64,000 nucleotides of DNA from Candidatus Oxydemutatoraceae bacterium (GTDB lineage: Bacteria; Pseudomonadota; Gammaproteobacteria; Poriferisulfidales; Oxydemutatoraceae). Shown piece after piece: positions 1 to 64,000 of this stretch. Made by a program: the position numbers and the translations under genes. The first letter of the stretch is position 1. Every line of letters begins with the position of its first letter. The notes under the pieces were generated by a model that was given only the letters and a program-made list of their open reading frames with translations, had not been told where the DNA came from and ran no database searches. Where the stretch lies: positions 96,001 to 160,000 of the forward strand of contig CBDCOZ010000002.1 in the NCBI GenBank assembly GCA_965220085.1, read 5' to 3'.

Positions 1-45
1 GACATATAGCTGGGGTGACTCGCTTAGTCGCACAAGTGAACTCCG

Positions 46-1338
46 CTACTTGCTATCGCCCTTCTTGTCCTCGCTACGGCGGTCAAGCGTTTCCGCTACC
101 GCTTGAACAACGCTGGTGGGTTGCTCTTTGGATGTGCCCAGAATCAAGGCCGCTGTGCTACTGTGTGTGTGGTGGTCAAACAGGCGTAGCAATGCTTGGT
201 TGCTTTCGCCCGCACTACGCTCGTAGTATTTAGTCAAAATGGTCAAAGCCCGCTTGGAGCGAATATCCTCGCGCAGTGCCAGAGCACGAGCTTTATCTCT
301 GTCTGCGGAACGCACCCACAGATAAAAAGGCACCAGTATCAAAGTAGCCATTGTGATAAAGGGGAGGATGATACTATAGGAGTCGGTGGGGGTTACAAGC
401 TTGTCAATTGCAATCATTTCATAGCCTAGGTATGCCACTACCCCATAGGTAGCAAGAGACATGAAAATGGAGAGTGCAAGAACCGCAAGATACCCCCGAC
501 TTTTATTTTTATAGTCTCTTTCCATCTCTTCCAGAGTATCCTCATAATGTAGTAGCTCCTTAAAATTTTCTTCTTTATCTAATAATCTAGCTTGCAGCTC
601 TTTGTCAAACTCCTCCTGTTGCTCCTCCAGCTGCTTTTCATATTTTTGCGTTATTTTTTTCTGCTCAAATAGTGCCCGTGATGCCATCCGCCTGCTGTGC
701 GCTTCGGCAAGGTTCGGGTTCAGTTCTATGGCTTTGTCATAATCTTGGATGGCTTCTTGGTATTGGTTTAGGGCGGTTTTGATGATGCCTCTGTTGCCGT
801 AAGCTTCGGCATTTTCTGGGTTCAGTTTTATGGCCTCATCGTAGTCTTGGATAGCCTCTCGGTATTGTTTTAGCTTAGCTTTGGCGAGGCCTCTGTTGCT
901 GTAAGCACCGGCAAATTTCGGGTTCAGTTTTATGGCTTCATCGTAGTCTTGAATGGCTTCTTGGTATTGCTCTAGCTTATCTTTGCTAGTGCCTCTGTTG
1001 TTATAAGCCTTGGCATCTTCCGGGATGAGCTCTATGGTTTTATCGTAGTCTTGAATGGCTTCTTGGTATTGCTCCAGCCCGGCTTTGGCGAGGCCTCTGT
1101 TGCCGTAAGCTTCGGCATATTCCGGCTTAAGTTCTATGGCTTTATCGTAGTCTTGGATGGCTTCTTGGTATTGGTTTAGGTTAGCTTTGGCAACGCCTCT
1201 GTTGTTGTAAGCCTCGGCGAATTCTGGATCAAACTCTATGACCTTGCTAAAAAGCTCTATGGCTTCTTGATATTGTCCTGCGTCGTAGGCGACGCGTCCT
1301 CCCTCAAAAAAATCTTGGCTTGTTTCGTCGTCGCCCAT
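46..1338 (-). CDS. Tetratricopeptide-repeat protein with C-terminal coiled coil and two transmembrane helices
   Basis: About six 34-aa TPR units (AEAYNNRG..K..L.QYQEAIQDYDKAIEL.P), a Q/E/K-rich helix, then two hydrophobic segments; RBS GAGGA upstream of the ATG. Confidence 0.9.
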   Translation of the reverse strand: MGDDETSQDFFEGGRVAYDAGQYQEAIELFSKVIEFDPEFAEAYNNRGVAKANLNQYQEAIQDYDKAIELKPEYAEAYGNRGLAKAGLEQYQEAIQDYDKTIELIPEDAKAYNNRGTSKDKLEQYQEAIQDYDEAIKLNPKFAGAYSNRGLAKAKLKQYREAIQDYDEAIKLNPENAEAYGNRGIIKTALNQYQEAIQDYDKAIELNPNLAEAHSRRMASRALFEQKKITQKYEKQLEEQQEEFDKELQARLLDKEENFKELLHYEDTLEEMERDYKNKSRGYLAVLALSIFMSLATYGVVAYLGYEMIAIDKLVTPTDSYSIILPFITMATLILVPFYLWVRSADRDKARALALREDIRSKRALTILTKYYERSAGESNQALLRLFDHHTHSSTAALILGTSKEQPTSVVQAVAETLDRRSEDKKGDSK

Positions 1339-1482
1339 TTGAATGTCCTCTCAGGTTAGCAGGTGTTGCCAGTGGCAACTAGGCAACACGATAGTATGGT
1401 GGCATTGTACCACCCGCAACATGCCCGCCGCGACCACCGCAAGCAAACACAAGCAACCCGCGTGCTTGAAAATAAATAAGCA

Positions 1483-1545
1483 CCGCAATGCGCCCACCGC
1501 GCACCCACCCGCAATGCGCCCGCCGCGCACCCACCCGCAATGCGT
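1483..1545. repeat. 26-bp tandem repeat, about 2.4 copies, intergenic
   Basis: ccgcaatgcgccc(a/g)ccgcgcacccac at 1483 and 1509, partial copy at 1535. Confidence 0.7.
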
Positions 1546-1687
1546 CAGGCCGCAACGTGCTTCCCGCAATGCCAAGCCCATTCCGAACCCTGCGCCCGCC
1601 GAAATGCCTTTGCGTATGCGGGCAACGCCAGCGTTATCGCGGCCTTTCTGAAAAGCGGCGGGCTTTCCTATATAATCGGGTCTTTAT

Positions 1688-3013
1688 ATGCGTAAGCAGG
1701 CACAAGCAATGAACAGAGTCGTCTTATTTTTAGGTTGCATGGCGGTTTCGGTCGTTACCGCCGTTGTCTTTTTGTCAAAGGAATCGCACACGGTGCGCGC
1801 CAACGAAGCGGGCGGGTTGCCGTTGAAGGAGTTGCGGATGTTTAGCGACATCTACGCGCGGGTCAAACACAGTTATGTCGATGAGGTGGAAGACGAGGAA
1901 TTGATACGGGGCGCGATTGACGGGATGTTGGCGACGCTGGATCCCTACTCGGTGTACCTGAAGAAGCAGGCGCACGAGAATCTGCGGATTGGCACGACCG
2001 GCAAGTTCGGCGGGCTTGGCATCGTGGTGGATACCAAAGACGATTTCATCGAGGTCGTCTCGCCGATAGACGACACGCCGGCGAGCCGCGCCGGTCTGGA
2101 GGCGGGCGATATGATTGTGCGCATTGATGAGACGGTGACGAAGGGGATGGAGTTGTCCGAGGCGGTCGATATGATGCGCGGGGTGATTGGCACCAAAGTC
2201 AAGTTGCTGATAAGGCGCGAGGGCCTTGAGCAGCCGTTTGAGGCGGAACTGACGCGGGCGGAGATTAAGGTCAAGAGCGCGCGCGGGGTGTTGCTTGAGC
2301 CGGGCTATGGCTATGTGCGCCTCACGCGTTTTCAAACCAACACGAGCGCCGATATGGGAGCGCTGATTGCGAAGCTGACGAAGGAGAACAAGCAACCCCT
2401 GCAGGGGCTGATTCTGGATTTGCGCAACAACCCGGGCGGCTTGCTGGCCGCTGCGGTGCAAGTGGTGGATTATTTTGTCGGCAAAGGCGAGTTGGTGGTT
2501 TATACCAAAGGGCGGCGCGCGGACAGCATGCACGAGTATAAGTCGGCATCGCCGGATGCGTCCGGCGGGGTGCCGTTGGTCGTGCTGATAAACACCGGCT
2601 CGGCATCGGCGTCGGAGATTGTCTCGGGGGCGTTGCAGGATTTGCATCGCGCGACCGTGATGGGCGAGAAGTCTTACGGCAAGGGGTCGGTGCAGACGGT
2701 TCATCCGTTGCAGGATGAGACCGCGCTGAAGCTGACGACGGCGAAGTACTACACCCCCGCCGGCAAAGTGATACACGACAATGGCGTATCGCCCAATGTC
2801 GAGTCGGAGTTTGAGGAATTGAGCGACGAGGATGTGGCCGCGCGCAAGGAACTCAATATCTATAAGGATATGCTGAAGTGGCTTTCTTATGACTCGCAGG
2901 TGAAAACCGCTTTGATCAAACTGAAAGAGTTGGCGATGGGTACGGTGCCGCCTCAGCCGCCGGCAGCGCAACCGGCACAGCCGAACCAAGCGCCACCGCC
3001 GCCCGCGCCCTGA
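1688..3013 (+). CDS. ctpA: S41 family carboxy-terminal processing protease
   Basis: N-terminal anchor, LDPYS, PDZ (GLGI..., GDMIVRID), LILDLRNNPGG, SASASEIVSGALQD, YGKGSVQ; alternative start at 1709. Confidence 0.93.
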   Translation: MRKQAQAMNRVVLFLGCMAVSVVTAVVFLSKESHTVRANEAGGLPLKELRMFSDIYARVKHSYVDEVEDEELIRGAIDGMLATLDPYSVYLKKQAHENLRIGTTGKFGGLGIVVDTKDDFIEVVSPIDDTPASRAGLEAGDMIVRIDETVTKGMELSEAVDMMRGVIGTKVKLLIRREGLEQPFEAELTRAEIKVKSARGVLLEPGYGYVRLTRFQTNTSADMGALIAKLTKENKQPLQGLILDLRNNPGGLLAAAVQVVDYFVGKGELVVYTKGRRADSMHEYKSASPDASGGVPLVVLINTGSASASEIVSGALQDLHRATVMGEKSYGKGSVQTVHPLQDETALKLTTAKYYTPAGKVIHDNGVSPNVESEFEELSDEDVAARKELNIYKDMLKWLSYDSQVKTALIKLKELAMGTVPPQPPAAQPAQPNQAPPPPAP

Positions 3014-3070
3014 CCGCCAACCGCGCCTGACCGCAAATCGCGCCGTAATTATCCGGCTTGCGCTGACTGC

Positions 3071-3120
3071 ACTCCCCCTTGCGCTAACTATTGCTCCCCC
3101 TTGCGGGGGAGCCGGCGTAG
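3071..3120. repeat. REP-like hairpin between convergent ctpA and sel1 genes
   Basis: gctcccccttgcgggggagc at 3093-3112; same family as the CTCTCCCGCGAGGGGAGAG hairpins elsewhere in the window. Confidence 0.7.
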
Positions 3121-3185
3121 CTTCTTCTCTGCCCAGACAATAAAAGTTACGCAACCTTGCGAGAGCAGGGCCGGGCAGAAAAAGT

Positions 3186-4790
3186 TTATTCCTCGTTCTT
3201 CGCCTGTTTTTTCCGGATTTTCTCCATGAGAAGTTTGGCTTCCGCTTGTGCTGTCGCCAAGTCGTTAGCAGACAATAATCTGGCATCATCATCTCGGTAT
3301 TTCACTGATTGCTCGTACCCGTTCCCCGCCGCAATAGAATGCCAGATATATGCCTCCCGGTGGTTTTGCGCAACGCCCTTTCCGTTGTGATACATCACGC
3401 CGAGATTAAATTGCGCCTTGGCGTATCCCTGATTGGCGGCAAGTCGAAACCACTTCCCCGCTTCTACAGAATCTTGTTTAACGCCCTGCCCGTTGTGATA
3501 CATCAAGCCAAGGTTATATTGCGCAATGGCGTATTCTTGTTGGGCAGCGCGCCGATACCATCTCTCTGCTTCTGCATAATCCTGCTTAATGCCTCTGCCA
3601 TTGTAATACGTTGAACCGAGATTGTTTTGTGCGCTGGCGACTCCTTGTTCGGCGGCATGTTGAAACCACTTCCCTGCTTCTGCGTAATCTTGTTTAACGC
3701 CTATGCCATTGGCATACATCACGCCAAGATTATGTTGCGCAATGGCATATTCTTGTTGGGCAGCGCACCGATACCATTTCTCTGCTTCTGCATAATCCTG
3801 CTGAATGCCTTGCCCGCTTCCATACATCAAGCCAAGATTAAATTGCGCTCTGGCGTCTCCCTGATTGGCAGCGCACTGAAGCCACTTTACCGCTTTTGCA
3901 TAATCCTGCTTAACGCCCCGACCATAGTAATACATTATGCCAAGACCAAATTGCGCCTTGGCGTCTTCCCGTTCGGCGGCAAGTTGAAACCACTTTGCCG
4001 CTTCTGCATAGTCCTGCTGAATGTCCCGACCGTAGTAATACATCATGCCAAGATTAAATTGCGCTTTGGCATGCCCCCGATTGGCAGCGTACTGAAACCA
4101 CTTTGCCGCTTCTGCATAATCCTGCTGAATGCCCCGACCATAGTAATACATCTCGCCAAGATTAAATTGTGCTTTGATATCCTTCGCCTTCTCCTTTTCT
4201 TCGGTCTCGGCGAAAGTGTTATCTGCCGAGGGCGTCTCAGTTGTGGATTTCACTCCGCCATTCTCTTTACTGGCGGCAGCCGCATCAGGCGCCAAATCTT
4301 TTGCGGTTGATTCTTCATCCGCTTTCCCCTTCTTAAGGGAGGTGGTGGCCGCAGGTTCCCGTTCCGACGTAGAGTCTTGCGGGTAGATCTCTATGCCTTC
4401 ACCTCCAATTTTCTTCACTCGGCTGGTGAGCTCGCTTATTTCCGGCTCCAAATCTTTTGCGGTTAATCCTTCATCTACTTTCCCCTTCTTAAGGGAGGTG
4501 GTTGCCGCAGGTTCTGATTCCGACGCGGGTTGTTGCTTGTAGAGTTTTAGGCCTGCGATGCTCTTCAGCCGGTTGATGCTCTCGCTTATTTCCTCGGAGA
4601 ATTTGTTTACGAACCAGACGAATGCCCCGACAATTATGCCGACGTAAACAACGGTTGGAGACATAATGGAGTTCACCAGTTTGAGGAATGTATCTTGGAT
4701 TCCGATGACGTCGGCGAGCCAAAGAGAAAGGAAAGCGATGCCGACAAAAACAGCGACGAAAATAATGGCAGTGATAATTTTTTTGCGCAT
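3186..4790 (-). CDS. Sel1-repeat membrane-anchored protein (paralogue A)
   Basis: Two N-terminal TM helices, a duplicated linker, about eight 36-aa Sel1 repeats (AQFNLG.MY..G.G..QDYAEA.KW...AA.QG); start at ATG 4790 because the ORF extension lies in a repeat. Confidence 0.92.
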   Translation of the reverse strand: MRKKIITAIIFVAVFVGIAFLSLWLADVIGIQDTFLKLVNSIMSPTVVYVGIIVGAFVWFVNKFSEEISESINRLKSIAGLKLYKQQPASESEPAATTSLKKGKVDEGLTAKDLEPEISELTSRVKKIGGEGIEIYPQDSTSEREPAATTSLKKGKADEESTAKDLAPDAAAASKENGGVKSTTETPSADNTFAETEEKEKAKDIKAQFNLGEMYYYGRGIQQDYAEAAKWFQYAANRGHAKAQFNLGMMYYYGRDIQQDYAEAAKWFQLAAEREDAKAQFGLGIMYYYGRGVKQDYAKAVKWLQCAANQGDARAQFNLGLMYGSGQGIQQDYAEAEKWYRCAAQQEYAIAQHNLGVMYANGIGVKQDYAEAGKWFQHAAEQGVASAQNNLGSTYYNGRGIKQDYAEAERWYRRAAQQEYAIAQYNLGLMYHNGQGVKQDSVEAGKWFRLAANQGYAKAQFNLGVMYHNGKGVAQNHREAYIWHSIAAGNGYEQSVKYRDDDARLLSANDLATAQAEAKLLMEKIRKKQAKNEE

Positions 4791-4823
4791 TGGTTTTTTT
4801 CTCTGACAGGATTCTATCACCTT

Positions 4824-5009
4824 TCCGTGGCGCACCCCCTCACCGACTCGCTGCGCTCGCCGACTCTCCCACGAGGGGAGAGTAAGCATGTCCTGCGCAA
4901 TCCGTAGCGCACCCCCTCACCGACTCGCTGCGCTCGCCGACTCCCCCACGAGGGGAGAGTAAGCATGTCCTGCGCAATCCGCTGCGAGCGTTGAGTCATC
5001 CGTTTAAGC
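4824..5009. repeat. Two 77-bp REP-containing units plus a ~30-nt tail, direct repeat of 16342-16901
   Basis: Units start at 4835 and 4912; the tail gcgagcgttgagtcatccgtttaagc recurs at 16876-16901. Confidence 0.9.
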
Positions 5010-7881
5010 AGTCTTGGACGATGCTTGCCAGTTGCTGGTTATTGATGCGGGTCTGATAGCGTATGTCAACGTCAATGCCATCCCGACTCAAGGTGTCTTG
5101 CAATGCATCAAAGAATTTCTCAGCATACTTAATCTTGTTGCGTTCTGCTTCGGGTATGTTGGTTTCATACCGATGCCCTTTGGTTTCCACAACCAGAAAG
5201 AGCGTTTTGCCGTCTTCTTTTTCAATGAGGTAGGCGAAGTCGGGATTATAGGTTTTGTAGGGTGTCGGAATATTGATGCGCGGCAACTTGGCGAAGACGG
5301 TAATGCGGTTTCCGTCTATCTGTGCGGGGTCATTCCGGATGCTTTCTTTTTCTATGTTGGAATCATATACGACGGTATCGTACAAGAATTCTTCTCGCGG
5401 CTCATTACTGTCATCATAGAATTGTCCCAACAGGCTGCGCTTCAGTTCGGGTATCAGATTGCCGTCACTATCCTGCAATGAATTGGCAAGAACGGTGGTC
5501 CCCGTGAAACGATAGTTGACACTGCGGAGGATGCTCTTGTGTATCTCATCCTTCGCCAGACGAACCAGCAAAGTATGGGCCTTCTGCGGATTATTGACAA
5601 AATGTTGCCTTTTCAGTTTGCAGAACAGCCGCGCCACAAAATGCAACGGCAGGCATTCTTGCGTCGCCAGGGTATGCATAAATTCGGACAGTCCGTGTTT
5701 GGAAAAGTATCGGTCTGTTGCGTAGGCTCCGGAAGTTTCATCTTGAACGGATACCACATTCTGTCGGGTATCCAATCTCTTTCTGTCAACATATGATGTC
5801 GATGGTTCTATGTCGGCGGCATTAAACTGGTCACTGATGCTTTCTATCAGGCTTGCTTCGCATATTTCACCGTAGGTAATTTTGGCTTGGCGGTTGATGG
5901 TCTCCCAAAGGGCCCGGAACTTCTGCCATTGATTCTTTCGCACCCGCAGTGTCTTGGGGCGACGGTTTTTGTCAAGTATGTGGGTCTTGCTGTTGACGGC
6001 GAACACTTGCTTTGCAAAAGCCATGCGTTCGTCGGTCAGGACGCCGAACTTGTCGGGGTTGTTTTCTATGAAAGGCAATATCGGACTGCAAACTTTATAC
6101 GTGTCGCGTTTTTCGTCATGAGCAATGACTCCGCCGGTATCCAAGGCGACCATGATGTAATTGGCTTCTTGCTGGTTGAATCCTTTTCCCTTCAGTATCT
6201 CGTTATCTATTTCATCGCCAACTACCGACAAACTGGCTTCTTCCACTTCCTTTTGAATGCTATAGATAAACCCCTGCTCCTGTTGCGACACCACCATATC
6301 CAGCGCATTGATGCCGTAGAATTTTTCGACGTCTTCTCCCAAGTATTTGTGCGTCAGCCGCTTGCCGGCCTGATTGACGGCGATGCGCAATCCGCGACCG
6401 ACCTGCTGGCGACAACTGGTTTCATGTCCTGTGCTGGCTAACTTGCATATCGTGAAGACATTGGGGCTGTCCCAGCCTTCTTGCAATGCCCAGACCGAGA
6501 AGATGAAGCGCAACGGCTCATCCAGCGACAGCAGCCGTTCCTTGTCGTTGAGAATCAGTCGCACGCCTTCGCGCTCCTGCTGTTCTTTTGTCCCCTTGTC
6601 GCCGGAGAAGTAGCCGTTGTGCACGCATAATTCGCCGGCTTCAAAATCGCGATCCAGATAGCGGCGGTAGTTTTCGTTGTCGGTGTTGTCGTAGTATCGC
6701 TTCCGCAGCGTTCTGTATTCCTCTTCAAAGATGCGCTTGATAAGGGGGCTGTCGCCGCGAAAGTCATGAATGCCGGGAATAAAAAACAGCGCGAGCGCTT
6801 TTATGTTTTGCTCAAACAGGCCTTCCTCTTTTTCAAAGTGTCTCTGTATCGTGTGTCGTATCATCTGCCTCAGTTCGACTTCGCTCAGTTGGTAGTTGCC
6901 GGGTTGCGCTTGCAATATTTCCCCGTTGCTCAGAGCCACTTTGTCTTTGGTTATGCGAGTTACGCTGTGGCCTCCGTATTTCTGTATGTCGGTTTTTGCC
7001 CCCAAGTCATCCCCCACGCGCACTCTGGTTCTGTGCGGTTGCTCGTTGATCTGATACTCCACTTCGCAAAACTTCCTCCGCGGTTCGGTGCGTTTGACTG
7101 CCAACCCGCCTTCCTCTGCGCGCGCATAAATGGTATGTACGCCTATTTGCTTCACCAGATATTGATTGAACGCGCTGATGCTATCCAGCGCATAAACCAA
7201 GTTGGACAACTTGCTGTCTTCGTCTTTGGGGTATGTGGCTCCGAATCTCAGGCGCAAGCAGTCTCCCAGTTTGTCCAGCCCGCGCTTTGTTTCCGTGCCC
7301 TTAAGCAGATGCGGTTCGTCTATGATGATCACCGGCTTTTGAGCGGCGATGCCTTCCCAAGCGCTGCCAAATTGAAACAGCCCTTCGGTTTTTCGGTTGA
7401 TACGGTTGTCCTGCGAATTGAAAGCGCTGTTGGTAGTTATCAACACGCACAAATCGTTGCCGGCTATGAAATCATAATGCACGGTTCTCAAATCTTTGCC
7501 GGGATAGTCGATATAGCGAATGTGTTGTCCGTACAGGTTGTAAAAATACTCATCCGTCAGCCGTATGTTTTGGATGACACCCTGCTTGATAGCGGCGCGT
7601 GGCAGCACGATGATAAATTTTTTCTGGTTGAATCGCCGATGCAGTTCCAAAATGGTTTGCAGGTAGGCAAAGGTCTTGCCGGTCCCGGTCTCCATCAACA
7701 CATCCAAGCGCGGCTGGGGCGCCACGGGATACATTGACAGCGCGCCGGTACCGGTGTCGCCAAGGCGCTCTAAGTTCCGCACAAGATTCTCTGTGTTTAC
7801 GGCGCCGAGGTTGATGCCATCCAGCGCCGCCGCGATGTTGTCTATGCAGTCTTGCTGGTATTGTTGCTTCTCAAATAGCAA
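4996..7881 (-). CDS. res: Type III restriction enzyme Res subunit (system 1)
   Basis: METGTGKT, DEPH, RFGAT, EGWD, QQVGRGLR and C-terminal YNPDFAY..VETKG nuclease motif; TTG start behind GGAGG. Confidence 0.92.
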   Translation of the reverse strand: MLFEKQQYQQDCIDNIAAALDGINLGAVNTENLVRNLERLGDTGTGALSMYPVAPQPRLDVLMETGTGKTFAYLQTILELHRRFNQKKFIIVLPRAAIKQGVIQNIRLTDEYFYNLYGQHIRYIDYPGKDLRTVHYDFIAGNDLCVLITTNSAFNSQDNRINRKTEGLFQFGSAWEGIAAQKPVIIIDEPHLLKGTETKRGLDKLGDCLRLRFGATYPKDEDSKLSNLVYALDSISAFNQYLVKQIGVHTIYARAEEGGLAVKRTEPRRKFCEVEYQINEQPHRTRVRVGDDLGAKTDIQKYGGHSVTRITKDKVALSNGEILQAQPGNYQLSEVELRQMIRHTIQRHFEKEEGLFEQNIKALALFFIPGIHDFRGDSPLIKRIFEEEYRTLRKRYYDNTDNENYRRYLDRDFEAGELCVHNGYFSGDKGTKEQQEREGVRLILNDKERLLSLDEPLRFIFSVWALQEGWDSPNVFTICKLASTGHETSCRQQVGRGLRIAVNQAGKRLTHKYLGEDVEKFYGINALDMVVSQQEQGFIYSIQKEVEEASLSVVGDEIDNEILKGKGFNQQEANYIMVALDTGGVIAHDEKRDTYKVCSPILPFIENNPDKFGVLTDERMAFAKQVFAVNSKTHILDKNRRPKTLRVRKNQWQKFRALWETINRQAKITYGEICEASLIESISDQFNAADIEPSTSYVDRKRLDTRQNVVSVQDETSGAYATDRYFSKHGLSEFMHTLATQECLPLHFVARLFCKLKRQHFVNNPQKAHTLLVRLAKDEIHKSILRSVNYRFTGTTVLANSLQDSDGNLIPELKRSLLGQFYDDSNEPREEFLYDTVVYDSNIEKESIRNDPAQIDGNRITVFAKLPRINIPTPYKTYNPDFAYLIEKEDGKTLFLVVETKGHRYETNIPEAERNKIKYAEKFFDALQDTLSRDGIDVDIRYQTRINNQQLASIVQDCLNG

Positions 7882-7892
7882 GCGCGCCTCCG

Positions 7893-9752
7893 TCAATAAA
7901 TGACAGTGATGTTGTCGCGATTGTGTGCGCCCAGATTGAGGAACTGTGACAGGTTGATATCCGCCCAGCCGTCCAGATTTATTTTGTAATCGCGATAGGG
8001 CTCCAAAGCATCGCCGGGCAGGTCGGCCAACATATAGAGTTCGCCATCGCTTTGATCTTTCTCTATTGCCTGATACAGCTTGTCTTCCACAATGCAACGC
8101 AGTTTGGTATGCAGAGGTTTGCAGGTCGCCGCCAGCATGTTTATCAGGGTGTCGTCGGTGGTTTTGCGGTGGCTATCGATAGACATTATCGGATTCGGCG
8201 CTGTGTTATCGGCCGTTTCCGCAATGCGCGGCTTGGGTTGCAAACTGAAAACTTTATAACCTATGTCCGGGCAAGAGCCGACCAAAGCCCCGCATTCTTG
8301 GCGGATTTTGTCCCCGGCGCGATTCAAACGTTCTATGCAAATGCCGGATATGACAGGCTCAAGATTATTGTCTTTGCAAAACTTGTGAGTCGCCGCGCTG
8401 CTCTTTCTATCTATGGCTTCATCCCATTGCACGAGTATGAATTTGCGATTGCCGCCGTCTTCCGCATTGAGTTGCATGACGGCATCGCCGGTCGTGCCGC
8501 TGCCGGCAAAGAGATCCATTACTATGTCTTCGCTGTCGGTGGCGTGAAACGCAAGCCGTTGTATGAGCGGCACCGGCTTTACCGAATCAAACCCGTGATC
8601 TTTAGACTGCATGATGCCGGAAAGGTTCTGCTTCGCCGATTCCGCCGTGCCTATATCCTTTGAAAAGAATGCCCAGAAGGGGTGCGCTCTTTCTTGTCGT
8701 TCATATTCTTTTCTCATTTTTATATGGAGCTTTCCTTTATAGAGAATCAGATCTCCGCGTTTTTCGTATTCATCAATCTTCTCTTTGCCGATCTTCCATT
8801 GCTTTCCTTTGTCAGGTTCTACCCCTAAGATGGGAAACCTCATGCTTTCTCTTGATCGCATACCCTTAGCGCTCATTTGTTCTACCAGCGCATAGCGAAA
8901 GCGCCCCTTGTCATCTTTTTCCAAATATGTTTTTTCGCCATTGCCTATCAGATTGAATCTGATTTTTTCTTGCATGGCATAGCAGAGAATATACTCTACT
9001 CTGGGCTGAAGTTTGTTGTAAGAGTCTTGTGTGTTTTGTGATTTTGTCTTTGACTCCCAGCCAATATTCCCGATAAAATTATTCTCCCCAAATATCTCAT
9101 CGCAGATAATTTTTAAGTTAGCCTGTTCGTTGTCGTCTATGCTGATGAAGATGACGCCATCATCGCGCAACAGATCACGGGCCAGTTTCAGGCGCGGGTA
9201 CATGAAACTGAGCCAACCGCTGTGGCTGCGAGTGCCGTATACATTGTGCAGAAAGTCGATGGCCTCTTCGTTTAAGCCATAGCGCTCTGTCAGTTCGGCA
9301 TCGCTCGTCTTGAAGTTGTCCTTGTATATGAAGTGTTCGGTGCGGGTGTTGTACGGCGGGTCTATGTAGATCATCTTTATCTTGCCGAAGTAGTTTTGAT
9401 AGAGAATCTTCAGCGCATCCAGGTTGTCGCCGCGGATGACGACATTTTCGGTATCGTCGGCGTTCTTGCTCTGTTGCGGTTCGGGCTTCAGTTCCATCAG
9501 GGTGGGTTCGTTAGCCTGCGCCCGCGCCAATCCCTTGCCGGCGAAAGTCAGTTCATAGCCCTGATTGTTGCTTGTGGTGTTGGCAGAATCTATGACATCG
9601 GTCAACGCTTTGGCATCCGCCTGCCCATCGCTGTTCACCAGACTGGGCAGCAGACTCTTGATCTGATCTATGAGCTTGTCTTGGCCCGCATCAGGGCCGG
9701 CGCCCTTTGTAGTGCGCACATGCAACTCTTTGGCTTGTTCTTTGTCAATCAT
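7893..9752 (-). CDS. mod: Type III Mod adenine DNA methyltransferase (system 1)
   Basis: GDNLDALK, IYIDPPYN, HSGWLSFMYPRL, DLFAGSGTTG; directly upstream of res. Confidence 0.93.
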   Translation of the reverse strand: MIDKEQAKELHVRTTKGAGPDAGQDKLIDQIKSLLPSLVNSDGQADAKALTDVIDSANTTSNNQGYELTFAGKGLARAQANEPTLMELKPEPQQSKNADDTENVVIRGDNLDALKILYQNYFGKIKMIYIDPPYNTRTEHFIYKDNFKTSDAELTERYGLNEEAIDFLHNVYGTRSHSGWLSFMYPRLKLARDLLRDDGVIFISIDDNEQANLKIICDEIFGENNFIGNIGWESKTKSQNTQDSYNKLQPRVEYILCYAMQEKIRFNLIGNGEKTYLEKDDKGRFRYALVEQMSAKGMRSRESMRFPILGVEPDKGKQWKIGKEKIDEYEKRGDLILYKGKLHIKMRKEYERQERAHPFWAFFSKDIGTAESAKQNLSGIMQSKDHGFDSVKPVPLIQRLAFHATDSEDIVMDLFAGSGTTGDAVMQLNAEDGGNRKFILVQWDEAIDRKSSAATHKFCKDNNLEPVISGICIERLNRAGDKIRQECGALVGSCPDIGYKVFSLQPKPRIAETADNTAPNPIMSIDSHRKTTDDTLINMLAATCKPLHTKLRCIVEDKLYQAIEKDQSDGELYMLADLPGDALEPYRDYKINLDGWADINLSQFLNLGAHNRDNITVIY

Positions 9753-10019
9753 GGAATAGTCCGGTTAAGTGTTTGGCAGTCCGTCAGTATAACCCACATC
9801 CCGACTCAAGGCGCTTTGCAATGAATCGTATATAATCCCCCTATGCTTGGGGAGGGGTTGCTCCGTTACCTGCGCAAAGAGGCGCTTTGGATTGTGTCTA
9901 TCCGACGACGGAAGTTCTTGCGCTTTGCGGACGGAGTACGGATGTGCCAATGAAAGACCCGCGCCAAGCCCCGAACAATCGCCAAGCATTTGCAATAATG
10001 ACAAGGATGAAAATTTAAC

Positions 10020-12311
10020 ATGTCCGATTCGTCGCTGTCGGTAGTCACGCTGGCCATGCAAGCCGCCGGAAGGTGGGCGCAGGATGAGCGCGACCACGCT
10101 CTTTCAATCCCTGGCGGCATCCTGAAGTACATCGACGAAGCGGGGAAACTGCGCCCTCCCCAAGTCAGAGCGATAGAGACGCACTTGTGGCTTAAATTCG
10201 CCGGCGGAAACAAAACGCTGACCGATATTGTCGCAGCCGGCCTGCTGACCGACAGCGGCATGGCGGAGAAGTACAGATACAACCGCCGCCCCGACTTGCT
10301 CTCGGATCCCATCCGCCAATTCTTCGTCGCTTTTGCCCAAAGCAACGGGGCGAGCGAATTGGCGCGCATGGCCCGCGACGATCCGCGCACTCGGAAGGAA
10401 TGGCGCGATGACCTTCGCAAATTGCTGCGCGATTACCCTTACCCCAATCGTCTCTACAGCCTGCCCATGGGGGCCGGCAAGACCTACCTGATGGCGGCAT
10501 TTATCTATTTGGATTTGCACCTGTCCCGAATCATGCCCGACGACGCCCGCTTTGCGCATAACTTTGCCGTGCTGGCGCCTCATGCGGCCAAGACCGCTAT
10601 CCTGCCTTCGCTAAAAACCATACGCGAGTTTAATCCGCGCTGGGTGTTGCCGCCCGCCGATGCTGACAAGGCGCGGCAAGAGATACATGTGGAAGTGTTG
10701 GACAGTCCCAAGTCGGCGAACAAGTCCATGCGGGCGGAAAACCCCAACTTGGCGCGTGTCAACCGGCTGGTGCTGATGCATAAGCGCGGCTTGGTCTTCA
10801 TCACCAACGCCGAGAAGGTGGTGCTGGAACAATACGACATGGATGAGCGGAATCTCGAACCGCTGGACAGCAAGACCATAGAAAGCAGGGCAAGGCACAA
10901 CGCCTTGCGGGACCGCATGGCCGAGATACCCGCCCTCGGCGTGTTCCTTGACGAGGCTCACCACGCCTACGCCGCCTCCGAGCAGAAGCAGAAAAAACTG
11001 CGCAAGGCGGTGGATGTGCTCAATGGCAAAAACAATCTGCGCGAAGTGAACGGCTTCTCCGGCACCCCCTTTGTCAAAACCAAAATAGAAATAGCCGGGC
11101 AAAGCATCCGTCTGACACAATTGCAAGATGTGATATACCACTTCCCGCTGGCGGCCGGCATCGGCCAATTTTTGAAGACGCCCGCCGTGCGCTTTTATGA
11201 GGATGTGCGCGAGGAGCAATTCATCTCCGCCGCGTTGGACGGTTTCTTCGGCGAGTACGACCGCACATACGCCAATGACGCTCGCAGCAAAATCGCCTTC
11301 TACTGCCCCTCGGTTGCCGACCTCAATACGAAGGCATTACCGACGGTGCGCCGATGGTACGGCAAACACCGCCCCGGGCAAGACGCTGAAATACTGACCT
11401 ACTACAGCGCCAACAAGGAGTATCCGTTGCCGCCGAGAGCGCTGACCGAGTTCCACAATCTGGACAGTCCGCACAGCGACAAGCGCGTCGTTCTGCTGGT
11501 GGCGGTAGGCACGGAGGGTTGGGACTGCCGCAACCTGACCGCCGTTGCATTGCCGCGCCACACCACCACAAAAAACTTCGTGCTACAAACCGCCTGCCGC
11601 TGTCTGCGCGAGGTGACAGACGCCGCAAAGGAACGCGCGCTGGTCTGCCTCGGCGAGGGCAATTACCGCCTGCTACAAGAGCAATTGAAAGCCATGCATC
11701 AAATGAGTGTCAATGGGTTCCAGTTGGGTCTGGCCAATCGCATGCCGGTACTGAAACGCAAACCGCGCTTGGGCAAGCTGGAGTACAAGCAGACAGACAG
11801 CCGCTTGATTGTGGAGACCAACCACAGCGAACATGACCCGATGGAGGCGCTGAAAGCGTTCAAGTTGAAAAAATTCACGGCGCGTGACGAATACAAATAC
11901 CAGCCGCGCGAAGGGAGAGGCGCCATTCGGGAAAGCGGCGGGCTGCCGTTCGCGCAATCGGTTGCCGATAGCGCCGGCGACGATACCACTTTGCGGCGCT
12001 ACAAAGATTTTTTGATCGCCTTGCAACGGGCGCTTTGGGGGTTGCGCACGGCGGCGGAGCTCAATCGTCAATATGGCGCGGAGTTGTTGCGCCAGTACCA
12101 AGAGTACGAGAACCGTCTGGAATGGTTTGCCAAACATCCCAAAGGCGGCGCTTGGATTTGTCGCCAATGGGTGCGCGCCATTGCCGCTTGCTTCGTCGCC
12201 GGAGCCAAGTATCGGCGCGAGGAACTGCATGAGGATGTCAGCATTGACTTGCTGGAGTGGGGCGCCCCTTCGCCGTCCATGACTCAAAAAAGCGGTAACT
12301 TCTTGCCCTAA
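10020..12311 (+). CDS. Type III Res-like SF2 helicase part (system 2); ends at an in-frame TAA
   Basis: LPMGAGKT, DEAHH, GFSGTP, EGWD, LQTACRCLR; the frame continues straight after TAA 12309-12311. Confidence 0.8.
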   Translation: MSDSSLSVVTLAMQAAGRWAQDERDHALSIPGGILKYIDEAGKLRPPQVRAIETHLWLKFAGGNKTLTDIVAAGLLTDSGMAEKYRYNRRPDLLSDPIRQFFVAFAQSNGASELARMARDDPRTRKEWRDDLRKLLRDYPYPNRLYSLPMGAGKTYLMAAFIYLDLHLSRIMPDDARFAHNFAVLAPHAAKTAILPSLKTIREFNPRWVLPPADADKARQEIHVEVLDSPKSANKSMRAENPNLARVNRLVLMHKRGLVFITNAEKVVLEQYDMDERNLEPLDSKTIESRARHNALRDRMAEIPALGVFLDEAHHAYAASEQKQKKLRKAVDVLNGKNNLREVNGFSGTPFVKTKIEIAGQSIRLTQLQDVIYHFPLAAGIGQFLKTPAVRFYEDVREEQFISAALDGFFGEYDRTYANDARSKIAFYCPSVADLNTKALPTVRRWYGKHRPGQDAEILTYYSANKEYPLPPRALTEFHNLDSPHSDKRVVLLVAVGTEGWDCRNLTAVALPRHTTTKNFVLQTACRCLREVTDAAKERALVCLGEGNYRLLQEQLKAMHQMSVNGFQLGLANRMPVLKRKPRLGKLEYKQTDSRLIVETNHSEHDPMEALKAFKLKKFTARDEYKYQPREGRGAIRESGGLPFAQSVADSAGDDTTLRRYKDFLIALQRALWGLRTAAELNRQYGAELLRQYQEYENRLEWFAKHPKGGAWICRQWVRAIAACFVAGAKYRREELHEDVSIDLLEWGAPSPSMTQKSGNFLP

Positions 12312-12860
12312 GTGCGGCCCGGTGCCGAAGGGCTGGAGCGGTTGCGCAACCGGCCCGAAAGAATAGAAGGCCTGATGGAGTACGAAGGTTGCGACCCGCA
12401 GGACATTAGTTTTAACTATGCGCCTTATCAATTTGACAGCAATTTTGAAAAGCAGGCTATTCTTAGACTACTGACGGAGGAAGATCTGAAGGATAATAAC
12501 GTGGAACTCTATTACAATGGCATGACCGACCCCGACTTGAACAGCTTTGACATTCGCACACCGCACGGGCGCTACACGCCGGATTTTCTGTTGTTGCGTC
12601 GGCAAGGCAACCGCCCCTACGACAAAAACAAAGAAAAGCAGGCGCGCATCGCGCGCGTATTTATCATAGAGACCAAGGGCAAACCTTTTTATGACGACGA
12701 GTTCAAGGCGAAGGAAAACTTTGTCAAACAAATATTTGTGAAACGCAACCCGCATATTCATTACATGAACTTTGTGGACGAAGACAACAGCGGCAATTTT
12801 GAGACCCATATGGATACGTTCCGAGGCACGTTGTCCCGCTGGCTGGAGAAACCGCTATGA
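12312..12860 (+). CDS. PD-(D/E)xK nuclease part of the system 2 Res (probably the 3' part of a split gene)
   Basis: FDSNFEK, YTPDFLL..IETKG; same frame as 10020-12311 and no obvious RBS. Confidence 0.75.
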   Translation: MRPGAEGLERLRNRPERIEGLMEYEGCDPQDISFNYAPYQFDSNFEKQAILRLLTEEDLKDNNVELYYNGMTDPDLNSFDIRTPHGRYTPDFLLLRRQGNRPYDKNKEKQARIARVFIIETKGKPFYDDEFKAKENFVKQIFVKRNPHIHYMNFVDEDNSGNFETHMDTFRGTLSRWLEKPL

Positions 12861-14713
12861 GCCGACCGGCCCAACCATATGCGCTGCGTCCCGCAGCCGG
12901 GCAAGCCCTGCTCAATTATCAAAACCGTCTGCAGCCCCGCGAGATGCCGTTGTATGAAGCCGATACGATGGAGCAAGTGCGCGACGACAAAAGCGCGCAA
13001 CCCGACAGCTACCTGCTACAGAGCGACTGCCTGTCCGCCTGCGCTTGGCTGAAAGCGCAGAACCTGGAAGCGGACTTGGTGTACATAGACCCGCCCTTTG
13101 CCAGCGGCATCGACTACGCAAAAAAGATCTGGTTGCGCGGTCGAGGCAAACGAGACATGAACGGCGATTCCTCGCTGGGCGAGGAAGTCATGTACGGCGA
13201 CATCTGGAAAAAAGAGGATTATCTGAACTGGTTGTACGAGCGCCTGCTGGCCATCCGCGAGGTGATGAGCGAGGCCGGCAGCATCTATGCGCATCTGGAT
13301 TGGCACATCGGTCACTATGTCAAGATACTGATGGACGAGGTCTTTGGCGAGGACAATTTCCGCAACGAGATTGTGTGGCATTATCGGCGTTGGACTGCAC
13401 CAGGAAGCGGTTATCAAAATATGCATGATGTCATATTCTTTTATGGCAAGAGCAACGATATGATTTTCAATAAGGTAGAAGTTGACCCCACCGACGCAAA
13501 AAAAAGCACTATAGAAAGAGGGTATCATACTAATGTGGTTTCCGGATCTAATGGTAGCAGAGTGCGGCAAATACTGGTATACGACCAAGATAAAGTTGAC
13601 GATAAGATTCGTGAGGGAAAGCTGGATATTTCTAAATACGACCGCGTTGTTCCAGTAGATGCAACGAAAGTTATTGCGCCAGATGTATGGATAGATATTA
13701 ATTTCATTAATTCTCAGGCTAAAGAAAAAACGGGTTACCCCACCCAAAAACCCGAGGCTCTGCTGGAGCGCATCATCAAGGCGTCATCCGATGCGGGCAT
13801 GTTGGTGGCTGACTTCTTTTCGGGTAGCGGCACCACGGCAAAGGTGGCGCACGACTTGGGGCGGCGTTTTGTGACCAGCGATTTCGGTCAGAATGCGGTG
13901 CAGACCACCCGCGACCGGCTGGCGAAGGCCGGCGCACACTTTGATGTGCTGAAGGTGCGCGACGGGGTGCGCCTGTTTCGCAATCCGGCGCAGACCGAAG
14001 AGAAGATATTCCCCCTGCTAACCGGTTGGCAACCCGCCAAGGGCGACAAAAGCGAGGAAGGACTCAATCAATTCTGGGAGGGCAGCTACTCCGAGGGTAA
14101 TCGCCGGGTGCCGGTGAAGTATGCGGGGCTGGACAGGAAGTTGACCATGGATCTCATCGCCGCGGTGTTGGAGGAAGCGGGTCAGGCAGATGTTGATAAA
14201 GCACTCGTGTTGTATGCACATCGTGCAGATAATGTCACGCAACAGGCGGTGAATCGCGAAGCACAGCGGCATCAGCACAGCGATTGTCGCATCGTCATCC
14301 GCTCGCTGGATGAGTTGCTGGAGAGCAAATCCGGTCAAATCACTACGGAGGATAGCGTTGAGTTGGATGTGTGTCGGCAAAAAGATCAATGGCAGATCGC
14401 CATGCGCAAATACTACAGCCCTTATTTGACCGGCAAGGCGGACGAGCATAACGACCGCGCCGGTCTGGATACCGACAAGCGTATCGTCCTATCCGATCAG
14501 GGCTTTGAAGCGATTGAATGTTTGCAATTCGGAACGCTAAGCCCGAAAGGCGTTTGGCGAGGCAAACGGAAATTAGAGTTTCAGGCAAGCAGTGATGCGG
14601 TAGTGGATTCGGAGTATGCCGTGCCCAGCTCCGTGTCCCATCTGAAGATCCGCAATATTGCCGGCGATGAGATCATCGTGGATTTGGCCGCCGAAGCAAA
14701 ACGCTCCGAGTAA
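12857..14713 (+). CDS. mod: Type III Mod-like adenine DNA methyltransferase (system 2)
   Basis: VYIDPPF, HLDWHIGHY, YPTQKPEALLERII, DFFSGSGTT; ATGA overlap with the upstream ORF. Confidence 0.92.
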   Translation: MSRPAQPYALRPAAGQALLNYQNRLQPREMPLYEADTMEQVRDDKSAQPDSYLLQSDCLSACAWLKAQNLEADLVYIDPPFASGIDYAKKIWLRGRGKRDMNGDSSLGEEVMYGDIWKKEDYLNWLYERLLAIREVMSEAGSIYAHLDWHIGHYVKILMDEVFGEDNFRNEIVWHYRRWTAPGSGYQNMHDVIFFYGKSNDMIFNKVEVDPTDAKKSTIERGYHTNVVSGSNGSRVRQILVYDQDKVDDKIREGKLDISKYDRVVPVDATKVIAPDVWIDINFINSQAKEKTGYPTQKPEALLERIIKASSDAGMLVADFFSGSGTTAKVAHDLGRRFVTSDFGQNAVQTTRDRLAKAGAHFDVLKVRDGVRLFRNPAQTEEKIFPLLTGWQPAKGDKSEEGLNQFWEGSYSEGNRRVPVKYAGLDRKLTMDLIAAVLEEAGQADVDKALVLYAHRADNVTQQAVNREAQRHQHSDCRIVIRSLDELLESKSGQITTEDSVELDVCRQKDQWQIAMRKYYSPYLTGKADEHNDRAGLDTDKRIVLSDQGFEAIECLQFGTLSPKGVWRGKRKLEFQASSDAVVDSEYAVPSSVSHLKIRNIAGDEIIVDLAAEAKRSE

Positions 14714-14724
14714 GCCTCGCACTG

Positions 14725-14988
14725 ATATGTGCGCGGAAGTATAACATGGAGCGCAATTTGCTCCATATGTGCTCGGAAGTATAACATGGAGCGCGATTTG
14801 TTCCATATGTACTCGGAAGTATAACATGGAGCGTAATTTGTTCCATATGTGCTCGAAGGTATAATATGGAGTGCGATTTGCCCCATATGTGCTCGGAAGT
14901 ATAATATGGAGCGCAATTTGCTCCATATGCATCCGAAAGTATAATATGGAGCAAAATCTATTCCTTATATATCCGAAAGTATAATATG
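14725..14988 (+). repeat. 40-bp tandem hairpin array, about 6.6 copies, ending in the Fic start codon
   Basis: Units at 14725, 14765, 14805, 14845, 14885, 14925 and 14965; consensus ATATGTGCTCGGAAGTATAAYATGGAGCGCAATTTGCTCC. Confidence 0.95.
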
Positions 14989-16203
14989 ACCGACACTACT
15001 ATAGACCACTCCAACAGAGCAGGACAATACTTGCAACAGCCGACGGGATACAAGGCTTTCATCCCTCAGCCGTTGCCGCCCGCCAACCCTCCGATAAACC
15101 TGAACGCCGAGCAGCAAGCCCTGCTGTCTAAGGCCGACCAGATGCTGGGGCGTCTGGACGGCTCCATTCAGACATTGCCAAACCCAGACCTATTCGTCGC
15201 CATGTACACCCGTAAGGAAGCGGTTCTTTCCAGCAAGATTGAAGGTACACAAAGTTCATTGCACGACTTGCTGGCCGCCGAGGCGGGAGTTGCCGCGGAG
15301 CAGAAGTCTCCTGATGATGTGGGCGAGGTTATCAACCATGTGCGGGCTATGAATCACGGTCTGGAACGACTGCAAGAGCTCCCGATCTCAGTGCGGCTCA
15401 TCTGTGAGATACACGAGAATCTGTTGCGCGGGGTGCGCGGCGGACGTCTGGAGCCTGGCGAATTGCGCGCCTCGCAGAACTGGATCGGTCCTGCCGGTTG
15501 CGCATTGTCTGATGCCAGCTTCGTGCCGCCGCCGGCGGGCATTGTCCCCGAGGCGCTGGGAGAGTTGGAGAAGTTCCTCCACCGTCGCGATGATGCGTTG
15601 CCGACTTTGGTCGAGGTCGGTCTGGCCCATGCGCAGTTTGAAATGATTCATCCGTTCTTGGACGGCAATGGGCGCGTCGGGCGGTTGCTGATAACCTTTC
15701 TGCTTACAGAGCGCAACATCCTGAGCAAGCCTGTGCTGTATCTCTCTCACTTCTTTGATCGCTATCGGCCAGAGTACTACGAGCGCTTGCAAGCGGTACA
15801 CGACAGCGGCGCTTGGGAAAACTGGCTGGCATTCTTTTTCCGCGGGGTTGTTGCGGTGAGCGCCGATGCCACCGAAAGAAGCCGCCGCATCTTGCAGTTG
15901 CGCGAAGACCACTACCGCGCCATCGCCGGAAACTTTGGGCAGGCGGCGGGCAATGGCATCAAGGTCATTGAGCGGATGTTTGGCAATCCCATAGTGTCAG
16001 TCCGGAATGTCATGGAATGGACGGGCACTACTTATGCGGCCTCCAATAAACTGGTCGCGCGGATGGCGCGACTTGGCATCCTGAGAGAATTAACAGACCG
16101 TGCTCGCAACCGCATATTTATCTATGACCCCTATGTCCGACTGCTCGCCGACGACACCGAAGCATCGCCGACCGCCAGCGCCGCTTCCGGCACCCTGCTG
16201 TAA
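14986..16203 (+). CDS. Fic family protein with N-terminal inhibitory motif and probable C-terminal HTH
   Basis: HPFLDGNGRVGR Fic motif; SSKIEGT inhibitory motif. Confidence 0.95.
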   Translation: MTDTTIDHSNRAGQYLQQPTGYKAFIPQPLPPANPPINLNAEQQALLSKADQMLGRLDGSIQTLPNPDLFVAMYTRKEAVLSSKIEGTQSSLHDLLAAEAGVAAEQKSPDDVGEVINHVRAMNHGLERLQELPISVRLICEIHENLLRGVRGGRLEPGELRASQNWIGPAGCALSDASFVPPPAGIVPEALGELEKFLHRRDDALPTLVEVGLAHAQFEMIHPFLDGNGRVGRLLITFLLTERNILSKPVLYLSHFFDRYRPEYYERLQAVHDSGAWENWLAFFFRGVVAVSADATERSRRILQLREDHYRAIAGNFGQAAGNGIKVIERMFGNPIVSVRNVMEWTGTTYAASNKLVARMARLGILRELTDRARNRIFIYDPYVRLLADDTEASPTASAASGTLL

Positions 16204-16341
16204 GTGACTCTCGCATTAACTGCGCTCCACCTTGCGGGGGAACTGCTCGCACTAAGTGCGGAGTCTAAGCCGCCGGCGAAGGGCGATGCAAAGAGGGGTA
16301 ATCTCTTGCAAGAGGCTTGGTGCTAAGCTTGTCAAAGTCCG

Positions 16342-16901
16342 CCCCCTCACCGACCCGCTGCGCTCGCCGACTCTCCCGCGAGGGGAGAGTAAGCGTGTCC
16401 CGCGCAATCCGTGGCGCACCCCCTCACCGACTCGCTGCGCTCGCCGACTTTCCCACGAGGGGAGAGTAAGCATGTCCCGCGCAATCCGTGGCGCACCCCC
16501 TCACCGACTCGCTGCGCTCGCCGACTTTCCCGCGAGGGGAGAGTAAGCATGTCCCGCGCAATCCGTGGCGCACCCCCTCACCGACTCGCTGCGCTCGCCG
16601 ACTCTCCCGCGAGGGGAGAGTAAGCATGTCCCGCGCAATCCGTGGCGCACCCCCTCACCGACTCGCTGCGCTCGCCGACTCTCCCGCGAGGGGAGAGTAA
16701 GCGTGTCCCGCGCAATCCGTGGCGCACCCCCTCACCGACTCGCTGCGCTCGCCGACTCTCCCGCGAGGGGAGAGTAAGCGTGTCCCGCGCAATCCGTGGC
16801 GCATCCCCTCACCGACTCGCTGCGCTCGCCGACTCTCCCGCGAGGGGAGAGTAAGCGTGTCCCGCGCAATACGGTGCGAGTGTTGAGTCATCCGTTTAAG
16901 C
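16342..16901. repeat. 77-bp tandem array (7 units) carrying the hairpin CTCTCCC-GCGAG-GGGAGAG
   Basis: Units at 16342, 16419, 16496, 16573, 16650, 16727 and 16804; near-identical, no unique spacers. Confidence 0.95.
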
Positions 16902-16975
16902 GACGAAAAGCTCTAGCGCCGCGCCCAGGTCTCCCACCTACTCCGGCGGGGCAAAGGTTTAAGCGACGAAAAGTT

Positions 16976-18067
16976 TTACCGCCGCGCCCAGGTGTAGCGT
17001 TCTTTTAGCGCATTCCCGCACGAGAATTTTATTTTTCTGTCGTGTTGCAGACGGCCAACGACAATGCCCGGGGCGATGCCTATCTTATCGGCGAAGTCCT
17101 CAATGGCTTGAAGCGGGTATCCGCCAAGCCCCTCCTCAAGCAGAAACGCGTTGTACTCTGCCGGCGGGATAAGCATATTGCGCGCAAAAACATCAGCCTC
17201 TTCCTCCTCCTTTTCATACATCACACCACATTCCAAAAAAACTTTCTTGCGGCCGTGTTTGAGGATGTGCCCCGCCTCATGGAAAAAGGCGAACCACAGT
17301 TGGTCGTTGCTCTTGTAGCGCAGGCTCAGTTGAATCATCGCCTTGCCGTCAAACCAGCGTGTGCATCCGGACACCTTTGTCTTGGGCAGTTCGGGAACAA
17401 AAACCAAGGCGACACCGGCTTGCGCACAGTCCCGAATTAACTGCGGCTGAAAAACTTCGGGCTGTTCCCGCGTTAATTCCCGCGCCCGATTCAGCGCTTG
17501 TCTAAAAGCCGCGCGGTTGAAATTCGGGATGTCCATTTCAAGAGCCTCTATTTCTCCGCGACGGAGCCAGGCCGAAAGGGCATAGGAGTTCGCCTCAAAT
17601 CGCGCGGCTTGGCGGTAGGCTATTTTGGAAGCAACCTTCCATTGCGCCGGCGAAGCGATGCCGAAGAACTGCAGCACACTGTCGAGTTGATCTGTCGGAT
17701 TTCGGCGCTTGGCAATCCAGTCTTGTTTGATCATCTGCGCCACGGGAAACTTCTTGAGCCAGTTCAACCGGCCTTGCAGGCGCTTTTGCTCCGCCTGCCT
17801 GGCTTTAATGTCGTCATGATTTTGCTGCAGAGCGCTCCAAAAGTACGAAGGCTTATTGAATATGCGATGCAATTTGATGGCGGTGTCGGCCGTCACCGGC
17901 GCCTTGCCGCGGATGATCTCGTTAATCGCCTTCTTGCTGAGACCGGTGCGACCGGCCAACTCAACCTGCGTCATCCCGTAAGCCGCCAAATACTCCCCCA
18001 GCAATTCGCCGGGATGCGTAGCGGTGTCGGGGCGATAGTCGCTCTGACGAAGTGCGCTACTTGCCAT
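16976..18067 (-). CDS. higA: HigA-family XRE antitoxin fused to an ImmA/IrrE-type metallopeptidase domain
   Basis: HPGELL..MTQVELAGRTG..INEIIRG HTH; FFHEAGH (HExxH) and EEEADVFA; start overlaps the toxin stop. Confidence 0.88.
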   Translation of the reverse strand: MASSALRQSDYRPDTATHPGELLGEYLAAYGMTQVELAGRTGLSKKAINEIIRGKAPVTADTAIKLHRIFNKPSYFWSALQQNHDDIKARQAEQKRLQGRLNWLKKFPVAQMIKQDWIAKRRNPTDQLDSVLQFFGIASPAQWKVASKIAYRQAARFEANSYALSAWLRRGEIEALEMDIPNFNRAAFRQALNRARELTREQPEVFQPQLIRDCAQAGVALVFVPELPKTKVSGCTRWFDGKAMIQLSLRYKSNDQLWFAFFHEAGHILKHGRKKVFLECGVMYEKEEEEADVFARNMLIPPAEYNAFLLEEGLGGYPLQAIEDFADKIGIAPGIVVGRLQHDRKIKFSCGNALKERYTWARR

Positions 18068-18913
18068 GGGTATTCTCCACTCCGAGAATTTCAATGGTGT
18101 CTGCCTGTTTCCAATCCAGTCCTCCGTCGGGTTTTCTTGGGATGGGATTGTGAGCGGGCACAAATATCAAGCGCTGAATATCCGTTAAATCGACCGACAA
18201 CTGACATTGCCGCCCGCGCTTGCCGCCGGTCAACTCATGACAGCGCGCCGGAGGAGTTTTGGGAGGCCCCATGTCCGCAAGCGTTTTGGCGGCGGCTAGT
18301 TCGGCCATGCGTCTGCGTATTTTTTTGACCATGCTACCATACTCTTTACTTAAGATTGCGTTCGCTGTTAAAAGTTTTCTCAAGTTTTTTCGTTCGGGAT
18401 TGTGAGCGGGCACAAATATCAAGCGCTGAATATCCGTTAAATCGACCGACAACTGACATTGCCGCCCGCGCTTGCCGCCGGTCAACTCATGACAGCGCGC
18501 CGGAGGAGTTTTGGGAGGCCCCATGTCCGCAAGCGTTTTGGCGGCGGCTAGTTCGGCCATGCGTCTGCGTATTTTTTTGGCCATGCTACCATACTCTTTC
18601 TTAAGATTGCGTTCGCTGTTAAAAGTTTTCTCAAGTTTTTTCGTTCGGAAATGTGAGCGGGCACAAATATCAAGCGCTGAATATCCGTTAAATCGACCGA
18701 CAACTGACATTGCCGCCCGCGCTTGCCGCCGGTCAACTCATGACAGCGCGCCGGAGGAGTTTTGGGAGGCCCCATGTCCGCAAGCGTTTTGGCGGCGGCT
18801 AGTTCGGCCATGCGTCTGCGTATTTTTTTGGCCATGCTACCATACTCTTTCTTAAGATTGCGTTCGCTGTTAAAAGTTTTCTCAAGTTTTTTCGTTCGGA
18901 AATGGATAACCAT
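18057..18913 (-). pseudogene. higB: HigB/RelE-type toxin gene disrupted by an internal ~251-bp triplication
   Basis: MVIHFRTKKLEKTFNS..PPARCHELTG..LSVDL..RLIFVP present three times (periods 251 and 252 nt); the ATG-started frame misses the native C-terminus. Confidence 0.8.
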
Positions 18914-19231
18914 ATTAGATAAGTTTAAGCACTATTCTACCATACTCATAGCAGAAAAAAGTAAACCCCATGCGTTATCTTTTTTAAGGCCCCCTCGTGT
19001 CGGAGGCCAAGCAAAATCGGGAGCGCCAAAGCCCTTTTGCCCTATTCAAAACCGCAGATTCGCCGATGGGCTTGAGCGCTTAGGCCGGCAGATTGCGGTC
19101 TTGGCATGGCAGACGGTGCGGAATTGGTTGCGGCGATTTGTATCAAGCCCTCTTCTGAAGGGAGCGGTTTAGTAAGAATCTCCTCTCGCACTAACCGCAC
19201 TCCGCCTTCGCAGGGGAATTACTCGCACTAA

Positions 19232-20392
19232 CTACAGTTGTATGATGCGTTCCATCATTGCAGGCAGCGGAACGATTTCAGTACCCTGAGATGTCTGGCG
19301 GGTGTCGGCGCCGGGGTAGACGATGAAGCTACGCTTAATGCGCAGGTCGGCGCATGCTTGGCGGAAGCCTTTGGAGAGTTTGGGAGCGGAGTTGCGCTTG
19401 ATTTCTATCGCCCAGAGTTTGCCGGCGCCCATCTCCAGTATCAGGTCTATCTCGGCACCGGCGGAAGTCCGGTAGAAGAAGCTTTGGGTACCCGGCGGCA
19501 AGACGCTGTGCAGATTGTCGATGACGAAACCCTCCCAACTGGCGCCGCTTGCGGGGTGATTGAGCAGGGCGGCGATGTCTTGCAAGCCCAGCAAGGCATG
19601 CGCCATGCCGCTGTCGCGGATGTATATCTTGGGTGATTTGATCAGGCGCTTGCCGACATTGCCGTGCCACGGCGGCAGGCGACGTAGCAACAGCAACTCT
19701 TCGAGCAAACCCAGATAGCGGTTCACAGTCTGCCCGCTGATGCCAAGCGCTCTCGCCAGAGTCGCAACATTGAGCAGGCTGCCTTGGCGATGTGCGAGCG
19801 CCGCCCAGAAGCGGCGCAGCACGGGCGCCGGAATGCGCGCATCCAGTTGCGTGATGTCGCGCTCCAGATAGGCGGTGAGGAAGCGGCGGCGGCAGCCCAT
19901 GCTGCTCGCATCATCTGTGGCCAGATAACTTTCCGGAAAGCCGCCGCGCAACCACAGCCGATTGTGGTCGTCCGCATCCCGTAGCGACAGCGGGGTCATC
20001 TCCAGATAGGCTATGCGCCCCGCCAGACTTTCGCCGGGCTGGCGCAACAGCGTCCCGGACGCCGAGCCCAGAAACAGGAACTGACCATTGTCGCGGCGCT
20101 CCGGCAGGTCGCGGTCTATGATGTTGCGAATCGGCGCGAAGATGTCGGGAATCTGCTGTATCTCATCCAGTATCACCAGGCAGTCCCGATGACTGGCGCA
20201 AAACAAATCAATGTCCTCGACCTCGCTTCGGTCGGCGGGGTTTTCCAAATCCTTGTAGACCGCATCCCGCATTTTTGCTATCTGCCGCGCGAGGGCGGTC
20301 TTGCCTACCTGCCGCGGGCCCAGCAAGGCCACGGCGGGGTAGCGCCGCAGGTGATCCAGCACCTTTAGGAATAGTGACTCTCGTGCAATCAT
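19232..20392 (-). CDS. AAA_14 ATPase with DUF4143 domain
   Basis: GPRQVGKT, LDEIQ, GSAS, ESLAGR, GGFPE, KSPKIYIRDSG, EIDL..AIEIK. Confidence 0.9.
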   Translation of the reverse strand: MIARESLFLKVLDHLRRYPAVALLGPRQVGKTALARQIAKMRDAVYKDLENPADRSEVEDIDLFCASHRDCLVILDEIQQIPDIFAPIRNIIDRDLPERRDNGQFLFLGSASGTLLRQPGESLAGRIAYLEMTPLSLRDADDHNRLWLRGGFPESYLATDDASSMGCRRRFLTAYLERDITQLDARIPAPVLRRFWAALAHRQGSLLNVATLARALGISGQTVNRYLGLLEELLLLRRLPPWHGNVGKRLIKSPKIYIRDSGMAHALLGLQDIAALLNHPASGASWEGFVIDNLHSVLPPGTQSFFYRTSAGAEIDLILEMGAGKLWAIEIKRNSAPKLSKGFRQACADLRIKRSFIVYPGADTRQTSQGTEIVPLPAMMERIIQL

Positions 20393-20520
20393 CCTTGCAA
20401 TCCTATAAGCATGGTTGCAATATTGCAAGGATTAGCGGGCTGGTATGTGAGGGCAATGCAAGATTTTCACTCCTCCGCAAGGGGAAGTGATGGGCTACGG
20501 CGGGCGAATATTTCGCAGGT

Positions 20521-20552
20521 AACTATAAAAAAGTCTTGACTTTTTTATAGTT
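20521..20552. promoter_or_regulatory. Perfect 32-bp palindrome (operator-like) upstream of the ATPase gene
   Basis: aactataaaaaagtc-tt-gacttttttatagtt; homologue at 24312-24339. Confidence 0.6.
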
Positions 20553-20623
20553 CGGTATGAAAAAGTCAGGCGCCGGATGCGCTGGGGAGAGGCGTATCGC
20601 CTGCGCTGCGGATGTATGCGGGA

Positions 20624-21166
20624 CTATACTCTCCCCTCGCGGGAGAGTCGGCAAGCGTAGTGCGCCGGAGAGGGGGAAAGCTCTCGCAAGATGCCTAGTG
20701 GCAATGTGCAAGATGTCCGGTTCTGTCTCCGGGAGTATCCGGACAAAGAAATTTTAATTCTTGTTTTCCGCCTGTTTTCTCGAATTTTTTCCAGACGGCA
20801 CACGGCTTCGGCTTGCGCTGCCTCCAAGCTGCTGGCGGACAATAACTTGGCGACGTCGTCTCGGCATTTCGCCGATCGCTTATACCCATTCCCTGCCGCA
20901 ATGGAATACCAGATATATGCCTCCTTATAGTTTTGTGCAACGCTCTGACCGTTGACATACATCAAGCCGAGATTGTTTTGTGCGCTGGCGTCCCCCTGTT
21001 CGGCGGCGCGTCGATACCATTTCACCGCTTTCTTATAATCTTGCTCAACGCCTTTGCCAGCTAAACACATCCAGCCGAGCTCAAATTGCGCTTTGGCATC
21101 CCCCGCTTTTGCTTTTTCTCTGGTTTCGTCAAAAGAACCACCTGTCGAGGGCGTTTCATTTTTCAA
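20624..21166 (-). pseudogene. Truncated Sel1-repeat gene (paralogue B) with a frameshift near the 3' end
   Basis: Two Sel1 repeats and the shared AYIWYSIAAGNG..AQAEA tail; no TM N-terminus; one A is missing near 20776 relative to the paralogue ends, so the frame runs into the REP element. Confidence 0.7.
20628..20780. repeat. REP element plus sel1 3' flank, direct repeat of 27884-28030
   Basis: ctctcccctcgcgggagagtcggcaagcgtag..gcaagatgcctagtggcaatgtgcaagatgtccggttct shared by both sites. Confidence 0.85.
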
Positions 21167-21206
21167 TTTGTCGGAACGGCGGAAAACCGGAAATAATGTC
21201 CGAACC

Positions 21207-21241
21207 CTTGTCGTTCCCAAGTACCGCTTGGGAACGACAAG
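21207..21241. terminator. 15-bp-stem hairpin just downstream of the Imm gene (terminator or REP-type)
   Basis: cttgtcgttcccaag-taccg-cttgggaacgacaag; no clear U-tract. Confidence 0.5.
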
Positions 21242-21246
21242 AACGG

Positions 21247-21543
21247 TTAATTGTCCGCCCGCGGATGCCCACAGCCGGGACACGCAGTCGCATGCGGTGA
21301 AATTTTCTTGCCGCACATCTGACACGCAATAAGCGAACTCGACGAATCCTGCTCCTCTCTGGTTTCTTTGGGCCTTGTGTTATCGCTACAAGCCAAAGCC
21401 AAAGCGATAGCCCAACCGACCCCAGTCCATCCGAGGAAAAAATTGACGACAAATATCGGCGCGGTGTTTTTGTGCTCGCGGTTCGCTGCGACTATCGTCG
21501 GCAGAAAGTAAAGTGCGATGGCGATGGGGATGAGAAATTCCAT
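21247..21543 (-). CDS. Superinfection immunity (T4 Imm-like) membrane protein with C-terminal zinc ribbon
   Basis: LYFLPTIVA..R.H.N..IFVVNFFLGWTGVGW..AL, then CQMC..CPGC. Confidence 0.85.
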   Translation of the reverse strand: MEFLIPIAIALYFLPTIVAANREHKNTAPIFVVNFFLGWTGVGWAIALALACSDNTRPKETREEQDSSSSLIACQMCGKKISPHATACPGCGHPRADN

Positions 21544-21606
21544 TTTTGATCAGTGGGAATTGAATGGGATGGACACCGATTTGGAGGGATTCTATCATAA
21601 AATGAG

Positions 21607-21662
21607 TGTTTGATGCCATGTGACATATTGGACATGGGGCAAATATTGTGTGTGTCATGGGT
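21607..21662 (+). repeat. ~55-bp element with an inverted homologue at 38545-38600
   Basis: tgatgccatgtgacatattggacatggggcaaatattgtgtgtgtcatgggt. Confidence 0.75.
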
Positions 21663-21957
21663 GATTGAGGCTCTTATTGTAATCCTCTATGATTTTGTGG
21701 GCCATTTCCTTTGTGAGTGCGCCAGTTACGGCATCTTTGGGCACCTCATGGCTCACCTCCTTGTCCATATGGCGCTCCCGCAACTCCGCGCACAATCGCT
21801 CTGGCTTATCGTACAGGCTAGCTCGGGCAAGCTGAGAAAGCATATCTTGGATTGCGGTTACTTCCCCATCGGTCAGCCCACCGCCGAAGACCGCACTTGT
21901 CAGGCGGGTACCTTTGTTTACCTGCCCTCTTATCCGTTCCTTAAAAGTCTGTGCCAT
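21655..21957 (-). CDS. Hypothetical protein
   Basis: About 100-aa ORF downstream of the methylase; no motif recognised. Confidence 0.45.
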   Translation of the reverse strand: MAQTFKERIRGQVNKGTRLTSAVFGGGLTDGEVTAIQDMLSQLARASLYDKPERLCAELRERHMDKEVSHEVPKDAVTGALTKEMAHKIIEDYNKSLNHP

Positions 21958-22000
21958 TTCCCCATCTGTGGCCCCCTGCAACTGCGCCGCCGCGGGATGG

Positions 22001-22915
22001 TCATCGCGCCGCCGGGCATTGCCCGCCGTCCATCCATGACAGGTCGCGGGAGATTGCGAGTTCGGTCATGGTGGCATGATGGGTGTTTTTCATCGCCACC
22101 GGGCGCGCCGCAAAGCCGTATTTGGCGGCCAGCTGCCGCACCTCAGGGGCGTTGTTGTGGGTCATCACAAAGTCGCCGGACAGGGCGGCGCACAGGGCAA
22201 ACAGGCGGTCGTGGTCCAGGCTGTGGTGCGCATACAGGCGGCGGCCGGCATTTTTGCCGCCGGCGGTGTATGGCGGGTCTATGAAGAATGCGGCATCGGC
22301 GTCGGCGGCATGGCGGCGGAGGCAGGCCATGCCATCGCCATGCTCAAAGCGCAGGTGATGGCGCATCCGACAGATGGCGCGCAACCTTTTGGCCAGGGTC
22401 TGCGGATACCATCTGGAGGCCAGCCCGCGGCCGCCCTCGCCGGCCCTGGTCAGCCCGGAGCCAGCGGCCAGTATGCCGCCGTGCAGGGTGCGATTGCGCA
22501 CTATGGTCTGGAATGCGCGCTCCCTGAGGCAGCCGGGCTGCGCCCGAATGACTGCGATGACCGCATCCCTGGACATCTCAAATGCCAGTATGCGCCGGGC
22601 CAGCCACTCGCCATCGCCGGCCATCAGCGTCTGCCAGACCGCCGCCACCGCATCGTCCAGCTCCACCATCAGGGCGCGCCCGACCAGGCCCTCGGCCACC
22701 GCCGTCAGCGAGATTATGCCGCCCCCGGCAAAGGGCTCCACCAGCAACGGCGGCCGCGCCCGGCGCGCGCCCAGCCATTGGCGCAGACGCGGCACAAACC
22801 AGGTCTTGCCGCCGGCATAGCGAAACGGGCTGCGATGCGGCACAGAGGCCGGATTGACCAGATTGGCGGGAGAGGAGACCTCATGCACACCATCAAAAAG
22901 AGCGGCCTGTTGCAC
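22001..22915 (-). CDS. Dam-like (D12 class) DNA adenine methyltransferase
   Basis: SPFRYAGGKTW, EPFAGGG, FFIDPPY; probable GTG start at 22915, ORF open to 22948. Confidence 0.9.
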   Translation of the reverse strand: MQQAALFDGVHEVSSPANLVNPASVPHRSPFRYAGGKTWFVPRLRQWLGARRARPPLLVEPFAGGGIISLTAVAEGLVGRALMVELDDAVAAVWQTLMAGDGEWLARRILAFEMSRDAVIAVIRAQPGCLRERAFQTIVRNRTLHGGILAAGSGLTRAGEGGRGLASRWYPQTLAKRLRAICRMRHHLRFEHGDGMACLRRHAADADAAFFIDPPYTAGGKNAGRRLYAHHSLDHDRLFALCAALSGDFVMTHNNAPEVRQLAAKYGFAARPVAMKNTHHATMTELAISRDLSWMDGGQCPAAR

Positions 22916-22917
22916 GG

Positions 22918-23810
22918 CTAATTGCCCCCCAGAGGGGAATCCATGCACCTGTTCACAGGCTCGACTTCCAGCTTTTCGTCCACTTTGGCCTGCAAGGTGC
23001 CAAGAAATGCATCTATTCTACCCACTTTTGGCCGGGTTATGCCACGCAGAGCGGCATCAAATTTTGTATGCAGGGTTTTATGGTGCCGCAGCGTATAGCC
23101 GCCATTGTCCGGTGCCATCTCCAGCCGGTAAACAAGCCATGCCATATCAGCATCCGCCTGTGGTACCGCCTCCATCTCTGGCAGGGTATTGAAAAACGGC
23201 TCGTCCATGGCGACCGCCATTTTCTTGCCCCAAGCATGAAAAATGGCACCCTTGAACATCAGTTGAGGTGCCAGCCGCTTGCGGGAGGATGACAAGAAAT
23301 CCGGTCTGGGGTAGTTGGGCTGGTCGCGCCAATCCATCAGTGCGCGCCCTTGGCAGTCTTCCATGTAATGGGCAAAGGGTCTTCGCACATTGCCGATATG
23401 TACACTGCCTGAATCTCAAGGGCACCAAAATCGCAGACTCTGCCATGCTCGTTGTATGCAACCAGAATCATATCCACATTGCCAGCAGATTGGCCATTGC
23501 CATCAGCCAGCCGCACCTCGGTAAGCGAAGTCCAACGGGCACCATTGGGGAAGAAGAAACGCGCCGCATCATCGGCTATAAGCCAATCCTCACGGAAGCG
23601 AATCGGGCAAGTTATAACGGTCCCCGCATCACTGTTTATGCTACAAATGCCCAGAGGGTCTTTGGCCTTGTCCTTGGTGCAGTTTGGCACCTTGTTGTTG
23701 AACGGGCATAGCTTGTTTGTGCGAAACCGCCTGGCCCTGTCGCTGGCATCTGCCGGCAGATGCCCGAACACCTCAGCCAAGGGATGCTTTGGCTCTCCCG
23801 AATACGGCAT
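22918..23810 (-). pseudogene. NotI-family restriction endonuclease, frameshifted
   Basis: Cys motif CPF..C.K..PLGICS..CPIRF, EV..AGNVD, EIQAVYIS, then RPDFLSSSRKRLAPQL..KG in another frame; one added G near 23394 restores ISGNVRRPF. Confidence 0.8.
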
Positions 23811-24265
23811 CAGCCCATGATGGGGTGCTGAGTGGCGGTCGCCGCACTGGTCTCGGCTGTCTGTAGCATGGCGTTTGCCAGCTCCGGGGTGCGGCGCACG
23901 GGCTGGTCTGCCAGCGAGTCGCCGGTCTTGCGAAAGGCATCCAGCCGCGCGCTGCCGGTCACCAGCAGAGCCGGGGGCAGACCTTCCACATCGCAGATGC
24001 CCTTCAGCCAGGCTTTCCAGCCGTGCCTCTTGTGCAGTTCATCAAAGATTATCAGGGCGCGCTGCCTGTCCCAACTCTTGTCGCGAAGCACTTGCCGATG
24101 CTCGGCCGAATCATAGTTGATGTATTGATAATCCGACTCCAACATGCGTGCCAAAGTGGTTTTGCCGCACTGACGCGGCCCGGTGACCAGAGCTATCTTG
24201 TCTGCCAGTGCTTCGGCTAGCGGCTGTTGCAGATATCGCGGGACGGGGTTGTCGGCGTTTATCAT
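23810..24265 (-). pseudogene. 5' fragment of an AAA_14 ATPase fused to an unrelated tail
   Basis: GPRQCGKT, FDELHK, TGSA, GDSLA, then homology stops at about 125 aa. Confidence 0.75.
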
Positions 24266-24293
24266 GTGTTGCGTTTGTGGCGTTGAATTATGC

Positions 24294-24339
24294 TGACTAT
24301 TTTATGGTTAGCTATAAAATAGTCAAGACTTTTTTATAG
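24294..24339. promoter_or_regulatory. Overlapping palindromes upstream of the truncated ATPase
   Basis: tgactattttat..ataaaatagtca and ctataaaatagtc-aa-gacttttttatag. Confidence 0.55.
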
Positions 24340-24715
24340 TTGGGTGGCAAAAAGTCAAGCTCTGAATATGCTGGCGAGAGGCGTATTGCTTGTGCTACGG
24401 GCATATGCGGTATGGTAGTGTCGGTGGTGTCTTAGCTATGCGCACATTGGCGCAACCGGATGTTACCGCAGACAAGCATTGGAACCTTGTTTGCAGAAAA
24501 TGGATGGGGTGGCTTATAATTTTCCGCATGAAGAGCGAGTTCACGCAATCCATTTCTGACACACCGCGTTTCGCCGATAGTGCGGATACCGGTGTTTTCC
24601 AAACAGACTGCCCTGCACAAGGCAATGCGCATCGTTCCGTCGGAGGAAAAGGATTCGGTAGTACTGGGTCAGAGTGGAAAGCGATGCATGAGACAATGAC
24701 AATGGAGATGAAACA

Positions 24716-26587
24716 ATGAGCAACAACATCGATGCCGGCACGAAAACTGTCAGGATGGTCCTCGGACAAAAATACTCCGTGGATTTCTACCAGCGGGAAT
24801 ACAAGTGGAGAGACAAGCAAGTCGAAGAGTTGGTGAACGACTTGGTGGGCGCTTTCATTCCTCAGTGGGCGCCGGAGCACGATTCGCAGATGATTCGCAA
24901 CTATCGCGGCTACTTTCTTGGCTCCATAATCGTGAGCGACCGCGACGGCATTCATTATATTGTGGATGGGCAACAACGCCTCACTACCTTGACTCTGCTG
25001 CTTATCGCTCTGCTCGGCAGGATGGACGAAGAGCGGCGGGGACAGCTGGCGGACCTCATCCGCTCTGTTCAATTCGGAGAGAAGAAATTCAATCTGGATA
25101 TCCCAGAGCGGGAGGAATGTCTTACCGCTCTTTACGATGGGGCCCCCTTTGACGAGGAGGGGCAACCCGAGTCCGTCCGCAACATTTTGCGGCGGTATCG
25201 GGAGATTGAAGATTTGCTGGATGGGCTCAAGGCGGATGAGGAGGATTTCCCGTTTCCCTATTTTGCCGATTGGCTGATTGAGTTGGTGTGCCTTGTGGAA
25301 ATCAAGGCTACTTCGGACGAGGATGCCTACACCGTCTTTGAGACAATGAACGATCGTGGCCTGTCGCTCACGCCGACCGAAATGCTGAAAGGGTATCTTC
25401 TGGCCAAAATCCCTGATTCGGAAACTCGCAGAGAAGCAGAGGGTGTCTGGAAGGAGCAGGTGGGTAAGCTTGTGGATTACGGCAAGGACGAGGACGCTGA
25501 CGCTATTAAAGCATGGTTGCGCGGACGACATGCGAACAGCATTCGCGAGCGCAAGCGCAACGCCGCACCTCGGGATTTTGACCGCATCGGGTCGGAATTC
25601 CATCGCTGGGTTCGGGACAAAGAACGTGTCCTCGAGCTGAAAAGCAGCTGCGACTTTAAGCGCTTTATCGCCAAAGAATTTAAATTCTACTCGGATTGGT
25701 ATCTCCGCCTGCGCCGTGCGGCGGACGATATTTCCACCGCCGGAGATGACGGTTTGGAAAGTGTCTGCCACAATGCCGAATTCAGGTTCACTTTGCAATA
25801 CCCGGCATTGTTGGCCGTGTTGTCCCCGGACGAATCAGACGCTATCGCGCTACCCAAGTTGCGGGTGACCTCCGCATATCTGGATATCTTGATTCACCGT
25901 CGCATCTGGAGCGGAAGAACCATCAGTTACAGCGCGATGACTTACGCGATGTACCTTCTGATGCGCGAATTGCGCAATAAGGATGCGCACGCCATTGCCG
26001 AATGCCTTGTCGATCGGCTGGATGATCCGTTCATGTCTGCGGATGTTTTTTCAAAACATCCGCACTTCCGCTTGCACGGACAAAACAAGCCCGCAGTGCG
26101 CCGCATACTCGCTCGCATAACTGCTGTGTTGGAGCAGTGGGCGACCGGTGAGAATTATATCCAACGCTACGCAGAGTACGCGAAATACGAGATCGAACAC
26201 ATCTGGGCGGATAAGTTCGCACAGCACAGGCACGATTCCGAGTTTGATAATGAAACTGATTTTTATGAATTCCGTAATCGCATTGGCGGATTGTTGCTTC
26301 TCCGCAAGTCAGATAACGCCTCCTACAATGACAAGCCCTATGCCGGGGCTGATGGCAAGCGAGAGTTCTACCTTCGCCAGAACCTGCTGGCCCAATCCTT
26401 GCACGAAAAATGCTATGAGAATAATCCGGGGTTTTTGCGCCGCACAAAGGACAAATACAACTTACCGTTCAAGCCGCACTCGGAATTTAAGAAAAGCGAC
26501 TTGGAAGAGCGGCAGGCGCTGTATGTCCAAATCGCCGAGCAGATTTGGAACCCTGCTCGCCTATTGGAATTGGCGAACGGGGATTAA
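24716..26587 (+). CDS. DUF262-DUF1524 protein (GmrSD-like modification-dependent restriction)
   Basis: YQREYKW, YFLGSI, VDGQQRLTT, FETMNDRG, and C-terminal IEHI..IGGLLLL..N HNH-like motif. Confidence 0.9.
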   Translation: MSNNIDAGTKTVRMVLGQKYSVDFYQREYKWRDKQVEELVNDLVGAFIPQWAPEHDSQMIRNYRGYFLGSIIVSDRDGIHYIVDGQQRLTTLTLLLIALLGRMDEERRGQLADLIRSVQFGEKKFNLDIPEREECLTALYDGAPFDEEGQPESVRNILRRYREIEDLLDGLKADEEDFPFPYFADWLIELVCLVEIKATSDEDAYTVFETMNDRGLSLTPTEMLKGYLLAKIPDSETRREAEGVWKEQVGKLVDYGKDEDADAIKAWLRGRHANSIRERKRNAAPRDFDRIGSEFHRWVRDKERVLELKSSCDFKRFIAKEFKFYSDWYLRLRRAADDISTAGDDGLESVCHNAEFRFTLQYPALLAVLSPDESDAIALPKLRVTSAYLDILIHRRIWSGRTISYSAMTYAMYLLMRELRNKDAHAIAECLVDRLDDPFMSADVFSKHPHFRLHGQNKPAVRRILARITAVLEQWATGENYIQRYAEYAKYEIEHIWADKFAQHRHDSEFDNETDFYEFRNRIGGLLLLRKSDNASYNDKPYAGADGKREFYLRQNLLAQSLHEKCYENNPGFLRRTKDKYNLPFKPHSEFKKSDLEERQALYVQIAEQIWNPARLLELANGD

Positions 26588-26611
26588 GTGCGGATGCGAT
26601 GCGTGCTTCCG

Positions 26612-27817
26612 TCAGTTTGACGGAGGGCGGCTTCTTAGCACCACGGTCACATGCGTCTCGCGCACCCGGAATTCCGGGGCGGGGTTGCCGTTGCGCTCCA
26701 TCGAGCGGCGGATGGCGCCGATGCCGAAGCCGAAGCGCTCGATCAACTCCGCTGCCCGCATCGCTTCCGCTAACTTTCTGTTGCGATAATCGGTCAATCC
26801 TTCCTCTCCGAAACTGTCGGCGGTCACCCGTCCGTAAGGCCCGCCGGGGTTGCGGATTTCCACGCGGTCTTCAAACCAGTAGCATTGGGTTGGCGCGTTA
26901 GTGCCTTCGTAAGAGCGATGTAAAACCGCGTTACGGATGGCTTGTTGCAGAGCGATGAAAGGATAGTCGGGAGAATCCACCCGATGTTTTTCGCCGATGA
27001 CGGCCGAAGTTCGGATGTGGGTTTTCATTAGCGATTCAATGTCGCTGATTTGCTGAAAGACTGTTCCATGAATTTGCTTGTGATCAATGGCCTCAGCGGC
27101 GGAAACAATGTCTGTCCCGGGACAGCGCAGGAATTGAATGTAAGCGCCGCCCAGCCACTCTTGTGGCTCCTTGCCAAAGCATAAGATTCCGGCGTTATTG
27201 ACATTGCCTGCGGTGTTCATGAATCCGAGGGATTGCAGTTGGCGGGAAATGTCGCGATTGTTTTCGGCGAGCGTGTCCGCCGACACCGCCTTGGTTAAGT
27301 AGTCCTGAAACGCATACGGGTTCAAGTCGTTCGGCGCGGCGGGCGGACGGGCGGGACGCTGGTCAAAAGTCAGGTCGGCGGCGACGCGTTTTTCATTCAG
27401 ACGGACTTCATCATTGGGGCTGGCGATGGCCGCGCTGGAGCCAATGCGAACCCAACAGCGTCCGTCATAGCGCACTGGCGGATCAATAACGGGCTCCACA
27501 ATCACAACGGCGACATCCGCGCCTTGCAAGTGTCGCTTTTGCGCCGTCATGGTCGGTAGCGGGAGAATCTTTTTGTTGTGTCGCAATCCCGTCAGCATCC
27601 GCAGGAGGTCATCGTCCACGGGCAACTGCCCGGTCGGCTCGCCCTTGTCGTTCACCCCGATGAAAAGGATGCCCGGCTTGCCGTGACCGGACAGGTCGTT
27701 CGCAAAGGCGCAAATCGCCTTGCAGAGTTTGTCCGTATCCGTTTCGGACACGGCAAACCCTGCCCGCTCGGACTCCCCCTCGCACAGAAACTCTAGCAGT
27801 TGTTCGTCGGTCAGCAT
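26612..27817 (-). CDS. AlbA_2/Schlafen-domain ATP-binding protein with RecG-C/HATPase-like C-terminus
   Basis: ICAFAND..G.LFIGVNDKG, NAVLHRSY, EIRNPGG, YRN.KLA, IERFGFGI; TATAAT 6 nt before the ATG. Confidence 0.85.
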   Translation of the reverse strand: MLTDEQLLEFLCEGESERAGFAVSETDTDKLCKAICAFANDLSGHGKPGILFIGVNDKGEPTGQLPVDDDLLRMLTGLRHNKKILPLPTMTAQKRHLQGADVAVVIVEPVIDPPVRYDGRCWVRIGSSAAIASPNDEVRLNEKRVAADLTFDQRPARPPAAPNDLNPYAFQDYLTKAVSADTLAENNRDISRQLQSLGFMNTAGNVNNAGILCFGKEPQEWLGGAYIQFLRCPGTDIVSAAEAIDHKQIHGTVFQQISDIESLMKTHIRTSAVIGEKHRVDSPDYPFIALQQAIRNAVLHRSYEGTNAPTQCYWFEDRVEIRNPGGPYGRVTADSFGEEGLTDYRNRKLAEAMRAAELIERFGFGIGAIRRSMERNGNPAPEFRVRETHVTVVLRSRPPSN

Positions 27818-27883
27818 TTGGGAATTATAACGACCTCGCAATTCAACCGGCGCTTGTGGCCATAGCACTCGCACGAACCTGCA

Positions 27884-28030
27884 CTCTCCCCTCGCGGGAG
27901 AGTCGGCAAGCGTAGCGCGCCGGAGAGGGGAATCTTTCGCAAGATGCCTAGTGGCAATGTGCAAGATGTCCGGTTCTATCCCCGGGAGTATCCGGATAAA
28001 GAGATCTTATTCTTCGCTCTTCGCCTGTTT
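27884..28030. repeat. REP element plus sel1 3' flank, direct repeat of 20628-20780
   Basis: Same ~150-nt sequence as at 20628. Confidence 0.85.
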
Positions 28031-29257
28031 CTCTCGGATTTTCTCTAGGCGGCGCGTAGCTTCGGCTTGCGCTTGTGCCAAATCACCAGCAGATAATAAC
28101 TTGGCATTATTATTCCGGTATTTCACTGAGTCTTCCTCCCCATTCGCCGCTGCAATGGAGTGCCAGATATACGCTTCCTTGTAGTTTTGCGCAACGCCCT
28201 GACCCTTGTGATACATCACGCCGAGATTAAATTGTGCATCGGCGGTTCCCTGTTCGGCAGCAAGGCGATACCACTTTACCGCCTCCTTATCGTTTTGCAC
28301 GACGCCCTGACCGTTGTCATACATCACGCCGAGATTAAATTGTGCATCGGCATCTCCCTGTTCGGCAGCGCGTCGATACCACTTTACCGCCTCTTTATCG
28401 TTTTGCACGACGCCCTGACCGTTGTCATACATCACGCCGAGATTAAATTGTGCATCGGCATCTCCCTGTTTGGCAGCAAGGCGATACCACTTCATCGCCT
28501 CCGCATAATCTTGCGCAACGCCCTGACCGTCGTGATACATCAAGCCGAGATTGTTTTGTGCGATGGCGGTTCCCTGTTCGGCAGCAAGGCGATACCACTT
28601 GAGCGCTTGCGCAAAATCTTTCTCAACGCCTTGTCCGTTTTGATACATCACGCCAAGATTAAATTGCGCATTGGTATGTCCCTGTTCGGCGGCGCGTCGA
28701 AGCCATCTCTCCGCTTCCTTATAGTCTTGCACAACGCTTTGGCCGTTGTAATACATCACACCGAGATCATTTTGTGCTTTAGCGTCTCCCGCTTCCGCCT
28801 TTTCTTTGATTTCGGCGAAAGAATCACCTTCCGCGGCTGTCTTGGCTATTGGTTCTGCCCCACTTTTCTCTTTATCAGTGGTAGCCGAATCAGACGCTGG
28901 ATCTTTTGTGGTTAATCTCTCATCTACTTTTGTCTTCTCAAGAGAGGCGGTTGTCGTAGACTTCTGTTCCAACATATGTCGTTTCGGGTAGGCCTCTATG
29001 CCTCCACCTCCAATTTTCTTTATTCGGCTAATAGTTTCGCTTACTTCCTCGTAGAATTTGTTCACGAACCAGACGAGAACTCCGACGATTATGATGGTGA
29101 CAACAACGGGTGAGGACAGACTAGAGTCCACCAGCTGGATGAATTCGTCTTGGATTCCGATGAGGTTAGCGAGCCAGAGAGAAAGGAAAGCGACGGCGAC
29201 AAAAACGACGACGGCGAGCGCAATGGTGAAAACGACGATGGCGATTCTTTTGTACAT
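28007..29257 (-). CDS. Sel1-repeat membrane-anchored protein (paralogue C)
   Basis: N-terminus homologous to paralogue A (FLSLWLA..IGIQD.F..LV), about six Sel1 repeats, two of them nearly identical at DNA level. Confidence 0.92.
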   Translation of the reverse strand: MYKRIAIVVFTIALAVVVFVAVAFLSLWLANLIGIQDEFIQLVDSSLSSPVVVTIIIVGVLVWFVNKFYEEVSETISRIKKIGGGGIEAYPKRHMLEQKSTTTASLEKTKVDERLTTKDPASDSATTDKEKSGAEPIAKTAAEGDSFAEIKEKAEAGDAKAQNDLGVMYYNGQSVVQDYKEAERWLRRAAEQGHTNAQFNLGVMYQNGQGVEKDFAQALKWYRLAAEQGTAIAQNNLGLMYHDGQGVAQDYAEAMKWYRLAAKQGDADAQFNLGVMYDNGQGVVQNDKEAVKWYRRAAEQGDADAQFNLGVMYDNGQGVVQNDKEAVKWYRLAAEQGTADAQFNLGVMYHKGQGVAQNYKEAYIWHSIAAANGEEDSVKYRNNNAKLLSAGDLAQAQAEATRRLEKIREKQAKSEE

Positions 29258-29302
29258 TCGGTTTTTCCTTTGGCAGAATTCTATCACTTCTCCGTAGTGT
29301 AT

Positions 29303-29420
29303 CCCCTCTCCAGCGAGCGAAGCTCGCTGACTCTCCCGCAAGGGGAGAGTGCTACCAGTGCGAGCAACTTAAATATGCTTATTCCACCGCATTAATCAAG
29401 ACTCTCCCGCAAGGGGGAGC
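29303..29420. repeat. Two REP-like hairpins between res3 and sel1C
   Basis: ctctcccgcaaggggagag at 29331 and ctctcccgcaagggggag at 29402. Confidence 0.75.
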
Positions 29421-29479
29421 ACACAGTGCGAGGGAGGCGGTTGAGCAAGCGGGTTAGGAGAGGCAATTAAGCAAGCAGG

Positions 29480-32400
29480 CTAGGAGGCGAGGGTGGCTTC
29501 AATAATATCCTGCATATAGTTTTGCTCATCCAAAAAGTACACGCCATCGCGTTTCCATTGCTCCAGCGGACGCTGCTCTCCTATATTCCCTCGCGCAGTC
29601 ACGGACAATATGTATGCATGCAAATGAATACTGGAATCCTTCTCGCGTATTTTTTGCTCTATACCCTTGATGTTGTGGTGTAACTGCACCTTTCTTTTCT
29701 CCTTGTCGCCATACCTGCTTAACCCCTTGGGGTCCAGAAAGACGACATGTTGCTGCGTGCCCTTTTTCAGCCATATTATGAAGTCGGGGTAATAATGAAA
29801 ATCATCAAAGAATGACACACCCCGCCCGCGACTCATGTTGCGTAGCAGATACAGCTCCCAACCCTGAAGGCAGGAATTTTCTTCCCCGGCTAGTTCCACC
29901 AGAGAGTCAACAGCCTTTTTCTCATCCGGGTTCAAGGCAACCGGCTGTACGGTTATCTGGCAATCTTTAAGGGCAGACAGCAGGGGCTTGTACGCATGGA
30001 TGTCCGTCATAATGGCACCCACACCCACACCAGTGGCATAAGGGCTCACACCAGTGGCATAAGGGCTAATACTGCGTCCTGTTCTTCTCAAGTTTTCTTC
30101 CAGCCGCTTCACATCCCGTATCAGTTTCTCCTGTGCGGCACTGACCAGCAACTTGTACTCCTTGACAATGTTAGGGTGGTTTTTATCCAGCTTGACCACC
30201 TCAAGATGTTCTTTTTCCCATTTGCTTCGGCGGGTGCGCCAAAGCCTCTCGGCGTATCGGGTAATCAAGTCTATGGCCAAATCTTCCAGTTCGCGCAGTG
30301 CTGACAAATCATTAATCACATTACGACGATTCGGTGGCATGTATAGCTCATACCAGCCTGTCTGCTCTAAAAACCTGTCTATCGCCTGCCGTTCAATCGT
30401 CAGGTTGTGCCAATTGTTGCGGCGTTTGTGCTCCAGCAGTTTTTCATAGATACGCGCCTTGTCAAAAAAACCGGTTTGCCAAGGTTCCAGATTCATCTTG
30501 ACTTCATCTGCCTCCGGCACATCCCCTACCGAGCCAGAATCAACCTTCTGCAAAGACGAATACAGGTTCAGCACCACCGGTTCAGCATCTTTTGCGGGGC
30601 CGCAAAGTACCGGTCGCTCCGCAGAGCATTCAAACTTTTCGCCACCCTTGACGCGAATCAGCTTCAGGCCCTTTTGCCTGCCAAAATTCCATGCAACCGG
30701 CAACGTGAAAATTTTCAGCTCTGTATCTATGCCCGCTTCTTCCATCAGCGTTTTAAAAGTCTGCATATAGTTCGCCCGCAGACCGAAAATATTCAGCGTC
30801 TCCAGCTTGACCAGATCCGTACCGTCTGATGGCAATTCAGCGCCGCTTTTCTGGTGCCGTTTCAGGCTCATCTTCCAGCCGCGCAAGCGCACACCACGGC
30901 CGAACATCTGAATTATCTCCGGCCCCTCGCCGACACCCACATGCATCAGCCCCATGGTGCTGACGCGCCAGGAATTCCAGCCAGCGATAAATCGCCGTGC
31001 GCCGATGACGATATTGACTGTGGAATCCGGGCGGTCTACATCTGCAAACAAGCGCTTTGCGAAGCCGGCCTCGCGTTCTATTTTCAGGTCAGGGTTGCCC
31101 AACTCTGTCAGCAGTTTGTGCAATTTGGTGGAATCGCCAACATTAACCACGCCGAAGGTAGGGTTATCACCACAGCGCAAATGCATCTCGCCTTCGCCCC
31201 TGGCCAGATACGCCACATGCAGGTGCCCGCGCCCGTGAAACAATGCCATGCATATATCGTCATATATGTTAGTTGTCTTACACTGCTTCAGATAATCAAA
31301 GCGGCCAGAAAAATAATCCTTGCCAGCTTCATCGTGCAACCCGGTTTTACCCTGCAACAGGGCATCAATTACAGGTTGCACATTGTCGGCATGCGCCAGT
31401 ACCCAGCCGAGAAAATCCAGTATACGCACCACATCAGAAGTCGTCTCTTTGGCCGCATTGCTGGAGCCGATAACAGTCCTGCCAAGGAACACCCACAGCG
31501 GTCTGGTAATGTTGAAGTCCTGCCACTGTGCCCCTTTGTCCTGCCAAATACGATACTGCTGGTAAAAAATCAGCAGGCACCCCAGCAGATAAATGTTGCT
31601 GTTGTGCTCTCCCATATCTTCCTGCAGGTTGGATATGGAGTAGTCTTTGCCGTAGCCATCCTGGTGAAAGTGGCGATAGGCGTAATCAAACAGCAGGCAC
31701 TTACCGTAGAAGGCCAGCATCTCTTTGTCCTTGCCCGCCACCTGGTTGAAGGTGGCGGAATACTCAAATGTGAAGCCGCCTCGTGCCAACTCCTTGCGCC
31801 GCTTGCGCCACACCCTGCCGGATGCGCCCAGATGCCCCTCATCCACCAATACCAGATTGTCATCACCGAAAGCACTGGATGCGACGCGCTTGATGCCCTT
31901 TTTCTCAGCCAGTTTGTTCAGGTCAATGATCTCTATATGCCGGAATAGCCCGGGTCTGGCATCAGCAGAGAACAGCCGTGCCTCCAGACCACTGTGCTTC
32001 AGTTCATGCAGATGCTGCAGGGACATCTGCTCATTGGGCGTGAGCAGAATGATATTGTTAAGTGGTCTGCCCGCCCGCTCCTGATAACGTTGAAACTGCA
32101 AGATATGGGCATGCATGAGCAGTGTCTTGCCGGAACCGGTGGCACTTTGGAAAGCCAGCGTGTGCAAGTCGTCTGGCCTGTATTCCGGCGCATGGCGATA
32201 CACACTGTGTCGTATCCTGTTCAAACTGGCGCAGAGCCCCTCCAGGTCATCAAAGTAGCGCGCCAGATAATGCTCGGTAAACAGCAGGGCGAGGTACTGA
32301 TAAGGCTTCCACTGCCGCCCGTATTCTTCGCCAATGTGCAGTTCACGGCTGTGCTTTGCTATGTTGGCATCATATTCCGCCACCTGCCCACTACTCAGCT

Positions 32401-32587
32401 TTGCATGTGCGTGCAGGGGCAACAGTGCCTCACAATATTTGCTGGCATCGCCATCGGTATCTGCTACCACAGTATTTAGCTTGTGCAACATGCCATCCAT
32501 GCCATATTGCTCGCCAAACTCATCGCAGATAAAGCGATGCAGGACCAGCCTGTCTTGCAACCGTGGTGGTTGTTTCTGTTTTGGCAT
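29480..32587 (-). CDS. res: Type III Res-like helicase-nuclease (system 3)
   Basis: SATGSGKT, VDEGH, EYSAT, IAGWNSWRVS, QMFGRGVR, YYPDFIIW..FLDPKG. Confidence 0.9.
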   Translation of the reverse strand: MPKQKQPPRLQDRLVLHRFICDEFGEQYGMDGMLHKLNTVVADTDGDASKYCEALLPLHAHAKLSSGQVAEYDANIAKHSRELHIGEEYGRQWKPYQYLALLFTEHYLARYFDDLEGLCASLNRIRHSVYRHAPEYRPDDLHTLAFQSATGSGKTLLMHAHILQFQRYQERAGRPLNNIILLTPNEQMSLQHLHELKHSGLEARLFSADARPGLFRHIEIIDLNKLAEKKGIKRVASSAFGDDNLVLVDEGHLGASGRVWRKRRKELARGGFTFEYSATFNQVAGKDKEMLAFYGKCLLFDYAYRHFHQDGYGKDYSISNLQEDMGEHNSNIYLLGCLLIFYQQYRIWQDKGAQWQDFNITRPLWVFLGRTVIGSSNAAKETTSDVVRILDFLGWVLAHADNVQPVIDALLQGKTGLHDEAGKDYFSGRFDYLKQCKTTNIYDDICMALFHGRGHLHVAYLARGEGEMHLRCGDNPTFGVVNVGDSTKLHKLLTELGNPDLKIEREAGFAKRLFADVDRPDSTVNIVIGARRFIAGWNSWRVSTMGLMHVGVGEGPEIIQMFGRGVRLRGWKMSLKRHQKSGAELPSDGTDLVKLETLNIFGLRANYMQTFKTLMEEAGIDTELKIFTLPVAWNFGRQKGLKLIRVKGGEKFECSAERPVLCGPAKDAEPVVLNLYSSLQKVDSGSVGDVPEADEVKMNLEPWQTGFFDKARIYEKLLEHKRRNNWHNLTIERQAIDRFLEQTGWYELYMPPNRRNVINDLSALRELEDLAIDLITRYAERLWRTRRSKWEKEHLEVVKLDKNHPNIVKEYKLLVSAAQEKLIRDVKRLEENLRRTGRSISPYATGVSPYATGVGVGAIMTDIHAYKPLLSALKDCQITVQPVALNPDEKKAVDSLVELAGEENSCLQGWELYLLRNMSRGRGVSFFDDFHYYPDFIIWLKKGTQQHVVFLDPKGLSRYGDKEKRKVQLHHNIKGIEQKIREKDSSIHLHAYILSVTARGNIGEQRPLEQWKRDGVYFLDEQNYMQDIIEATLAS

Positions 32588-33495
32588 CAGTGACTACTGC
32601 CTTGCTGCTGTCTGTGCTTGTTGGTCAGGTAGGCGGCGAATGAAGCGCAGGCACCGTACATGAACAGGGCTTCGTCCAAGCCGACAGATATACTCTTTTC
32701 TGACATAGCGTGACGAATACCTGTCCTGCTATTGCTTGTATATCTGTACAATTTTTTAAATGCATCTTTAAGAAATTCATGCTCTAACAAGCCGTCTTTC
32801 TCAAGAATATCCAACGCTTGGCCAAGAGATGCCTCTTCCTTTCGCGTGATCTTGCGCGCTACAGATTCAACGGCATGGATACTATCTGCAATGGAATCTC
32901 TGTATTGTCGGGTGTCAATATGCTTTGCCGCACCGCGCAGGTGCGTTGACGCCCCGACCATTCCACTTTTGTGCACAGCTTCAACGGCTTTTTGCGTGGC
33001 TTCGCCCGCTTCTTTGCTGGCACGAGGCACAATCTGGTATGGCTTCTTTGACATATCTAGCCAATAAGCTGCTTCATACTTGTCAAGTAAGCTCTTCACC
33101 CAATAAGAGAAAGAATTGATTGCCGTCACTATGTCTGCCCTGCCTATCTTCTCCAACGCGCCCATGTTTACATCCTCATTCGCAACATGCTCAATAAAAT
33201 TGAGAACTTCATTGAACTCTCCTTCCAGAACAGTAGTTTTAAGTGTACGCATAACCTCATCATGGGGTATGGGTATGTGTCTATCATCTACCAATAAGAC
33301 TTCGTTTTTCAGCTTATCCAAAATACGCTTACAAAATTCCTCATGTACATAAGAGGAGTTAATAGGTGGTGCAATCATGAGGCGGAAACAATTCCATATT
33401 TCTTTGCGCAAATCATCGGAAAGGTGCTCCAAGCGCATTGGTTCGGGCAACGGCTCGTAGCCGTATCTTTGCGAGAAAGTCAGTTCCTTTGCCAT
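32587..33495 (-). CDS. AbiJ-NTD4-like abortive infection family protein
   Basis: N-terminal FSQRYGYEPLP..LS.DLR.EIWN; C-terminal SIHAVES, LY.YTS..GIRH (RH, HEPN-like). Confidence 0.7.
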   Translation of the reverse strand: MAKELTFSQRYGYEPLPEPMRLEHLSDDLRKEIWNCFRLMIAPPINSSYVHEEFCKRILDKLKNEVLLVDDRHIPIPHDEVMRTLKTTVLEGEFNEVLNFIEHVANEDVNMGALEKIGRADIVTAINSFSYWVKSLLDKYEAAYWLDMSKKPYQIVPRASKEAGEATQKAVEAVHKSGMVGASTHLRGAAKHIDTRQYRDSIADSIHAVESVARKITRKEEASLGQALDILEKDGLLEHEFLKDAFKKLYRYTSNSRTGIRHAMSEKSISVGLDEALFMYGACASFAAYLTNKHRQQQGSSH

Positions 33496-36400
33496 TAGTT
33501 ATTCCTCCCGAACATCAGTTGTCGGAAGGTGGGCTCAATGGGTCTGGCTTCCCAGGTTTTGCCTTTCGGTCGCACGGCGTTAAGGGTGTGGTCGCCATTG
33601 GCATAGACCAAGTCCAACTTGCCGAATGCCTTATGGTTGCTTTTGAGCCACTTGTCCAGTTTGGCGTTGTCCGTCTTCGTCGTGTCGCGCCATAGCACCA
33701 GACAGCGATTGCCTCCGGCATCCGTGCCGACAATGGCCAGAACCCCGTCAGTCATCATGCGCTGCTCCACCCGCAGACCGATAAGGTAGTTAAAAGTCTC
33801 CGGCAGATCGGCGGCCATATTCTCGCGCTCGCCGTCACGCACCACGGACAGCGTATAGTTCCAGGGGTCAAGGAAATCCTTGCCGAGCAGACTGGCACTG
33901 TCCGCCGTCTCTGCTCCCAAAGCGTAGCGAAGCCGATAGTCCTCAGCGAATTTCGAACCGCTGGCAAGCACATCTTGTTGTGCCTCGGTGTGCGGTGTCA
34001 GTTCCAGACCGTCCAGCGTATCCTCGTAGGATTCCAGACGCATATATTTGAAAAACTGCGTGATGCCCTCTCGCGACACCGGCTTACCGTCCTTCCAGTC
34101 TTTGGAATAAACCGCCTTCTTGAGGCGCGGCAACAGCACATCTTCAAAGTGCTCGCCCATCTCCACCAGAATATATTTGCGCCGCCCGCCGTCCTCGCGG
34201 TTGAGATTGATGACCGCATGACCGGTAGTCCCCGATCCCGCAAAGTAGTCCAGTGCAAAATCCGTTTGCCCCAGCCCCGACGCCCGAAGGCAGTCCTCCA
34301 CCAAGCCCAGCGACTTGGGGAAGTCAAACTCTTTGTTACCGAAGAGCTTTTTCAATATCGCGGCGCCTTGATTTGCGGATGCATACTCTGACTTTTCCCA
34401 CCAAGTGATAGGCAATGCGTCCTCATCCATCCGTGTCTTGAAGTCAATGCTAACGCCTCCATTGTCTGTCCGGCGCACGCGGTATTCATTTGGCTCATCT
34501 ATAACCCGCTTATGCCCCCGATGCCAATTTTTTTCAACCTCGTGTTCGCCGTTTTTTCCCAATGGCCAGACAGCAACTTCTTCTTTCTTGGTTTTTTCCA
34601 GAATGTGCCATTCGCCTTTATTGTCGTCCCATTCCATTTTGGGAACGCGCATCTTGTCATTCGGCCCGACATAAATCGGGTAAAACATTGTGGGGCGGTC
34701 TTCCCTTTTGTCGTTGCTTCCGGAGCGAATGAAATTCGCCCATGCAAATCGCCCTTTCTCGTCTTCTGAAGGATAGCGCTTCAGCGCATTTGCAGTTTTT
34801 TCCAAACTCCCTGGAACAGCTTCCTCGGACATTCCCCAGAACATCGCGTATTCATGTGCGGGAGCAAACCGTCCCTTGGTTTTTCGCCCCGCAGGGTTGG
34901 AGCGGACAACCGCAAGCCCTGCCTCTTTTCCAAAAGTGGCTGACAACAAAATTCGCAGAAACGACTGTTCCTCATCATCAATCGCAGCGCACAAGATGCC
35001 GTCAGCGGTCATAAGGTTTGGGGTCAGTTGTAAGCCACCGCCCATCATGGATAGCCAACTGGAGTGCTTGTAGTCGTTCTTGTAAAGAATGGCGGAAGCA
35101 TCCGTGTTATACGGCGGATCAATATAGATGCACTTCACTTGCTGTGCGTAGCGAGTTTGCAACAGGCTGAGTGCCTGAAAGTTCTCGCCGTGTATCAGCA
35201 CGCCGTCCATCTGCTCATCTAGCGGGCCGGTATCGCTCAGTGCAGCTAACAGCTTGTCGGTGAAGCCCCGGCCAAAATGGCGCGTATCCAGCACCAGATA
35301 GGGGTTGGCCTTGAGGAATTCCACAGTCAGCGGTTTGGTTGCCGCCACGCTACCAGCAAGGTCGCCATTAATCTCATCTATGGCAAACAGCCGCACCCAC
35401 TCTTCGCGTTGTGCCTTGTTTTTTGCGATCTGCGCGTACAGGGCTTCGGGAATGCGATCCAGCGTGACGCAGTACTGGGTATCCAACACGAACTTTTTCT
35501 TCAGCCAAAGCTGCTTCTGGAAATTTTCCAGTTGCGCGATGAAGGCGATAATCTTCTTTGCAACATGGCGCGTGGCGCGAACCCGCAGCAGGGTGCGATT
35601 CAACTGCGCTTCATCCCCCAGTGTGATGTCGTCCAAGCTCAGCACTTCGGTGTTCAGATACAGGTCTAGTTCACGCTCCAGAAAGCCACCCAAGTCTTTG
35701 TGGATGAAATAATCAAAACTGTTCCTAGCGGTGTAAGCGGTCAGATGTTTGGCCAGCACGGTGCGTTCAGGGTCGCCCTCGGTGGGCGCAGGCGCAAATA
35801 ACTGCGGGCACTGCTCTGCTAGTTTCTTTTGGATGCGCTCGTGGCTGGCTGCATTGATTTTGCCCTGTTGCCCGCCACCATTGCCATTGCCATTGCCATT
35901 GCCATTGCCATTGCCGTTGCCCGGCCATGTTTTCTTTTCGCTAGCCTTCAGGGGGCGGTGCTCAAAGCGGATGATGATGTCGTCACCATCTTCTTCCACC
36001 GCTGGCTTCTTCTCACCCCTCCCATCGGATAGCACAAAGCGCCGCTGCTTGCCATTGGTCGCCTTGATGTTGTCCTTCTCGTTATCGGCCTTGGTCGTTT
36101 CCAACCGGATGCGCTGCCTGCTCTTGCCCTCGCCCACCGTGAAAATGTACGAGGCATAGTTCTCAGTGGTCTTGATGTAGTACTGATCGGCATTCGCCCA
36201 ATGCAGTTTGACATCCTCGCCGTCGTAGGGAACGAGGTAGTTGGACTTGCCCCCGGAATAGCGGCGCAGGGACATGAAGTCCCCCTCGCTGTAATAGCGG
36301 GCAAAGAAGTTGCCCAGATGGTTATAGACATCGGCCTCCACCGCGTTATCCTTGCGCGCTTCGGCTATCTGGTGACGCAGGTTTTTGACCATGTCGGTAT

Positions 36401-36671
36401 CTTCGGGGTTGACACCGCCCAGTTTCCTGACCGTCTCCAGCGTTTCCTTCAGTTGCTGTTCCAGTTTGGCCAACTTGTCGGCGGCATTGTTGTCCAAAGT
36501 GGACGATACCTGCGGTAACAGTTCCTTGTCCAGAAACTTTTCTATCTCGGCAGCCTTGAGACTCATGATGCGGTATAACCCGAAGTCCAAATCACCACGA
36601 TCGAGCTGGAACATCTGCCGGAGCAGGTTCTTCAGAATGTCGATCTTGTCTTGTTTCGCTAAATTGCTCAT
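33495..36671 (-). CDS. mod: Large type III Mod-like adenine methyltransferase (system 3)
   Basis: DLDFGLYRIM, LHWANADQYYIKT, IYIDPPYN, FPKS, DYFAGSGTTG. Confidence 0.92.
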   Translation of the reverse strand: MSNLAKQDKIDILKNLLRQMFQLDRGDLDFGLYRIMSLKAAEIEKFLDKELLPQVSSTLDNNAADKLAKLEQQLKETLETVRKLGGVNPEDTDMVKNLRHQIAEARKDNAVEADVYNHLGNFFARYYSEGDFMSLRRYSGGKSNYLVPYDGEDVKLHWANADQYYIKTTENYASYIFTVGEGKSRQRIRLETTKADNEKDNIKATNGKQRRFVLSDGRGEKKPAVEEDGDDIIIRFEHRPLKASEKKTWPGNGNGNGNGNGNGNGGGQQGKINAASHERIQKKLAEQCPQLFAPAPTEGDPERTVLAKHLTAYTARNSFDYFIHKDLGGFLERELDLYLNTEVLSLDDITLGDEAQLNRTLLRVRATRHVAKKIIAFIAQLENFQKQLWLKKKFVLDTQYCVTLDRIPEALYAQIAKNKAQREEWVRLFAIDEINGDLAGSVAATKPLTVEFLKANPYLVLDTRHFGRGFTDKLLAALSDTGPLDEQMDGVLIHGENFQALSLLQTRYAQQVKCIYIDPPYNTDASAILYKNDYKHSSWLSMMGGGLQLTPNLMTADGILCAAIDDEEQSFLRILLSATFGKEAGLAVVRSNPAGRKTKGRFAPAHEYAMFWGMSEEAVPGSLEKTANALKRYPSEDEKGRFAWANFIRSGSNDKREDRPTMFYPIYVGPNDKMRVPKMEWDDNKGEWHILEKTKKEEVAVWPLGKNGEHEVEKNWHRGHKRVIDEPNEYRVRRTDNGGVSIDFKTRMDEDALPITWWEKSEYASANQGAAILKKLFGNKEFDFPKSLGLVEDCLRASGLGQTDFALDYFAGSGTTGHAVINLNREDGGRRKYILVEMGEHFEDVLLPRLKKAVYSKDWKDGKPVSREGITQFFKYMRLESYEDTLDGLELTPHTEAQQDVLASGSKFAEDYRLRYALGAETADSASLLGKDFLDPWNYTLSVVRDGERENMAADLPETFNYLIGLRVEQRMMTDGVLAIVGTDAGGNRCLVLWRDTTKTDNAKLDKWLKSNHKAFGKLDLVYANGDHTLNAVRPKGKTWEARPIEPTFRQLMFGRNN
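35880..35921. repeat. Hexanucleotide repeat encoding (Gly-Asn)7 inside mod3
   Basis: (attgcc)6 plus gttgcc. Confidence 0.9.
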
Positions 36672-37130
36672 GCAGATATTTCTTATAAGTTAGTGGTGGC
36701 GCCGTTCGTCAACATCGGTCACCGTTATCGTCAGCGTCAACATGCAGACACTTCTTATCAGTTAGCGGTTGATGCCGTCTTAAAAGTGTTGAAGGAAGCG
36801 CTAGGGACGGATTATAGCAAATAGGCGCGGCAAGTCTCCCAACAAAGGTTGGAAAAGGCTGGAAATTTCTTAGCAAAGTATCTCGGTGTAACTCTATGTA
36901 GCAGAGCAGGGTTATAACATCACTCTTCAGGTCTGGTCAGTGACCCTGAAAAGTGTTTCTGATTTTTCAGTTGCGATATAGTTGCATATCGCCGTGCAGA
37001 TGCTACTGAGTGGGATAGGGAGTTAATGGGTATCCGTAGCTTATGTTTTGTCATTGGCAGGCATCCTTTGACTTTCATAAGCTTTTCTTGGATTACACGG
37101 TTAAGAGAAGGTTACAAACCTACCCGAAAC

Positions 37131-38054
37131 TCATTTCCCTATCTTTATGCTTTTGGCAAGTAGTAAGAGCTTTGGAATGTGCCTTCGTTGATCGGGTGGG
37201 ACCCAATCAATTTTTTCTCCACAAAAGTACCCGTCCCTTACAGACCATTTTGATTCTCCGCCAATGCTATATCGCCCCATCCAATCTCCTCTAATAGAAT
37301 CATAAAACTCCATGCGTCCGTTAAGGGCAGTGAACACAGGTGGTTTTTCATCAAGGAGTGCCTTGTCAAATACACTTTCCATATACTGCGGATGTACAGC
37401 GTCTTTCATGTTGTTGTATAAAGAGTCTAGTGCCTTGTGTAGAACAAAAGCACCATACCCTTTTGGAGGGCTGTCATTAGAGTACGCCTGCACTGGAACA
37501 GGAATAGCAGCTACTCCGAAAAATAAATTCATGACTGGCGTACTCGATTTTTCACCTGTTCTTTCATGCTTAACTCGAGGGGCCGATAGCCAAACATGGC
37601 AAAACAATACGCCGCGCCTCTCAACACCTCCAATGATGGACATTATCGCCTTATCTGCGTAATCCGAAACATTCTCTAAACAAAATAATGCGCCCAGTGT
37701 GTTGCCTATGCGAACAATTTTCGAAAAAGCTTTTTGGAATACTCTGGTATTCACTAAGTGAACTTCATCATTGTTTTTTGTCTCGCGGTATATCAAGCGA
37801 GCCGTTTCCACGCGACGGGGGAAGGAAACGGCATAAATAATCATGCGGCGAGAAAAAAGCCCCACAGCTAATAAAGATACAATATAAACAGGATTAATCT
37901 TGTAAGCAGGTAGATCGAAAACAAACCACCGTAAAACAAACCACAGCGGAGTTAAGGCAATCACTACAATTAAAAGTACTATGGTAGCGACAGTAGCGGT
38001 TCCTAACCACCCCATTTCGTTGCCATTTTCAGAACTACTATTAAAGGTTTTCAT
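37131..38054 (-). CDS. Hypothetical membrane protein, low GC
   Basis: 307-aa ORF with two N-terminal hydrophobic helices. Confidence 0.65.
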   Translation of the reverse strand: MKTFNSSSENGNEMGWLGTATVATIVLLIVVIALTPLWFVLRWFVFDLPAYKINPVYIVSLLAVGLFSRRMIIYAVSFPRRVETARLIYRETKNNDEVHLVNTRVFQKAFSKIVRIGNTLGALFCLENVSDYADKAIMSIIGGVERRGVLFCHVWLSAPRVKHERTGEKSSTPVMNLFFGVAAIPVPVQAYSNDSPPKGYGAFVLHKALDSLYNNMKDAVHPQYMESVFDKALLDEKPPVFTALNGRMEFYDSIRGDWMGRYSIGGESKWSVRDGYFCGEKIDWVPPDQRRHIPKLLLLAKSIKIGK

Positions 38055-38082
38055 TGCCTAATTCGTATTCGGACGAGCGTAT

Positions 38083-38189
38083 AACTTTGCCATCGCTACG
38101 GTGCGATTGTCAAATAGGGGGAAAGCCGTTTTCTCGATGCCCACAGCAACAGCAATCCCGGAACAGCCATCACCGCTGTCAGGACAAAG
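38083..38189 (-). repeat. Diverged copy of the ampG 3' end (107 bp)
   Basis: Aligns without gaps to 43448-43554 and 42413-42519. Confidence 0.92.
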
Positions 38190-38220
38190 GGATGCAAAAA
38201 GACTAGGGCAAAGTTGGGAG

Positions 38221-38460
38221 CTATTTTTTGCGCAGCGTGTAGACAAGCAAAGACAGAATGCCGCTAAGTCCCACAGCGGGCCAGCCCTGATCATGATACA
38301 GGCTAAAGGCAATTAGCCCGATGGCAACTATGATGATAACAAACCCAAGCCATTGCCCTCGTTTTTGTGCAGTATAGCTTTGGCTGATGATTTCTTCCGC
38401 TAAGTTGATGCGTTTCTGTTGTTCTACTTCGGCCATATGTAAGATGCGCTCGGCCGCAAC
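38221..38460 (-). pseudogene. 3' fragment of a DUF2335-like gene (copy of 42543-42992)
   Basis: AAERILHMAE.EQQKR..AQKRGQW..DQGWPA shared; 5' part replaced. Confidence 0.75.
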
Positions 38461-38544
38461 TGAATAATGCCAGAAACATTCTGGATTCCCGGCATCAACA
38501 AAAAACATAGCCGACATGCAATACTATGGACTGAAGCTTCAAGT

Positions 38545-38600
38545 ACCCATGACACACACAACATTTGTCCCATGTGTCCAATATGTCATGGCATCATACA
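38545..38600 (-). repeat. Inverted homologue of the 21607-21662 element
   Basis: Minus strand reads tgatgccatgacatattggacacatgggacaaatgttgtgtgtgtcatgggt. Confidence 0.75.
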
Positions 38601-38758
38601 AGCTCTTTTGATTTTAGTGATTGCTTGGTACAATCCCCGTTTAATCTGGTTGGGGGTGCCCGTTTGCCATTGCAGCTAACCAGTCATCTAAAAGGAGTAG
38701 TTAAGCAATCGTTTCGTGTCCTGTCGGCTTTCCAAAGCCGTGGAACAGATACAAGACC

Positions 38759-39868
38759 ATGGGAAACAGAGAAAAAGTTGTCATTGTGGTTGGGGCAGGA
38801 TCGACCTACTCGGACGGATTGCGGTGCCCAATTGAGTTTCGCCCTCCCCTCAATATGGGGTTTTTTAGCAATTGCAAGAAAGATATGGAGTTATCTGATT
38901 CCTTAGACAAGGTGAGGAAATCCCTTATCAGGCTGTACGGTGTGGACCCGCTTGTTGAGAGTAACGACAATTTGGAAAGTATTTTGGTGAAAGTTCACTC
39001 CGATTTGCTTTGTCTTGGTACTCATGCATCCGGACGCGGGGATATTGAAGAGGTATTCAGGAACTTGGTCTTCCTCCTAAACAGCAGAATGGCCCATACC
39101 ACTAACGAATTAGAGCCTACTAAGCACTCTAATATCAGAAAGATACTCTCCCTGTATTTGAACAAAACGGATTTTACACCGCAAGACCTTTGTTTCGTCA
39201 CATTCAATTATGACCTGCACATAGAGAGGAATCTTGAGAAAATGGATAGCCTTCAGATGTACGGTTCACATAAGGGAACCATTTTCAACTTTCCTTACTT
39301 GTACGGGTTGGGAGAAGACATTCGGGTAACCAATCCTCGTAGCGGCCCCACATTCGCCGAAGCGGAATCTTCCCGCAAGGGCAGGATTGCTCTGTTGAAG
39401 TTACACGGTTCTCTGAATTGGTATTCTAGTCACACTTCATCAAAGCCTTCCTACAACGCTCTGTGTAATGCTGAAAGGACAATCCGCGTGACTTCCAGAC
39501 AAGTGGTGAATCCTGACATGTACATCAAGAGAGGAAAAAAGAGATGGACGACATACCCGGTAGTTGTTCCTCCGATTATTGGCAAAGCTGCCGTTTTTCA
39601 TCAGCGCATTAAGAAAGTCTGGGCGGCGGCGCGGCACCATCTCAGTACTGCAACGGAAGTTGTGATTTTTGGCTACTCGTTTCCGTCAGGGGACTATGAG
39701 AGCGTAAACATGCTCGAGAATGCGGTCGGGAAAAACGAACACTGCCGCCATGTCCGGATAATAAACCCAGACCCCTCTGTGGTACTCAGGATGGGATTAA
39801 TCCCAAAGAACAAGCCGATAACGTTATTTCCCGATGCCAAGTCATTTCTTGCGACCCGCGCCCGATAA
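38759..39868 (+). CDS. SIR2-like domain protein (putative NADase defence effector)
   Basis: VVGAGST, VTFNYD, LLKLHGSLNW, VVPP..K, IFGYSF..D. Confidence 0.85.
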   Translation: MGNREKVVIVVGAGSTYSDGLRCPIEFRPPLNMGFFSNCKKDMELSDSLDKVRKSLIRLYGVDPLVESNDNLESILVKVHSDLLCLGTHASGRGDIEEVFRNLVFLLNSRMAHTTNELEPTKHSNIRKILSLYLNKTDFTPQDLCFVTFNYDLHIERNLEKMDSLQMYGSHKGTIFNFPYLYGLGEDIRVTNPRSGPTFAEAESSRKGRIALLKLHGSLNWYSSHTSSKPSYNALCNAERTIRVTSRQVVNPDMYIKRGKKRWTTYPVVVPPIIGKAAVFHQRIKKVWAAARHHLSTATEVVIFGYSFPSGDYESVNMLENAVGKNEHCRHVRIINPDPSVVLRMGLIPKNKPITLFPDAKSFLATRAR

Positions 39869-39921
39869 CCTTCGTCCCGCCTGTGTGGAAACACCGGCGG
39901 GGCTATGCTACGGCGAATCCG

Positions 39922-40182
39922 TCAGTCTCGCATTGCCGCGTTGACAGACTTGTTGTCTACCCTGACATGGGCGACAGATCTGCCGTGCTTATCGCGGGCT
40001 AACGTTTGAATTATGACCTGCTTGTTTTTAATGAGGCCCGACAGTTTCTTTTTTGCGTTGGCAGCGTCGCGTTGCCCCATCTCCGAAGCATACACGTTAG
40101 CTAAGCGGACCGGATGTTTCCGACTCGCCGTTTTGAAAGTGTCGCCGCCAATGATTTCTGTAACTATTTCTTTTCTGCGCAT
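39922..40182 (-). CDS. Small thermonuclease (SNase)-family protein with degenerate motifs
   Basis: IIGGDT (usual IDGDT), VRLANVYASE (usual DAPE), DKHGRSVA, SVN; RBS GGAGG. Confidence 0.75.
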   Translation of the reverse strand: MRRKEIVTEIIGGDTFKTASRKHPVRLANVYASEMGQRDAANAKKKLSGLIKNKQVIIQTLARDKHGRSVAHVRVDNKSVNAAMRD

Positions 40183-40365
40183 AGCACCCTCCTGTGTTTC
40201 TGTATTGATTTAAAATTATGGTCAATATTATGAACGGTTGAAATTATAGCAGGGTTTTGAAAATGATCGGAGAGACTCGGGCTTGTCATGTTCCGCCGAG
40301 TAGCTCAAGCACCGGCATTACGGATTGTTGCCGAAGGCTGAACACAGTCCGTAGTGTGTTTCCCG

Positions 40366-41266
40366 CTACCGCAGCGGGCCTTCCAGAAAAAGACGCAGCC
40401 GCAAGCGCAGGGCGTCAGGCGCTATGGCAAAGGTGATGGTGGCGGGGTTGTCGCTGTACAGCAACGCTCCGCTCGTTTGTCCGGCAGGAGCGGCGCCAAC
40501 CTTGAATCTGAAACTGGCATAGTTGGCATCGGGCATGGCGGTGCCGGGCAGTCTGTATGCAAATGTGGGTATACTGTTGCCTTCCAACTGAATCCCCCTG
40601 CCACTGATCAATCTCACATCAAGATTTTCTTGCAGTATTCGTCCCCCGTTAGTTTCAAGCGTGCCGTTGGCGGGCAAGGTTAGAATTTCCAGAGCGGTAA
40701 GAACATCGCCATCCTCATCTTCGAACGGAAAGTCGGTCGTCTTGAAGCGGTAGAAGGTAGTGCCCGGCGCTATGTAAATGGTGTTGTCCAGTGAAACCGG
40801 GGCATCATCGACATTGGCCACGGCGGTGGCTATCTGCAGGCATCGCTCCTCGTCATTGTTGGCATTGTCTCGAAAGCGCACGCAAATCTGCAGAAACTTG
40901 CCGACATGGGCCTGCAAGGGGGTGAAAGTAGGCGCGAGGGGGTGAACGGGAGTGTAGGCGCCGCCATGGGTGTCGGCCTGGCTCCAGATCCAGGTTGTGG
41001 AACCGAGGTCGGTGGTTGGCGTATTGTCCGGGTCTTCTATGGTGCCTTGGGTTGCGGTGATGGCGGAGTCTTCGGTGGGCGCGTTTAGGTTGCCGACATA
41101 GGTGACGGTTGGCATACCGGTGGCCGGATTGTTCTGCGCCTGCGCCTGAGTGGCTAGGATACAAAACGCGAGCAGGCAGAGTGCGCTACTCGCTACCCGC
41201 CGGTTACACGCATAGGGCGGGGGGGGGGGGGGGGGGGGGGGGGGTATTATAAACTTGTTGGTTCAT
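40366..41266 (-). CDS. Secreted cadherin/Ig-like adhesin-type protein, out of frame at a poly-G tract
   Basis: RBS AGGAG and ATG 41266 (MNQQVYNTPPP..), signal peptide RRVASSALCLLAFCILATQAQA, beta-rich DxD domains (EDPD, NVDDAP, DEDGD). Confidence 0.75.
41219..41244. repeat. G26 homopolymer in the 5' coding region of the adhesin-like gene
   Basis: 26 consecutive G. Confidence 0.9.
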
Positions 41267-41322
41267 ATCTATTCTCCTATTCTTGGACATTCTGTTGCTT
41301 GGTGGCGTAGCAAATGTAGCCG

Positions 41323-41670
41323 TCAATCCGTTGCCCGTTGCCGGACAGAACTTTGGTGTTGTTCCAGGATAGCGGCAAGGTCTTCTTGGAGCATCCGGAC
41401 ATTTCCTTCTCGGTGAAATCGTTCCAGAAGGACGGTAAGGTCATCGTACATTATCCGGATTCTCTCTTCTTGGTCATGCGGAAGCGCCTGAGCATCTTGT
41501 TGCTCCATGGCATCGCGAATGTAGTTGCCAACTCGCCGCCAGTCGCCGGCCAAGGCTTTGGCATCATCTTGAAAAGACGGCAAGTCCTTTTCAGTGAGGC
41601 GGACGGGCGGAGGGCATATCTGAAATACGGATGCCATTCCGCGCAGGTAGTGTTTTATCTTCTCGGTCAT
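41323..41670 (-). CDS. Small hypothetical protein, paralogue of 42946-43239
   Basis: MTEKIKHYLRGMASVF..DDAKALAGDW.RVG.YIR shared; different C-terminal extension. Confidence 0.75.
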   Translation of the reverse strand: MTEKIKHYLRGMASVFQICPPPVRLTEKDLPSFQDDAKALAGDWRRVGNYIRDAMEQQDAQALPHDQEERIRIMYDDLTVLLERFHREGNVRMLQEDLAAILEQHQSSVRQRATD

Positions 41671-41683
41671 CACAATTCCTATC

Positions 41684-42244
41684 TCATGCGGAGGGATTAC
41701 GCTTGTCAGGTTCGTTTGGTGTCATCTCCATAGAATGAAGCAACGCATCGCGTAACTTAATTCCAATGACATAAGTTATCTTTTTTGCCTCTAAACCGGC
41801 ATCGTAAGCATAGTCGGTTATCACTTTGTATTCCTCCGGGGCATTTTCTTTCAAGTCTTTCAACAAGTCATTTTTTGCATAAGAAAAGCAGTGCTCTTGT
41901 ATCTCATAACGGTTCATGCCAACCACCCTGTCCTTCAGTTTATCAGCGTAGAGAGTGGCTATGCCGTCGGCCTTTGCTTTCTCAGATATTTCTTTCCCGT
42001 AATCAGTCAGGTTGATAGGGCTGGTTGATTGGGCAACCGACGCTCCAAACTTGGTACTGAGTACGCTCTGCAATCCTTGAACGGTGTTACTCAGGGTTTT
42101 AAGGCCTTTCTCCAATCTGGCAAAGCGAGCCTCCAAAGCATCAAGTCTCGTATTTGTTTTAGTGACAAATCGTGTGGCGCAAACGATGACCACAACCGCC
42201 GCCGCCAGCAGCCCGGAAGTAAGCAGGAAATCAAAAAGCAACAT
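41684..42244 (-). CDS. Hypothetical protein with N-terminal TM helix and coiled coil
   Basis: 186 aa, hydrophobic N-terminus, SPINLTDYGKEI motif. Confidence 0.7.
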   Translation of the reverse strand: MLLFDFLLTSGLLAAAVVVIVCATRFVTKTNTRLDALEARFARLEKGLKTLSNTVQGLQSVLSTKFGASVAQSTSPINLTDYGKEISEKAKADGIATLYADKLKDRVVGMNRYEIQEHCFSYAKNDLLKDLKENAPEEYKVITDYAYDAGLEAKKITYVIGIKLRDALLHSMEMTPNEPDKRNPSA

Positions 42245-42412
42245 AGGTTAAAGCAAAAATGTATTAACAATCAATGCGCACATTATATACATACAATCAA
42301 TGCGCGCTTGGCATGCATATCATATAAATTACCTATGGTGGCATCTGTATATCCTTTAATAAGCCGCATATGCGGTCTATGCATTCGGTCAAAGAACCTT
42401 GGCAAAGCGCGG

Positions 42413-42519
42413 AACCTTGCCATCGCTACGGTGCGATTGTCAGATACGGCGAGAGCCGTTTTCGCGATGCCCACAGCAACAGCAAGCCCGGAACAGCCAT
42501 CACCGCTGTCAGAACAAAG
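42413..42519 (-). repeat. Diverged copy of the ampG 3' end (107 bp)
   Basis: Aligns to 43448-43554. Confidence 0.92.
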
Positions 42520-42542
42520 GGACGCAAGAGACTCGGTCAAAG

Positions 42543-42992
42543 TTAAGAGCTGCTCTTGTGCAGAGCGTAGCCCACAACCACAGACAGGATGGTGCCAAGC
42601 CCAATAGCGGGCCAGCCCTGATCGTAATATAGACCAAAGGCAATCACTCCCAAGGCGGCTAGGATGACAACAAGCCAAATCCATTGCCCTCGTTTTTGTG
42701 CGATGTGAAATTGGTTCATGTCATTCTCCACAAAGTCATTACGCTTCTGTTGCTCTGCTTCGGCCATACGCAAGATGCGCTCGGCTGCGCCAGGCAAGAC
42801 CGCATCATACCGGGCAAAATCTTCGGGTGTGGGTAGGGGGCCGTAATGCGCTTGTATAGAATGTGTTTCTATAACCCTCCCCTGTTCCCGTTCCGGTACA
42901 ATTGTACCCTCTCGTGCGGATTCCGTCGGAAGGGGTGAGGGCGGCTTACTTGATGTCTGTCGCTTGCGCTTGGATGTCTTTTTCTTGGACAT
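42543..42992 (-). CDS. DUF2335-like membrane protein
   Basis: YGPLPTP..YDAVLPGAAERILRMAE.EQ..R followed by two TM helices. Confidence 0.85.
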   Translation of the reverse strand: MSKKKTSKRKRQTSSKPPSPLPTESAREGTIVPEREQGRVIETHSIQAHYGPLPTPEDFARYDAVLPGAAERILRMAEAEQQKRNDFVENDMNQFHIAQKRGQWIWLVVILAALGVIAFGLYYDQGWPAIGLGTILSVVVGYALHKSSS

Positions 42993-43239
42993 TCTGTTGT
43001 TCCATGGCGCGGCGAATATAACCACCGACCCGCTGCCAGTCGCCGGCTAAGGCTTTGGCATCATCGTGGAAAGAAGGCAAGTTCTTCTCGGTGAAGCGTT
43101 TGGGCGCAGGATATATTTGGAATGCGGATGTCCTCAAGTATGCCTTGCGCCGACCCTTGGAGAACTCAAGTTTGGGCGCAGGGGATATTGGGAATACGGA
43201 TGCCATCCCGCGCAAGTAGTGTTTTATCTTTTCTGTCAT
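42946..43239 (-). CDS. Small protein upstream of the DUF2335 gene
   Basis: D..AL..DW..VG motif; overlaps the DUF2335 start. Confidence 0.75.
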   Translation of the reverse strand: MTEKIKHYLRGMASVFPISPAPKLEFSKGRRKAYLRTSAFQIYPAPKRFTEKNLPSFHDDAKALAGDWQRVGGYIRRAMEQQNVQEKDIQAQATDIK

Positions 43240-43460
43240 AACAATCTTTAATGTGTTATCAGCATCAAGCGACTTACTATTATAGTACAAAGTTCAGAAT
43301 GCTTGGTTTTGTCTGTTACCAATACATATTACACTGAGGACAAAATTTGTGCAATTCGGGTCATTATGGCTTATTTTCCTTCTAAAGGTGTCCAAACCAA
43401 GCTGTCGAAAACAAGCCGGAACGCTCAAAAATCCGCCACCGATGTAGAACCTTGCCATCG

Positions 43461-44858
43461 CTACGATGCAATCGTCAGATAGGGGGAGAGCCGTTTTCGC
43501 GATGCCCACAGCAACAGCAAGCCCGGAACAGCCATCACCGCTGTCAGGACAAAGAAGATGTCCCAGGCGCCGCCCAGCGCATCGACGACTTGCCCGCTGT
43601 GCGCCGACAGGGTTGTGCGCGAGAGGTTGCCGATCGATGCGAGGAGTGCGTATTGGGTGGCGGTGTAGGCGCGGTCGCACAGTTGCGAGATGAAGGCGAC
43701 GAAGGCGACGGTTGAGATGGCCGAGGTGAATTGGTCGCTGACGACGGCGGCGGCAAACAGGCTGATGTCGGGCCCGACGCGCGCCAGCCATGCGAACATC
43801 AGGTTGGTTGCCGCCATCGCGATGCCGCAGATTATCAGCCCTTTGAGCAAGCCGTAGCGGATGCTAAAGAGACTGCCGAGGATGGAAAAGACGACGATGG
43901 TTCCCCAGCCGAGTAGCTTTGAGTAGGTGGCGATGTCGGCTTCGCTGAAACCGACTTCGCGATAAAACAGCAACGACATGCGGCCAAGAAAAGCCTCGCC
44001 GACTTTGAACAGGACGATGAAGCCGAGCAGCAACAAGGCGGTTTGCATGCCGTTGCGGCGGAAGAATTCGGACAGCGGCAACCAGAACGATGCCCGAATC
44101 CATGCGCCGGCATTGCTGAGCACATTGCCAAGGGCATTGCCAAGCACATGACCGGGCGCATGACCAAGCACAGGGCCGGAAGCGTTGCCGGCTTTGATGC
44201 CAGTTAGCACCGCCGCTCGCTCGCTTGCGGGTTCTTTGGCGAACAGCAGCGCGATGTTGGTCGCCACGATGACAACGGCCATCAGCAGATACGTCATCCC
44301 CCACGGGTTTTCAACGCCGGCTTGTTTGAGCCAGTCCGCCGCATACAGTGCGATGGCGCCGCCCGCGTTATAGCCGGTGTACCAGCCGGCGGTTGCAATC
44401 GCAGCGCCCGCCGCAATCATCGCCGATTCATTCTTTTGCATCAGTTCAATGCGCATCGCATCGATGGCGACATCCTGAGTGGCGGATGCGGCGGCGATAA
44501 TCAAACCGAAGGTTGCAATCACCCACGGATTGACGGGCAACGAATAAAAATACAAGCCGACGGCGGACAGCAGGATGACGGCTTGCAACATCAGAATCCA
44601 CGACCGCCTGCGTCCCAGCGCATCGCCAAGCCACGGGATGCGCAGCGCATCGACGAGCGGCGCCCACAGAAAGTTCAGAGCGTAGACGGTGGCGATGTAG
44701 CCGAACAGACCGATGGCGCTGCGGGTGAAGCCCGCGTCCTTGAGCCACAGCGTTATCATCGCGCCGTGCAGCACCCACGGCAAACCGCTGATGATGCCTA
44801 TCAGCAGCACCTTGGCGAGGCGGCTGTCGGCATAGGCTTTGAGCACGGAGGCGGTCAT
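43461..44858 (-). CDS. ampG: AmpG-family muropeptide MFS permease
   Basis: GIISGLP, NFLWAPLVD, GRRRSW, SATQDVAIDA.RIE, YTATQYALL; ATGA overlap with xth. Confidence 0.9.
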   Translation of the reverse strand: MTASVLKAYADSRLAKVLLIGIISGLPWVLHGAMITLWLKDAGFTRSAIGLFGYIATVYALNFLWAPLVDALRIPWLGDALGRRRSWILMLQAVILLSAVGLYFYSLPVNPWVIATFGLIIAAASATQDVAIDAMRIELMQKNESAMIAAGAAIATAGWYTGYNAGGAIALYAADWLKQAGVENPWGMTYLLMAVVIVATNIALLFAKEPASERAAVLTGIKAGNASGPVLGHAPGHVLGNALGNVLSNAGAWIRASFWLPLSEFFRRNGMQTALLLLGFIVLFKVGEAFLGRMSLLFYREVGFSEADIATYSKLLGWGTIVVFSILGSLFSIRYGLLKGLIICGIAMAATNLMFAWLARVGPDISLFAAAVVSDQFTSAISTVAFVAFISQLCDRAYTATQYALLASIGNLSRTTLSAHSGQVVDALGGAWDIFFVLTAVMAVPGLLLLWASRKRLSPYLTIAS

Positions 44859-45652
44859 GTCGCGGATGTCACAGAAATGGCGGGCGGCAGTTTGTAGTCT
44901 ATTATCAGCGGCGCGTGATCGGAGAAGAAGCGCTCCTTGTAGATGCGCGCTTTGTCGGCGCACCCGCGCAAGGCCGGGGATGTCACGTGATAGTCGATGC
45001 GCCAGCCGACATTCTTCGCCCGCGCCTGTCCGCGGTTTGACCACCAGGTGTACTGGTCGGGGCCGGGGCAGACTTCGCGAAAGGCGTCGTTGTAGCCGGC
45101 CTCATCAAACAGCCAGTCCAGCCAGGCGCGCTCCTCGGGCAGAAAGCCGGAATTTTTTCTGTTGCCGCGCCAGTTTTTCAAGTCTGTCTCTTTGTGCGCG
45201 ATGTTCCAGTCGCCGCAGATGATGTAGTGGCGTTTGCGCCGCTTGAGGGCGAGCAGGTGCGATTTGAATTCGTCCAAGAAGCGAAACTTGGCTTGCTGTC
45301 GTTCGTCGCTTGAGGAACCCGACGGCGCGTAGAGCGAGATGACAGAGAGATTTTTGAACTGCGCCTCGATGTAGCGGCCTTCGCTGTCAAACTCGCGGCT
45401 GCCAAAGCCGGCAATCACTTTGCGCGGCTTGTGGCGGCACAGCAGGCCGACGCCGCTGTAACCTTTTTTGAGCGCGCCGTGATAGTGGCAGCGGAACGCT
45501 TTGGGATGAAAGACCGTATCCGACAGTTGCTCGGGCTGGGCTTTGAGCTCCTGAATGCAGACGAAATCCGCCTTCTGTCGCGCAAGCCAGGCGAAGAAGC
45601 CCTTGGCGTTGGCGGAGCGGATGCCGTTGGCGTTGAAACATATTATGCGCAT
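44855..45652 (-). CDS. xth: Exodeoxyribonuclease III
   Basis: NANGIRS, CIQELK, GYSGV, GDWNIAH, YTWWS, GWRIDY, SDHAP. Confidence 0.95.
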   Translation of the reverse strand: MRIICFNANGIRSANAKGFFAWLARQKADFVCIQELKAQPEQLSDTVFHPKAFRCHYHGALKKGYSGVGLLCRHKPRKVIAGFGSREFDSEGRYIEAQFKNLSVISLYAPSGSSSDERQQAKFRFLDEFKSHLLALKRRKRHYIICGDWNIAHKETDLKNWRGNRKNSGFLPEERAWLDWLFDEAGYNDAFREVCPGPDQYTWWSNRGQARAKNVGWRIDYHVTSPALRGCADKARIYKERFFSDHAPLIIDYKLPPAISVTSAT

Positions 45653-45786
45653 AGGCTCATCGTCGGCTTGGCGCGGTTGCGACTGTTTTCCTGTTTGTGG
45701 CGGCGCTTGTTCATGGCTACTTTGGTCGCCGACCTTTCCTTTCGGAATTGAGGCCGGCCTTACATCATAATAGCGCAGAGACTATA

Positions 45787-47865
45787 ATGGCAGAAATTTT
45801 TTCCATAAAAGTGGCTTCAATTTTTAGATTATATGCCAGCACGACATTTTGGGTGTTTATGCTTGCGCTAAGCTCGGCGGCGCTTGCCGATGAGCCGCGG
45901 AACTATTGCCCGGCCGAGCAGTCGGCGCGAAGCGGCGACAGAGAGATGGGGGTGTCCGCCGACAGGGTCGGCGCGCGCGAGAAAGGGATGTCGATGCTGG
46001 AGGGCAATGTGCAACTCAATTTGAGCGCCGCGCTCGTTCGCGCCGACAAGGTGACGTATGACTCGCAGAGCGAGCGCGTCAAAGCCAAGGGCGATGTGCG
46101 TTATACCAACTGCGATCCGAAAGACCCGTGGTGGTTTATTTCCGCCGATGAGGTTTCTTATGACGTTGCGAACAATCAGGGGCGGGTCAAAAATGCGTGG
46201 TTGCATTTTCTCGATGCGCCGGTTTTCTATCTGCCCCGCTATCGGTTCTCCACCAGCGATTCGGTGCGCCGAAGCGGCTTTCTGGCGCCGGAGATAGGCA
46301 ACTCCAGCACGTCGGGGCGCGAGATCAGCGCGCCGTTCTACTTTGACTTGGCGCCGAACAAAGACATCACCTTTGAGCCGCGGTATTACAGCAAACGGGG
46401 GACGCAACTCAATGTTGAGTCGCGCTATTTGTACAAGTTGGATCGCGGCAATTTTGAATTTTCCACGCTGGACGACAGCGAGTTCGATCAGGAGCGACAC
46501 GCCTATAAGTACAACCATGTTTCCGCCGTCGGCGACAAGTTTTCGGCAGAGCTCGACTTGCAGTATGTGTCCGATGACGAGTATCTGGAAGACTTCGGCA
46601 GAGGATTTAATGTGTACGGCGAGTCGTATCTGCGCAGCCACGCCACGATGAACTGGTTCTACCGCGGCTGGAATATGACACTCTCCGGCGAGCGCTTGGC
46701 GCGCTCCAGCGATGACGTATCGCCCGCGCGCCCGTATCAAAAGCGCCCCCGCTTTTCCGTCGGCAGACGGTTTGATCTGGATGACACCGGTCTGAGCGTC
46801 GGCGTGTTGTCGGACACCGCCGAATTCGCGAACAAGAACTCCTTTATTGCGGATGCCGCCGGCATGCAAACCGTTGTCCCCAAAGGCACGCGCTTTCACA
46901 ACGAGGCGGATATGCGGTGGTCGTATCGCCGTCCGGGGTTTCACGTTACGCCGCAAGTCTCTGTGCATCATACGCGCTACAAGCTGCGTCGCACCGACGA
47001 CCACAACCGCACCGTGCCGTCTTTTAGTTTGCGCACCGGGCTGGTATTTGAGAAAGACCACAGCCGCTATCGCCACACCCTTGAGCCCGAACTTTTTTAC
47101 CTCAATGTGCCCTACCGCGCGCAGGATGACTTGCCCGATTTTGATACCTCCGAGAGCGAGTTTCGCTTTGCGCGGTTGTTTGACAGAAACCGCTTTAACG
47201 GTATCGATCGCATCGGGGATGCGGATCAGGCGACCGCCGCCCTCACGTCGCGTCTGCTGCACAAGCGCAGCGGGATTGAAGCGTTGCGCATGAGCCTTGG
47301 CCGCACATTTTATTTTCGCAGCCGGCGGGTGAACTTGCCCGCCGCCGCCGGCGCGCCGCTGTCGGCGGCGCGCGAGAACAAGTCCGACCTCGCCGGCGAG
47401 GTCGCGATTAATCCGAATAGCAAGGTGCGGTTTCTGTCGTCGTTGATCTGGGATAGCGAAGAAAACGAGACCGAGCGGAGTATGCTGATGGCGTCGCTCA
47501 ATGGCGGCGAGGCGTATTCGGCGAATCTGTTTTTCGGACACAAGCGGGATGACTTTGAGCAGGCGGGAATCAGCGCGAACTTTCCGCTCGGCGGCAACTG
47601 GAAACTCTTCGGCGCGGCGTCGTATGATGTGGACAGCAAGAAATCGCTGAACACGCTTGCGGGGATCGAATACAACGATTGCTGTTTTAGCGCCAGAATA
47701 GGGTTCCAGCGGCGTTTGAACGATGTCACCGGCGAGGGCGGAGAAATAAGCGCCGGCGGATTGAGCCATGACAACTTTATCGGTTTGCAATTAAACTTGC
47801 ACGGCGTCGGAAGGGTCGGCGATGATGTGAGCAGTATGATTAAGAACTCCAGCTTTTTGCAGTGA
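45787..47865 (+). CDS. lptD: LPS assembly protein LptD
   Basis: YT.C.P, RRSGFL.P, PFYFDLAPN.D, LEPELFYL.VPY..Q, LF..NRF.G.DRI, EY.DCC; upstream of surA. Confidence 0.92.
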   Translation: MAEIFSIKVASIFRLYASTTFWVFMLALSSAALADEPRNYCPAEQSARSGDREMGVSADRVGAREKGMSMLEGNVQLNLSAALVRADKVTYDSQSERVKAKGDVRYTNCDPKDPWWFISADEVSYDVANNQGRVKNAWLHFLDAPVFYLPRYRFSTSDSVRRSGFLAPEIGNSSTSGREISAPFYFDLAPNKDITFEPRYYSKRGTQLNVESRYLYKLDRGNFEFSTLDDSEFDQERHAYKYNHVSAVGDKFSAELDLQYVSDDEYLEDFGRGFNVYGESYLRSHATMNWFYRGWNMTLSGERLARSSDDVSPARPYQKRPRFSVGRRFDLDDTGLSVGVLSDTAEFANKNSFIADAAGMQTVVPKGTRFHNEADMRWSYRRPGFHVTPQVSVHHTRYKLRRTDDHNRTVPSFSLRTGLVFEKDHSRYRHTLEPELFYLNVPYRAQDDLPDFDTSESEFRFARLFDRNRFNGIDRIGDADQATAALTSRLLHKRSGIEALRMSLGRTFYFRSRRVNLPAAAGAPLSAARENKSDLAGEVAINPNSKVRFLSSLIWDSEENETERSMLMASLNGGEAYSANLFFGHKRDDFEQAGISANFPLGGNWKLFGAASYDVDSKKSLNTLAGIEYNDCCFSARIGFQRRLNDVTGEGGEISAGGLSHDNFIGLQLNLHGVGRVGDDVSSMIKNSSFLQ

Positions 47866-47875
47866 GCGAGAATTG

Positions 47876-49141
47876 ATGAGAAGACGCATAGTTGAAATTT
47901 TTATCTGTGGCCTGATAATTTTTTCGGGCGCGGGCGTTGCCGCCGAGCGGACGCTCGACCGCATCGTTGCGTTTGCCGCCGACCGCGCGATCACCGAGCG
48001 CGAGTTGCGAGCGGGGGTGTCGCGGTTTGCGAATATGCTCGAGCAGCAGGGCCGGGAAGTTCCCGCTCGGGAAATGCTGGTCGGCGAAGTGCTGCAAAAG
48101 ATGATTATCCGCGCGCTGCAACTGCACGAAGCGGAGCGCTTGGGCATGGTGGCCGATGAGGCGAGCGTGGAGCGGGCGATAGAGAGCATCGCCGAAAAAA
48201 ATAATATGACGCTCGCGGAAATGCGCCGAGCGATGGAGGAGCAGGGCGAGGATTACAAGACCTTTCACAACAAGGTGCGCGAGGATTTGTTGATCAGGCG
48301 GGTGCAACAGCGCGAAGTGGTGGAGCGGATTAATGTGAGCGATGCGGAGATACGCCGCCGCTTGTATGCGTCGGGAGAGGATGTTGCGTTTCGCTATTCG
48401 TACTTGCGCGTCGCCGTCGGGACAGAAAAGAGCGGACGGAGCCCCGAACGGTTGCTTGCGAGCATTAAAAGGCGCGCCGCTGAGGGCGGCGAGTTCCTTG
48501 AGTTGGCGCGCGAAGCGGCGCAAACGGACGGCGCGGAGCTCATCCGTTCGGGGTGGCGCGCGAGCGCGCAGATGCCGGCGGCCATTGCCAAGCGGGTGGT
48601 CGCGATGGAAGTCGGCGCGGTCGCGCCGATTATCAAAACGCCGAAGCATCTGTATCTGCTGCGCCTCGATGCGCGGCGCAAGGAGGGCGAGGCGCCGGTG
48701 ATGCAACGCCAATACCGTGTGCGACATATCTTGATTGCTCCGAATGTGATGGATACCGATGAGATAGTGCGGAAGAAACTGCGCAAGATGAAGCGGCGGA
48801 TTGAGAACGGCGCCGACTTTGCGCGCTATGCAAAGCGCTACTCGCAGGACCCCGGCAGCGGTTTCAAAGGCGGCGATTTGGGCTGGATTGACTTGCGGAA
48901 CATGGTCGCGGAGTTTTCCGAGAAAGTGCGCGCCGCCCGCAAGGGCGAACTCGTCGGCCCCTTCCGCACCCAATACGGATGGCATCTGTTGCGGGTGTCG
49001 GATACGCGCGAACAAGATATGAGCGAGCAACTCGAGCGCGCCGGCGTGATCGCAGAGATTCGTCAGGAAAAGGCGGAAGCGGAAATCAATGCCTGGCTTT
49101 TGCGTTTGCGCGAAAGATATTATGTCGATGTAAGGCTGTAG
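47876..49141 (+). CDS. surA: Periplasmic chaperone / PPIase SurA
   Basis: LDRIVA, VRHILI, YSQDPGS..GGDLGW, YGWHLL; conserved lptD-surA-pdxA order. Confidence 0.92.
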   Translation: MRRRIVEIFICGLIIFSGAGVAAERTLDRIVAFAADRAITERELRAGVSRFANMLEQQGREVPAREMLVGEVLQKMIIRALQLHEAERLGMVADEASVERAIESIAEKNNMTLAEMRRAMEEQGEDYKTFHNKVREDLLIRRVQQREVVERINVSDAEIRRRLYASGEDVAFRYSYLRVAVGTEKSGRSPERLLASIKRRAAEGGEFLELAREAAQTDGAELIRSGWRASAQMPAAIAKRVVAMEVGAVAPIIKTPKHLYLLRLDARRKEGEAPVMQRQYRVRHILIAPNVMDTDEIVRKKLRKMKRRIENGADFARYAKRYSQDPGSGFKGGDLGWIDLRNMVAEFSEKVRAARKGELVGPFRTQYGWHLLRVSDTREQDMSEQLERAGVIAEIRQEKAEAEINAWLLRLRERYYVDVRL

Positions 49142-49188
49142 CCGCGTGTCGATCAAAACGGATATCGGATAGGCCGACGGAGGGGCGG

Positions 49189-50181
49189 ATGACAAACGCT
49201 GAGCGCAGACCCGAGACGATAGCGATTACCATCGGCGAGCCCGCCGGTATCGGGCCTGATATCGTCGTCGCCTTGGCGCATATCGCCTTTGATGCGCGGC
49301 TTGTCGTCTTGGGTGATGCGGAGCTTTTGCGCGCCCGTGCGCGCGCGCTGAATATTGCGCTGAAGACGGAGACCTTTGACCGCGATACGGCGGGAGCGCA
49401 CCGAGGCGACGGACATCTTACGGTGTTGCCGCTGCCGGTTGCGGCGCCGGTGCGAGCGGGCGAGATCGATTCGGCGAATGCGCGCTATGTCTTGCAACTG
49501 CTCGATCGCGCGGCGCGCGGTTGTCTGGCGGGCGAGTGGCAGGCGCTGGTAACCGGCCCGATTCACAAGGCGGCGGTGATGCAAGCCGGAATTTCGTTTG
49601 CCGGCCATACCGAGTATCTGGCGCAGTTGTGCGGGGCGCCGACGGTGATGCTGCTTGCGAACGATAAGCTGAAGGTCGCGCTGGCAACGACTCACTTGCC
49701 GCTAAAAGATGTTCCCGGGCGGATTACGCAAGACGGTTTGGAGCGGGTGATGCGCATCGTGCGCCGTGATTTTGTCGAGCGGTTCAAAATTGCAACGCCG
49801 CGCATCGGTGTCTGCGGGCTGAACCCGCACGCCGGCGAAGCGGGGCATCTGGGCGCGGAGGAGCGGGAGATCATTGAACCGCTGATACGCAAATTGCAGC
49901 GCGAACGGTTTGACCTGACCGGGCCGCTGTCGGCGGATACGGCGTTTACCGACGAGAGTATCAAGCGTTACGATGTCATCGTTGCGATGTTTCACGATCA
50001 GGGCTTGCCGGTGATAAAGCGGATGGGATTTGGCGAGACGGTAAACATCACCTTGGGCCTGCCGTTTGTCCGCACCTCGGTGGATCACGGTACCGCATTG
50101 GAGCTCGCCGCAAGCGGCAAGGCTTCTTGTGGCAGTCTTGTCGCGGCGGTACGGCGGGCGATCGCATTGTGCCGGGCGTAA
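49189..50181 (+). CDS. pdxA: 4-hydroxythreonine-4-phosphate dehydrogenase
   Basis: GEPAGIGPD, GHTEYL, GLNPHAGE, MFHDQGL, RTSVDHGTA. Confidence 0.96.
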   Translation: MTNAERRPETIAITIGEPAGIGPDIVVALAHIAFDARLVVLGDAELLRARARALNIALKTETFDRDTAGAHRGDGHLTVLPLPVAAPVRAGEIDSANARYVLQLLDRAARGCLAGEWQALVTGPIHKAAVMQAGISFAGHTEYLAQLCGAPTVMLLANDKLKVALATTHLPLKDVPGRITQDGLERVMRIVRRDFVERFKIATPRIGVCGLNPHAGEAGHLGAEEREIIEPLIRKLQRERFDLTGPLSADTAFTDESIKRYDVIVAMFHDQGLPVIKRMGFGETVNITLGLPFVRTSVDHGTALELAASGKASCGSLVAAVRRAIALCRA

Positions 50182-51037
50182 GAGCATGGCGGTACGCAAA
50201 CGCTTCGGCCAACATTTTTTACGCGACCCGCAGATTGTCGGGCGGATCATAGATCTGATCACGCCGCCGCCCGATAACCGCGTGGTTGAGATAGGCCCCG
50301 GGGAAGGCGCGCTGACGCTGCCGTTGCTGCGGCGCGGCGCACGTGTTGATGCGTCGGAGCTCGCCGCAAGCGGCAAGGCTTCTTGTGCCAGTCTTGTCGC
50401 GGCGGTACGGCGGGCGATCGCATTGTGCCGGGCGTAAGAGCATGGCGATACGCAAACGCTTCGGCCAACATTTTCTACGCGACCCGCAGATTGTCGGGCG
50501 GATCATAGATCTGATCACGCCGCCGCCCGATAACCGCGTGGTTGAGATAGGCCCCGGAGAAGGCGCGCTGACGCTGCCGTTGCTACGGCGCGGCGCGCGT
50601 GTTGATGCGTCGGAGCTCGCCGCAAGCGGCAAGGCTTCTTGTGGCAGTCTTGTCGCGGCGGTACGGCGGGCGATCGCATTGTGCCGGGCGTAAGCGCATG
50701 GCGATGCGCAAACGCTTCGGCCAACATTTTCTGCGCGACCCGCAGATTGTCGGGCGGATCATAGATCTGATCACCCCGCTGTCGGCGGATACGGCGTTTA
50801 CCGACGAGAGCATCAAGCGTTACGATGTCATCGTTGCGATGTTTCACGATCAGGGCTTGCCGGTGACAAAGCGGATGGGGTTTGGCGAGACGGTCAATGT
50901 CACCTTGGGCCTGCCGTTTGTTCGCGCCTCGGTGGATCACGGTACCGCATTGGAGCTCGCCGCAAGCGGCAAGGCTTCTTGTGGCAGTCTTGTCGCGGCG
51001 GTACGGCGGGCGATCGCATTGTGCCGGGCGTAAGCGC
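50100..51037 (+). repeat. Three extra copies of the pdxA-3'/rsmA-5' junction (256, 256 and 340 bp) forming chimeric ORFs 50186-50437, 50442-50693 and 50698-51033
   Basis: gagctcgccgcaagc at 50101, 50357, 50613 and 50953. Confidence 0.9.
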
Positions 51038-51823
51038 ATGGCGATGCGCAAACGCTTCGGCCAACATTTTCTGCGCGACCCGCAGATTGTCGGGCGGATC
51101 ATAGATCTGATCACCCCGCCGCCCGATAACCGCGTGGTTGAGATAGGCCCCGGGGAAGGCGCGCTGACGCTGCCGTTGCTGCAGCGCGGCGTGTGTGTTG
51201 ATGCGATAGAGATAGACCGGGACTTGGCCGCGCGCTTGCCCAGTGTCGAGCCCGCCGCCGGTCGCCTGCGCGTGTTTTGCGAGGACGCGCTCGCTTTTGA
51301 TTTCGCATCGCTTGCCGATGCGCGCGCGATTAGGCTCATCGGCAATTTGCCATACAACATATCGACCGCGTTGTTGTTTCGCCTGATGCGTTTCCGCCCG
51401 TGTATCGGCGACATGTATTTTATGCTTCAGCGCGAGGTCGCGCATGGTTTGGCAGCGCCCGCCGGCGCCGCGGATTACTCGCGGCTGAGCGTGATGGCGG
51501 CGTATTGTTTTGAGACCGCCGTGCTGTTTGATGTGCCGCCCGCCGCGTTTCATCCGCCGCCCGCCGTTGTCTCCGCCTTTGTCCGCATGTTGCCGCGTCC
51601 GGGGGTGTCGCCGGAGAAGACAGCCGCATTGGACGCGCTCGTCAAACGCGCTTTTTCCAAACGCCGCAAGACGATTGCCAATGCGCTGGCGCCGTTGTTT
51701 GATGAGGCCGCCTGGCGGCGCATGAACATCAATCCCGCTATGCGTCCCGATGCGGTGTGCGTCGATGACTACCTTCGCATGGTAGAATATCTTTCGCTTG
51801 CGCCAAGCAATTCGGGAGAATAA
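51038..51823 (+). CDS. rsmA: 16S rRNA dimethyladenosine transferase
   Basis: [41 protein letters not shown]. Confidence 0.95.
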   Translation: MAMRKRFGQHFLRDPQIVGRIIDLITPPPDNRVVEIGPGEGALTLPLLQRGVCVDAIEIDRDLAARLPSVEPAAGRLRVFCEDALAFDFASLADARAIRLIGNLPYNISTALLFRLMRFRPCIGDMYFMLQREVAHGLAAPAGAADYSRLSVMAAYCFETAVLFDVPPAAFHPPPAVVSAFVRMLPRPGVSPEKTAALDALVKRAFSKRRKTIANALAPLFDEAAWRRMNINPAMRPDAVCVDDYLRMVEYLSLAPSNSGE

Positions 51824-52206
51824 TGATGACTTCAAAACGCTATGAGATCAGTGTGGATGTTGAAACACAGTATATAGAGGAACAGTCCGACAGTTCCGAG
51901 GGCCGCTATGTTTTTTCTTACCGGATAACGATTCTTAACGAGGGCAATGTCACCGCACAATTGCTTTCCAGACATTGGGTCATTACCGACTCTAATCAAA
52001 AGACACAAGAGATTCGCGGCGACGGGGTTGTCGGCGAACAACCGCGTTTGGGGCCGGGCGCGACATTCCATTACACCAGCGGCACGGTCTTGGAAACTCC
52101 TTTCGGCACGATGCGCGGCAGTTATCGGATGCTGGCCGAAGACGGCACCGAGTTTGAAGCGCCGATCAAAGAGTTCATCCTGACCGCGCCGCGCACGCTG
52201 CACTGA
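51823..52206 (+). CDS. apaG: ApaG protein
   Basis: YVFSY.ITI.N, QLLSRHWVITD, GVVGEQP, YTSG. Confidence 0.96.
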   Translation: MMTSKRYEISVDVETQYIEEQSDSSEGRYVFSYRITILNEGNVTAQLLSRHWVITDSNQKTQEIRGDGVVGEQPRLGPGATFHYTSGTVLETPFGTMRGSYRMLAEDGTEFEAPIKEFILTAPRTLH

Positions 52207-52260
52207 GGCGCGTCCGCGCCCGAACCTTTCCGGTCGCGGCGGCATTCCTGAGAGCGAACC

Positions 52261-53073
52261 ATGAGTCTTTATGCGATAGGCGATGTGCACGGTTGCTACG
52301 ACTGCTTGCAACGCTTGCTCGAGAAGATTGCTTTTGATCCGGTTGCGGATGAGTTGTGGTTTAGCGGGGACTTGGTCAATCGCGGCGATAAATCGCTTGA
52401 GGTGTTGCGCTTTGTCAAGGGGCTGGGCGCCGGCGCTGCTTGCGTTCTGGGCAATCACGAGTTCCATTTGATGCGCTTTGCTCTCGGCCTGTCCGAGACG
52501 CGCGATGCCGGTTTGCGCGCGGCGCTGGCGGCGGATGACCGCGATGAATTGCTCGAGTGGTTGTATCAGTGTCCGCTGGCGCGGGTTGCCGAGCGGCAAA
52601 AATTGATCATGGTGCACGCGGGCTTGTTGCCGCAGTGGGATGTCCGGACGGCTTTGCGTTTGTCCGACGAAGTGAGCGCGCAGCTCGCCGATGCCGATAG
52701 CAGGCAGATGTTTTTTGAAACGTTGTATGGCGACCGGCCCGACTGTTGGGACGCGAAACTTACCGGCATGGATCGCTTGCGGGTGGCGGTCAATGCGATG
52801 ACCCGCATGCGCTATCTGAATGAGCGGACGATGGCGATGGCGCTTTCGTGCACCGAGGCTCCGGGGCAACAGCCTGCGGGGCTGCGCCCTTGGTATGCCT
52901 TTGCGCATCCGCGCGAGGGCTATACGACGCTTTACGGGCATTGGGCGAGTCAGGGGTTTCGGCGCGGGAGCGATACCATCGCTTTGGATTCGGCGTGTGT
53001 TTGGGGGGAGCGGCTCAGCGCTATGCGCCTGGATGACGGGCGCGAGCGGTTGTTTCAGGTTGAATGCGGCTGA
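52261..53073 (+). CDS. apaH: Symmetrical diadenosine tetraphosphatase
   Basis: GDVHGC, GDLVNRG, LGNHE, VHAG, GHW, LDSACVWG. Confidence 0.95.
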   Translation: MSLYAIGDVHGCYDCLQRLLEKIAFDPVADELWFSGDLVNRGDKSLEVLRFVKGLGAGAACVLGNHEFHLMRFALGLSETRDAGLRAALAADDRDELLEWLYQCPLARVAERQKLIMVHAGLLPQWDVRTALRLSDEVSAQLADADSRQMFFETLYGDRPDCWDAKLTGMDRLRVAVNAMTRMRYLNERTMAMALSCTEAPGQQPAGLRPWYAFAHPREGYTTLYGHWASQGFRRGSDTIALDSACVWGERLSAMRLDDGRERLFQVECG

Positions 53074-53074
53074 T

Positions 53075-53569
53075 TCAAGCGGCGCGCAAGATGCGCTCCA
53101 GCTTCTCAAAGCGCATAGCGTAGTCGTTGTTCTCATCCGCCGCGTGTTCGCCATCGGCGCAGACCGTCCATTCGCTTTCATCGATTTGCGGGAAGTAAGT
53201 ATCGCCTGCTATGGTCACATCCAGGCGCGTTCGGTAGATGCGTTGTGCCCGGCCCAAAAAGAGCCGGTAGGTCTCGGCGCCGCCGATGACAAAGCATTCG
53301 CGAGAGCCGATCAGTTCGCCTAGCGCAGCGGGGGAAGAGATGACTTCGCACGCGGGCGGCGCCGCGATGCCGCTGCGGCTCAGGATGATATTGCGCCGCC
53401 CCGGCAATGGTTTTGCCAGCGATTGAAAGGTCTTTCTGCCCATGACGATAGGGTGTCCCAAGGTGATTTTCTTGAAGCGTCGCAAGTCGGCGGACAGGCG
53501 CCACGGCATCTTTCCGTTCATGCCGATCACACGGTTTTGCGAATAGCAGGCGATGATGGAAAGGTTCAT
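53075..53569 (-). CDS. folA: Dihydrofolate reductase
   Basis: VIG..MPW.LSADL..FK, MGRKTF, PLPGR.NIILS, IGGAE, GDTYFP. Confidence 0.95.
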   Translation of the reverse strand: MNLSIIACYSQNRVIGMNGKMPWRLSADLRRFKKITLGHPIVMGRKTFQSLAKPLPGRRNIILSRSGIAAPPACEVISSPAALGELIGSRECFVIGGAETYRLFLGRAQRIYRTRLDVTIAGDTYFPQIDESEWTVCADGEHAADENNDYAMRFEKLERILRAA

Positions 53570-53571
53570 GT

Positions 53572-54366
53572 TCAAACCGCAACGGGGGCCGCGATGTGAT
53601 CGTGCGGCCGATAGTTTTGCAACACGATATCTTCGTAGCGAAATGCAAACAGGTCTTTGCGGTCGGGGTTTAGTTCCAATGTCGGCAAGGGCTTGGGTTC
53701 GCGCCCGAGTTGCGTTTTTGCCTGTTCGATATGGTTGCAATACAGGTGCGCATCGCCGAGGGCATGTATCAACTCGCCGCAACCGAGACCGCACACTTGC
53801 GCCATCATCTTTAACAGCAGGGCATAGGATGCGATGTTGAACGGCACGCCGAGAAAGACATCGGCGCTGCGCTGGTAGAACTGACACGATAACTTGCCGT
53901 CCGCGACATAGAACTGCATCAGCACATGGCACGGCAGCAGACGCATCTGCGCCAGCTCGCCGACATTCCACGCGCTGACGAGCATGCGTCTGGAATCGGG
54001 GTCGCTGCGAATCGTATCTATCACTTGCCGCAACTGGTCGATGTGCGCGCCGTCGGCCGTGCCCCAGCGCCGCCATTGTTTGCCGTAGATGGGGCCGAGC
54101 TCGCCGTTTTCATCGGCCCACTCGTCCCATATGGACACGCCGTTTTGTTTCAGGTAGGCGGTGTTGGTGTCGCCTTTTAGAAACCACAACAACTCGTGCG
54201 CGACGGATTTGAAATGCAATTTTTTTGTCGTCAGCAACGGGAAGCCGTCGTCCGGCGAATAGCGCGATTGCCAACCGAACAGGGAGAGCGTTCCGGTGCC
54301 GGTGCGATCGGTTTTTTGGGCGCCGGAACAAAGAACGGATTCGAGAAGTTTGAGATAGGTGCGCAC
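53572..54366 (-). CDS. thyA: Thymidylate synthase
   Basis: [42 protein letters not shown]. Confidence 0.97.
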
Positions 54367-54410
54367 TGGTCCGAATTGAGTAAGCGATAAATTCTAGCAC
54401 ACTGTTATCA

Positions 54411-54829
54411 TTCCCCCTCGCCGCATCGCCCATCGCTTTCGGCTCGTGCTCTGCGACTCTCCCGCGAGGGGAGAGTGATACTCGCACGAACAATACTCTC
54501 CCCTCGCGGGAGAGTCAATGTGGCGAAGCCACATTGGAGAGGGGGGATGCTTCTATCTCGCGCTACCGTCGTGCAAGCCGGAAGCTTTCCCCCTCGCCGC
54601 ATCGTCCATCGCCTTCGGCTCGTGCTCTGCGACTCTCCCGCGAGGGAGAGTGATACTCGCACGAACAATACTCTCCCCTCGCGGGAGAGTCAATGTGGCG
54701 AAGCCACATTGGAGAGGGGGGATGCTTCTATCTCGCGCTACCGTCGTGCAAGCCGGAAGTTTTCCCCCTCGCCGCATCGCCCATCGCCTTCGGCTCGTGC
54801 TCTGCGACTCTCCCGCGAGGGGAGAGTGA
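54411..54829. repeat. BIME-like array of ~176-bp units (about 2.4 copies) with REP hairpins in alternating orientation
   Basis: Units at 54411, 54587 and 54762. Confidence 0.9.
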
Positions 54830-54874
54830 CGCGCACTGACACTGTGCGAGGAGGGAGTGATTACGGCGGTGCGA

Positions 54875-55660
54875 TCAGCGCGGCGCTCGGTTCGGGTTTG
54901 CAAACAACAGCCACACTCCGAGCAGGAATAACGGCACAGACAGCGCTTGTCCGATCGTCAGCCAGCCCCAGGCGATGAAACCGATGTGGGCATCGGGTTC
55001 GCGGAAAAATTCGACCGCAAACCGCGCCGCTGCGTAGAGGATCGCAAACCACGCGCTGACCCGCCCGAGCGCTCTCGGTTTGCGCGAGTAAATCCACAAC
55101 ACGACAAACAACACGACCCCTTCAAAAAAGAATTCGTACAGTTGCGACGGGTGGCGCGGCAGCGGGCCGGCGCGGGGGAAGACCATCGCCCACGGCGCGT
55201 CGCTGACGCGCCCCCACAATTCGCCGTTTATGAAATTGCCGATACGACCGGCCCCCAGTCCAATCGGGACTAATGGTGCGGTGAAGTCCGTTACCTCAAG
55301 GAAGCGAAGCTTATTTTTGCCGGCAAAAACCCACAGCGCGAGCAGTACGCCGACGAGTCCGCCGTGGAAGCTCATGCCGCCTTCCCAGATAAAAAATATG
55401 CTGATAGGGTCGGCGAGCAATGCGCCGAAGTTATACGCGAGCATATAGCCGACCCGCCCGCCGACGATGGCGCCGATGATGCCGCAGAAAAGCAGGTCGC
55501 TGACTTGCTCGCGCGCGATCTCTGCGCGGGGGGCTTTGGCGCGATGGTGTCCGAGCGCCAGGAACGCGCCGAAGCCGAGCAAGTACATCAGGCCGTACCA
55601 GTGAACCCGAAGCGGCCCGATGGCGATGGCAACGGGGTCAATCTGCGGGTATTCAAGCAT
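54875..55660 (-). CDS. lgt: Prolipoprotein diacylglyceryl transferase
   Basis: HWYGLMY, GGMSFHGG, GRIGNFINGELWGR, RHPSQLYE, EFFREPD. Confidence 0.97.
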   Translation of the reverse strand: MLEYPQIDPVAIAIGPLRVHWYGLMYLLGFGAFLALGHHRAKAPRAEIAREQVSDLLFCGIIGAIVGGRVGYMLAYNFGALLADPISIFFIWEGGMSFHGGLVGVLLALWVFAGKNKLRFLEVTDFTAPLVPIGLGAGRIGNFINGELWGRVSDAPWAMVFPRAGPLPRHPSQLYEFFFEGVVLFVVLWIYSRKPRALGRVSAWFAILYAAARFAVEFFREPDAHIGFIAWGWLTIGQALSVPLFLLGVWLLFANPNRAPR

Positions 55661-55720
55661 GTTTGTCCGGCGCTAAGTAAATTGCTTGCTTCATATCAGT
55701 CCGTTATTATAATGGCAATT

Positions 55721-56749
55721 ATGGACAAGAAGCTTTTTTGCATCATGGAGCAGGGTGCGTTGATAAACCAAGAACTCACGCTCGAACGCAAGCGGCAGTT
55801 TGCCAAGCCCTATTGCGACTTCTATCGCGTCAACTGGCATAGGCGAGGCGACCCCAACGCGCAATGGACGCTGAAATATTCCCAAGTGTCCGAGAATCGC
55901 AACTTCATGTATGAGAAGACCCGCGGCAAGTACGAATACTATATATTCTCCGACGATGATATTCGTTTCAGCGCCGCGGACGGCGGCGATGTGGCGGAGG
56001 CGATCAAACGCGATCTCTTGGACTATCGGCCGGTTTTTGCCGGCTTCTTTTCTGCTTTGCGATACAAAAAGCCGCTGGACAGAACGCAGCGCGTCAAGTG
56101 CGGGGTCATCCACGATATGGATTGCATCGTTTGCAACGCAAGTTTTGCCGACGCTTGTTTTCCGGTTATTTATCACGGTGTCGATTGGACGCAGGATTAT
56201 ATGTACTACCTCGCCTTGCGACTGTGCCCCGAGAAGTACCATATTTATTTGGATGTGGAAGCGCAAAACACCCGCTACCATTGGCTCGATGCCGAGACCC
56301 CGCACCACAACAACCCGTTTGATGTGCGCCCCGACCTGATCAAACTGGCGTTGCCCGAACACCGGCAAGGGATGGAGGAATATTTTGAGTTTCGCCACAG
56401 GTGTTTCAACGACCAGGGTTTTAGGGAAGAGAACAAAGTGTTCGGCATGTGGTTCAACGAAGACTGCGCGCCGGATAGCGCGCCGCGAGATATCACGCCG
56501 GCCGAAGTTGGCACGGTGCTCAATGTCAAGCATCCGGACTTTGTCAATAGAAAAGTTCGGCTGTCGTTTTCTGACCGCGCCAAGCGGCTCTATTTGCGCA
56601 AAATGTTCCACCGGTGGTTCGCCGCGCGCTGCCCGCGCGATTCCGTCATCCGCCGCGCTCTGCGTTTCGTATTTCCGCTGAATACGCGGATATGGATGTT
56701 GTGCGCCTATGCCAGAGTCGTATCTTTTTGTTTGCGGCTGAGTCGCTAA
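55721..56749 (+). CDS. Hypothetical protein, possibly a GT-A fold glycosyltransferase
   Basis: S.NRN and YEYYIFSDDDI (DxD) motifs; start placed after lgt, TATAAT 7 nt upstream. Confidence 0.6.
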   Translation: MDKKLFCIMEQGALINQELTLERKRQFAKPYCDFYRVNWHRRGDPNAQWTLKYSQVSENRNFMYEKTRGKYEYYIFSDDDIRFSAADGGDVAEAIKRDLLDYRPVFAGFFSALRYKKPLDRTQRVKCGVIHDMDCIVCNASFADACFPVIYHGVDWTQDYMYYLALRLCPEKYHIYLDVEAQNTRYHWLDAETPHHNNPFDVRPDLIKLALPEHRQGMEEYFEFRHRCFNDQGFREENKVFGMWFNEDCAPDSAPRDITPAEVGTVLNVKHPDFVNRKVRLSFSDRAKRLYLRKMFHRWFAARCPRDSVIRRALRFVFPLNTRIWMLCAYARVVSFCLRLSR

Positions 56750-56831
56750 AGCGTCCGCGCGGCGGTTGTCGTTCTGTCGTTATGCGCCGACAGATACGCC
56801 GGATATTCTCAGCGCAAGAAAATCATTGCGC

Positions 56832-56908
56832 TGGTCGGAGTGAGAGGATTTGAACCTCCGACCCCTGCCTCCCGAAGGCAGTACTCTACCAAGCTGAGCT
56901 ACACTCCG
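56832..56908 (-). tRNA. tRNA-Pro (CGG)
   Basis: cggagtgtagctcagcttggtagagta-ctgcc-tt-cgg-ga-ggcag..ggttcaaatcc..ctccga-cca. Confidence 0.97.
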
Positions 56909-56938
56909 ATCAATTTGTTGCGGCAGTCAGCGCGCACA

Positions 56939-57703
56939 TTATACATTTTGCGCCCGCGATTGTCGCGCGACCTCGGGCGGCAACTGCGCGAGAATGGCTT
57001 CGCGGCACGCATCGGCCAGCTCGCGCCGGCCCCTCTTGGCAGCCGCGACCGGCTCGGCAAAGCTGACGCGGACATCGGTATTTTTGCACCGCAATATCGC
57101 CGCCGCATGGGCAAAAACGGATTGCTCGCGGACAAACGGCACCAGCGGATTGACCCCGTTCGCGGCGGGGTAATGTATCGCGACGGGTTGCACCATGTTG
57201 CCGGTGTCGATGGCGGCGGCGAACAGGCGCGGAAAGAACGCCTTGACCAGCGCGCCGTTTGACGTCGTGCCTTCGGGAAATACCACCGTGCTGATATTGC
57301 TTTGCAGCCGCTTGGCGATGGCTTCGCATGCCGCGCCCGCGCCGTCGCCGCGGGTGATAAAGATGGTGCCGAAATGGGATGCGATGCCGCCGAACAAAAA
57401 CCAGTTTCTCACCTCGGCTTTTGACAAAAAGCACGAGGTGCGCAAGCTGCCGAGCACGAGGATGTCCAACCACGATATGTGGTTTGAGACCAGCAACGGC
57501 GCGTCGGGGTGCGGGCTCCCCCGCACTTGAATGCGCACACCGAGCAGACGCAGTTGCGCCCGCATAAGCCATGTAATCAGCGCGCTTTGGAAGGCGGTGA
57601 AACGGGTGTTGCCGGGTGCGCCGAGCAACGGACTGATAGCGGCGGCGAGCAGGACATGCAGGCACGAACCGATGAAGCGAAGCGCAAAACGCATGTGGGT
57701 CAT
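56939..57703 (-). CDS. Lysophospholipid acyltransferase (PlsC/OlsA-like)
   Basis: NHISWLD, FLSKAEV, FPEGTT. Confidence 0.9.
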
Positions 57704-59772
57704 TCTTTTATGCCGACGGCCGAGTCTTGCAGGTGTTTTTGCAGCGTTGCAAAATCCTCAATCGGCTCGCGGCAGGTCGCCCCGCGGCACGGGTAGGCGC
57801 AGGCTGTTGCGCGCGGCAACTTATCCGCCATCCCTTCAATGGTCAATTTCTCTGCGCTCGGTATCGCAAAGCAGATCCGCAACGGGTTATAGCGGAGCGC
57901 TGTTTGCGCAAGCCATCGTTCGCACTCGGCAGCGGGGGCGCGGATGATCAATGTTTCCGACAAGTCGTCTTGCTCAAGCGCGGCTTTGAGCAGGCCGGCG
58001 TGATTCTCCGGCGAGCGCGTGATAGCGCCGCCGGCTTGGGCGATTGCTCTTGCGGCGGCGCTCAGATATTTTTCGTTGCCGAGAATATTGCCCAATGTGG
58101 TCAGCGCGCCCGCGGCGGCGCCATAGCCCGAGGGTGTCGCTTCATCGGCCAGTATGCGCGGGCGCTGGAGCAGCGTCTCGTGGTCGTGGGAGGTGAAAAA
58201 GAACCCGCCTTGTTCGGTATCTTCAAACCGCGCAATCAAGGTGTCGGCAAGTTCGCAGGCGAAGATAAAATAGTCGCTGTTCCATCGGCTTTGGCAGACT
58301 TCGAGTATCGCGTCGATTAAAAACGCGTAATCGTCCAGATACGCGTTTAACTTTGGCTCGCCTCCGTTCCACGATGCCAACAGACGCCCGTCCCGCCACA
58401 TGGCGCGGCGGATAAATTCCAGCGCGCAGACCGCCGATGACAGATATTCTTTTTTGCCGAGCAAGCGGGCGGCTTGTGCCATGGCTTTGATCATCAGCCC
58501 GTTCCATGCGGTCAATACCTTGTCATCGCGCGCCGGTCGTATCCTTTGCTCGCGCTGTTTGAGCAACCGGCTCTGTCCGCGCCGCAGCAGCTCGCGGATG
58601 TCATCTTCCGCGGCGGCAAACCGTTCGGCAAGCTCGGCGATCGTGCGCTTTTGATAGAGATGCCAGCGCCCTTCAAAGTTCGGGAGATCGTCCAGGCCGA
58701 AGCGGGCGGCATACGCGGGGTAGTCTTGCCGCAGAAGGCTTTTTACTTCTTGCGGGTCCCAGACATAGTATTTGCCTTCGACGCCCTCCGAGTCGGCATC
58801 CAGCGCCGAGTAAAAACCGCCTTGCGGGGATTGCATCTCGCGCATGACCCATCGCGCGGTGTCGTCGGCGCACTCTGACAGCAGCGCATCGCCGGATAGG
58901 CGCCAGGCTTGCGCTAACAGTCCCAGCAAGCCCGCATTGTCGTAAAGCATCTTCTCAAAATGCGGGATCAGCCATTTCTCGTCTACCGAGTAGCGGCAAA
59001 ATCCGCCGCCGAGTTGGTCGCAGATTCCGCCGCGACAAACTTTCTCAAGCGTAAATAACGCCATGTGCAAGGCGCGGCTGTCGTCGTTGCGAGCGGCGTG
59101 TCTGAGCAGCAACTCGATGTAATGACAGTTCGGAAACTTCGGTTCGTTGCCGAATCCGCCGTGTTGCGGATCAAATAATTTGCCCAGATTGGCGACCGCT
59201 TGTTGTGCGAGCGCCGCCGCCGCGGGCATCGTGTCGGTTGCGGCGGCAGAGAATATGTCGCCGAGCGATCGGCGCACCGCTTCCCTATGGTCGTGCAACG
59301 CGTTCTTGTTGGCGTGATAGTACTCGTGCGCGCGTCTGAGCACATCCTTGAAAGGCGGCAAGCCGTGGCGTTGCTCTTTGGGGAAATAGGTGCCGCCGAA
59401 GAAAGGCGTTTGGTCTTGCGGCAGGAGAAACATGGTCAAGGGCCAGCCGCCGGAACGCTGTGTGATCAGTATTTGCGCGGTCTGATAAATCTTATCCAAG
59501 TCGGGCCGCTCTTCGCGATCCACTTTGATATTGACAAAGAGTTCGTTCATCACCGCGGCGGTCTCTTCGTCTTCAAACGATTCGTGCGCCATGACGTGAC
59601 ACCAATGGCACGCCGAGTAGCCGATGGATAACAGTATCGGTTTGTCTTGTTCGCGCGCGACATCCAGCGCGGCTTGGTTCCACGGGCGCCACGCCACCGG
59701 ATTGTCCGCGTGTTGCAACAGGTAGGGGCTGGTTTCCTGTGCGAGGCGGTTGATGTGTTTTTGCGTTGACAT
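57700..59772 (-). CDS. Thioredoxin-domain protein, YyaL/DUF255 family
   Basis: [46 protein letters not shown]. Confidence 0.95.
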
Positions 59773-59861
59773 AGGGCGGGGTCTGGCAAGCCGGTGCGTA
59801 AGTTGTATAATTCATCTTACTACGATTTCTCTGTTTCTGGCATTATTCGTCATTCATTATT

Positions 59862-60701
59862 ATGGTGATCACCCGCGATGTTCCGTTTGTAGCGGTTATT
59901 AACCCGCCTGTGCTCGGCGCCCGCCGTCGCAAACGCCTTGAGGCGCATCTGCCGACATGCCGCGGTCGCATTCCGTCGGTGAAGTACATGGGCGTGAACA
60001 AAAACCACCTTGATATCAGGGGCTGGAACAGCCCGTTGCTGCGCGATGAGCGCGGCTTTTTTATCCGCTCAAAATTGGCGCTGGGGCTGGAGCCGCATGT
60101 TAAAGACTTCAAGAAAGAGTACGGGCATTACTTTCGGGTCGGCCCGCGCGATGTTCCGATGGAGAAAGCATCCGCGGGGACTGTCGCGATGATCGCTTGT
60201 GCGATATCTCATATTCAGGTTTGGGAGTATGTCGCGCGCGAACTGGAAGACGATCAGGCGGCGTTGATTCTTGAAGACGATGTGTTTCTGAGCAGAGACC
60301 AATCCTTTGACACAGTGCGGATGCCCGCAGAGGCGGACATACTGTATCAATCGCACAGGGTGACGCCGGGCGAAGCGTATGACGAAGAGTTTTTTCGGGT
60401 CAAAGCTTCCGCATCCGGGGCCTACACGTACTTTCTGACCGCAAAAGGGGCGAACAAGTTATGCGCCGCTTTGTTGCCGGCGCCGGATTGTCGCGATATC
60501 GATATGGAGATGTTCCGCGAGTGGGCTTTGGATCGCGACCTATACAAAGTGTTTGCCGCCCCGAAGATGAATGTTCGCCACGCGATGGGGGGAAGGTCTC
60601 TGATAAAGGAAGAGCCCGTGCGCCGCTGCCGCTTGGGAAAGAAATTATGGCAATATATGCTTTTGTCCCTGCGGGGCATAAAAAATAAAGTGTTAGAATA
60701 A
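59862..60701 (+). CDS. Glycosyltransferase family 25-like protein
   Basis: VIN..RR, AC.ISH..VW, LILEDDV, Y..T.KGA.KL. Confidence 0.75.
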   Translation: MVITRDVPFVAVINPPVLGARRRKRLEAHLPTCRGRIPSVKYMGVNKNHLDIRGWNSPLLRDERGFFIRSKLALGLEPHVKDFKKEYGHYFRVGPRDVPMEKASAGTVAMIACAISHIQVWEYVARELEDDQAALILEDDVFLSRDQSFDTVRMPAEADILYQSHRVTPGEAYDEEFFRVKASASGAYTYFLTAKGANKLCAALLPAPDCRDIDMEMFREWALDRDLYKVFAAPKMNVRHAMGGRSLIKEEPVRRCRLGKKLWQYMLLSLRGIKNKVLE

Positions 60702-60744
60702 ATGCTTTTGCGGATTTGAGCGTATTGTTCGGAGGAAGAAAATT

Positions 60745-61077
60745 ATGGCGGATAATGACATAACAAGCAAAGCAAATAATGTGGTCGGCCAGTGGGATGG
60801 CGCCGATGTCAATGATCTGAAAGTTGAGTTGATGCGGGTGAAAAAGGAATTGAGAGAGCAAGAGAGCGGCGACAAGGTCGAAGTGACCGGCATCCCTCAT
60901 CGCGATCAGTTTCCCGATGACTTGAAAGATTTCACTCCCTATCTGTTATGGGGCTGTGACAAAAACGGGATGTGTCTCGTCGGTTCCGGCGCCAATCGCA
61001 CGGAGTCGGTCGAAAGCATTCGCGAGTTCTATGCGAACGATATCGCCAAGGACGCGCTGAATCGCAATCGGGAGTAA
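60745..61077 (+). CDS. Hypothetical protein
   Basis: 110-aa ORF with GGAGG RBS. Confidence 0.75.
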   Translation: MADNDITSKANNVVGQWDGADVNDLKVELMRVKKELREQESGDKVEVTGIPHRDQFPDDLKDFTPYLLWGCDKNGMCLVGSGANRTESVESIREFYANDIAKDALNRNRE

Positions 61078-61099
61078 ATGCCCATTCGGGTTTCGCTGC

Positions 61100-61173
61100 G
61101 GGCGCGTAGCTCAGCCGGTTAGAGCACCACCTTCACATGGTGGGGGTCGTTGGTTCGAATCCATCCGCGCCTA
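61100..61173 (+). tRNA. tRNA-Val (CAC), CCA not encoded
   Basis: gggcgcgtagctcagccggttagagca-ccacc-tt-cac-at-ggtgg..ggttcgaatcc; one mismatch in the T stem. Confidence 0.93.
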
Positions 61174-61204
61174 TCGCCTTGTGCCTATCGCCTTGGCCCA
61201 GCAA

Positions 61205-61549
61205 TCAATAGCCGCCTTTGCGGCGGCTTTCGGGCAAGCCCGCGATGCGCCCGGCCTGCTTGCTCGGGTCTTTCGGGAACAAGTCGTACAAGTCTTTCGC
61301 GCCGACGCCTTTGTCGCCCCACTTCGCTTGCATCGCTTTGACTATGTTGCGCGTGTTGGGTTGGTTTTCGTTATTGTTGAGAAACTCCTCGCGCAAATAA
61401 TTCAGCACATCCCAATGTTTGTCCGTCAGCGCCAGATCGTCGGATCGGGCAATCGCTTCGGCGACATCGGGCGTCCAATCCTGCGCATTGAGCAGATAGC
61501 CGTTGTCATTCGTTTCGATTTCTTTGTCTTTTACCGCTAATGTCGGCAT
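61205..61549 (-). CDS. TusE/DsrC-family protein with no cysteine (RspA-like)
   Basis: GYL..DWT..VA.AIA, LTDKHW.V..YLR, LY.LFP..P.KQA.RIAGLP; ends RRKGGY. Confidence 0.88.
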   Translation of the reverse strand: MPTLAVKDKEIETNDNGYLLNAQDWTPDVAEAIARSDDLALTDKHWDVLNYLREEFLNNNENQPNTRNIVKAMQAKWGDKGVGAKDLYDLFPKDPSKQAGRIAGLPESRRKGGY

Positions 61550-61659
61550 CGTTTTTGTCTCCTGATAAAAGTTGAATGGATAAGTGAGGCGATAATTTTA
61601 CCACTTTCCCGTAAGCTATCCTTTTCCCTCACAAAGGCAGAGTATTGCACAGCGCTAAC

Positions 61660-62080
61660 CATTACTCCCCCTTGCGAGGGAGTCGAGGCGTCTCCCTGTT
61701 CGGTAGCATGTTGATACCACATTACTCCCCCCTTGCGGGGGAGTCGGTGCGAGGGGATGGCTCGCGCTATCGCAACGGGCCATTACACCCCCTCGCAGGA
61801 TGCCAGCAGCGCTCTCCCCTCGCGGGAGAGTCGGGTTGGCATGCCGCCGCTTTTTGCGCCGCCCTTGTGGCACTCCCCCCTCGCGGGAGAGTCGGCGTAG
61901 CACAGCTTCGCCGGAGAGGGGGAAGGAGCAGACTTCAATGCGCTTTGTGTCTTCACCAAACCTTGCCTCCTCGCCGCATCGTCCGTCCTCTGCGGCTTGT
62001 CCTCTGCGCTTGGCGCAAGCCGGAAACTTTCCCACAAGGAGGTTTCGCCGGCGGAGCAATTCTCCCGCAAGGGGAGAGTA
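61660..62080. repeat. Cluster of REP-family hairpins; 61660-61894 has a CRISPR-like 60-61 bp period
   Basis: Repeats at 61660, 61720, 61781 (degenerate), 61807 and 61868; 34-nt interveners; inverted hairpin near 62061. Confidence 0.75.
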
Positions 62081-62084
62081 TTGC

Positions 62085-62774
62085 TTACTGCGCGGGGTCA
62101 TAAACCGCCGCGATGCTTTTGTGCGGCAGGAAAATGCCGCAGCCGATCACCCGGTGTTCGCCGAGCCCGCGCTGTTGCAGGCGTATGGAATCGTTAAAAC
62201 TGAGACCGTCGACCATCAGGCTGCGACAGCTTAATTCCCCTTCGCGACCCGCGATCGTGTGTTGGCGCCCGGTCATAATCCTCAGTGTCGTGATGTCTTG
62301 TCGCTTCAGCATAGCGGCGACCCGCTCAAGAAAAGCGCTTTCATCCAGCGGCGCGGCAAAGGCGATGCGGCGCGCAAACAACGTGGTCTCACGGCTCAAC
62401 AAGCGCGTGCGCGAGACCCCGAGTCGCAAGTCGTAACCGCCAAGGCCGAGGGTTTGGCGTTCCAGCGCGCGGGCTACTTCGACCTGCTCTGCCGGCAGCC
62501 GCACGATAAAGCGCGCCCGTTTTGAGAGGTGAATAATACCGCCGGCGGCGGGGCGCATCCAGCCGTTGCCGGATTCCGCTCCGTGCAAGGTATGGATGCC
62601 GATATCGGGATTGTCCCTGACCCACGGCAGCGCATCTGCCACCGCCCGATACAGCGCTTTGCCATGGTCGATCGGCAACTTCGCGCACGTCACACGGAAT
62701 ACCAGATCGACGATGTCCTCGGGCACCTTGGGCGGCCGGGCTTTGGTATCGCTGTCTTCCCAATGCAGGCTCAC
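62085..62774 (-). CDS. cas6: Stand-alone Cas6 (Cmx6 / I-MYXAN-like) RAMP protein
   Basis: VDLVF.V..LP.DH..LY.A, LHLS-like IHLSKR, and C-terminal Gly-rich loop LQQRGLGEHRVIGCGIFLP. Confidence 0.85.
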   Translation of the reverse strand: MSLHWEDSDTKARPPKVPEDIVDLVFRVTCAKLPIDHGKALYRAVADALPWVRDNPDIGIHTLHGAESGNGWMRPAAGGIIHLSKRARFIVRLPAEQVEVARALERQTLGLGGYDLRLGVSRTRLLSRETTLFARRIAFAAPLDESAFLERVAAMLKRQDITTLRIMTGRQHTIAGREGELSCRSLMVDGLSFNDSIRLQQRGLGEHRVIGCGIFLPHKSIAAVYDPAQ

Positions 62775-62968
62775 CGGATGTTATCGGCCGAGGTAAAAGC
62801 CGCCTCAAGTTGCTCTTGCCAGTTCTCCGGGGTATCCGGAAACGGCGGTCGGATATCCATCTCTATAAACATCTCCCCTCTGCGCGCGCACTCCTTGACC
62901 AACTCGAGCAGTTGATCAAAGCGCTCCATTTGGTGGTCGCCGACCAGTATCGCGCTCAACCTCAGCAC
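62771..62968 (-). CDS. Small conserved-looking protein coupled to cas6
   Basis: 65 aa, MDIRPPFPDTP.NW..LE.AF; stop overlaps the cas6 start. Confidence 0.7.
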   Translation of the reverse strand: MLRLSAILVGDHQMERFDQLLELVKECARRGEMFIEMDIRPPFPDTPENWQEQLEAAFTSADNIR

Positions 62969-63006
62969 CGCAACCGCCTCTTTGTCTTGCCGGATATCAT
63001 CGCTTG

Positions 63007-63888
63007 TTACAGGCGGCAGAGTTGTTGCCAGCCGGTGTCCGGCAGGCGCTTGTGATAGCGCGCCCGGTACAGCAAGCGTTTGCTTTCGGCGCCGCTTTCA
63101 AACGCGCTGCGGTCGTGCAACACATTATTGCAAATCACCCCTTCGCCGGCCTTGAGTTGTCGCACCAGTTGATACTTTTCGTGGTGCGAGACTATCTCCC
63201 GTAAGCGGGACAATGCTTGCGCGCATTCCTTGCGCCACGTGATATTGCGCTTGCGGTCGGTATAGCGCATGAGCAGATTGCCGTCGGCATCGCTTGCGAG
63301 CGCCGGGTTGCTTTGTGCGGGGCGGCTGCCGTTCGCCGGAATGGTCATCGCCTCGGGGTGCATCAAGGTGCGGATATGTTCGGGGTTTTCATCCCGCAAC
63401 AGGATATAGATGATGTCGGGGTCAAGGTAGCGGTTTATCCCGCCCTCTTTTGCCGGGCGAACACAATGCATGATGAACGAACCGATAGCGTGTGTCGCAT
63501 CGTTATAGTAACCGTCGGTGTGCCAGGTCAGGGCGCTGTCGGAATAGGGTATGTAGTCGCTGTCATCGGTTTCTTGGATCAGGCTGATGTGTTGCGCGTT
63601 GGCGCGCGGGTTGGCGACCGGTTCGTCAAGACCGAGTCGCTGTCCGAGCGCGCGGATGTCGGACGGGCGCACTGTCGTTTGTTGCGACCGATAAAAGCAG
63701 ATGTTTGTCTTGCGGCATTGGCGCTTGATCGCTTCGATGTCTCGGTCGTTGAGCTCTGCCGGACTTTTGATCGCAATCGGGGCGGTCGCCGGATGTGTCC
63801 AGGCTTCAAACTTGTGTTTGCGCCAGCGCCGGTAAGTCGCCTCGTCGCTGCCGAGGAGGTCGGCGCATGTTGTATCTTGTTGTTTCAT
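63007..63888 (-). CDS. TauD/TfdA-family dioxygenase-like protein
   Basis: YIPY..L.WHTDGYYN, MHCVRPA..GG.N, NNVLHDR, R.LYRARY. Confidence 0.88.
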   Translation of the reverse strand: MKQQDTTCADLLGSDEATYRRWRKHKFEAWTHPATAPIAIKSPAELNDRDIEAIKRQCRKTNICFYRSQQTTVRPSDIRALGQRLGLDEPVANPRANAQHISLIQETDDSDYIPYSDSALTWHTDGYYNDATHAIGSFIMHCVRPAKEGGINRYLDPDIIYILLRDENPEHIRTLMHPEAMTIPANGSRPAQSNPALASDADGNLLMRYTDRKRNITWRKECAQALSRLREIVSHHEKYQLVRQLKAGEGVICNNVLHDRSAFESGAESKRLLYRARYHKRLPDTGWQQLCRL

Positions 63889-64000
63889 ACTGTATTACAT
63901 TGAAAAGCACGGTCGGCGGCAGAGCCCCCTCATTCAAGCCAGATTTTACAACACTTTGAGAGCGCTGTGCGGCTGTGTGGTAAAATCGCACGACGCTCAA

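Follow-up and report, generated by a model that had tools for sequence, protein, structure and literature searches.

Short gene fragments between repeat-sized flank duplications: candidate off-array integrations by CRISPR Cas1-Cas2

The off-target, or 'non-canonical', integration of spacers by Cas1-Cas2, which gives rise to neo-CRISPR loci, was described by Nivala, Shipman and Church in 2018 for the type I-E system of E. coli, and off-target integration with repeat-sized spacing is known from both E. coli and P. furiosus (10.1101/148544, PMC7054753, PMC6698737). In the parts of these reports available to us, the process is documented chiefly by over-expression of the E. coli proteins or in vitro; the earlier natural evidence is called 'circumstantial' and concerns two species (10.1101/148544). 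In vitro, Cas1-Cas2 from P. furiosus carries out full-site integration at non-CRISPR sites, and these sites are described as having positionally conserved repeat bases, with G or C at the attack sites (PMC6698737). The off-target sites of E. coli are said to resemble the native locus.

Here, we report a class of natural units that share with the E. coli neo-CRISPR loci a spacer-sized insert, a repeat-sized duplication, a chromosomal position outside any array and the presence of Cas1-Cas2. Nevertheless, there are several differences. The units are natural, old and about fifty to the genome, usually with two copies of an arm that is unique to its locus; many inserts come from the cell's own genome, where their donors can be identified; the presence of several geometries points to several systems, some of them now lost; and the targets do not clearly resemble the resident repeats. 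As in the P. furiosus reactions, the geometry points to paired attacks on opposite strands of non-CRISPR DNA, one repeat length apart, whereas the motifs of the P. furiosus sites are not demonstrable in the units.

Other known systems are less close. Canonical CRISPR arrays and solitary mini-arrays have the same repeat-spacer-repeat layout and the same periods, but the arms of the units are locus-specific, usually present in two copies, 5-15% diverged, unlike the resident repeats and away from cas genes or a leader. REP/BIME palindrome clusters resemble one of the sites below (site 4), the arms of which belong to a dispersed REP-like palindrome family of 259 copies that often stand at a spacing of 60-61 nt; in contrast, the arms of sites 1-3 are unique and non-palindromic, and the piece between the arms of site 4 resembles a Sel1 gene fragment. 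Target-site duplications of transposons are also direct duplications around inserted DNA and measure 2-15 bp. The duplications in the units are longer, at about 36 bp, and enclose a gene fragment of 24-36 nt without an element of its own.

Four sites in the window

The window, a stretch of 64,000 nucleotides, holds four sites at which an earlier note had claimed short inserts between duplicated flanks. All four are present as described, and they are members of a genome-wide class. At site 1, a duplicated flank of 37 nt (16894-16930) is separated by an insert of 26 nt (16931-16956) from a second arm of 37 nt (16957-16993), with 92% identity and a spacing of 63; the arm has no further copy anywhere in the genome. 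The insert derives from a gene at C1:118777-118799, which it matches at 22 of 23 positions, or at 23 of 26 without gaps, compared with a best of 20 for shuffled inserts. This donor is 2 bases longer than the insert, and a T-run (TTTN) precedes it in one orientation.

The first arm of site 2 (36669-36705) holds the start codon and 5' leader of a 1058-aa DNA methylase gene (33495-36671, minus strand) and is followed by an insert of 35 nt (36706-36740) and the second arm (36741-36778); the arms are about 37 nt long, with one indel, at a spacing of 72. The insert is a copy from a giant gene with 9 matches to the Cadherin domain per 1000 aa (C3:1779849 and its sister repeats), the repeated units of which it matches exactly over 28 of 28 positions, or at 32 of 33. 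With one-mismatch extensions the donor homology reaches about 36 nt, giving 36 + 36 = 72. As read from the sequence, the insert and second arm would create an upstream reading frame of 17 codons.

Site 3 lies inside a small gene (42946-43290, minus strand), where arms at 43098-43135 and 43170-43207 enclose the insert at 43136-43169. The arms measure 33-38 nt and are 84-88% identical at a spacing of 72, and the unit of 72 nt keeps the reading frame (24 codons); no donor of the insert was located in its own genome. The arms of sites 2 and 3 have no other genomic copy either, and those of sites 1-3 are not members of a REP/BIME family. At site 4, the arms (61660-61685 and 61720-61746; 24-27 nt, spacing 60-61) are REP-like palindromes, and because they belong to the dispersed family a duplication of the flank cannot be demonstrated. 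The insert (61686-61719) resembles Sel1 repeat units, most closely those at 3635 and 28348 of the window: it matches two units at 28 of 34 positions and four more at 27 of 34, all in Sel1 repeat genes, and eight shuffles of it reach at most 24. Of two weaker cases proposed previously, the one at 9797 has arms of about 15 nt only, under the detection threshold, and nothing was seen near 24620.

The window also contains donors of units located elsewhere. Positions 33539-33566, inside the methylase gene, match the insert of the unit at C3:919297 (spacing 60) at 28 of 28 positions, and positions 48369-48398, inside surA, match that of the unit at C3:1255925 exactly over 30-31 nt (spacing 67 = 36 + 31). 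At a distance of 340 nt from site 4 stands an orphan cas6 (62085-62774, minus strand), which has no cas neighbour and may be left over from a CRISPR system since lost.

A genome-wide class with donors and empty sites

A genome scan for short direct repeats, suggested in the earlier note, found such units above chance, with a spacing peak at 60-74 nt. There were 132 isolated pairs with offsets of 25-400 nt, and 48 of them fell in the 15 offsets from 60 to 74, compared with 84 in the other 361; random sequence is expected to yield approximately zero matches at 21 or more of 24 bases. Arms found nowhere else characterize 46 of 84 first-pass units, and 34 of these 46 have spacings of 60-72. Among 53 units, arms measured by similarity have a median length of 34 nt and a mode of 36-37 nt, and eight units lie in coding regions. 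The two arms differ by 2-6 mismatches in 52 of the 53 units (mode 4), with one outlier at 10. None of the 53 has identical arms or a single arm mismatch, as a young unit would. The divergence between arm copies is 11%, against approximately 3% between insert and donor as counted by hand, and the arm mismatches comprise 123 transitions and 64 transversions, the usual transition excess of decay.

Mapping of the inserts gave near-identical genes elsewhere in the genome for 11 of the 53 units. Scores above the 99th percentile of shuffled inserts were reached by 19 of 53 inserts and by 2 of 265 shuffles, and 11 of these 19 have low-copy matches inside genes. The clear donors are exact over 24-34 nt and lie inside single-copy genes, and the homology starts and stops at the arm boundaries. 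Best matches are either clear donors or no better than shuffled, with few intermediates; about two thirds of the inserts have no donor in this genome. Subtracting the donor homology from the spacing implies arms of 34-39 nt in 9 of 14 rows before extension by hand and, with hand-read one-mismatch extensions, of 35-37 nt in 7 of 12 rechecked units; two units imply arms of 27-28 nt.

Several loci also exist in an empty form. The paralogue of site 3 at about 41600, from which the unit was said to be absent, carries a single arm (41598-41640) and lacks exactly the 72 nt, the alignment gap being 72 columns. Among five units examined, two have comparable paralogue pairs: at C3:332368 the gap is 71 for a unit spacing of 71, and at C3:1895197 gaps of 15 + 46 face a spacing of 62. 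For site 2, a related metagenome contig (run X3, low depth) has 31 other letters between 36699 and 36805, equivalent to one arm without the insert. The evidence from empty sites thus consists of paralogues and one metagenome contig, as the nearest genomes belong to other genera. The proposal of the earlier note that pieces of genes were captured while the flank was duplicated is thereby supported.

Resident CRISPR-Cas systems and relatives

An inventory of cas1 and cas2 revealed two cas1-cas2 modules. The type II-C locus (cas9-cas1-cas2) has an array of 36-nt repeats with a period of 66 in 58 of 65 intervals, and the type V-A locus (cas12a-cas4-cas1-cas2) has an array of 36-nt repeats with periods of 62-64 in 56 of 61 intervals. 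A second Cas9 paralogue, HNH-altered, occurs without cas1-cas2. The arm mode of 36-37 nt, set against these 36-nt repeats, bears out the suggested geometry of CRISPR spacer acquisition. Insert lengths fall into classes of 26-28 nt, as in V-A spacers, 29-31 nt, as in II-C spacers of 30, and 33-36 nt. TTTN, described in PMC13034035 as the Cas4-dependent PAM of V-A adaptation, lies directly upstream of both V-A-class donors (2 of 2), in one orientation, and no common motif was seen in the other classes; the evidence for a V-A PAM comes from these two donors.

The unit periods of 62-68 match those of the resident arrays. A further 15 of the 53 units have spacings of 69-72 and 11 have spacings of 58-61, where 1 of 65 and 2 of 61 resident intervals lie; these periods occur as arrays in the relatives G001, G003 and G005. 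Since the 69-72 and 60-61 classes lie outside the resident arrays, lost CRISPR systems must be invoked for them, and both classes would stem from systems since lost in the lineage, with the orphan cas6 as the sole remainder. The arms are unlike the resident repeats in sequence: the 95th percentile of controls was reached by 2 of 53 for II-C and 7 of 53 for V-A, the identity to the repeat being no higher than for random 36-mers in the former and only slightly higher in the latter.

Relatives were grouped beforehand by a Cas1 search, and 400 kb were sampled per genome. Pairs at 60-74 account for 6 of 16 in G001, 2 of 4 in G005 and 2 of 5 in G003, which are Cas1-positive, compared with 0 of 15 in G009, 0 of 14 in G006 and 0 of 1 in G004, which are Cas1-negative; this contrast is small, being of three genomes with three, all kin. 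Units and arrays also agree in period within genomes. The array of G005 consists of 36-nt repeats at a period of 71-74, and both units of this genome have a spacing of 72 (arms 36 and 32). In G001, arrays with periods of 61, 66 and 70-73 are accompanied by units at 61, 66, 68, 70, 71 and 72, one of which (36 + 30) has a donor match of 27/30. The units of G003, at 64 and 67, are 1-2 nt off its own array periods (65-66 and 70-73).

Off-array integration and its alternatives

The explanation that we prefer, with a probability of roughly 70%, is that the units are old full-site spacer integrations by CRISPR Cas1-Cas2 outside arrays ('neo-CRISPR'). Observed directly are the cas content, the geometry, the donors and empty sites, and the joint occurrence with Cas1 and array period in the relatives, whereas Cas1-Cas2 as the agent is our inference; it is the best candidate because of the two cas1-cas2 modules, the 36-nt repeats, the fitting arm and insert lengths, and the tracking with Cas1 and array period in the relatives. 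The integrase would be loaded with a processed prespacer, often excised from the cell's own chromosome, and would attack both strands of a target outside the CRISPR loci, at points separated by about one repeat length (36 bp). Gap filling would then duplicate the stretch between both attacks, giving arm-insert-arm with a period of repeat plus spacer. The units would later decay through point mutation, and slippage would expand some of them into tandem arrays with an unchanged period. The lack of young units, the unlikeness of the arms to the resident repeats, the periods outside the resident arrays, the stronger divergence of arms than of inserts and the two implied arm lengths of 27-28 nt count against this explanation. 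Lying between arms other than CRISPR repeats, the inserts would make no guide RNA, and therefore self-derived inserts would be tolerated in the units while being absent from real arrays: the self matches of all 126 real array spacers are limited to 16 nt or less. The earlier note had considered this a candidate new process, with a Cas1-like integrase among the possible agents. The agent remains favoured, whereas off-array integration is a known process, reported in 2018 (10.1101/148544, PMC7054753, PMC6698737, as far as these are available), with few natural examples.

Template-switch repair, also considered in the earlier note, is not needed and is disfavoured because most donors are on other contigs or distant. 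In this alternative, which we regard as unlikely, a polymerase switches template during fork stalling or microhomology-mediated repair, copies approximately 30 nt of a distant gene, re-enters upstream and recopies the flank, all independently of Cas proteins. The inserts do copy the cell's own genes, and their lengths of 24-39 nt are more broadly spread than those of real array spacers. At several junctions, 1-5 nt of the donor homology fall within the arm as defined by similarity and could be microhomology, but these overlaps disappear once the arms are set to 36 nt. Moreover, donors lie mostly on another contig or hundreds of kilobases away, on either strand, and template switching leaves unaccounted for the duplicated flank of about 36 nt with its sharp 60-74 peak, the absence in the three Cas1-negative relatives and the presence of units at each genome's own array period.

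Less probable still is a mixture without a common process, in which decayed tandem duplications, REP clusters and coding repeats happen to share similar periods and the apparent donors arise by chance or from dispersed repeats. Tandem repeats of 40-120 nt are extremely abundant in the genome (213 further loci), the arms recur in 38 of the 84 first-pass units, and those of site 4 are REP-like. A naive control was also negative: when any non-self BLAST hit was counted, 14 of 46 inserts had one, as did 55 of 184 control segments from the flanks; a difference emerges only after paralogues, dispersed repeats and chance matches of 16-17 nt are set aside, a criterion that is post hoc. Nevertheless, the units with unique arms still peak at 60-72, exact donors in single-copy genes end at the arm boundaries, empty sites lack exactly arm plus insert, and best matches split into clear donors and shuffled-level scores; for sites 1-3, this reading is largely refuted. 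That the units are functional mini-arrays, kept for transcripts that target the donor genes as guides or as antisense RNAs, for example through the orphan Cas6 or the HNH-altered Cas9 paralogue, would fit the long exact matches to host genes, the cas6 near site 4, the Cas9 paralogue without cas1-cas2 and the greater divergence of arms than of inserts, but is very improbable, since the arms differ in every unit, so that no single RNA-binding protein could recognize all of them, and since units lie in coding regions and arm mismatches show the transition excess of decay.

If off-array Cas1-Cas2 integration is accepted, a broader reading can be offered, tentatively and with more doubt than belief: stray integration may be a steady mutational force with a readable fossil record in this lineage of symbiont-like sulfur oxidisers. 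It would have placed in-frame peptides into proteins (site 3), created upstream reading frames (site 2), duplicated tRNA ends (C3:2035945) and seeded the many tandem arrays of 61-73 nt; lost CRISPR types (36 + 35 and 28 + 33) would be recorded in the arm and insert lengths, and the extent to which the adaptation machinery samples self DNA in nature would be visible through the unselected inserts. Dozens of such events appear to be preserved in this genome and in its relatives, accompanied by donors and empty sites and agreeing with the array geometry of the genome concerned. If so, off-array integration takes place in nature and is one of the costs of adaptive immunity; the inserts are unselected samples of what the adaptation machinery captures, largely self DNA, the units are plausible raw material for new CRISPR arrays and tandem repeats, and their scars allow lost CRISPR systems to be inferred.

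A duplication of the ampG end around a 0.9-kb insert had been regarded as the same geometry at a larger scale. It lies far outside integrase geometry, and nothing indicates the same process, but the duplication itself is real and measures 122 nt rather than 107. Its three copies, at 38076, 42406 and 43441, bracket cassettes of 0.9 kb and 4.3 kb.

Arm–insert–arm units in the window and across the genome

At four sites in the window (16894, 36669, 43098 and 61660; sites 1–4), an earlier note had described a short insert held between two copies of a duplicated flank, and sequence reading together with a repeat finder confirmed this geometry at each of them. The flank copies are referred to here as arms, and the sum of arm and insert as the spacing. 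The arms of site 1 are 37 nt long, 92% identical and 63 nt apart, with an insert of 26 nt; those of site 2 are about 37 nt long and 72 nt apart, with an insert of 35 nt. Site 3 has arms of 33–38 nt, also 72 nt apart, and site 4 has arms of 24–27 nt lying 60–61 nt apart. The arms of sites 1–3 are unique within the 2.49-Mb genome; those of site 4 are members of a REP-like palindrome family with 259 copies. The start codon and leader of a DNA methylase gene (1058 aa) fall within the first arm of site 2, and site 3 is in frame (72 nt = 24 codons) within a small gene that has paralogues. The gene content of the window is a mixture of defence genes, including those for Fic, GmrSD, a methylase with AbiJ and helicase, SIR2-like and Schlafen-like proteins, and the core genes lptD-surA-pdxA-rsmA. 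Rfam and tRNA scans of the window revealed no RNA family at the sites and only two tRNAs. Two weaker cases proposed in the same note, at 9797 and near 24620, were not confirmed.

The class extends throughout the genome. Scanning all three contigs (C1–C3) for segment pairs with 21 or more identical bases out of 24, offset by 40–120, returned 297 loci, against approximately zero expected in random sequence, and 84 of these loci are single arm–gap–arm units. Their spacing is 60–69 nt in 38 cases, 70–79 nt in 15 and 50–59 nt in 14, with 17 at all other values together; among the units with genome-unique arms, 34 of 46 have a spacing of 60–72 nt. When isolated pairs were counted at offsets of 25–400 (n = 132), 48 fell in the 15 offsets from 60 to 74 and 84 in the other 361, an approximately 14-fold excess per offset. 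According to our own crude gene calls, the 53 units of this peak comprise 36 intergenic units, nine at gene edges and eight in coding sequence. The observation of these units is real and statistically strong.

Donors of the inserts and empty sites

Near-exact matches of 24–34 nt between inserts and their genomic donors, identified by BLAST searches of the inserts and alignment of units to donors, start and stop at the arm boundaries. Such matches cover 30/30 positions for the unit at C2:189684, 31/31 for C3:1255925 (donor in surA of the window), 31/31 for C3:2035945, 28/28 for C3:919297 (donor in the methylase gene of the window) and 25/26 for C1:62398. The site 2 insert matches repeated units of a giant gene at 28/28 and 32/33 positions, and a 1000-aa piece of this donor gives nine Cadherin domain matches. 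The site 1 insert matches a gene on contig C1 (22/23), the site 4 insert matches Sel1 repeat units (28/34 and 27/34, the best shuffled match being at most 24) and the site 3 insert has no donor in the genome. Overall, 19 of 53 inserts, compared with two of 265 shuffles, exceed the 99th percentile of shuffled inserts; 11 of the 19 have low-copy matches inside genes, and the other eight comprise repeat families and matches of 17 nt. In a Hamming scan, the inserts divide into those with clear donors and those whose matches are no better than shuffled, and therefore about two thirds have no source in this genome.

In a naive control that accepted any non-self BLAST match, the inserts showed no excess (14/46 versus 55/184 flanking control segments), the control matches being paralogous genes, dispersed repeats or 16–17-nt matches. 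Under a criterion chosen post hoc, after the data had been seen (intergenic query, in-gene match of at least 22 nt at 95% identity or more, rows read by hand), seven of 46 inserts qualified versus three of 184 controls, one of which overlaps the insert of a neighbouring unit.

Two further features were observed in passing. By crude calls, the giant open reading frames at C3:1770458–1826053 and C3:1344695–1384405 amount to about 14,200, 4,100 and 13,200 codons; cadherin domains are abundant in the first, and the giant genes are the source of two unit inserts (site 2 and C2:79411). At C3:2035945–2036043 (spacing 65), the 3' end of a tRNA-Met gene is duplicated while the intact tRNA is retained, and the partial copy lies beyond the 31-nt insert, which derives from a gene at C3:153887.

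None of the 53 units has zero or one arm mismatches; the mode is four, 52 units have two to six and a single outlier has ten. Between arms the divergence is 11%, with transitions in their usual excess (transitions:transversions 123:64) and mismatches denser towards the arm ends; between inserts and donors it is about 3%. The lack of young units may reflect a rapid loss of perfect repeats through slippage, with diverged ones persisting; an old burst of activity is also possible.

Paralogues provide empty sites, that is, loci with a single arm and no insert. The site 3 gene has a paralogue that can be aligned on either side of the unit and from which exactly 72 nt are missing, corresponding to one arm plus the insert. 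Five further units with a paralogous arm were compared: against their paralogues, C3:332368 (spacing 71) shows a gap of 71 and C3:1895197 (spacing 62) shows gaps of 15 and 46, and the other three (u80, u13 and u8) gave no clear answer. Three metagenome runs of a single study (X1–X3) supplied contigs that were mapped onto window positions 36000–55999. A low-depth contig of X3 joins 36699 to 36805 via 31 other letters, replacing 105 nt with 31 versus an expected loss of 72; by our own reading, these letters would be the end of the arm followed by diverged sequence from downstream of the second arm, leaving a single arm without an insert. In X2, one contig has a member of the site 3 gene family with a single arm, which could be a paralogue. 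Since joints at this likeness threshold may stem from other organisms, we treat them as supporting evidence rather than proof. One metagenome scan with a 37-nt stretch of the window at the start of the site 2 gene gave no matches. No orthologous empty site was alignable in the relatives, because the nearest genomes belong to other genera, with about 70% DNA identity, and their intergenic DNA does not align. Separately, contigs of all three runs join 50274–50530, where a 256-nt tandem repeat lies between pdxA and rsmA, to 44064 with an identical 30 letters between, which reflects either a structural variant or a related locus present in the community.

CRISPR adaptation as the probable source of the units

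Off-array integration by Cas1–Cas2, a form of which the earlier note had considered, is the best-supported mechanism for the units, and we put its probability at roughly 0.7. The genome has two adaptation modules. The type II-C module, cas9 (1145 aa)-cas1-cas2, adjoins an array of 66 repeats, each of 36 nt, separated by spacers of 30 nt (period 66 in 58 of 65 intervals), and the type V-A module, cas12a-cas4-cas1-cas2, adjoins a 64-repeat array with 36-nt repeats, 26–28-nt spacers and a period of 62–64. The arm length of the units implied by spacing minus donor homology is 34–39 nt in nine of 14 rows as computed, and 35–37 nt in seven of 12 rechecked units after one-mismatch extensions read by hand, with site 2 becoming 36+36 and C2:217289 becoming 36+34. 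Insert lengths group as 26–28 nt (two units, including site 1), 29–31 nt (three units), 33–36 nt (arms of 34–38 nt) and 33 nt (arms of 27–28 nt, spacing 60–61); this last geometry fits site 4 and the tandem array at C3:1964558, whose 61-nt unit includes 33/33 bases of a gene.

Immediately upstream of the two V-A-class donors, in one orientation, stand TTTG and TTTT (or TTTC), and no motif shared by the other classes was seen by eye. For V-A adaptation, a Cas4-dependent choice of 5'-TTTN and a ruler mechanism are described in sections of PMC13034035. None of the 126 real array spacers matches its own genome beyond 16 nt, and therefore the PAM is not derivable from them. Such an absence of self matches is consistent with self-derived spacers being lethal inside arrays and harmless off-array. 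Comparison of the arms with the two resident repeats gave no useful signal, and the arms do not resemble them. A second Cas9 paralogue (C1:64912–68298, minus strand; 1128 aa), which shares 72% identity with the C2 Cas9, was also noted; it has no Pfam HNH match, a proline in place of the HNH-motif histidine and no adjacent cas1-cas2, and degenerate II-C repeat copies lie nearby (C1:64342–64440).

The Oxydemutatoraceae are a sponge-associated family, and 30 relatives were grouped beforehand by a Cas1 profile search. In the same scan on 400-kb samples, pairs at 60–74 nt were present in three Cas1-positive relatives (6/16 in G001, 2/4 in G005 and 2/5 in G003) and absent from three Cas1-negative ones (0/15 in G009, 0/14 in G006 and 0/1 in G004), a contrast of three genomes with three, all kin; the window's own genome, which is Cas1-positive, has 5–7 per 400 kb. 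The arrays of G005 have periods of 71–74 (36-nt repeat) and 66–67, and both of its units, whose arms are 36 and 32 nt long, have a spacing of 72. Those of G001 have periods of 61, 66 and 70–73, with units at 61, 66, 68, 70, 71 and 72, one of which (36+30) has a donor match of 27/30; those of G003 have periods of 65–66 and 70–73, with units at 64 and 67, 1–2 nt off. Among four inserts examined in the relatives, one donor was found at three or fewer mismatches. For the 69–72 and 60–61 classes found here, the family commonly has arrays of matching type that the window's genome lacks, from which we infer that lost CRISPR systems account for these classes. An orphan cas6 at window 62085–62774 (minus strand; Pfam Cas6, E = 3e-58), which has no further cas genes in its vicinity, may be a remnant of such a system; it is flanked by the REP-like cluster of site 4 on one side and, on the other, by a TauD-family gene, after which come dsrAB and dsrMKJOP-like genes.

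The process is a known one, not the new one that the earlier note had proposed. As described in parts of 10.1101/148544 and PMC7054753, off-target integrations in the E. coli chromosome under Cas1–Cas2 over-production were reported, and neo-CRISPR genesis was proposed, by Nivala, Shipman and Church (2018); the natural evidence, as far as 10.1101/148544 relates it, was circumstantial only and came from two other species. For P. furiosus, PMC6698737 describes full-site integration by Cas1–Cas2 at non-CRISPR sites with a separation of 30 bp, equal to the length of its repeat. A keyword search of the open-access literature, which was not exhaustive, found no account of a natural genome with many such events. 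If the Cas1–Cas2 reading is true, this genome holds an unusually rich natural record of a known process.

The ampG-end duplication and tandem arrays

The larger duplication at the ampG gene, which the earlier note had linked to the small units, does exist, but nothing ties it to them. The 3' end of the MFS/AmpG-like gene (43461–45044) is present as three 122-nt copies (38076–38197, 42406–42527 and 43441–43562) that are 84–90% identical and bracket two cassettes, one of 4.3 kb (with a SIR2-like gene among others) and one of 0.9 kb (a DUF2335 gene and the gene of site 3). The arrangement resembles the outcome of successive cassette insertions at a single attachment site; no integrase for these cassettes was identified.

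Genome-wide, more than 200 loci consist of tandem or complex repeats with a period of 40–120 nt. Young intergenic tandem arrays lie in the window at 16342–16870, 4824–4981, 14725–14988, 18149–18904, 50100–50779 and 54411–54829; they are 97–99% identical, with units of 77, 40, 251, 256 and 175 nt, and in several the REP-like palindrome forms the core of the unit. Elsewhere, the arrays at C3:1964558–1965076, C3:488968–489192 and C2:217090–217244 have periods of 61, 73 and 61 nt, and their units contain a gene-matching piece of 30–33 nt (33/33, 29/30 and 30/33, respectively); these arrays may be arm–insert units amplified via slippage.

Follow-up and report, generated by a model that had tools for sequence, protein, structure and literature searches.

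A Sel1-coding piece between REP-like hairpins beside an orphan cas6 homologue is probably gene scrap rather than a CRISPR spacer

Does a 34-base piece of Sel1-repeat coding sequence, lying between two hairpin repeats next to a cas6 homologue, act as an RNA guide towards the host's own sel1 genes, or is it a fragment without function? We addressed this question in the window, by which we mean the whole 64,000-nucleotide stretch of DNA that was analysed (G000:C2:96001-160000). It belongs to a genome of 2,492,841 bases in 3 contigs that is 99% complete; positions are those of the window unless a contig is named. The piece sits in a 535-nt gap between a minus-strand cas6 homologue and a TusE/DsrC-family gene. 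Within this gap a hairpin repeat has four clear copies in plus orientation, which start at 61667, 61728, 61815 and 61876, with start-to-start spacings of 61, 87 and 61 nt, and the local copies are 71-88% alike. An earlier note on this DNA had described the piece as the first spacer of a mini-array and had offered two readings, a guide directed at a whole family of host-interaction genes or a neutral fragment that had been captured. The second of these fits the evidence assembled here. With a probability of about 0.8, we consider the piece to be a non-functional scrap of Sel1 coding sequence, either the relic of a sel1A-like paralogue or a patch copied from one. The features that bear on the argument are collected in Table 1.

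Table 1. Features of the window and of the rest of the genome that bear on the Sel1-derived piece (window positions unless a contig is named).
Feature	Position	Strand	Remarks
sel1A	3186..4889	-	8 Sel1 stretches, PF08238 E 2.8e-81; bracketed by hairpin repeats
Tandem array of the hairpin family	C2:112367-112853 (= window 16367-16853)		77-nt units
Three genes between the sel1 paralogues	16976-18163, 19232-20428, 26612-27964
sel1B	20624..21325	-	short paralogue, 2 Sel1 stretches
sel1C	28007..29341	-	6 Sel1 stretches, PF08238 E 3.7e-74; bracketed by hairpin repeats
TusE/DsrC-family sulfur relay protein gene	61205..61549	-
Opposite-orientation hairpin copy	61624-61648
Hairpin repeat copy 1	61645..61686	+	subfamily with ...TAACCATTAC prefix; nearest relative at 3081-3115
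Sel1-derived fragment	61687..61720	- (coding sense)	C-terminal third of one Sel1 unit, WYQHATEQGDA
Hairpin repeat copy 2	61720..61751	+	CATTACTCCCCCCTTGCGGGGGAGTCGG
Second 'spacer'	61748..61781	+	member of another dispersed repeat family
Degenerate hairpin copy	61782..61808	+	CATTACACCCCCTCGCAGG..., by direct reading
Hairpin repeat copy 4	61809..61838	+
Third 'spacer'	61839..61869	+	unique, best match 23 of 31
Hairpin repeat copy 5 and 3' extension	61870..61924	+	composite recurring downstream of sel1B, sel1C and at several other sites
Dispersed composite segment	61959..62040	+	recurs elsewhere in the genome
Opposite-orientation hairpin copy	62057..62085	-	directly after the cas6 stop codon
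cas6 homologue (Cas6/Cmx6 family)	62085..62774	-	orphan, conserved
TauD-family dioxygenase gene	63007..63888	-	third member of the trio
Type II system, Cas9 (best model NF049971 Cas9d)-Cas1-Cas2	C2:218570-227686		array of 66 repeats, C2:218570-222886
Tandem array of the hairpin family	C3:521435-521954		166-nt units
Tandem array of the hairpin family	C3:802710-802901		56-nt units
Type V-A system, Cas12a-Cas4-Cas1-Cas2	C3:1907098-1916956		array of 64 repeats, C3:1907098-1911083
Tandem array of the hairpin family	C3:1962416-1963106		61-nt units

The piece, GGCGTCTCCCTGTTCGGTAGCATGTTGATACCAC, begins at 61687, one base later than the start of 61686 given in the earlier note, and the window contains no second occurrence with 3 or fewer mismatches. 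Direct reading and a script both reproduced the reported identities of 29 of 34 bases to sel1C (28349-28382) and to sel1A (3636-3669). The minus strand does encode WYQHATEQGDA, or (V)(M)WYQHATEQGDA(S) in a wider reading. A six-frame search yielded 67 Sel1 unit matches in the genome, and an HMM built from 58 of these aligned its positions 26-39 with the minus-strand translation VMWYQHATEQGDAS (E-value 5e-6 in a small search). Set beside a Sel1 gene, with its full 36-residue units in an open frame, the piece amounts to those positions of a single unit. A 61-aa ORF at 61537-61722, which overlaps the start of dsrC, had no Pfam match. Scanning the whole genome without gaps, on both strands, we obtained 25 non-self places with at least 23 identities out of 34 (29 twice, 28 four times, 27 and 26 once each, and 23-25 for the remainder). 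Every one of them lies within a Sel1 gene range, in the same register, and ends at the conserved Trp codon of the unit, and the best genome-wide identity reached by 20 shuffled versions of the 34-mer was 22-24 of 34. Taken together, the in-register matches and the shuffle maxima indicate that the resemblance to sel1 is homology and exclude chance. A fortuitous likeness, for which nothing speaks beyond the shortness of the piece, has a probability of practically nil when shuffles stop at 24 and the genome offers 29 twice and 28 four times, all in register.

The joint best matches to the piece are one sel1A unit (WFQHAAEQGVA) and one unit of sel1C. A perfect donor among the sel1 genes of the genome, which the earlier note had proposed to look for, did not emerge from blastn-short or from the ungapped whole-genome scan, the best identity being 29 of 34. 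Likewise, 18 genomes of the same family contained no match to the 34-mer within 3 mismatches, a degenerate pattern that covers every possible coding sequence of WYQHATEQGDA gave 0 matches in metagenome contigs and viral contigs, and an exact 22-mer of the piece gave 0 matches in metagenome contigs. The 29 of 34 identities fall inside the nearest-neighbour range of 57 real Sel1 units (23-34), and on this measure the piece resembles any other member of the C2 sel1 group, with moderate divergence. A sel1A-like source is suggested by two linked observations. First, Trp-Tyr of the piece is followed by 'QH', a pair that 1 of the 57 units shares, namely the sel1A unit among the two best matches. Second, hairpin copy 1, which follows the piece on the coding strand, has its closest relative immediately downstream of sel1A, with 88% identity over 34 nt. 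The piece and the adjoining copy 1 are colinear, on the coding strand, with sel1A and its downstream hairpin.

The three sel1 paralogues of the contig are themselves bracketed by hairpin composites, at 3081-3115, 4860-4961, 20627-20651, 27882-27906 and 29327-29421. The reading frame of sel1B continues past the position of the sel1C stop codon and into the downstream hairpin repeat, and this paralogue looks like a decaying copy. Since all three genes are bracketed by the composites, and sel1B is shortened and reads into a repeat, hairpin-flanked sel1 copies are thus duplicating and decaying on contig C2. The genes between the paralogues encode HTH_3 with Peptidase_M78 (IrrE-like), an AAA_14/DUF4143 ATPase, and Schlafen AlbA_2/HATPase_c_4 domains; this neighbourhood looks mobile or defence-related.

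The hairpins that enclose the piece belong to a family that is spread over the whole genome. The pattern CTCYCCCCTYGYGGGRGAGTC, searched with at most 1 mismatch, has 86 copies on all three contigs, 35 forward and 51 reverse, and the same pattern written backwards, used as a control, gave 0 matches. Across 40 relatives (18 of the same family and 22 of the same order, with no further strain of this species or genus among them) each genome had 0-2 copies, and any copy at all was present in 2 of the 40. A looser fuzzy search gave 128 merged copies (70 minus and 58 plus), and this set was used instead of a first strict regular expression for the hairpin (88 matches), which was too crude. When ORFs of at least 300 aa were masked, a crude mask rather than a gene call that covers 67% of the genome, 5 of the 128 copies lay well inside them; at 200 aa the count was 24 of 128 against a genome coverage of 80%. 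With the limit set to 100 aa, 51 of 128 copies fell inside, and this mask was discarded because spurious ORFs of that length cover repeat clusters. The stems of the hairpins are G+C-rich and 7-8 bp long, with loops of 4-5 nt. Tandem arrays of the family elsewhere in the genome contain interveners that are identical from unit to unit. Genome-wide, neighbouring copies enclose 55 segments of 15-150 nt, most of which proved to be repeats themselves, and no further one of the 55 looked gene-derived. The family is thus a short imperfect palindrome with a stable hairpin, present in many dispersed and clustered copies in both orientations and extragenic; a search of the 99%-complete genome for a Y1/RAYT transposase (PF01797) found none. 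Judged by these properties, the family is a REP-like extragenic repeat with a lineage-specific expansion, and we call it REP-like rather than REP because PF01797 was not found.

Repeats also account for most of what lies between the hairpins in the gap. The segment at 61748-61781 shares 97% identity over 34 nt with sequences at C3:1138988 and C3:1890460. Up to 162 short matches genome-wide overlap this segment, whose repeat family, with the core ...GCTCGCGCTATCGCAACGGGC..., often adjoins the hairpin family. The segment at 61959-62040 matches C3:1229244-1229359 (80% over 117 nt) and C1:40085-40233 (73% over 169 nt), and the sites at which this segment and 61871-61924 recur include these two places and C3:1430329-1430381. 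The third intervener, 61839-61869, had no match above chance. The own-genome Sel1 HMM, run in six frames, detected no Sel1 remnant in the other interveners, and the other tblastn matches of sel1A, sel1B and sel1C had E-values of at least 0.2 and were not colinear, leaving one Sel1-like piece in the 571 nt searched. The earlier note had named, as an outcome that would overturn its own reading, a decayed sel1 pseudogene invaded by REPs in which other interveners also align to sel1; the REP-like surroundings are indeed present, but no alignment to sel1 was obtained for the other interveners. At the two junctions of the piece, the Sel1 unit and the flank consensus of the repeat share GGCG on one side (GTCGGCG) and CA or ACCA on the other (TAACCATTA). 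These overlaps are compatible with a microhomology-mediated rearrangement and, at 2-4 nt, could be due to chance. The strand opposite to dsrC carries, immediately downstream of it, a tRNA gene (61100-61173; Rfam RF00005, 64.9 bits) with copies that are 92-93% identical elsewhere in the genome and in relatives. DNA runs showed no variant forms of the locus; they returned one contig identical to the window, probably its source, and otherwise pieces of the tRNA and of the repeats.

The cas6 homologue beside the gap is a genuine member of its family. It matches PF09559 (E-value 3.3e-58) and TIGR02807 (135.5 bits, the cut-off being 98.85), as well as the chain of a solved type I-B Cas6 (PDB 8fcj_B, E-value 7.7e-12), and it is the one PF09559 gene of the genome. 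In five genomes of a sister genus cas6 also adjoins dsrC, across about 75-115 nt of unrelated sequence in four and a gap of about 370 nt in one; the hairpin repeats are absent from this gap in all five, and a tauD-like gene lies upstream in 4 of the 5 loci. We extended the comparison to 80 loci of named public genomes, each coding for a related protein with 36-52% identity to this Cas6. A dsrC/tusE homologue lies directly downstream on the same strand in 59 of these, and a tauD-like match falls within the locus, likewise, in 59 of the 80. The cas6-dsrC gap in the 59 loci measures 41-383 nt between tblastn matches (median 117), compared to 536 here by the same measure. By record titles, these loci come from Gammaproteobacteria that oxidise sulfur, with strains of Halochromatium and Lamprobacter among them, and from metagenome-assembled genomes associated with sponges, and the names of its relatives make a sponge-associated sulfur oxidiser the probable identity of the present organism.

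No array, defined as a 14-mer recurring three times at a spacing of 40-100 nt, was detected in 91 relatives' loci, which comprise the 80 cas6 loci and 11 from the search of relatives, 5 of the latter with cas6. Other cas genes were not found near the trio in the loci that encode Cas6 relatives, and no trace of sel1 was found between cas6 and dsrC in any relative examined. A trio that carries neither the repeats nor an array in its relatives argues that the hairpin cluster is a lineage-specific insertion into an old, array-less set of genes, and the orphan Cas6 of the trio probably has a role outside CRISPR. Judged by titles and the opening lines of abstracts, none of the articles that we found appeared to treat a cas6-dsrC trio or these repeats.

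We assessed the CRISPR reading against the complete systems of the genome, of which there are two, type II and type V-A, both outside the window. Their arrays have 36-nt repeats that are unrelated in sequence to the hairpin, and Cas1-Cas2 occur in the genome solely beside Cas9 and Cas12a. Type II and type V-A systems do not use Cas6. One spacer of the type V-A array is present twice, in adjacent units near the start of the array. Neither a DevR-type Cas7 nor a RAMP protein was found in the 99%-complete genome, and the Cas3 core remained below its cut-off. Rfam matched the region at the tRNA alone, with no CRISPR-DR or other family.

Each component of a self-targeting CRISPR array was considered separately and rejected. 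The hairpins do not form a CRISPR array, being dispersed on both strands and 71-88% alike locally, rather than near-identical and confined to an array. The interveners are not unique spacers: 61748-61781, 61871-61924 and 61959-62040 are dispersed repeats, and where the family forms arrays elsewhere, the interveners are identical. There is no cognate system, in that neither a matching adaptation module nor an effector for Cas6-made guides was found, and no array was detected in the 91 loci of relatives. A self-targeting spacer was rejected on the best identity of 29 of 34, neither the genome nor the 18 family genomes offering a match with 3 or fewer mismatches. These results indicate that the piece does not stem from CRISPR adaptation, does not lie between CRISPR repeats and has no effector to serve; its description as the first spacer of a mini-array fails at the flanking repeats, which are not CRISPR repeats.

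The origin that best fits the locus as a whole would run as follows. In this single lineage, the REP-like hairpin cluster has enlarged the cas6-dsrC gap from about 100 nt to its present 535 nt. The same hairpin composites bracket the sel1 paralogues, and the repeats may have served as sites of rearrangement. The piece would then have remained in the gap after a deletion, or have been deposited there through ectopic recombination or a template switch, at a few bases held in common. If the gap is transcribed together with cas6 and dsrC, the piece would be part of an untranslated spacer and would have the sense of the sel1 mRNAs, as the earlier note had correctly stated for a transcript in the cas6 direction, so that it could not pair with them. 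Several observations weigh against this reading. As relatives have no sel1 at the site, a whole paralogue would need to have arrived and decayed in this lineage alone; the other interveners lack the similarity to Sel1 that would be expected, at least faintly, in a recently decayed gene; the genome has no detected PF01797 transposase; and the microhomology at the junctions (GGCG; CA or ACCA) is short enough to be chance.

In a variant of this reading, no sel1 gene would ever have stood at the site, and about 30-40 nt of a sel1 unit would have been copied into the gap while the hairpins expanded, by template switching or microhomology-mediated repair. We regard this version as possible but tentative; it is neutral as well, and it is counted inside the probability given above for the main reading. 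Relatives with nothing between cas6 and dsrC, the single Sel1-like piece in 571 nt, and junctions that both fall in bases common to the Sel1 unit and the repeat flank consensus are consistent with it. However, the microhomologies span just 2-4 nt, and the remnant of a gene is at least as well matched by the colinear pairing with a sel1A-type downstream hairpin and by the visible decay of sel1B. The piece is accordingly described here as either the remnant of a fourth paralogue at the site or a patch copied in as the repeats expanded, in both cases probably without function.

A functional guide or antisense RNA, all forms taken together, is unlikely. The plus strand could be transcribed from an unrecognised promoter into a small antisense RNA that acts independently of Cas proteins, with the hairpins as stabilisers or terminators. 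REP-type hairpins stabilise RNA ends in enterobacteria, and a 101-nt stretch of the locus folds better than its shuffles (z of -2.2 on the plus strand and -3.4 on the minus strand). Both strands fold well because of the hairpins, and nothing specific follows from this. Moreover, a simple scan revealed no promoter-like site, Rfam gave no match to an RNA family, the piece is unique to this genome, so that no conservation can be demonstrated, and 34 bases with 5 mismatches make for weak pairing. We therefore hold such an RNA to be very unlikely.

A chance just as slight attaches to the proposal that the orphan Cas6 is an RNA-processing enzyme that has acquired, in this lineage, hairpin substrates throughout the genome, and that it shapes sel1 transcripts and releases the boxed Sel1 scrap as a small RNA. 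If this were true, Cas6 would cut the untranslated hairpins that bracket, among others, the contig's three sel1 genes, and the released RNA could pair or compete with sel1 transcripts.

Hardly credible is a functional CRISPR-like guide, in which Cas6 would cut the hairpins and release a crRNA-like RNA that pairs with sel1 mRNAs and tunes the gene family. A true Cas6-family gene does lie 365 nt away, the stems and loops of the hairpins resemble those of class 1 repeats, and the start-to-start spacings are 61, 87 and 61 nt. The earlier note had also observed, rightly, that 4 of the 5 mismatches to sel1C would be G:U pairs with a plus-strand RNA. With sel1A merely 1 of 5 would be such a pair. All five differences between sel1C and the piece are transitions, and the favourable direction in 4 of 5, to which our own arithmetic gives a chance of about 0.19, could therefore easily arise by chance. 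Against this guide stand a repeat that is dispersed, present on both strands and lineage-specific; other interveners that are mostly repeats; a cas6 that is conserved without the hairpins and without an array; and the absence of a class 1 effector from what was found. In addition, a crude scan gave no promoter-like site on either strand, a transcript in the cas6 direction would be sense, the identity is 29 of 34 at best, and the 55 inter-repeat segments include no second gene-derived piece. The suggestion that the piece addresses a family of host-interaction genes has to be given up on these grounds.

Removing this false lead of RNA-guided control over host-interaction genes carries a caution. 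Dispersed hairpins spaced about 61 nt apart beside an orphan cas6 can pass for a CRISPR mini-array, and the scrap of a gene enclosed by two of them can pass for a self-targeting spacer. Two features of the locus are more valuable than the piece itself, namely the widely conserved, array-less cas6 beside dsrC/tusE, and a RAYT-less, lineage-specific burst of REP-like repeats that brackets and probably reshuffles the sel1 paralogues.

Compared to known systems, the locus resembles a CRISPR array with a self-targeting spacer in its adjacent cas6-family gene, its hairpin repeats of about 28 nt at a 61-nt spacing, and the match of one intervener to host genes. It differs in that the repeats occur genome-wide and are 71-88% alike, the interveners are mostly repeats, and there is no cognate module, no perfect protospacer and no array in relatives. 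The orphan Cas6 is like the Cas6/Cmx6 proteins of type I-MYXAN and type I-B systems in scoring above the TIGR02807 cut-off and in matching a solved type I-B Cas6, whereas here it belongs to a conserved tauD-cas6-dsrC/tusE trio with no array or other cas genes. The hairpin family is comparable to the repetitive extragenic palindromes of the REP and BIME type and the REPIN-like clusters of enterobacteria and pseudomonads, as a short imperfect palindrome that is dispersed on both strands, almost wholly extragenic, arranged in composite and tandem clusters, and expanded in a single lineage. In contrast to those, no PF01797 gene accompanies it here, and its composites carry several further repeat modules. 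Finally, the piece resembles the scraps that pseudogenes leave behind, being a short, in-register and frameless part of a multi-copy family in the orientation of its paralogues, but here about 11-14 codons are left, boxed exactly between two repeat copies.
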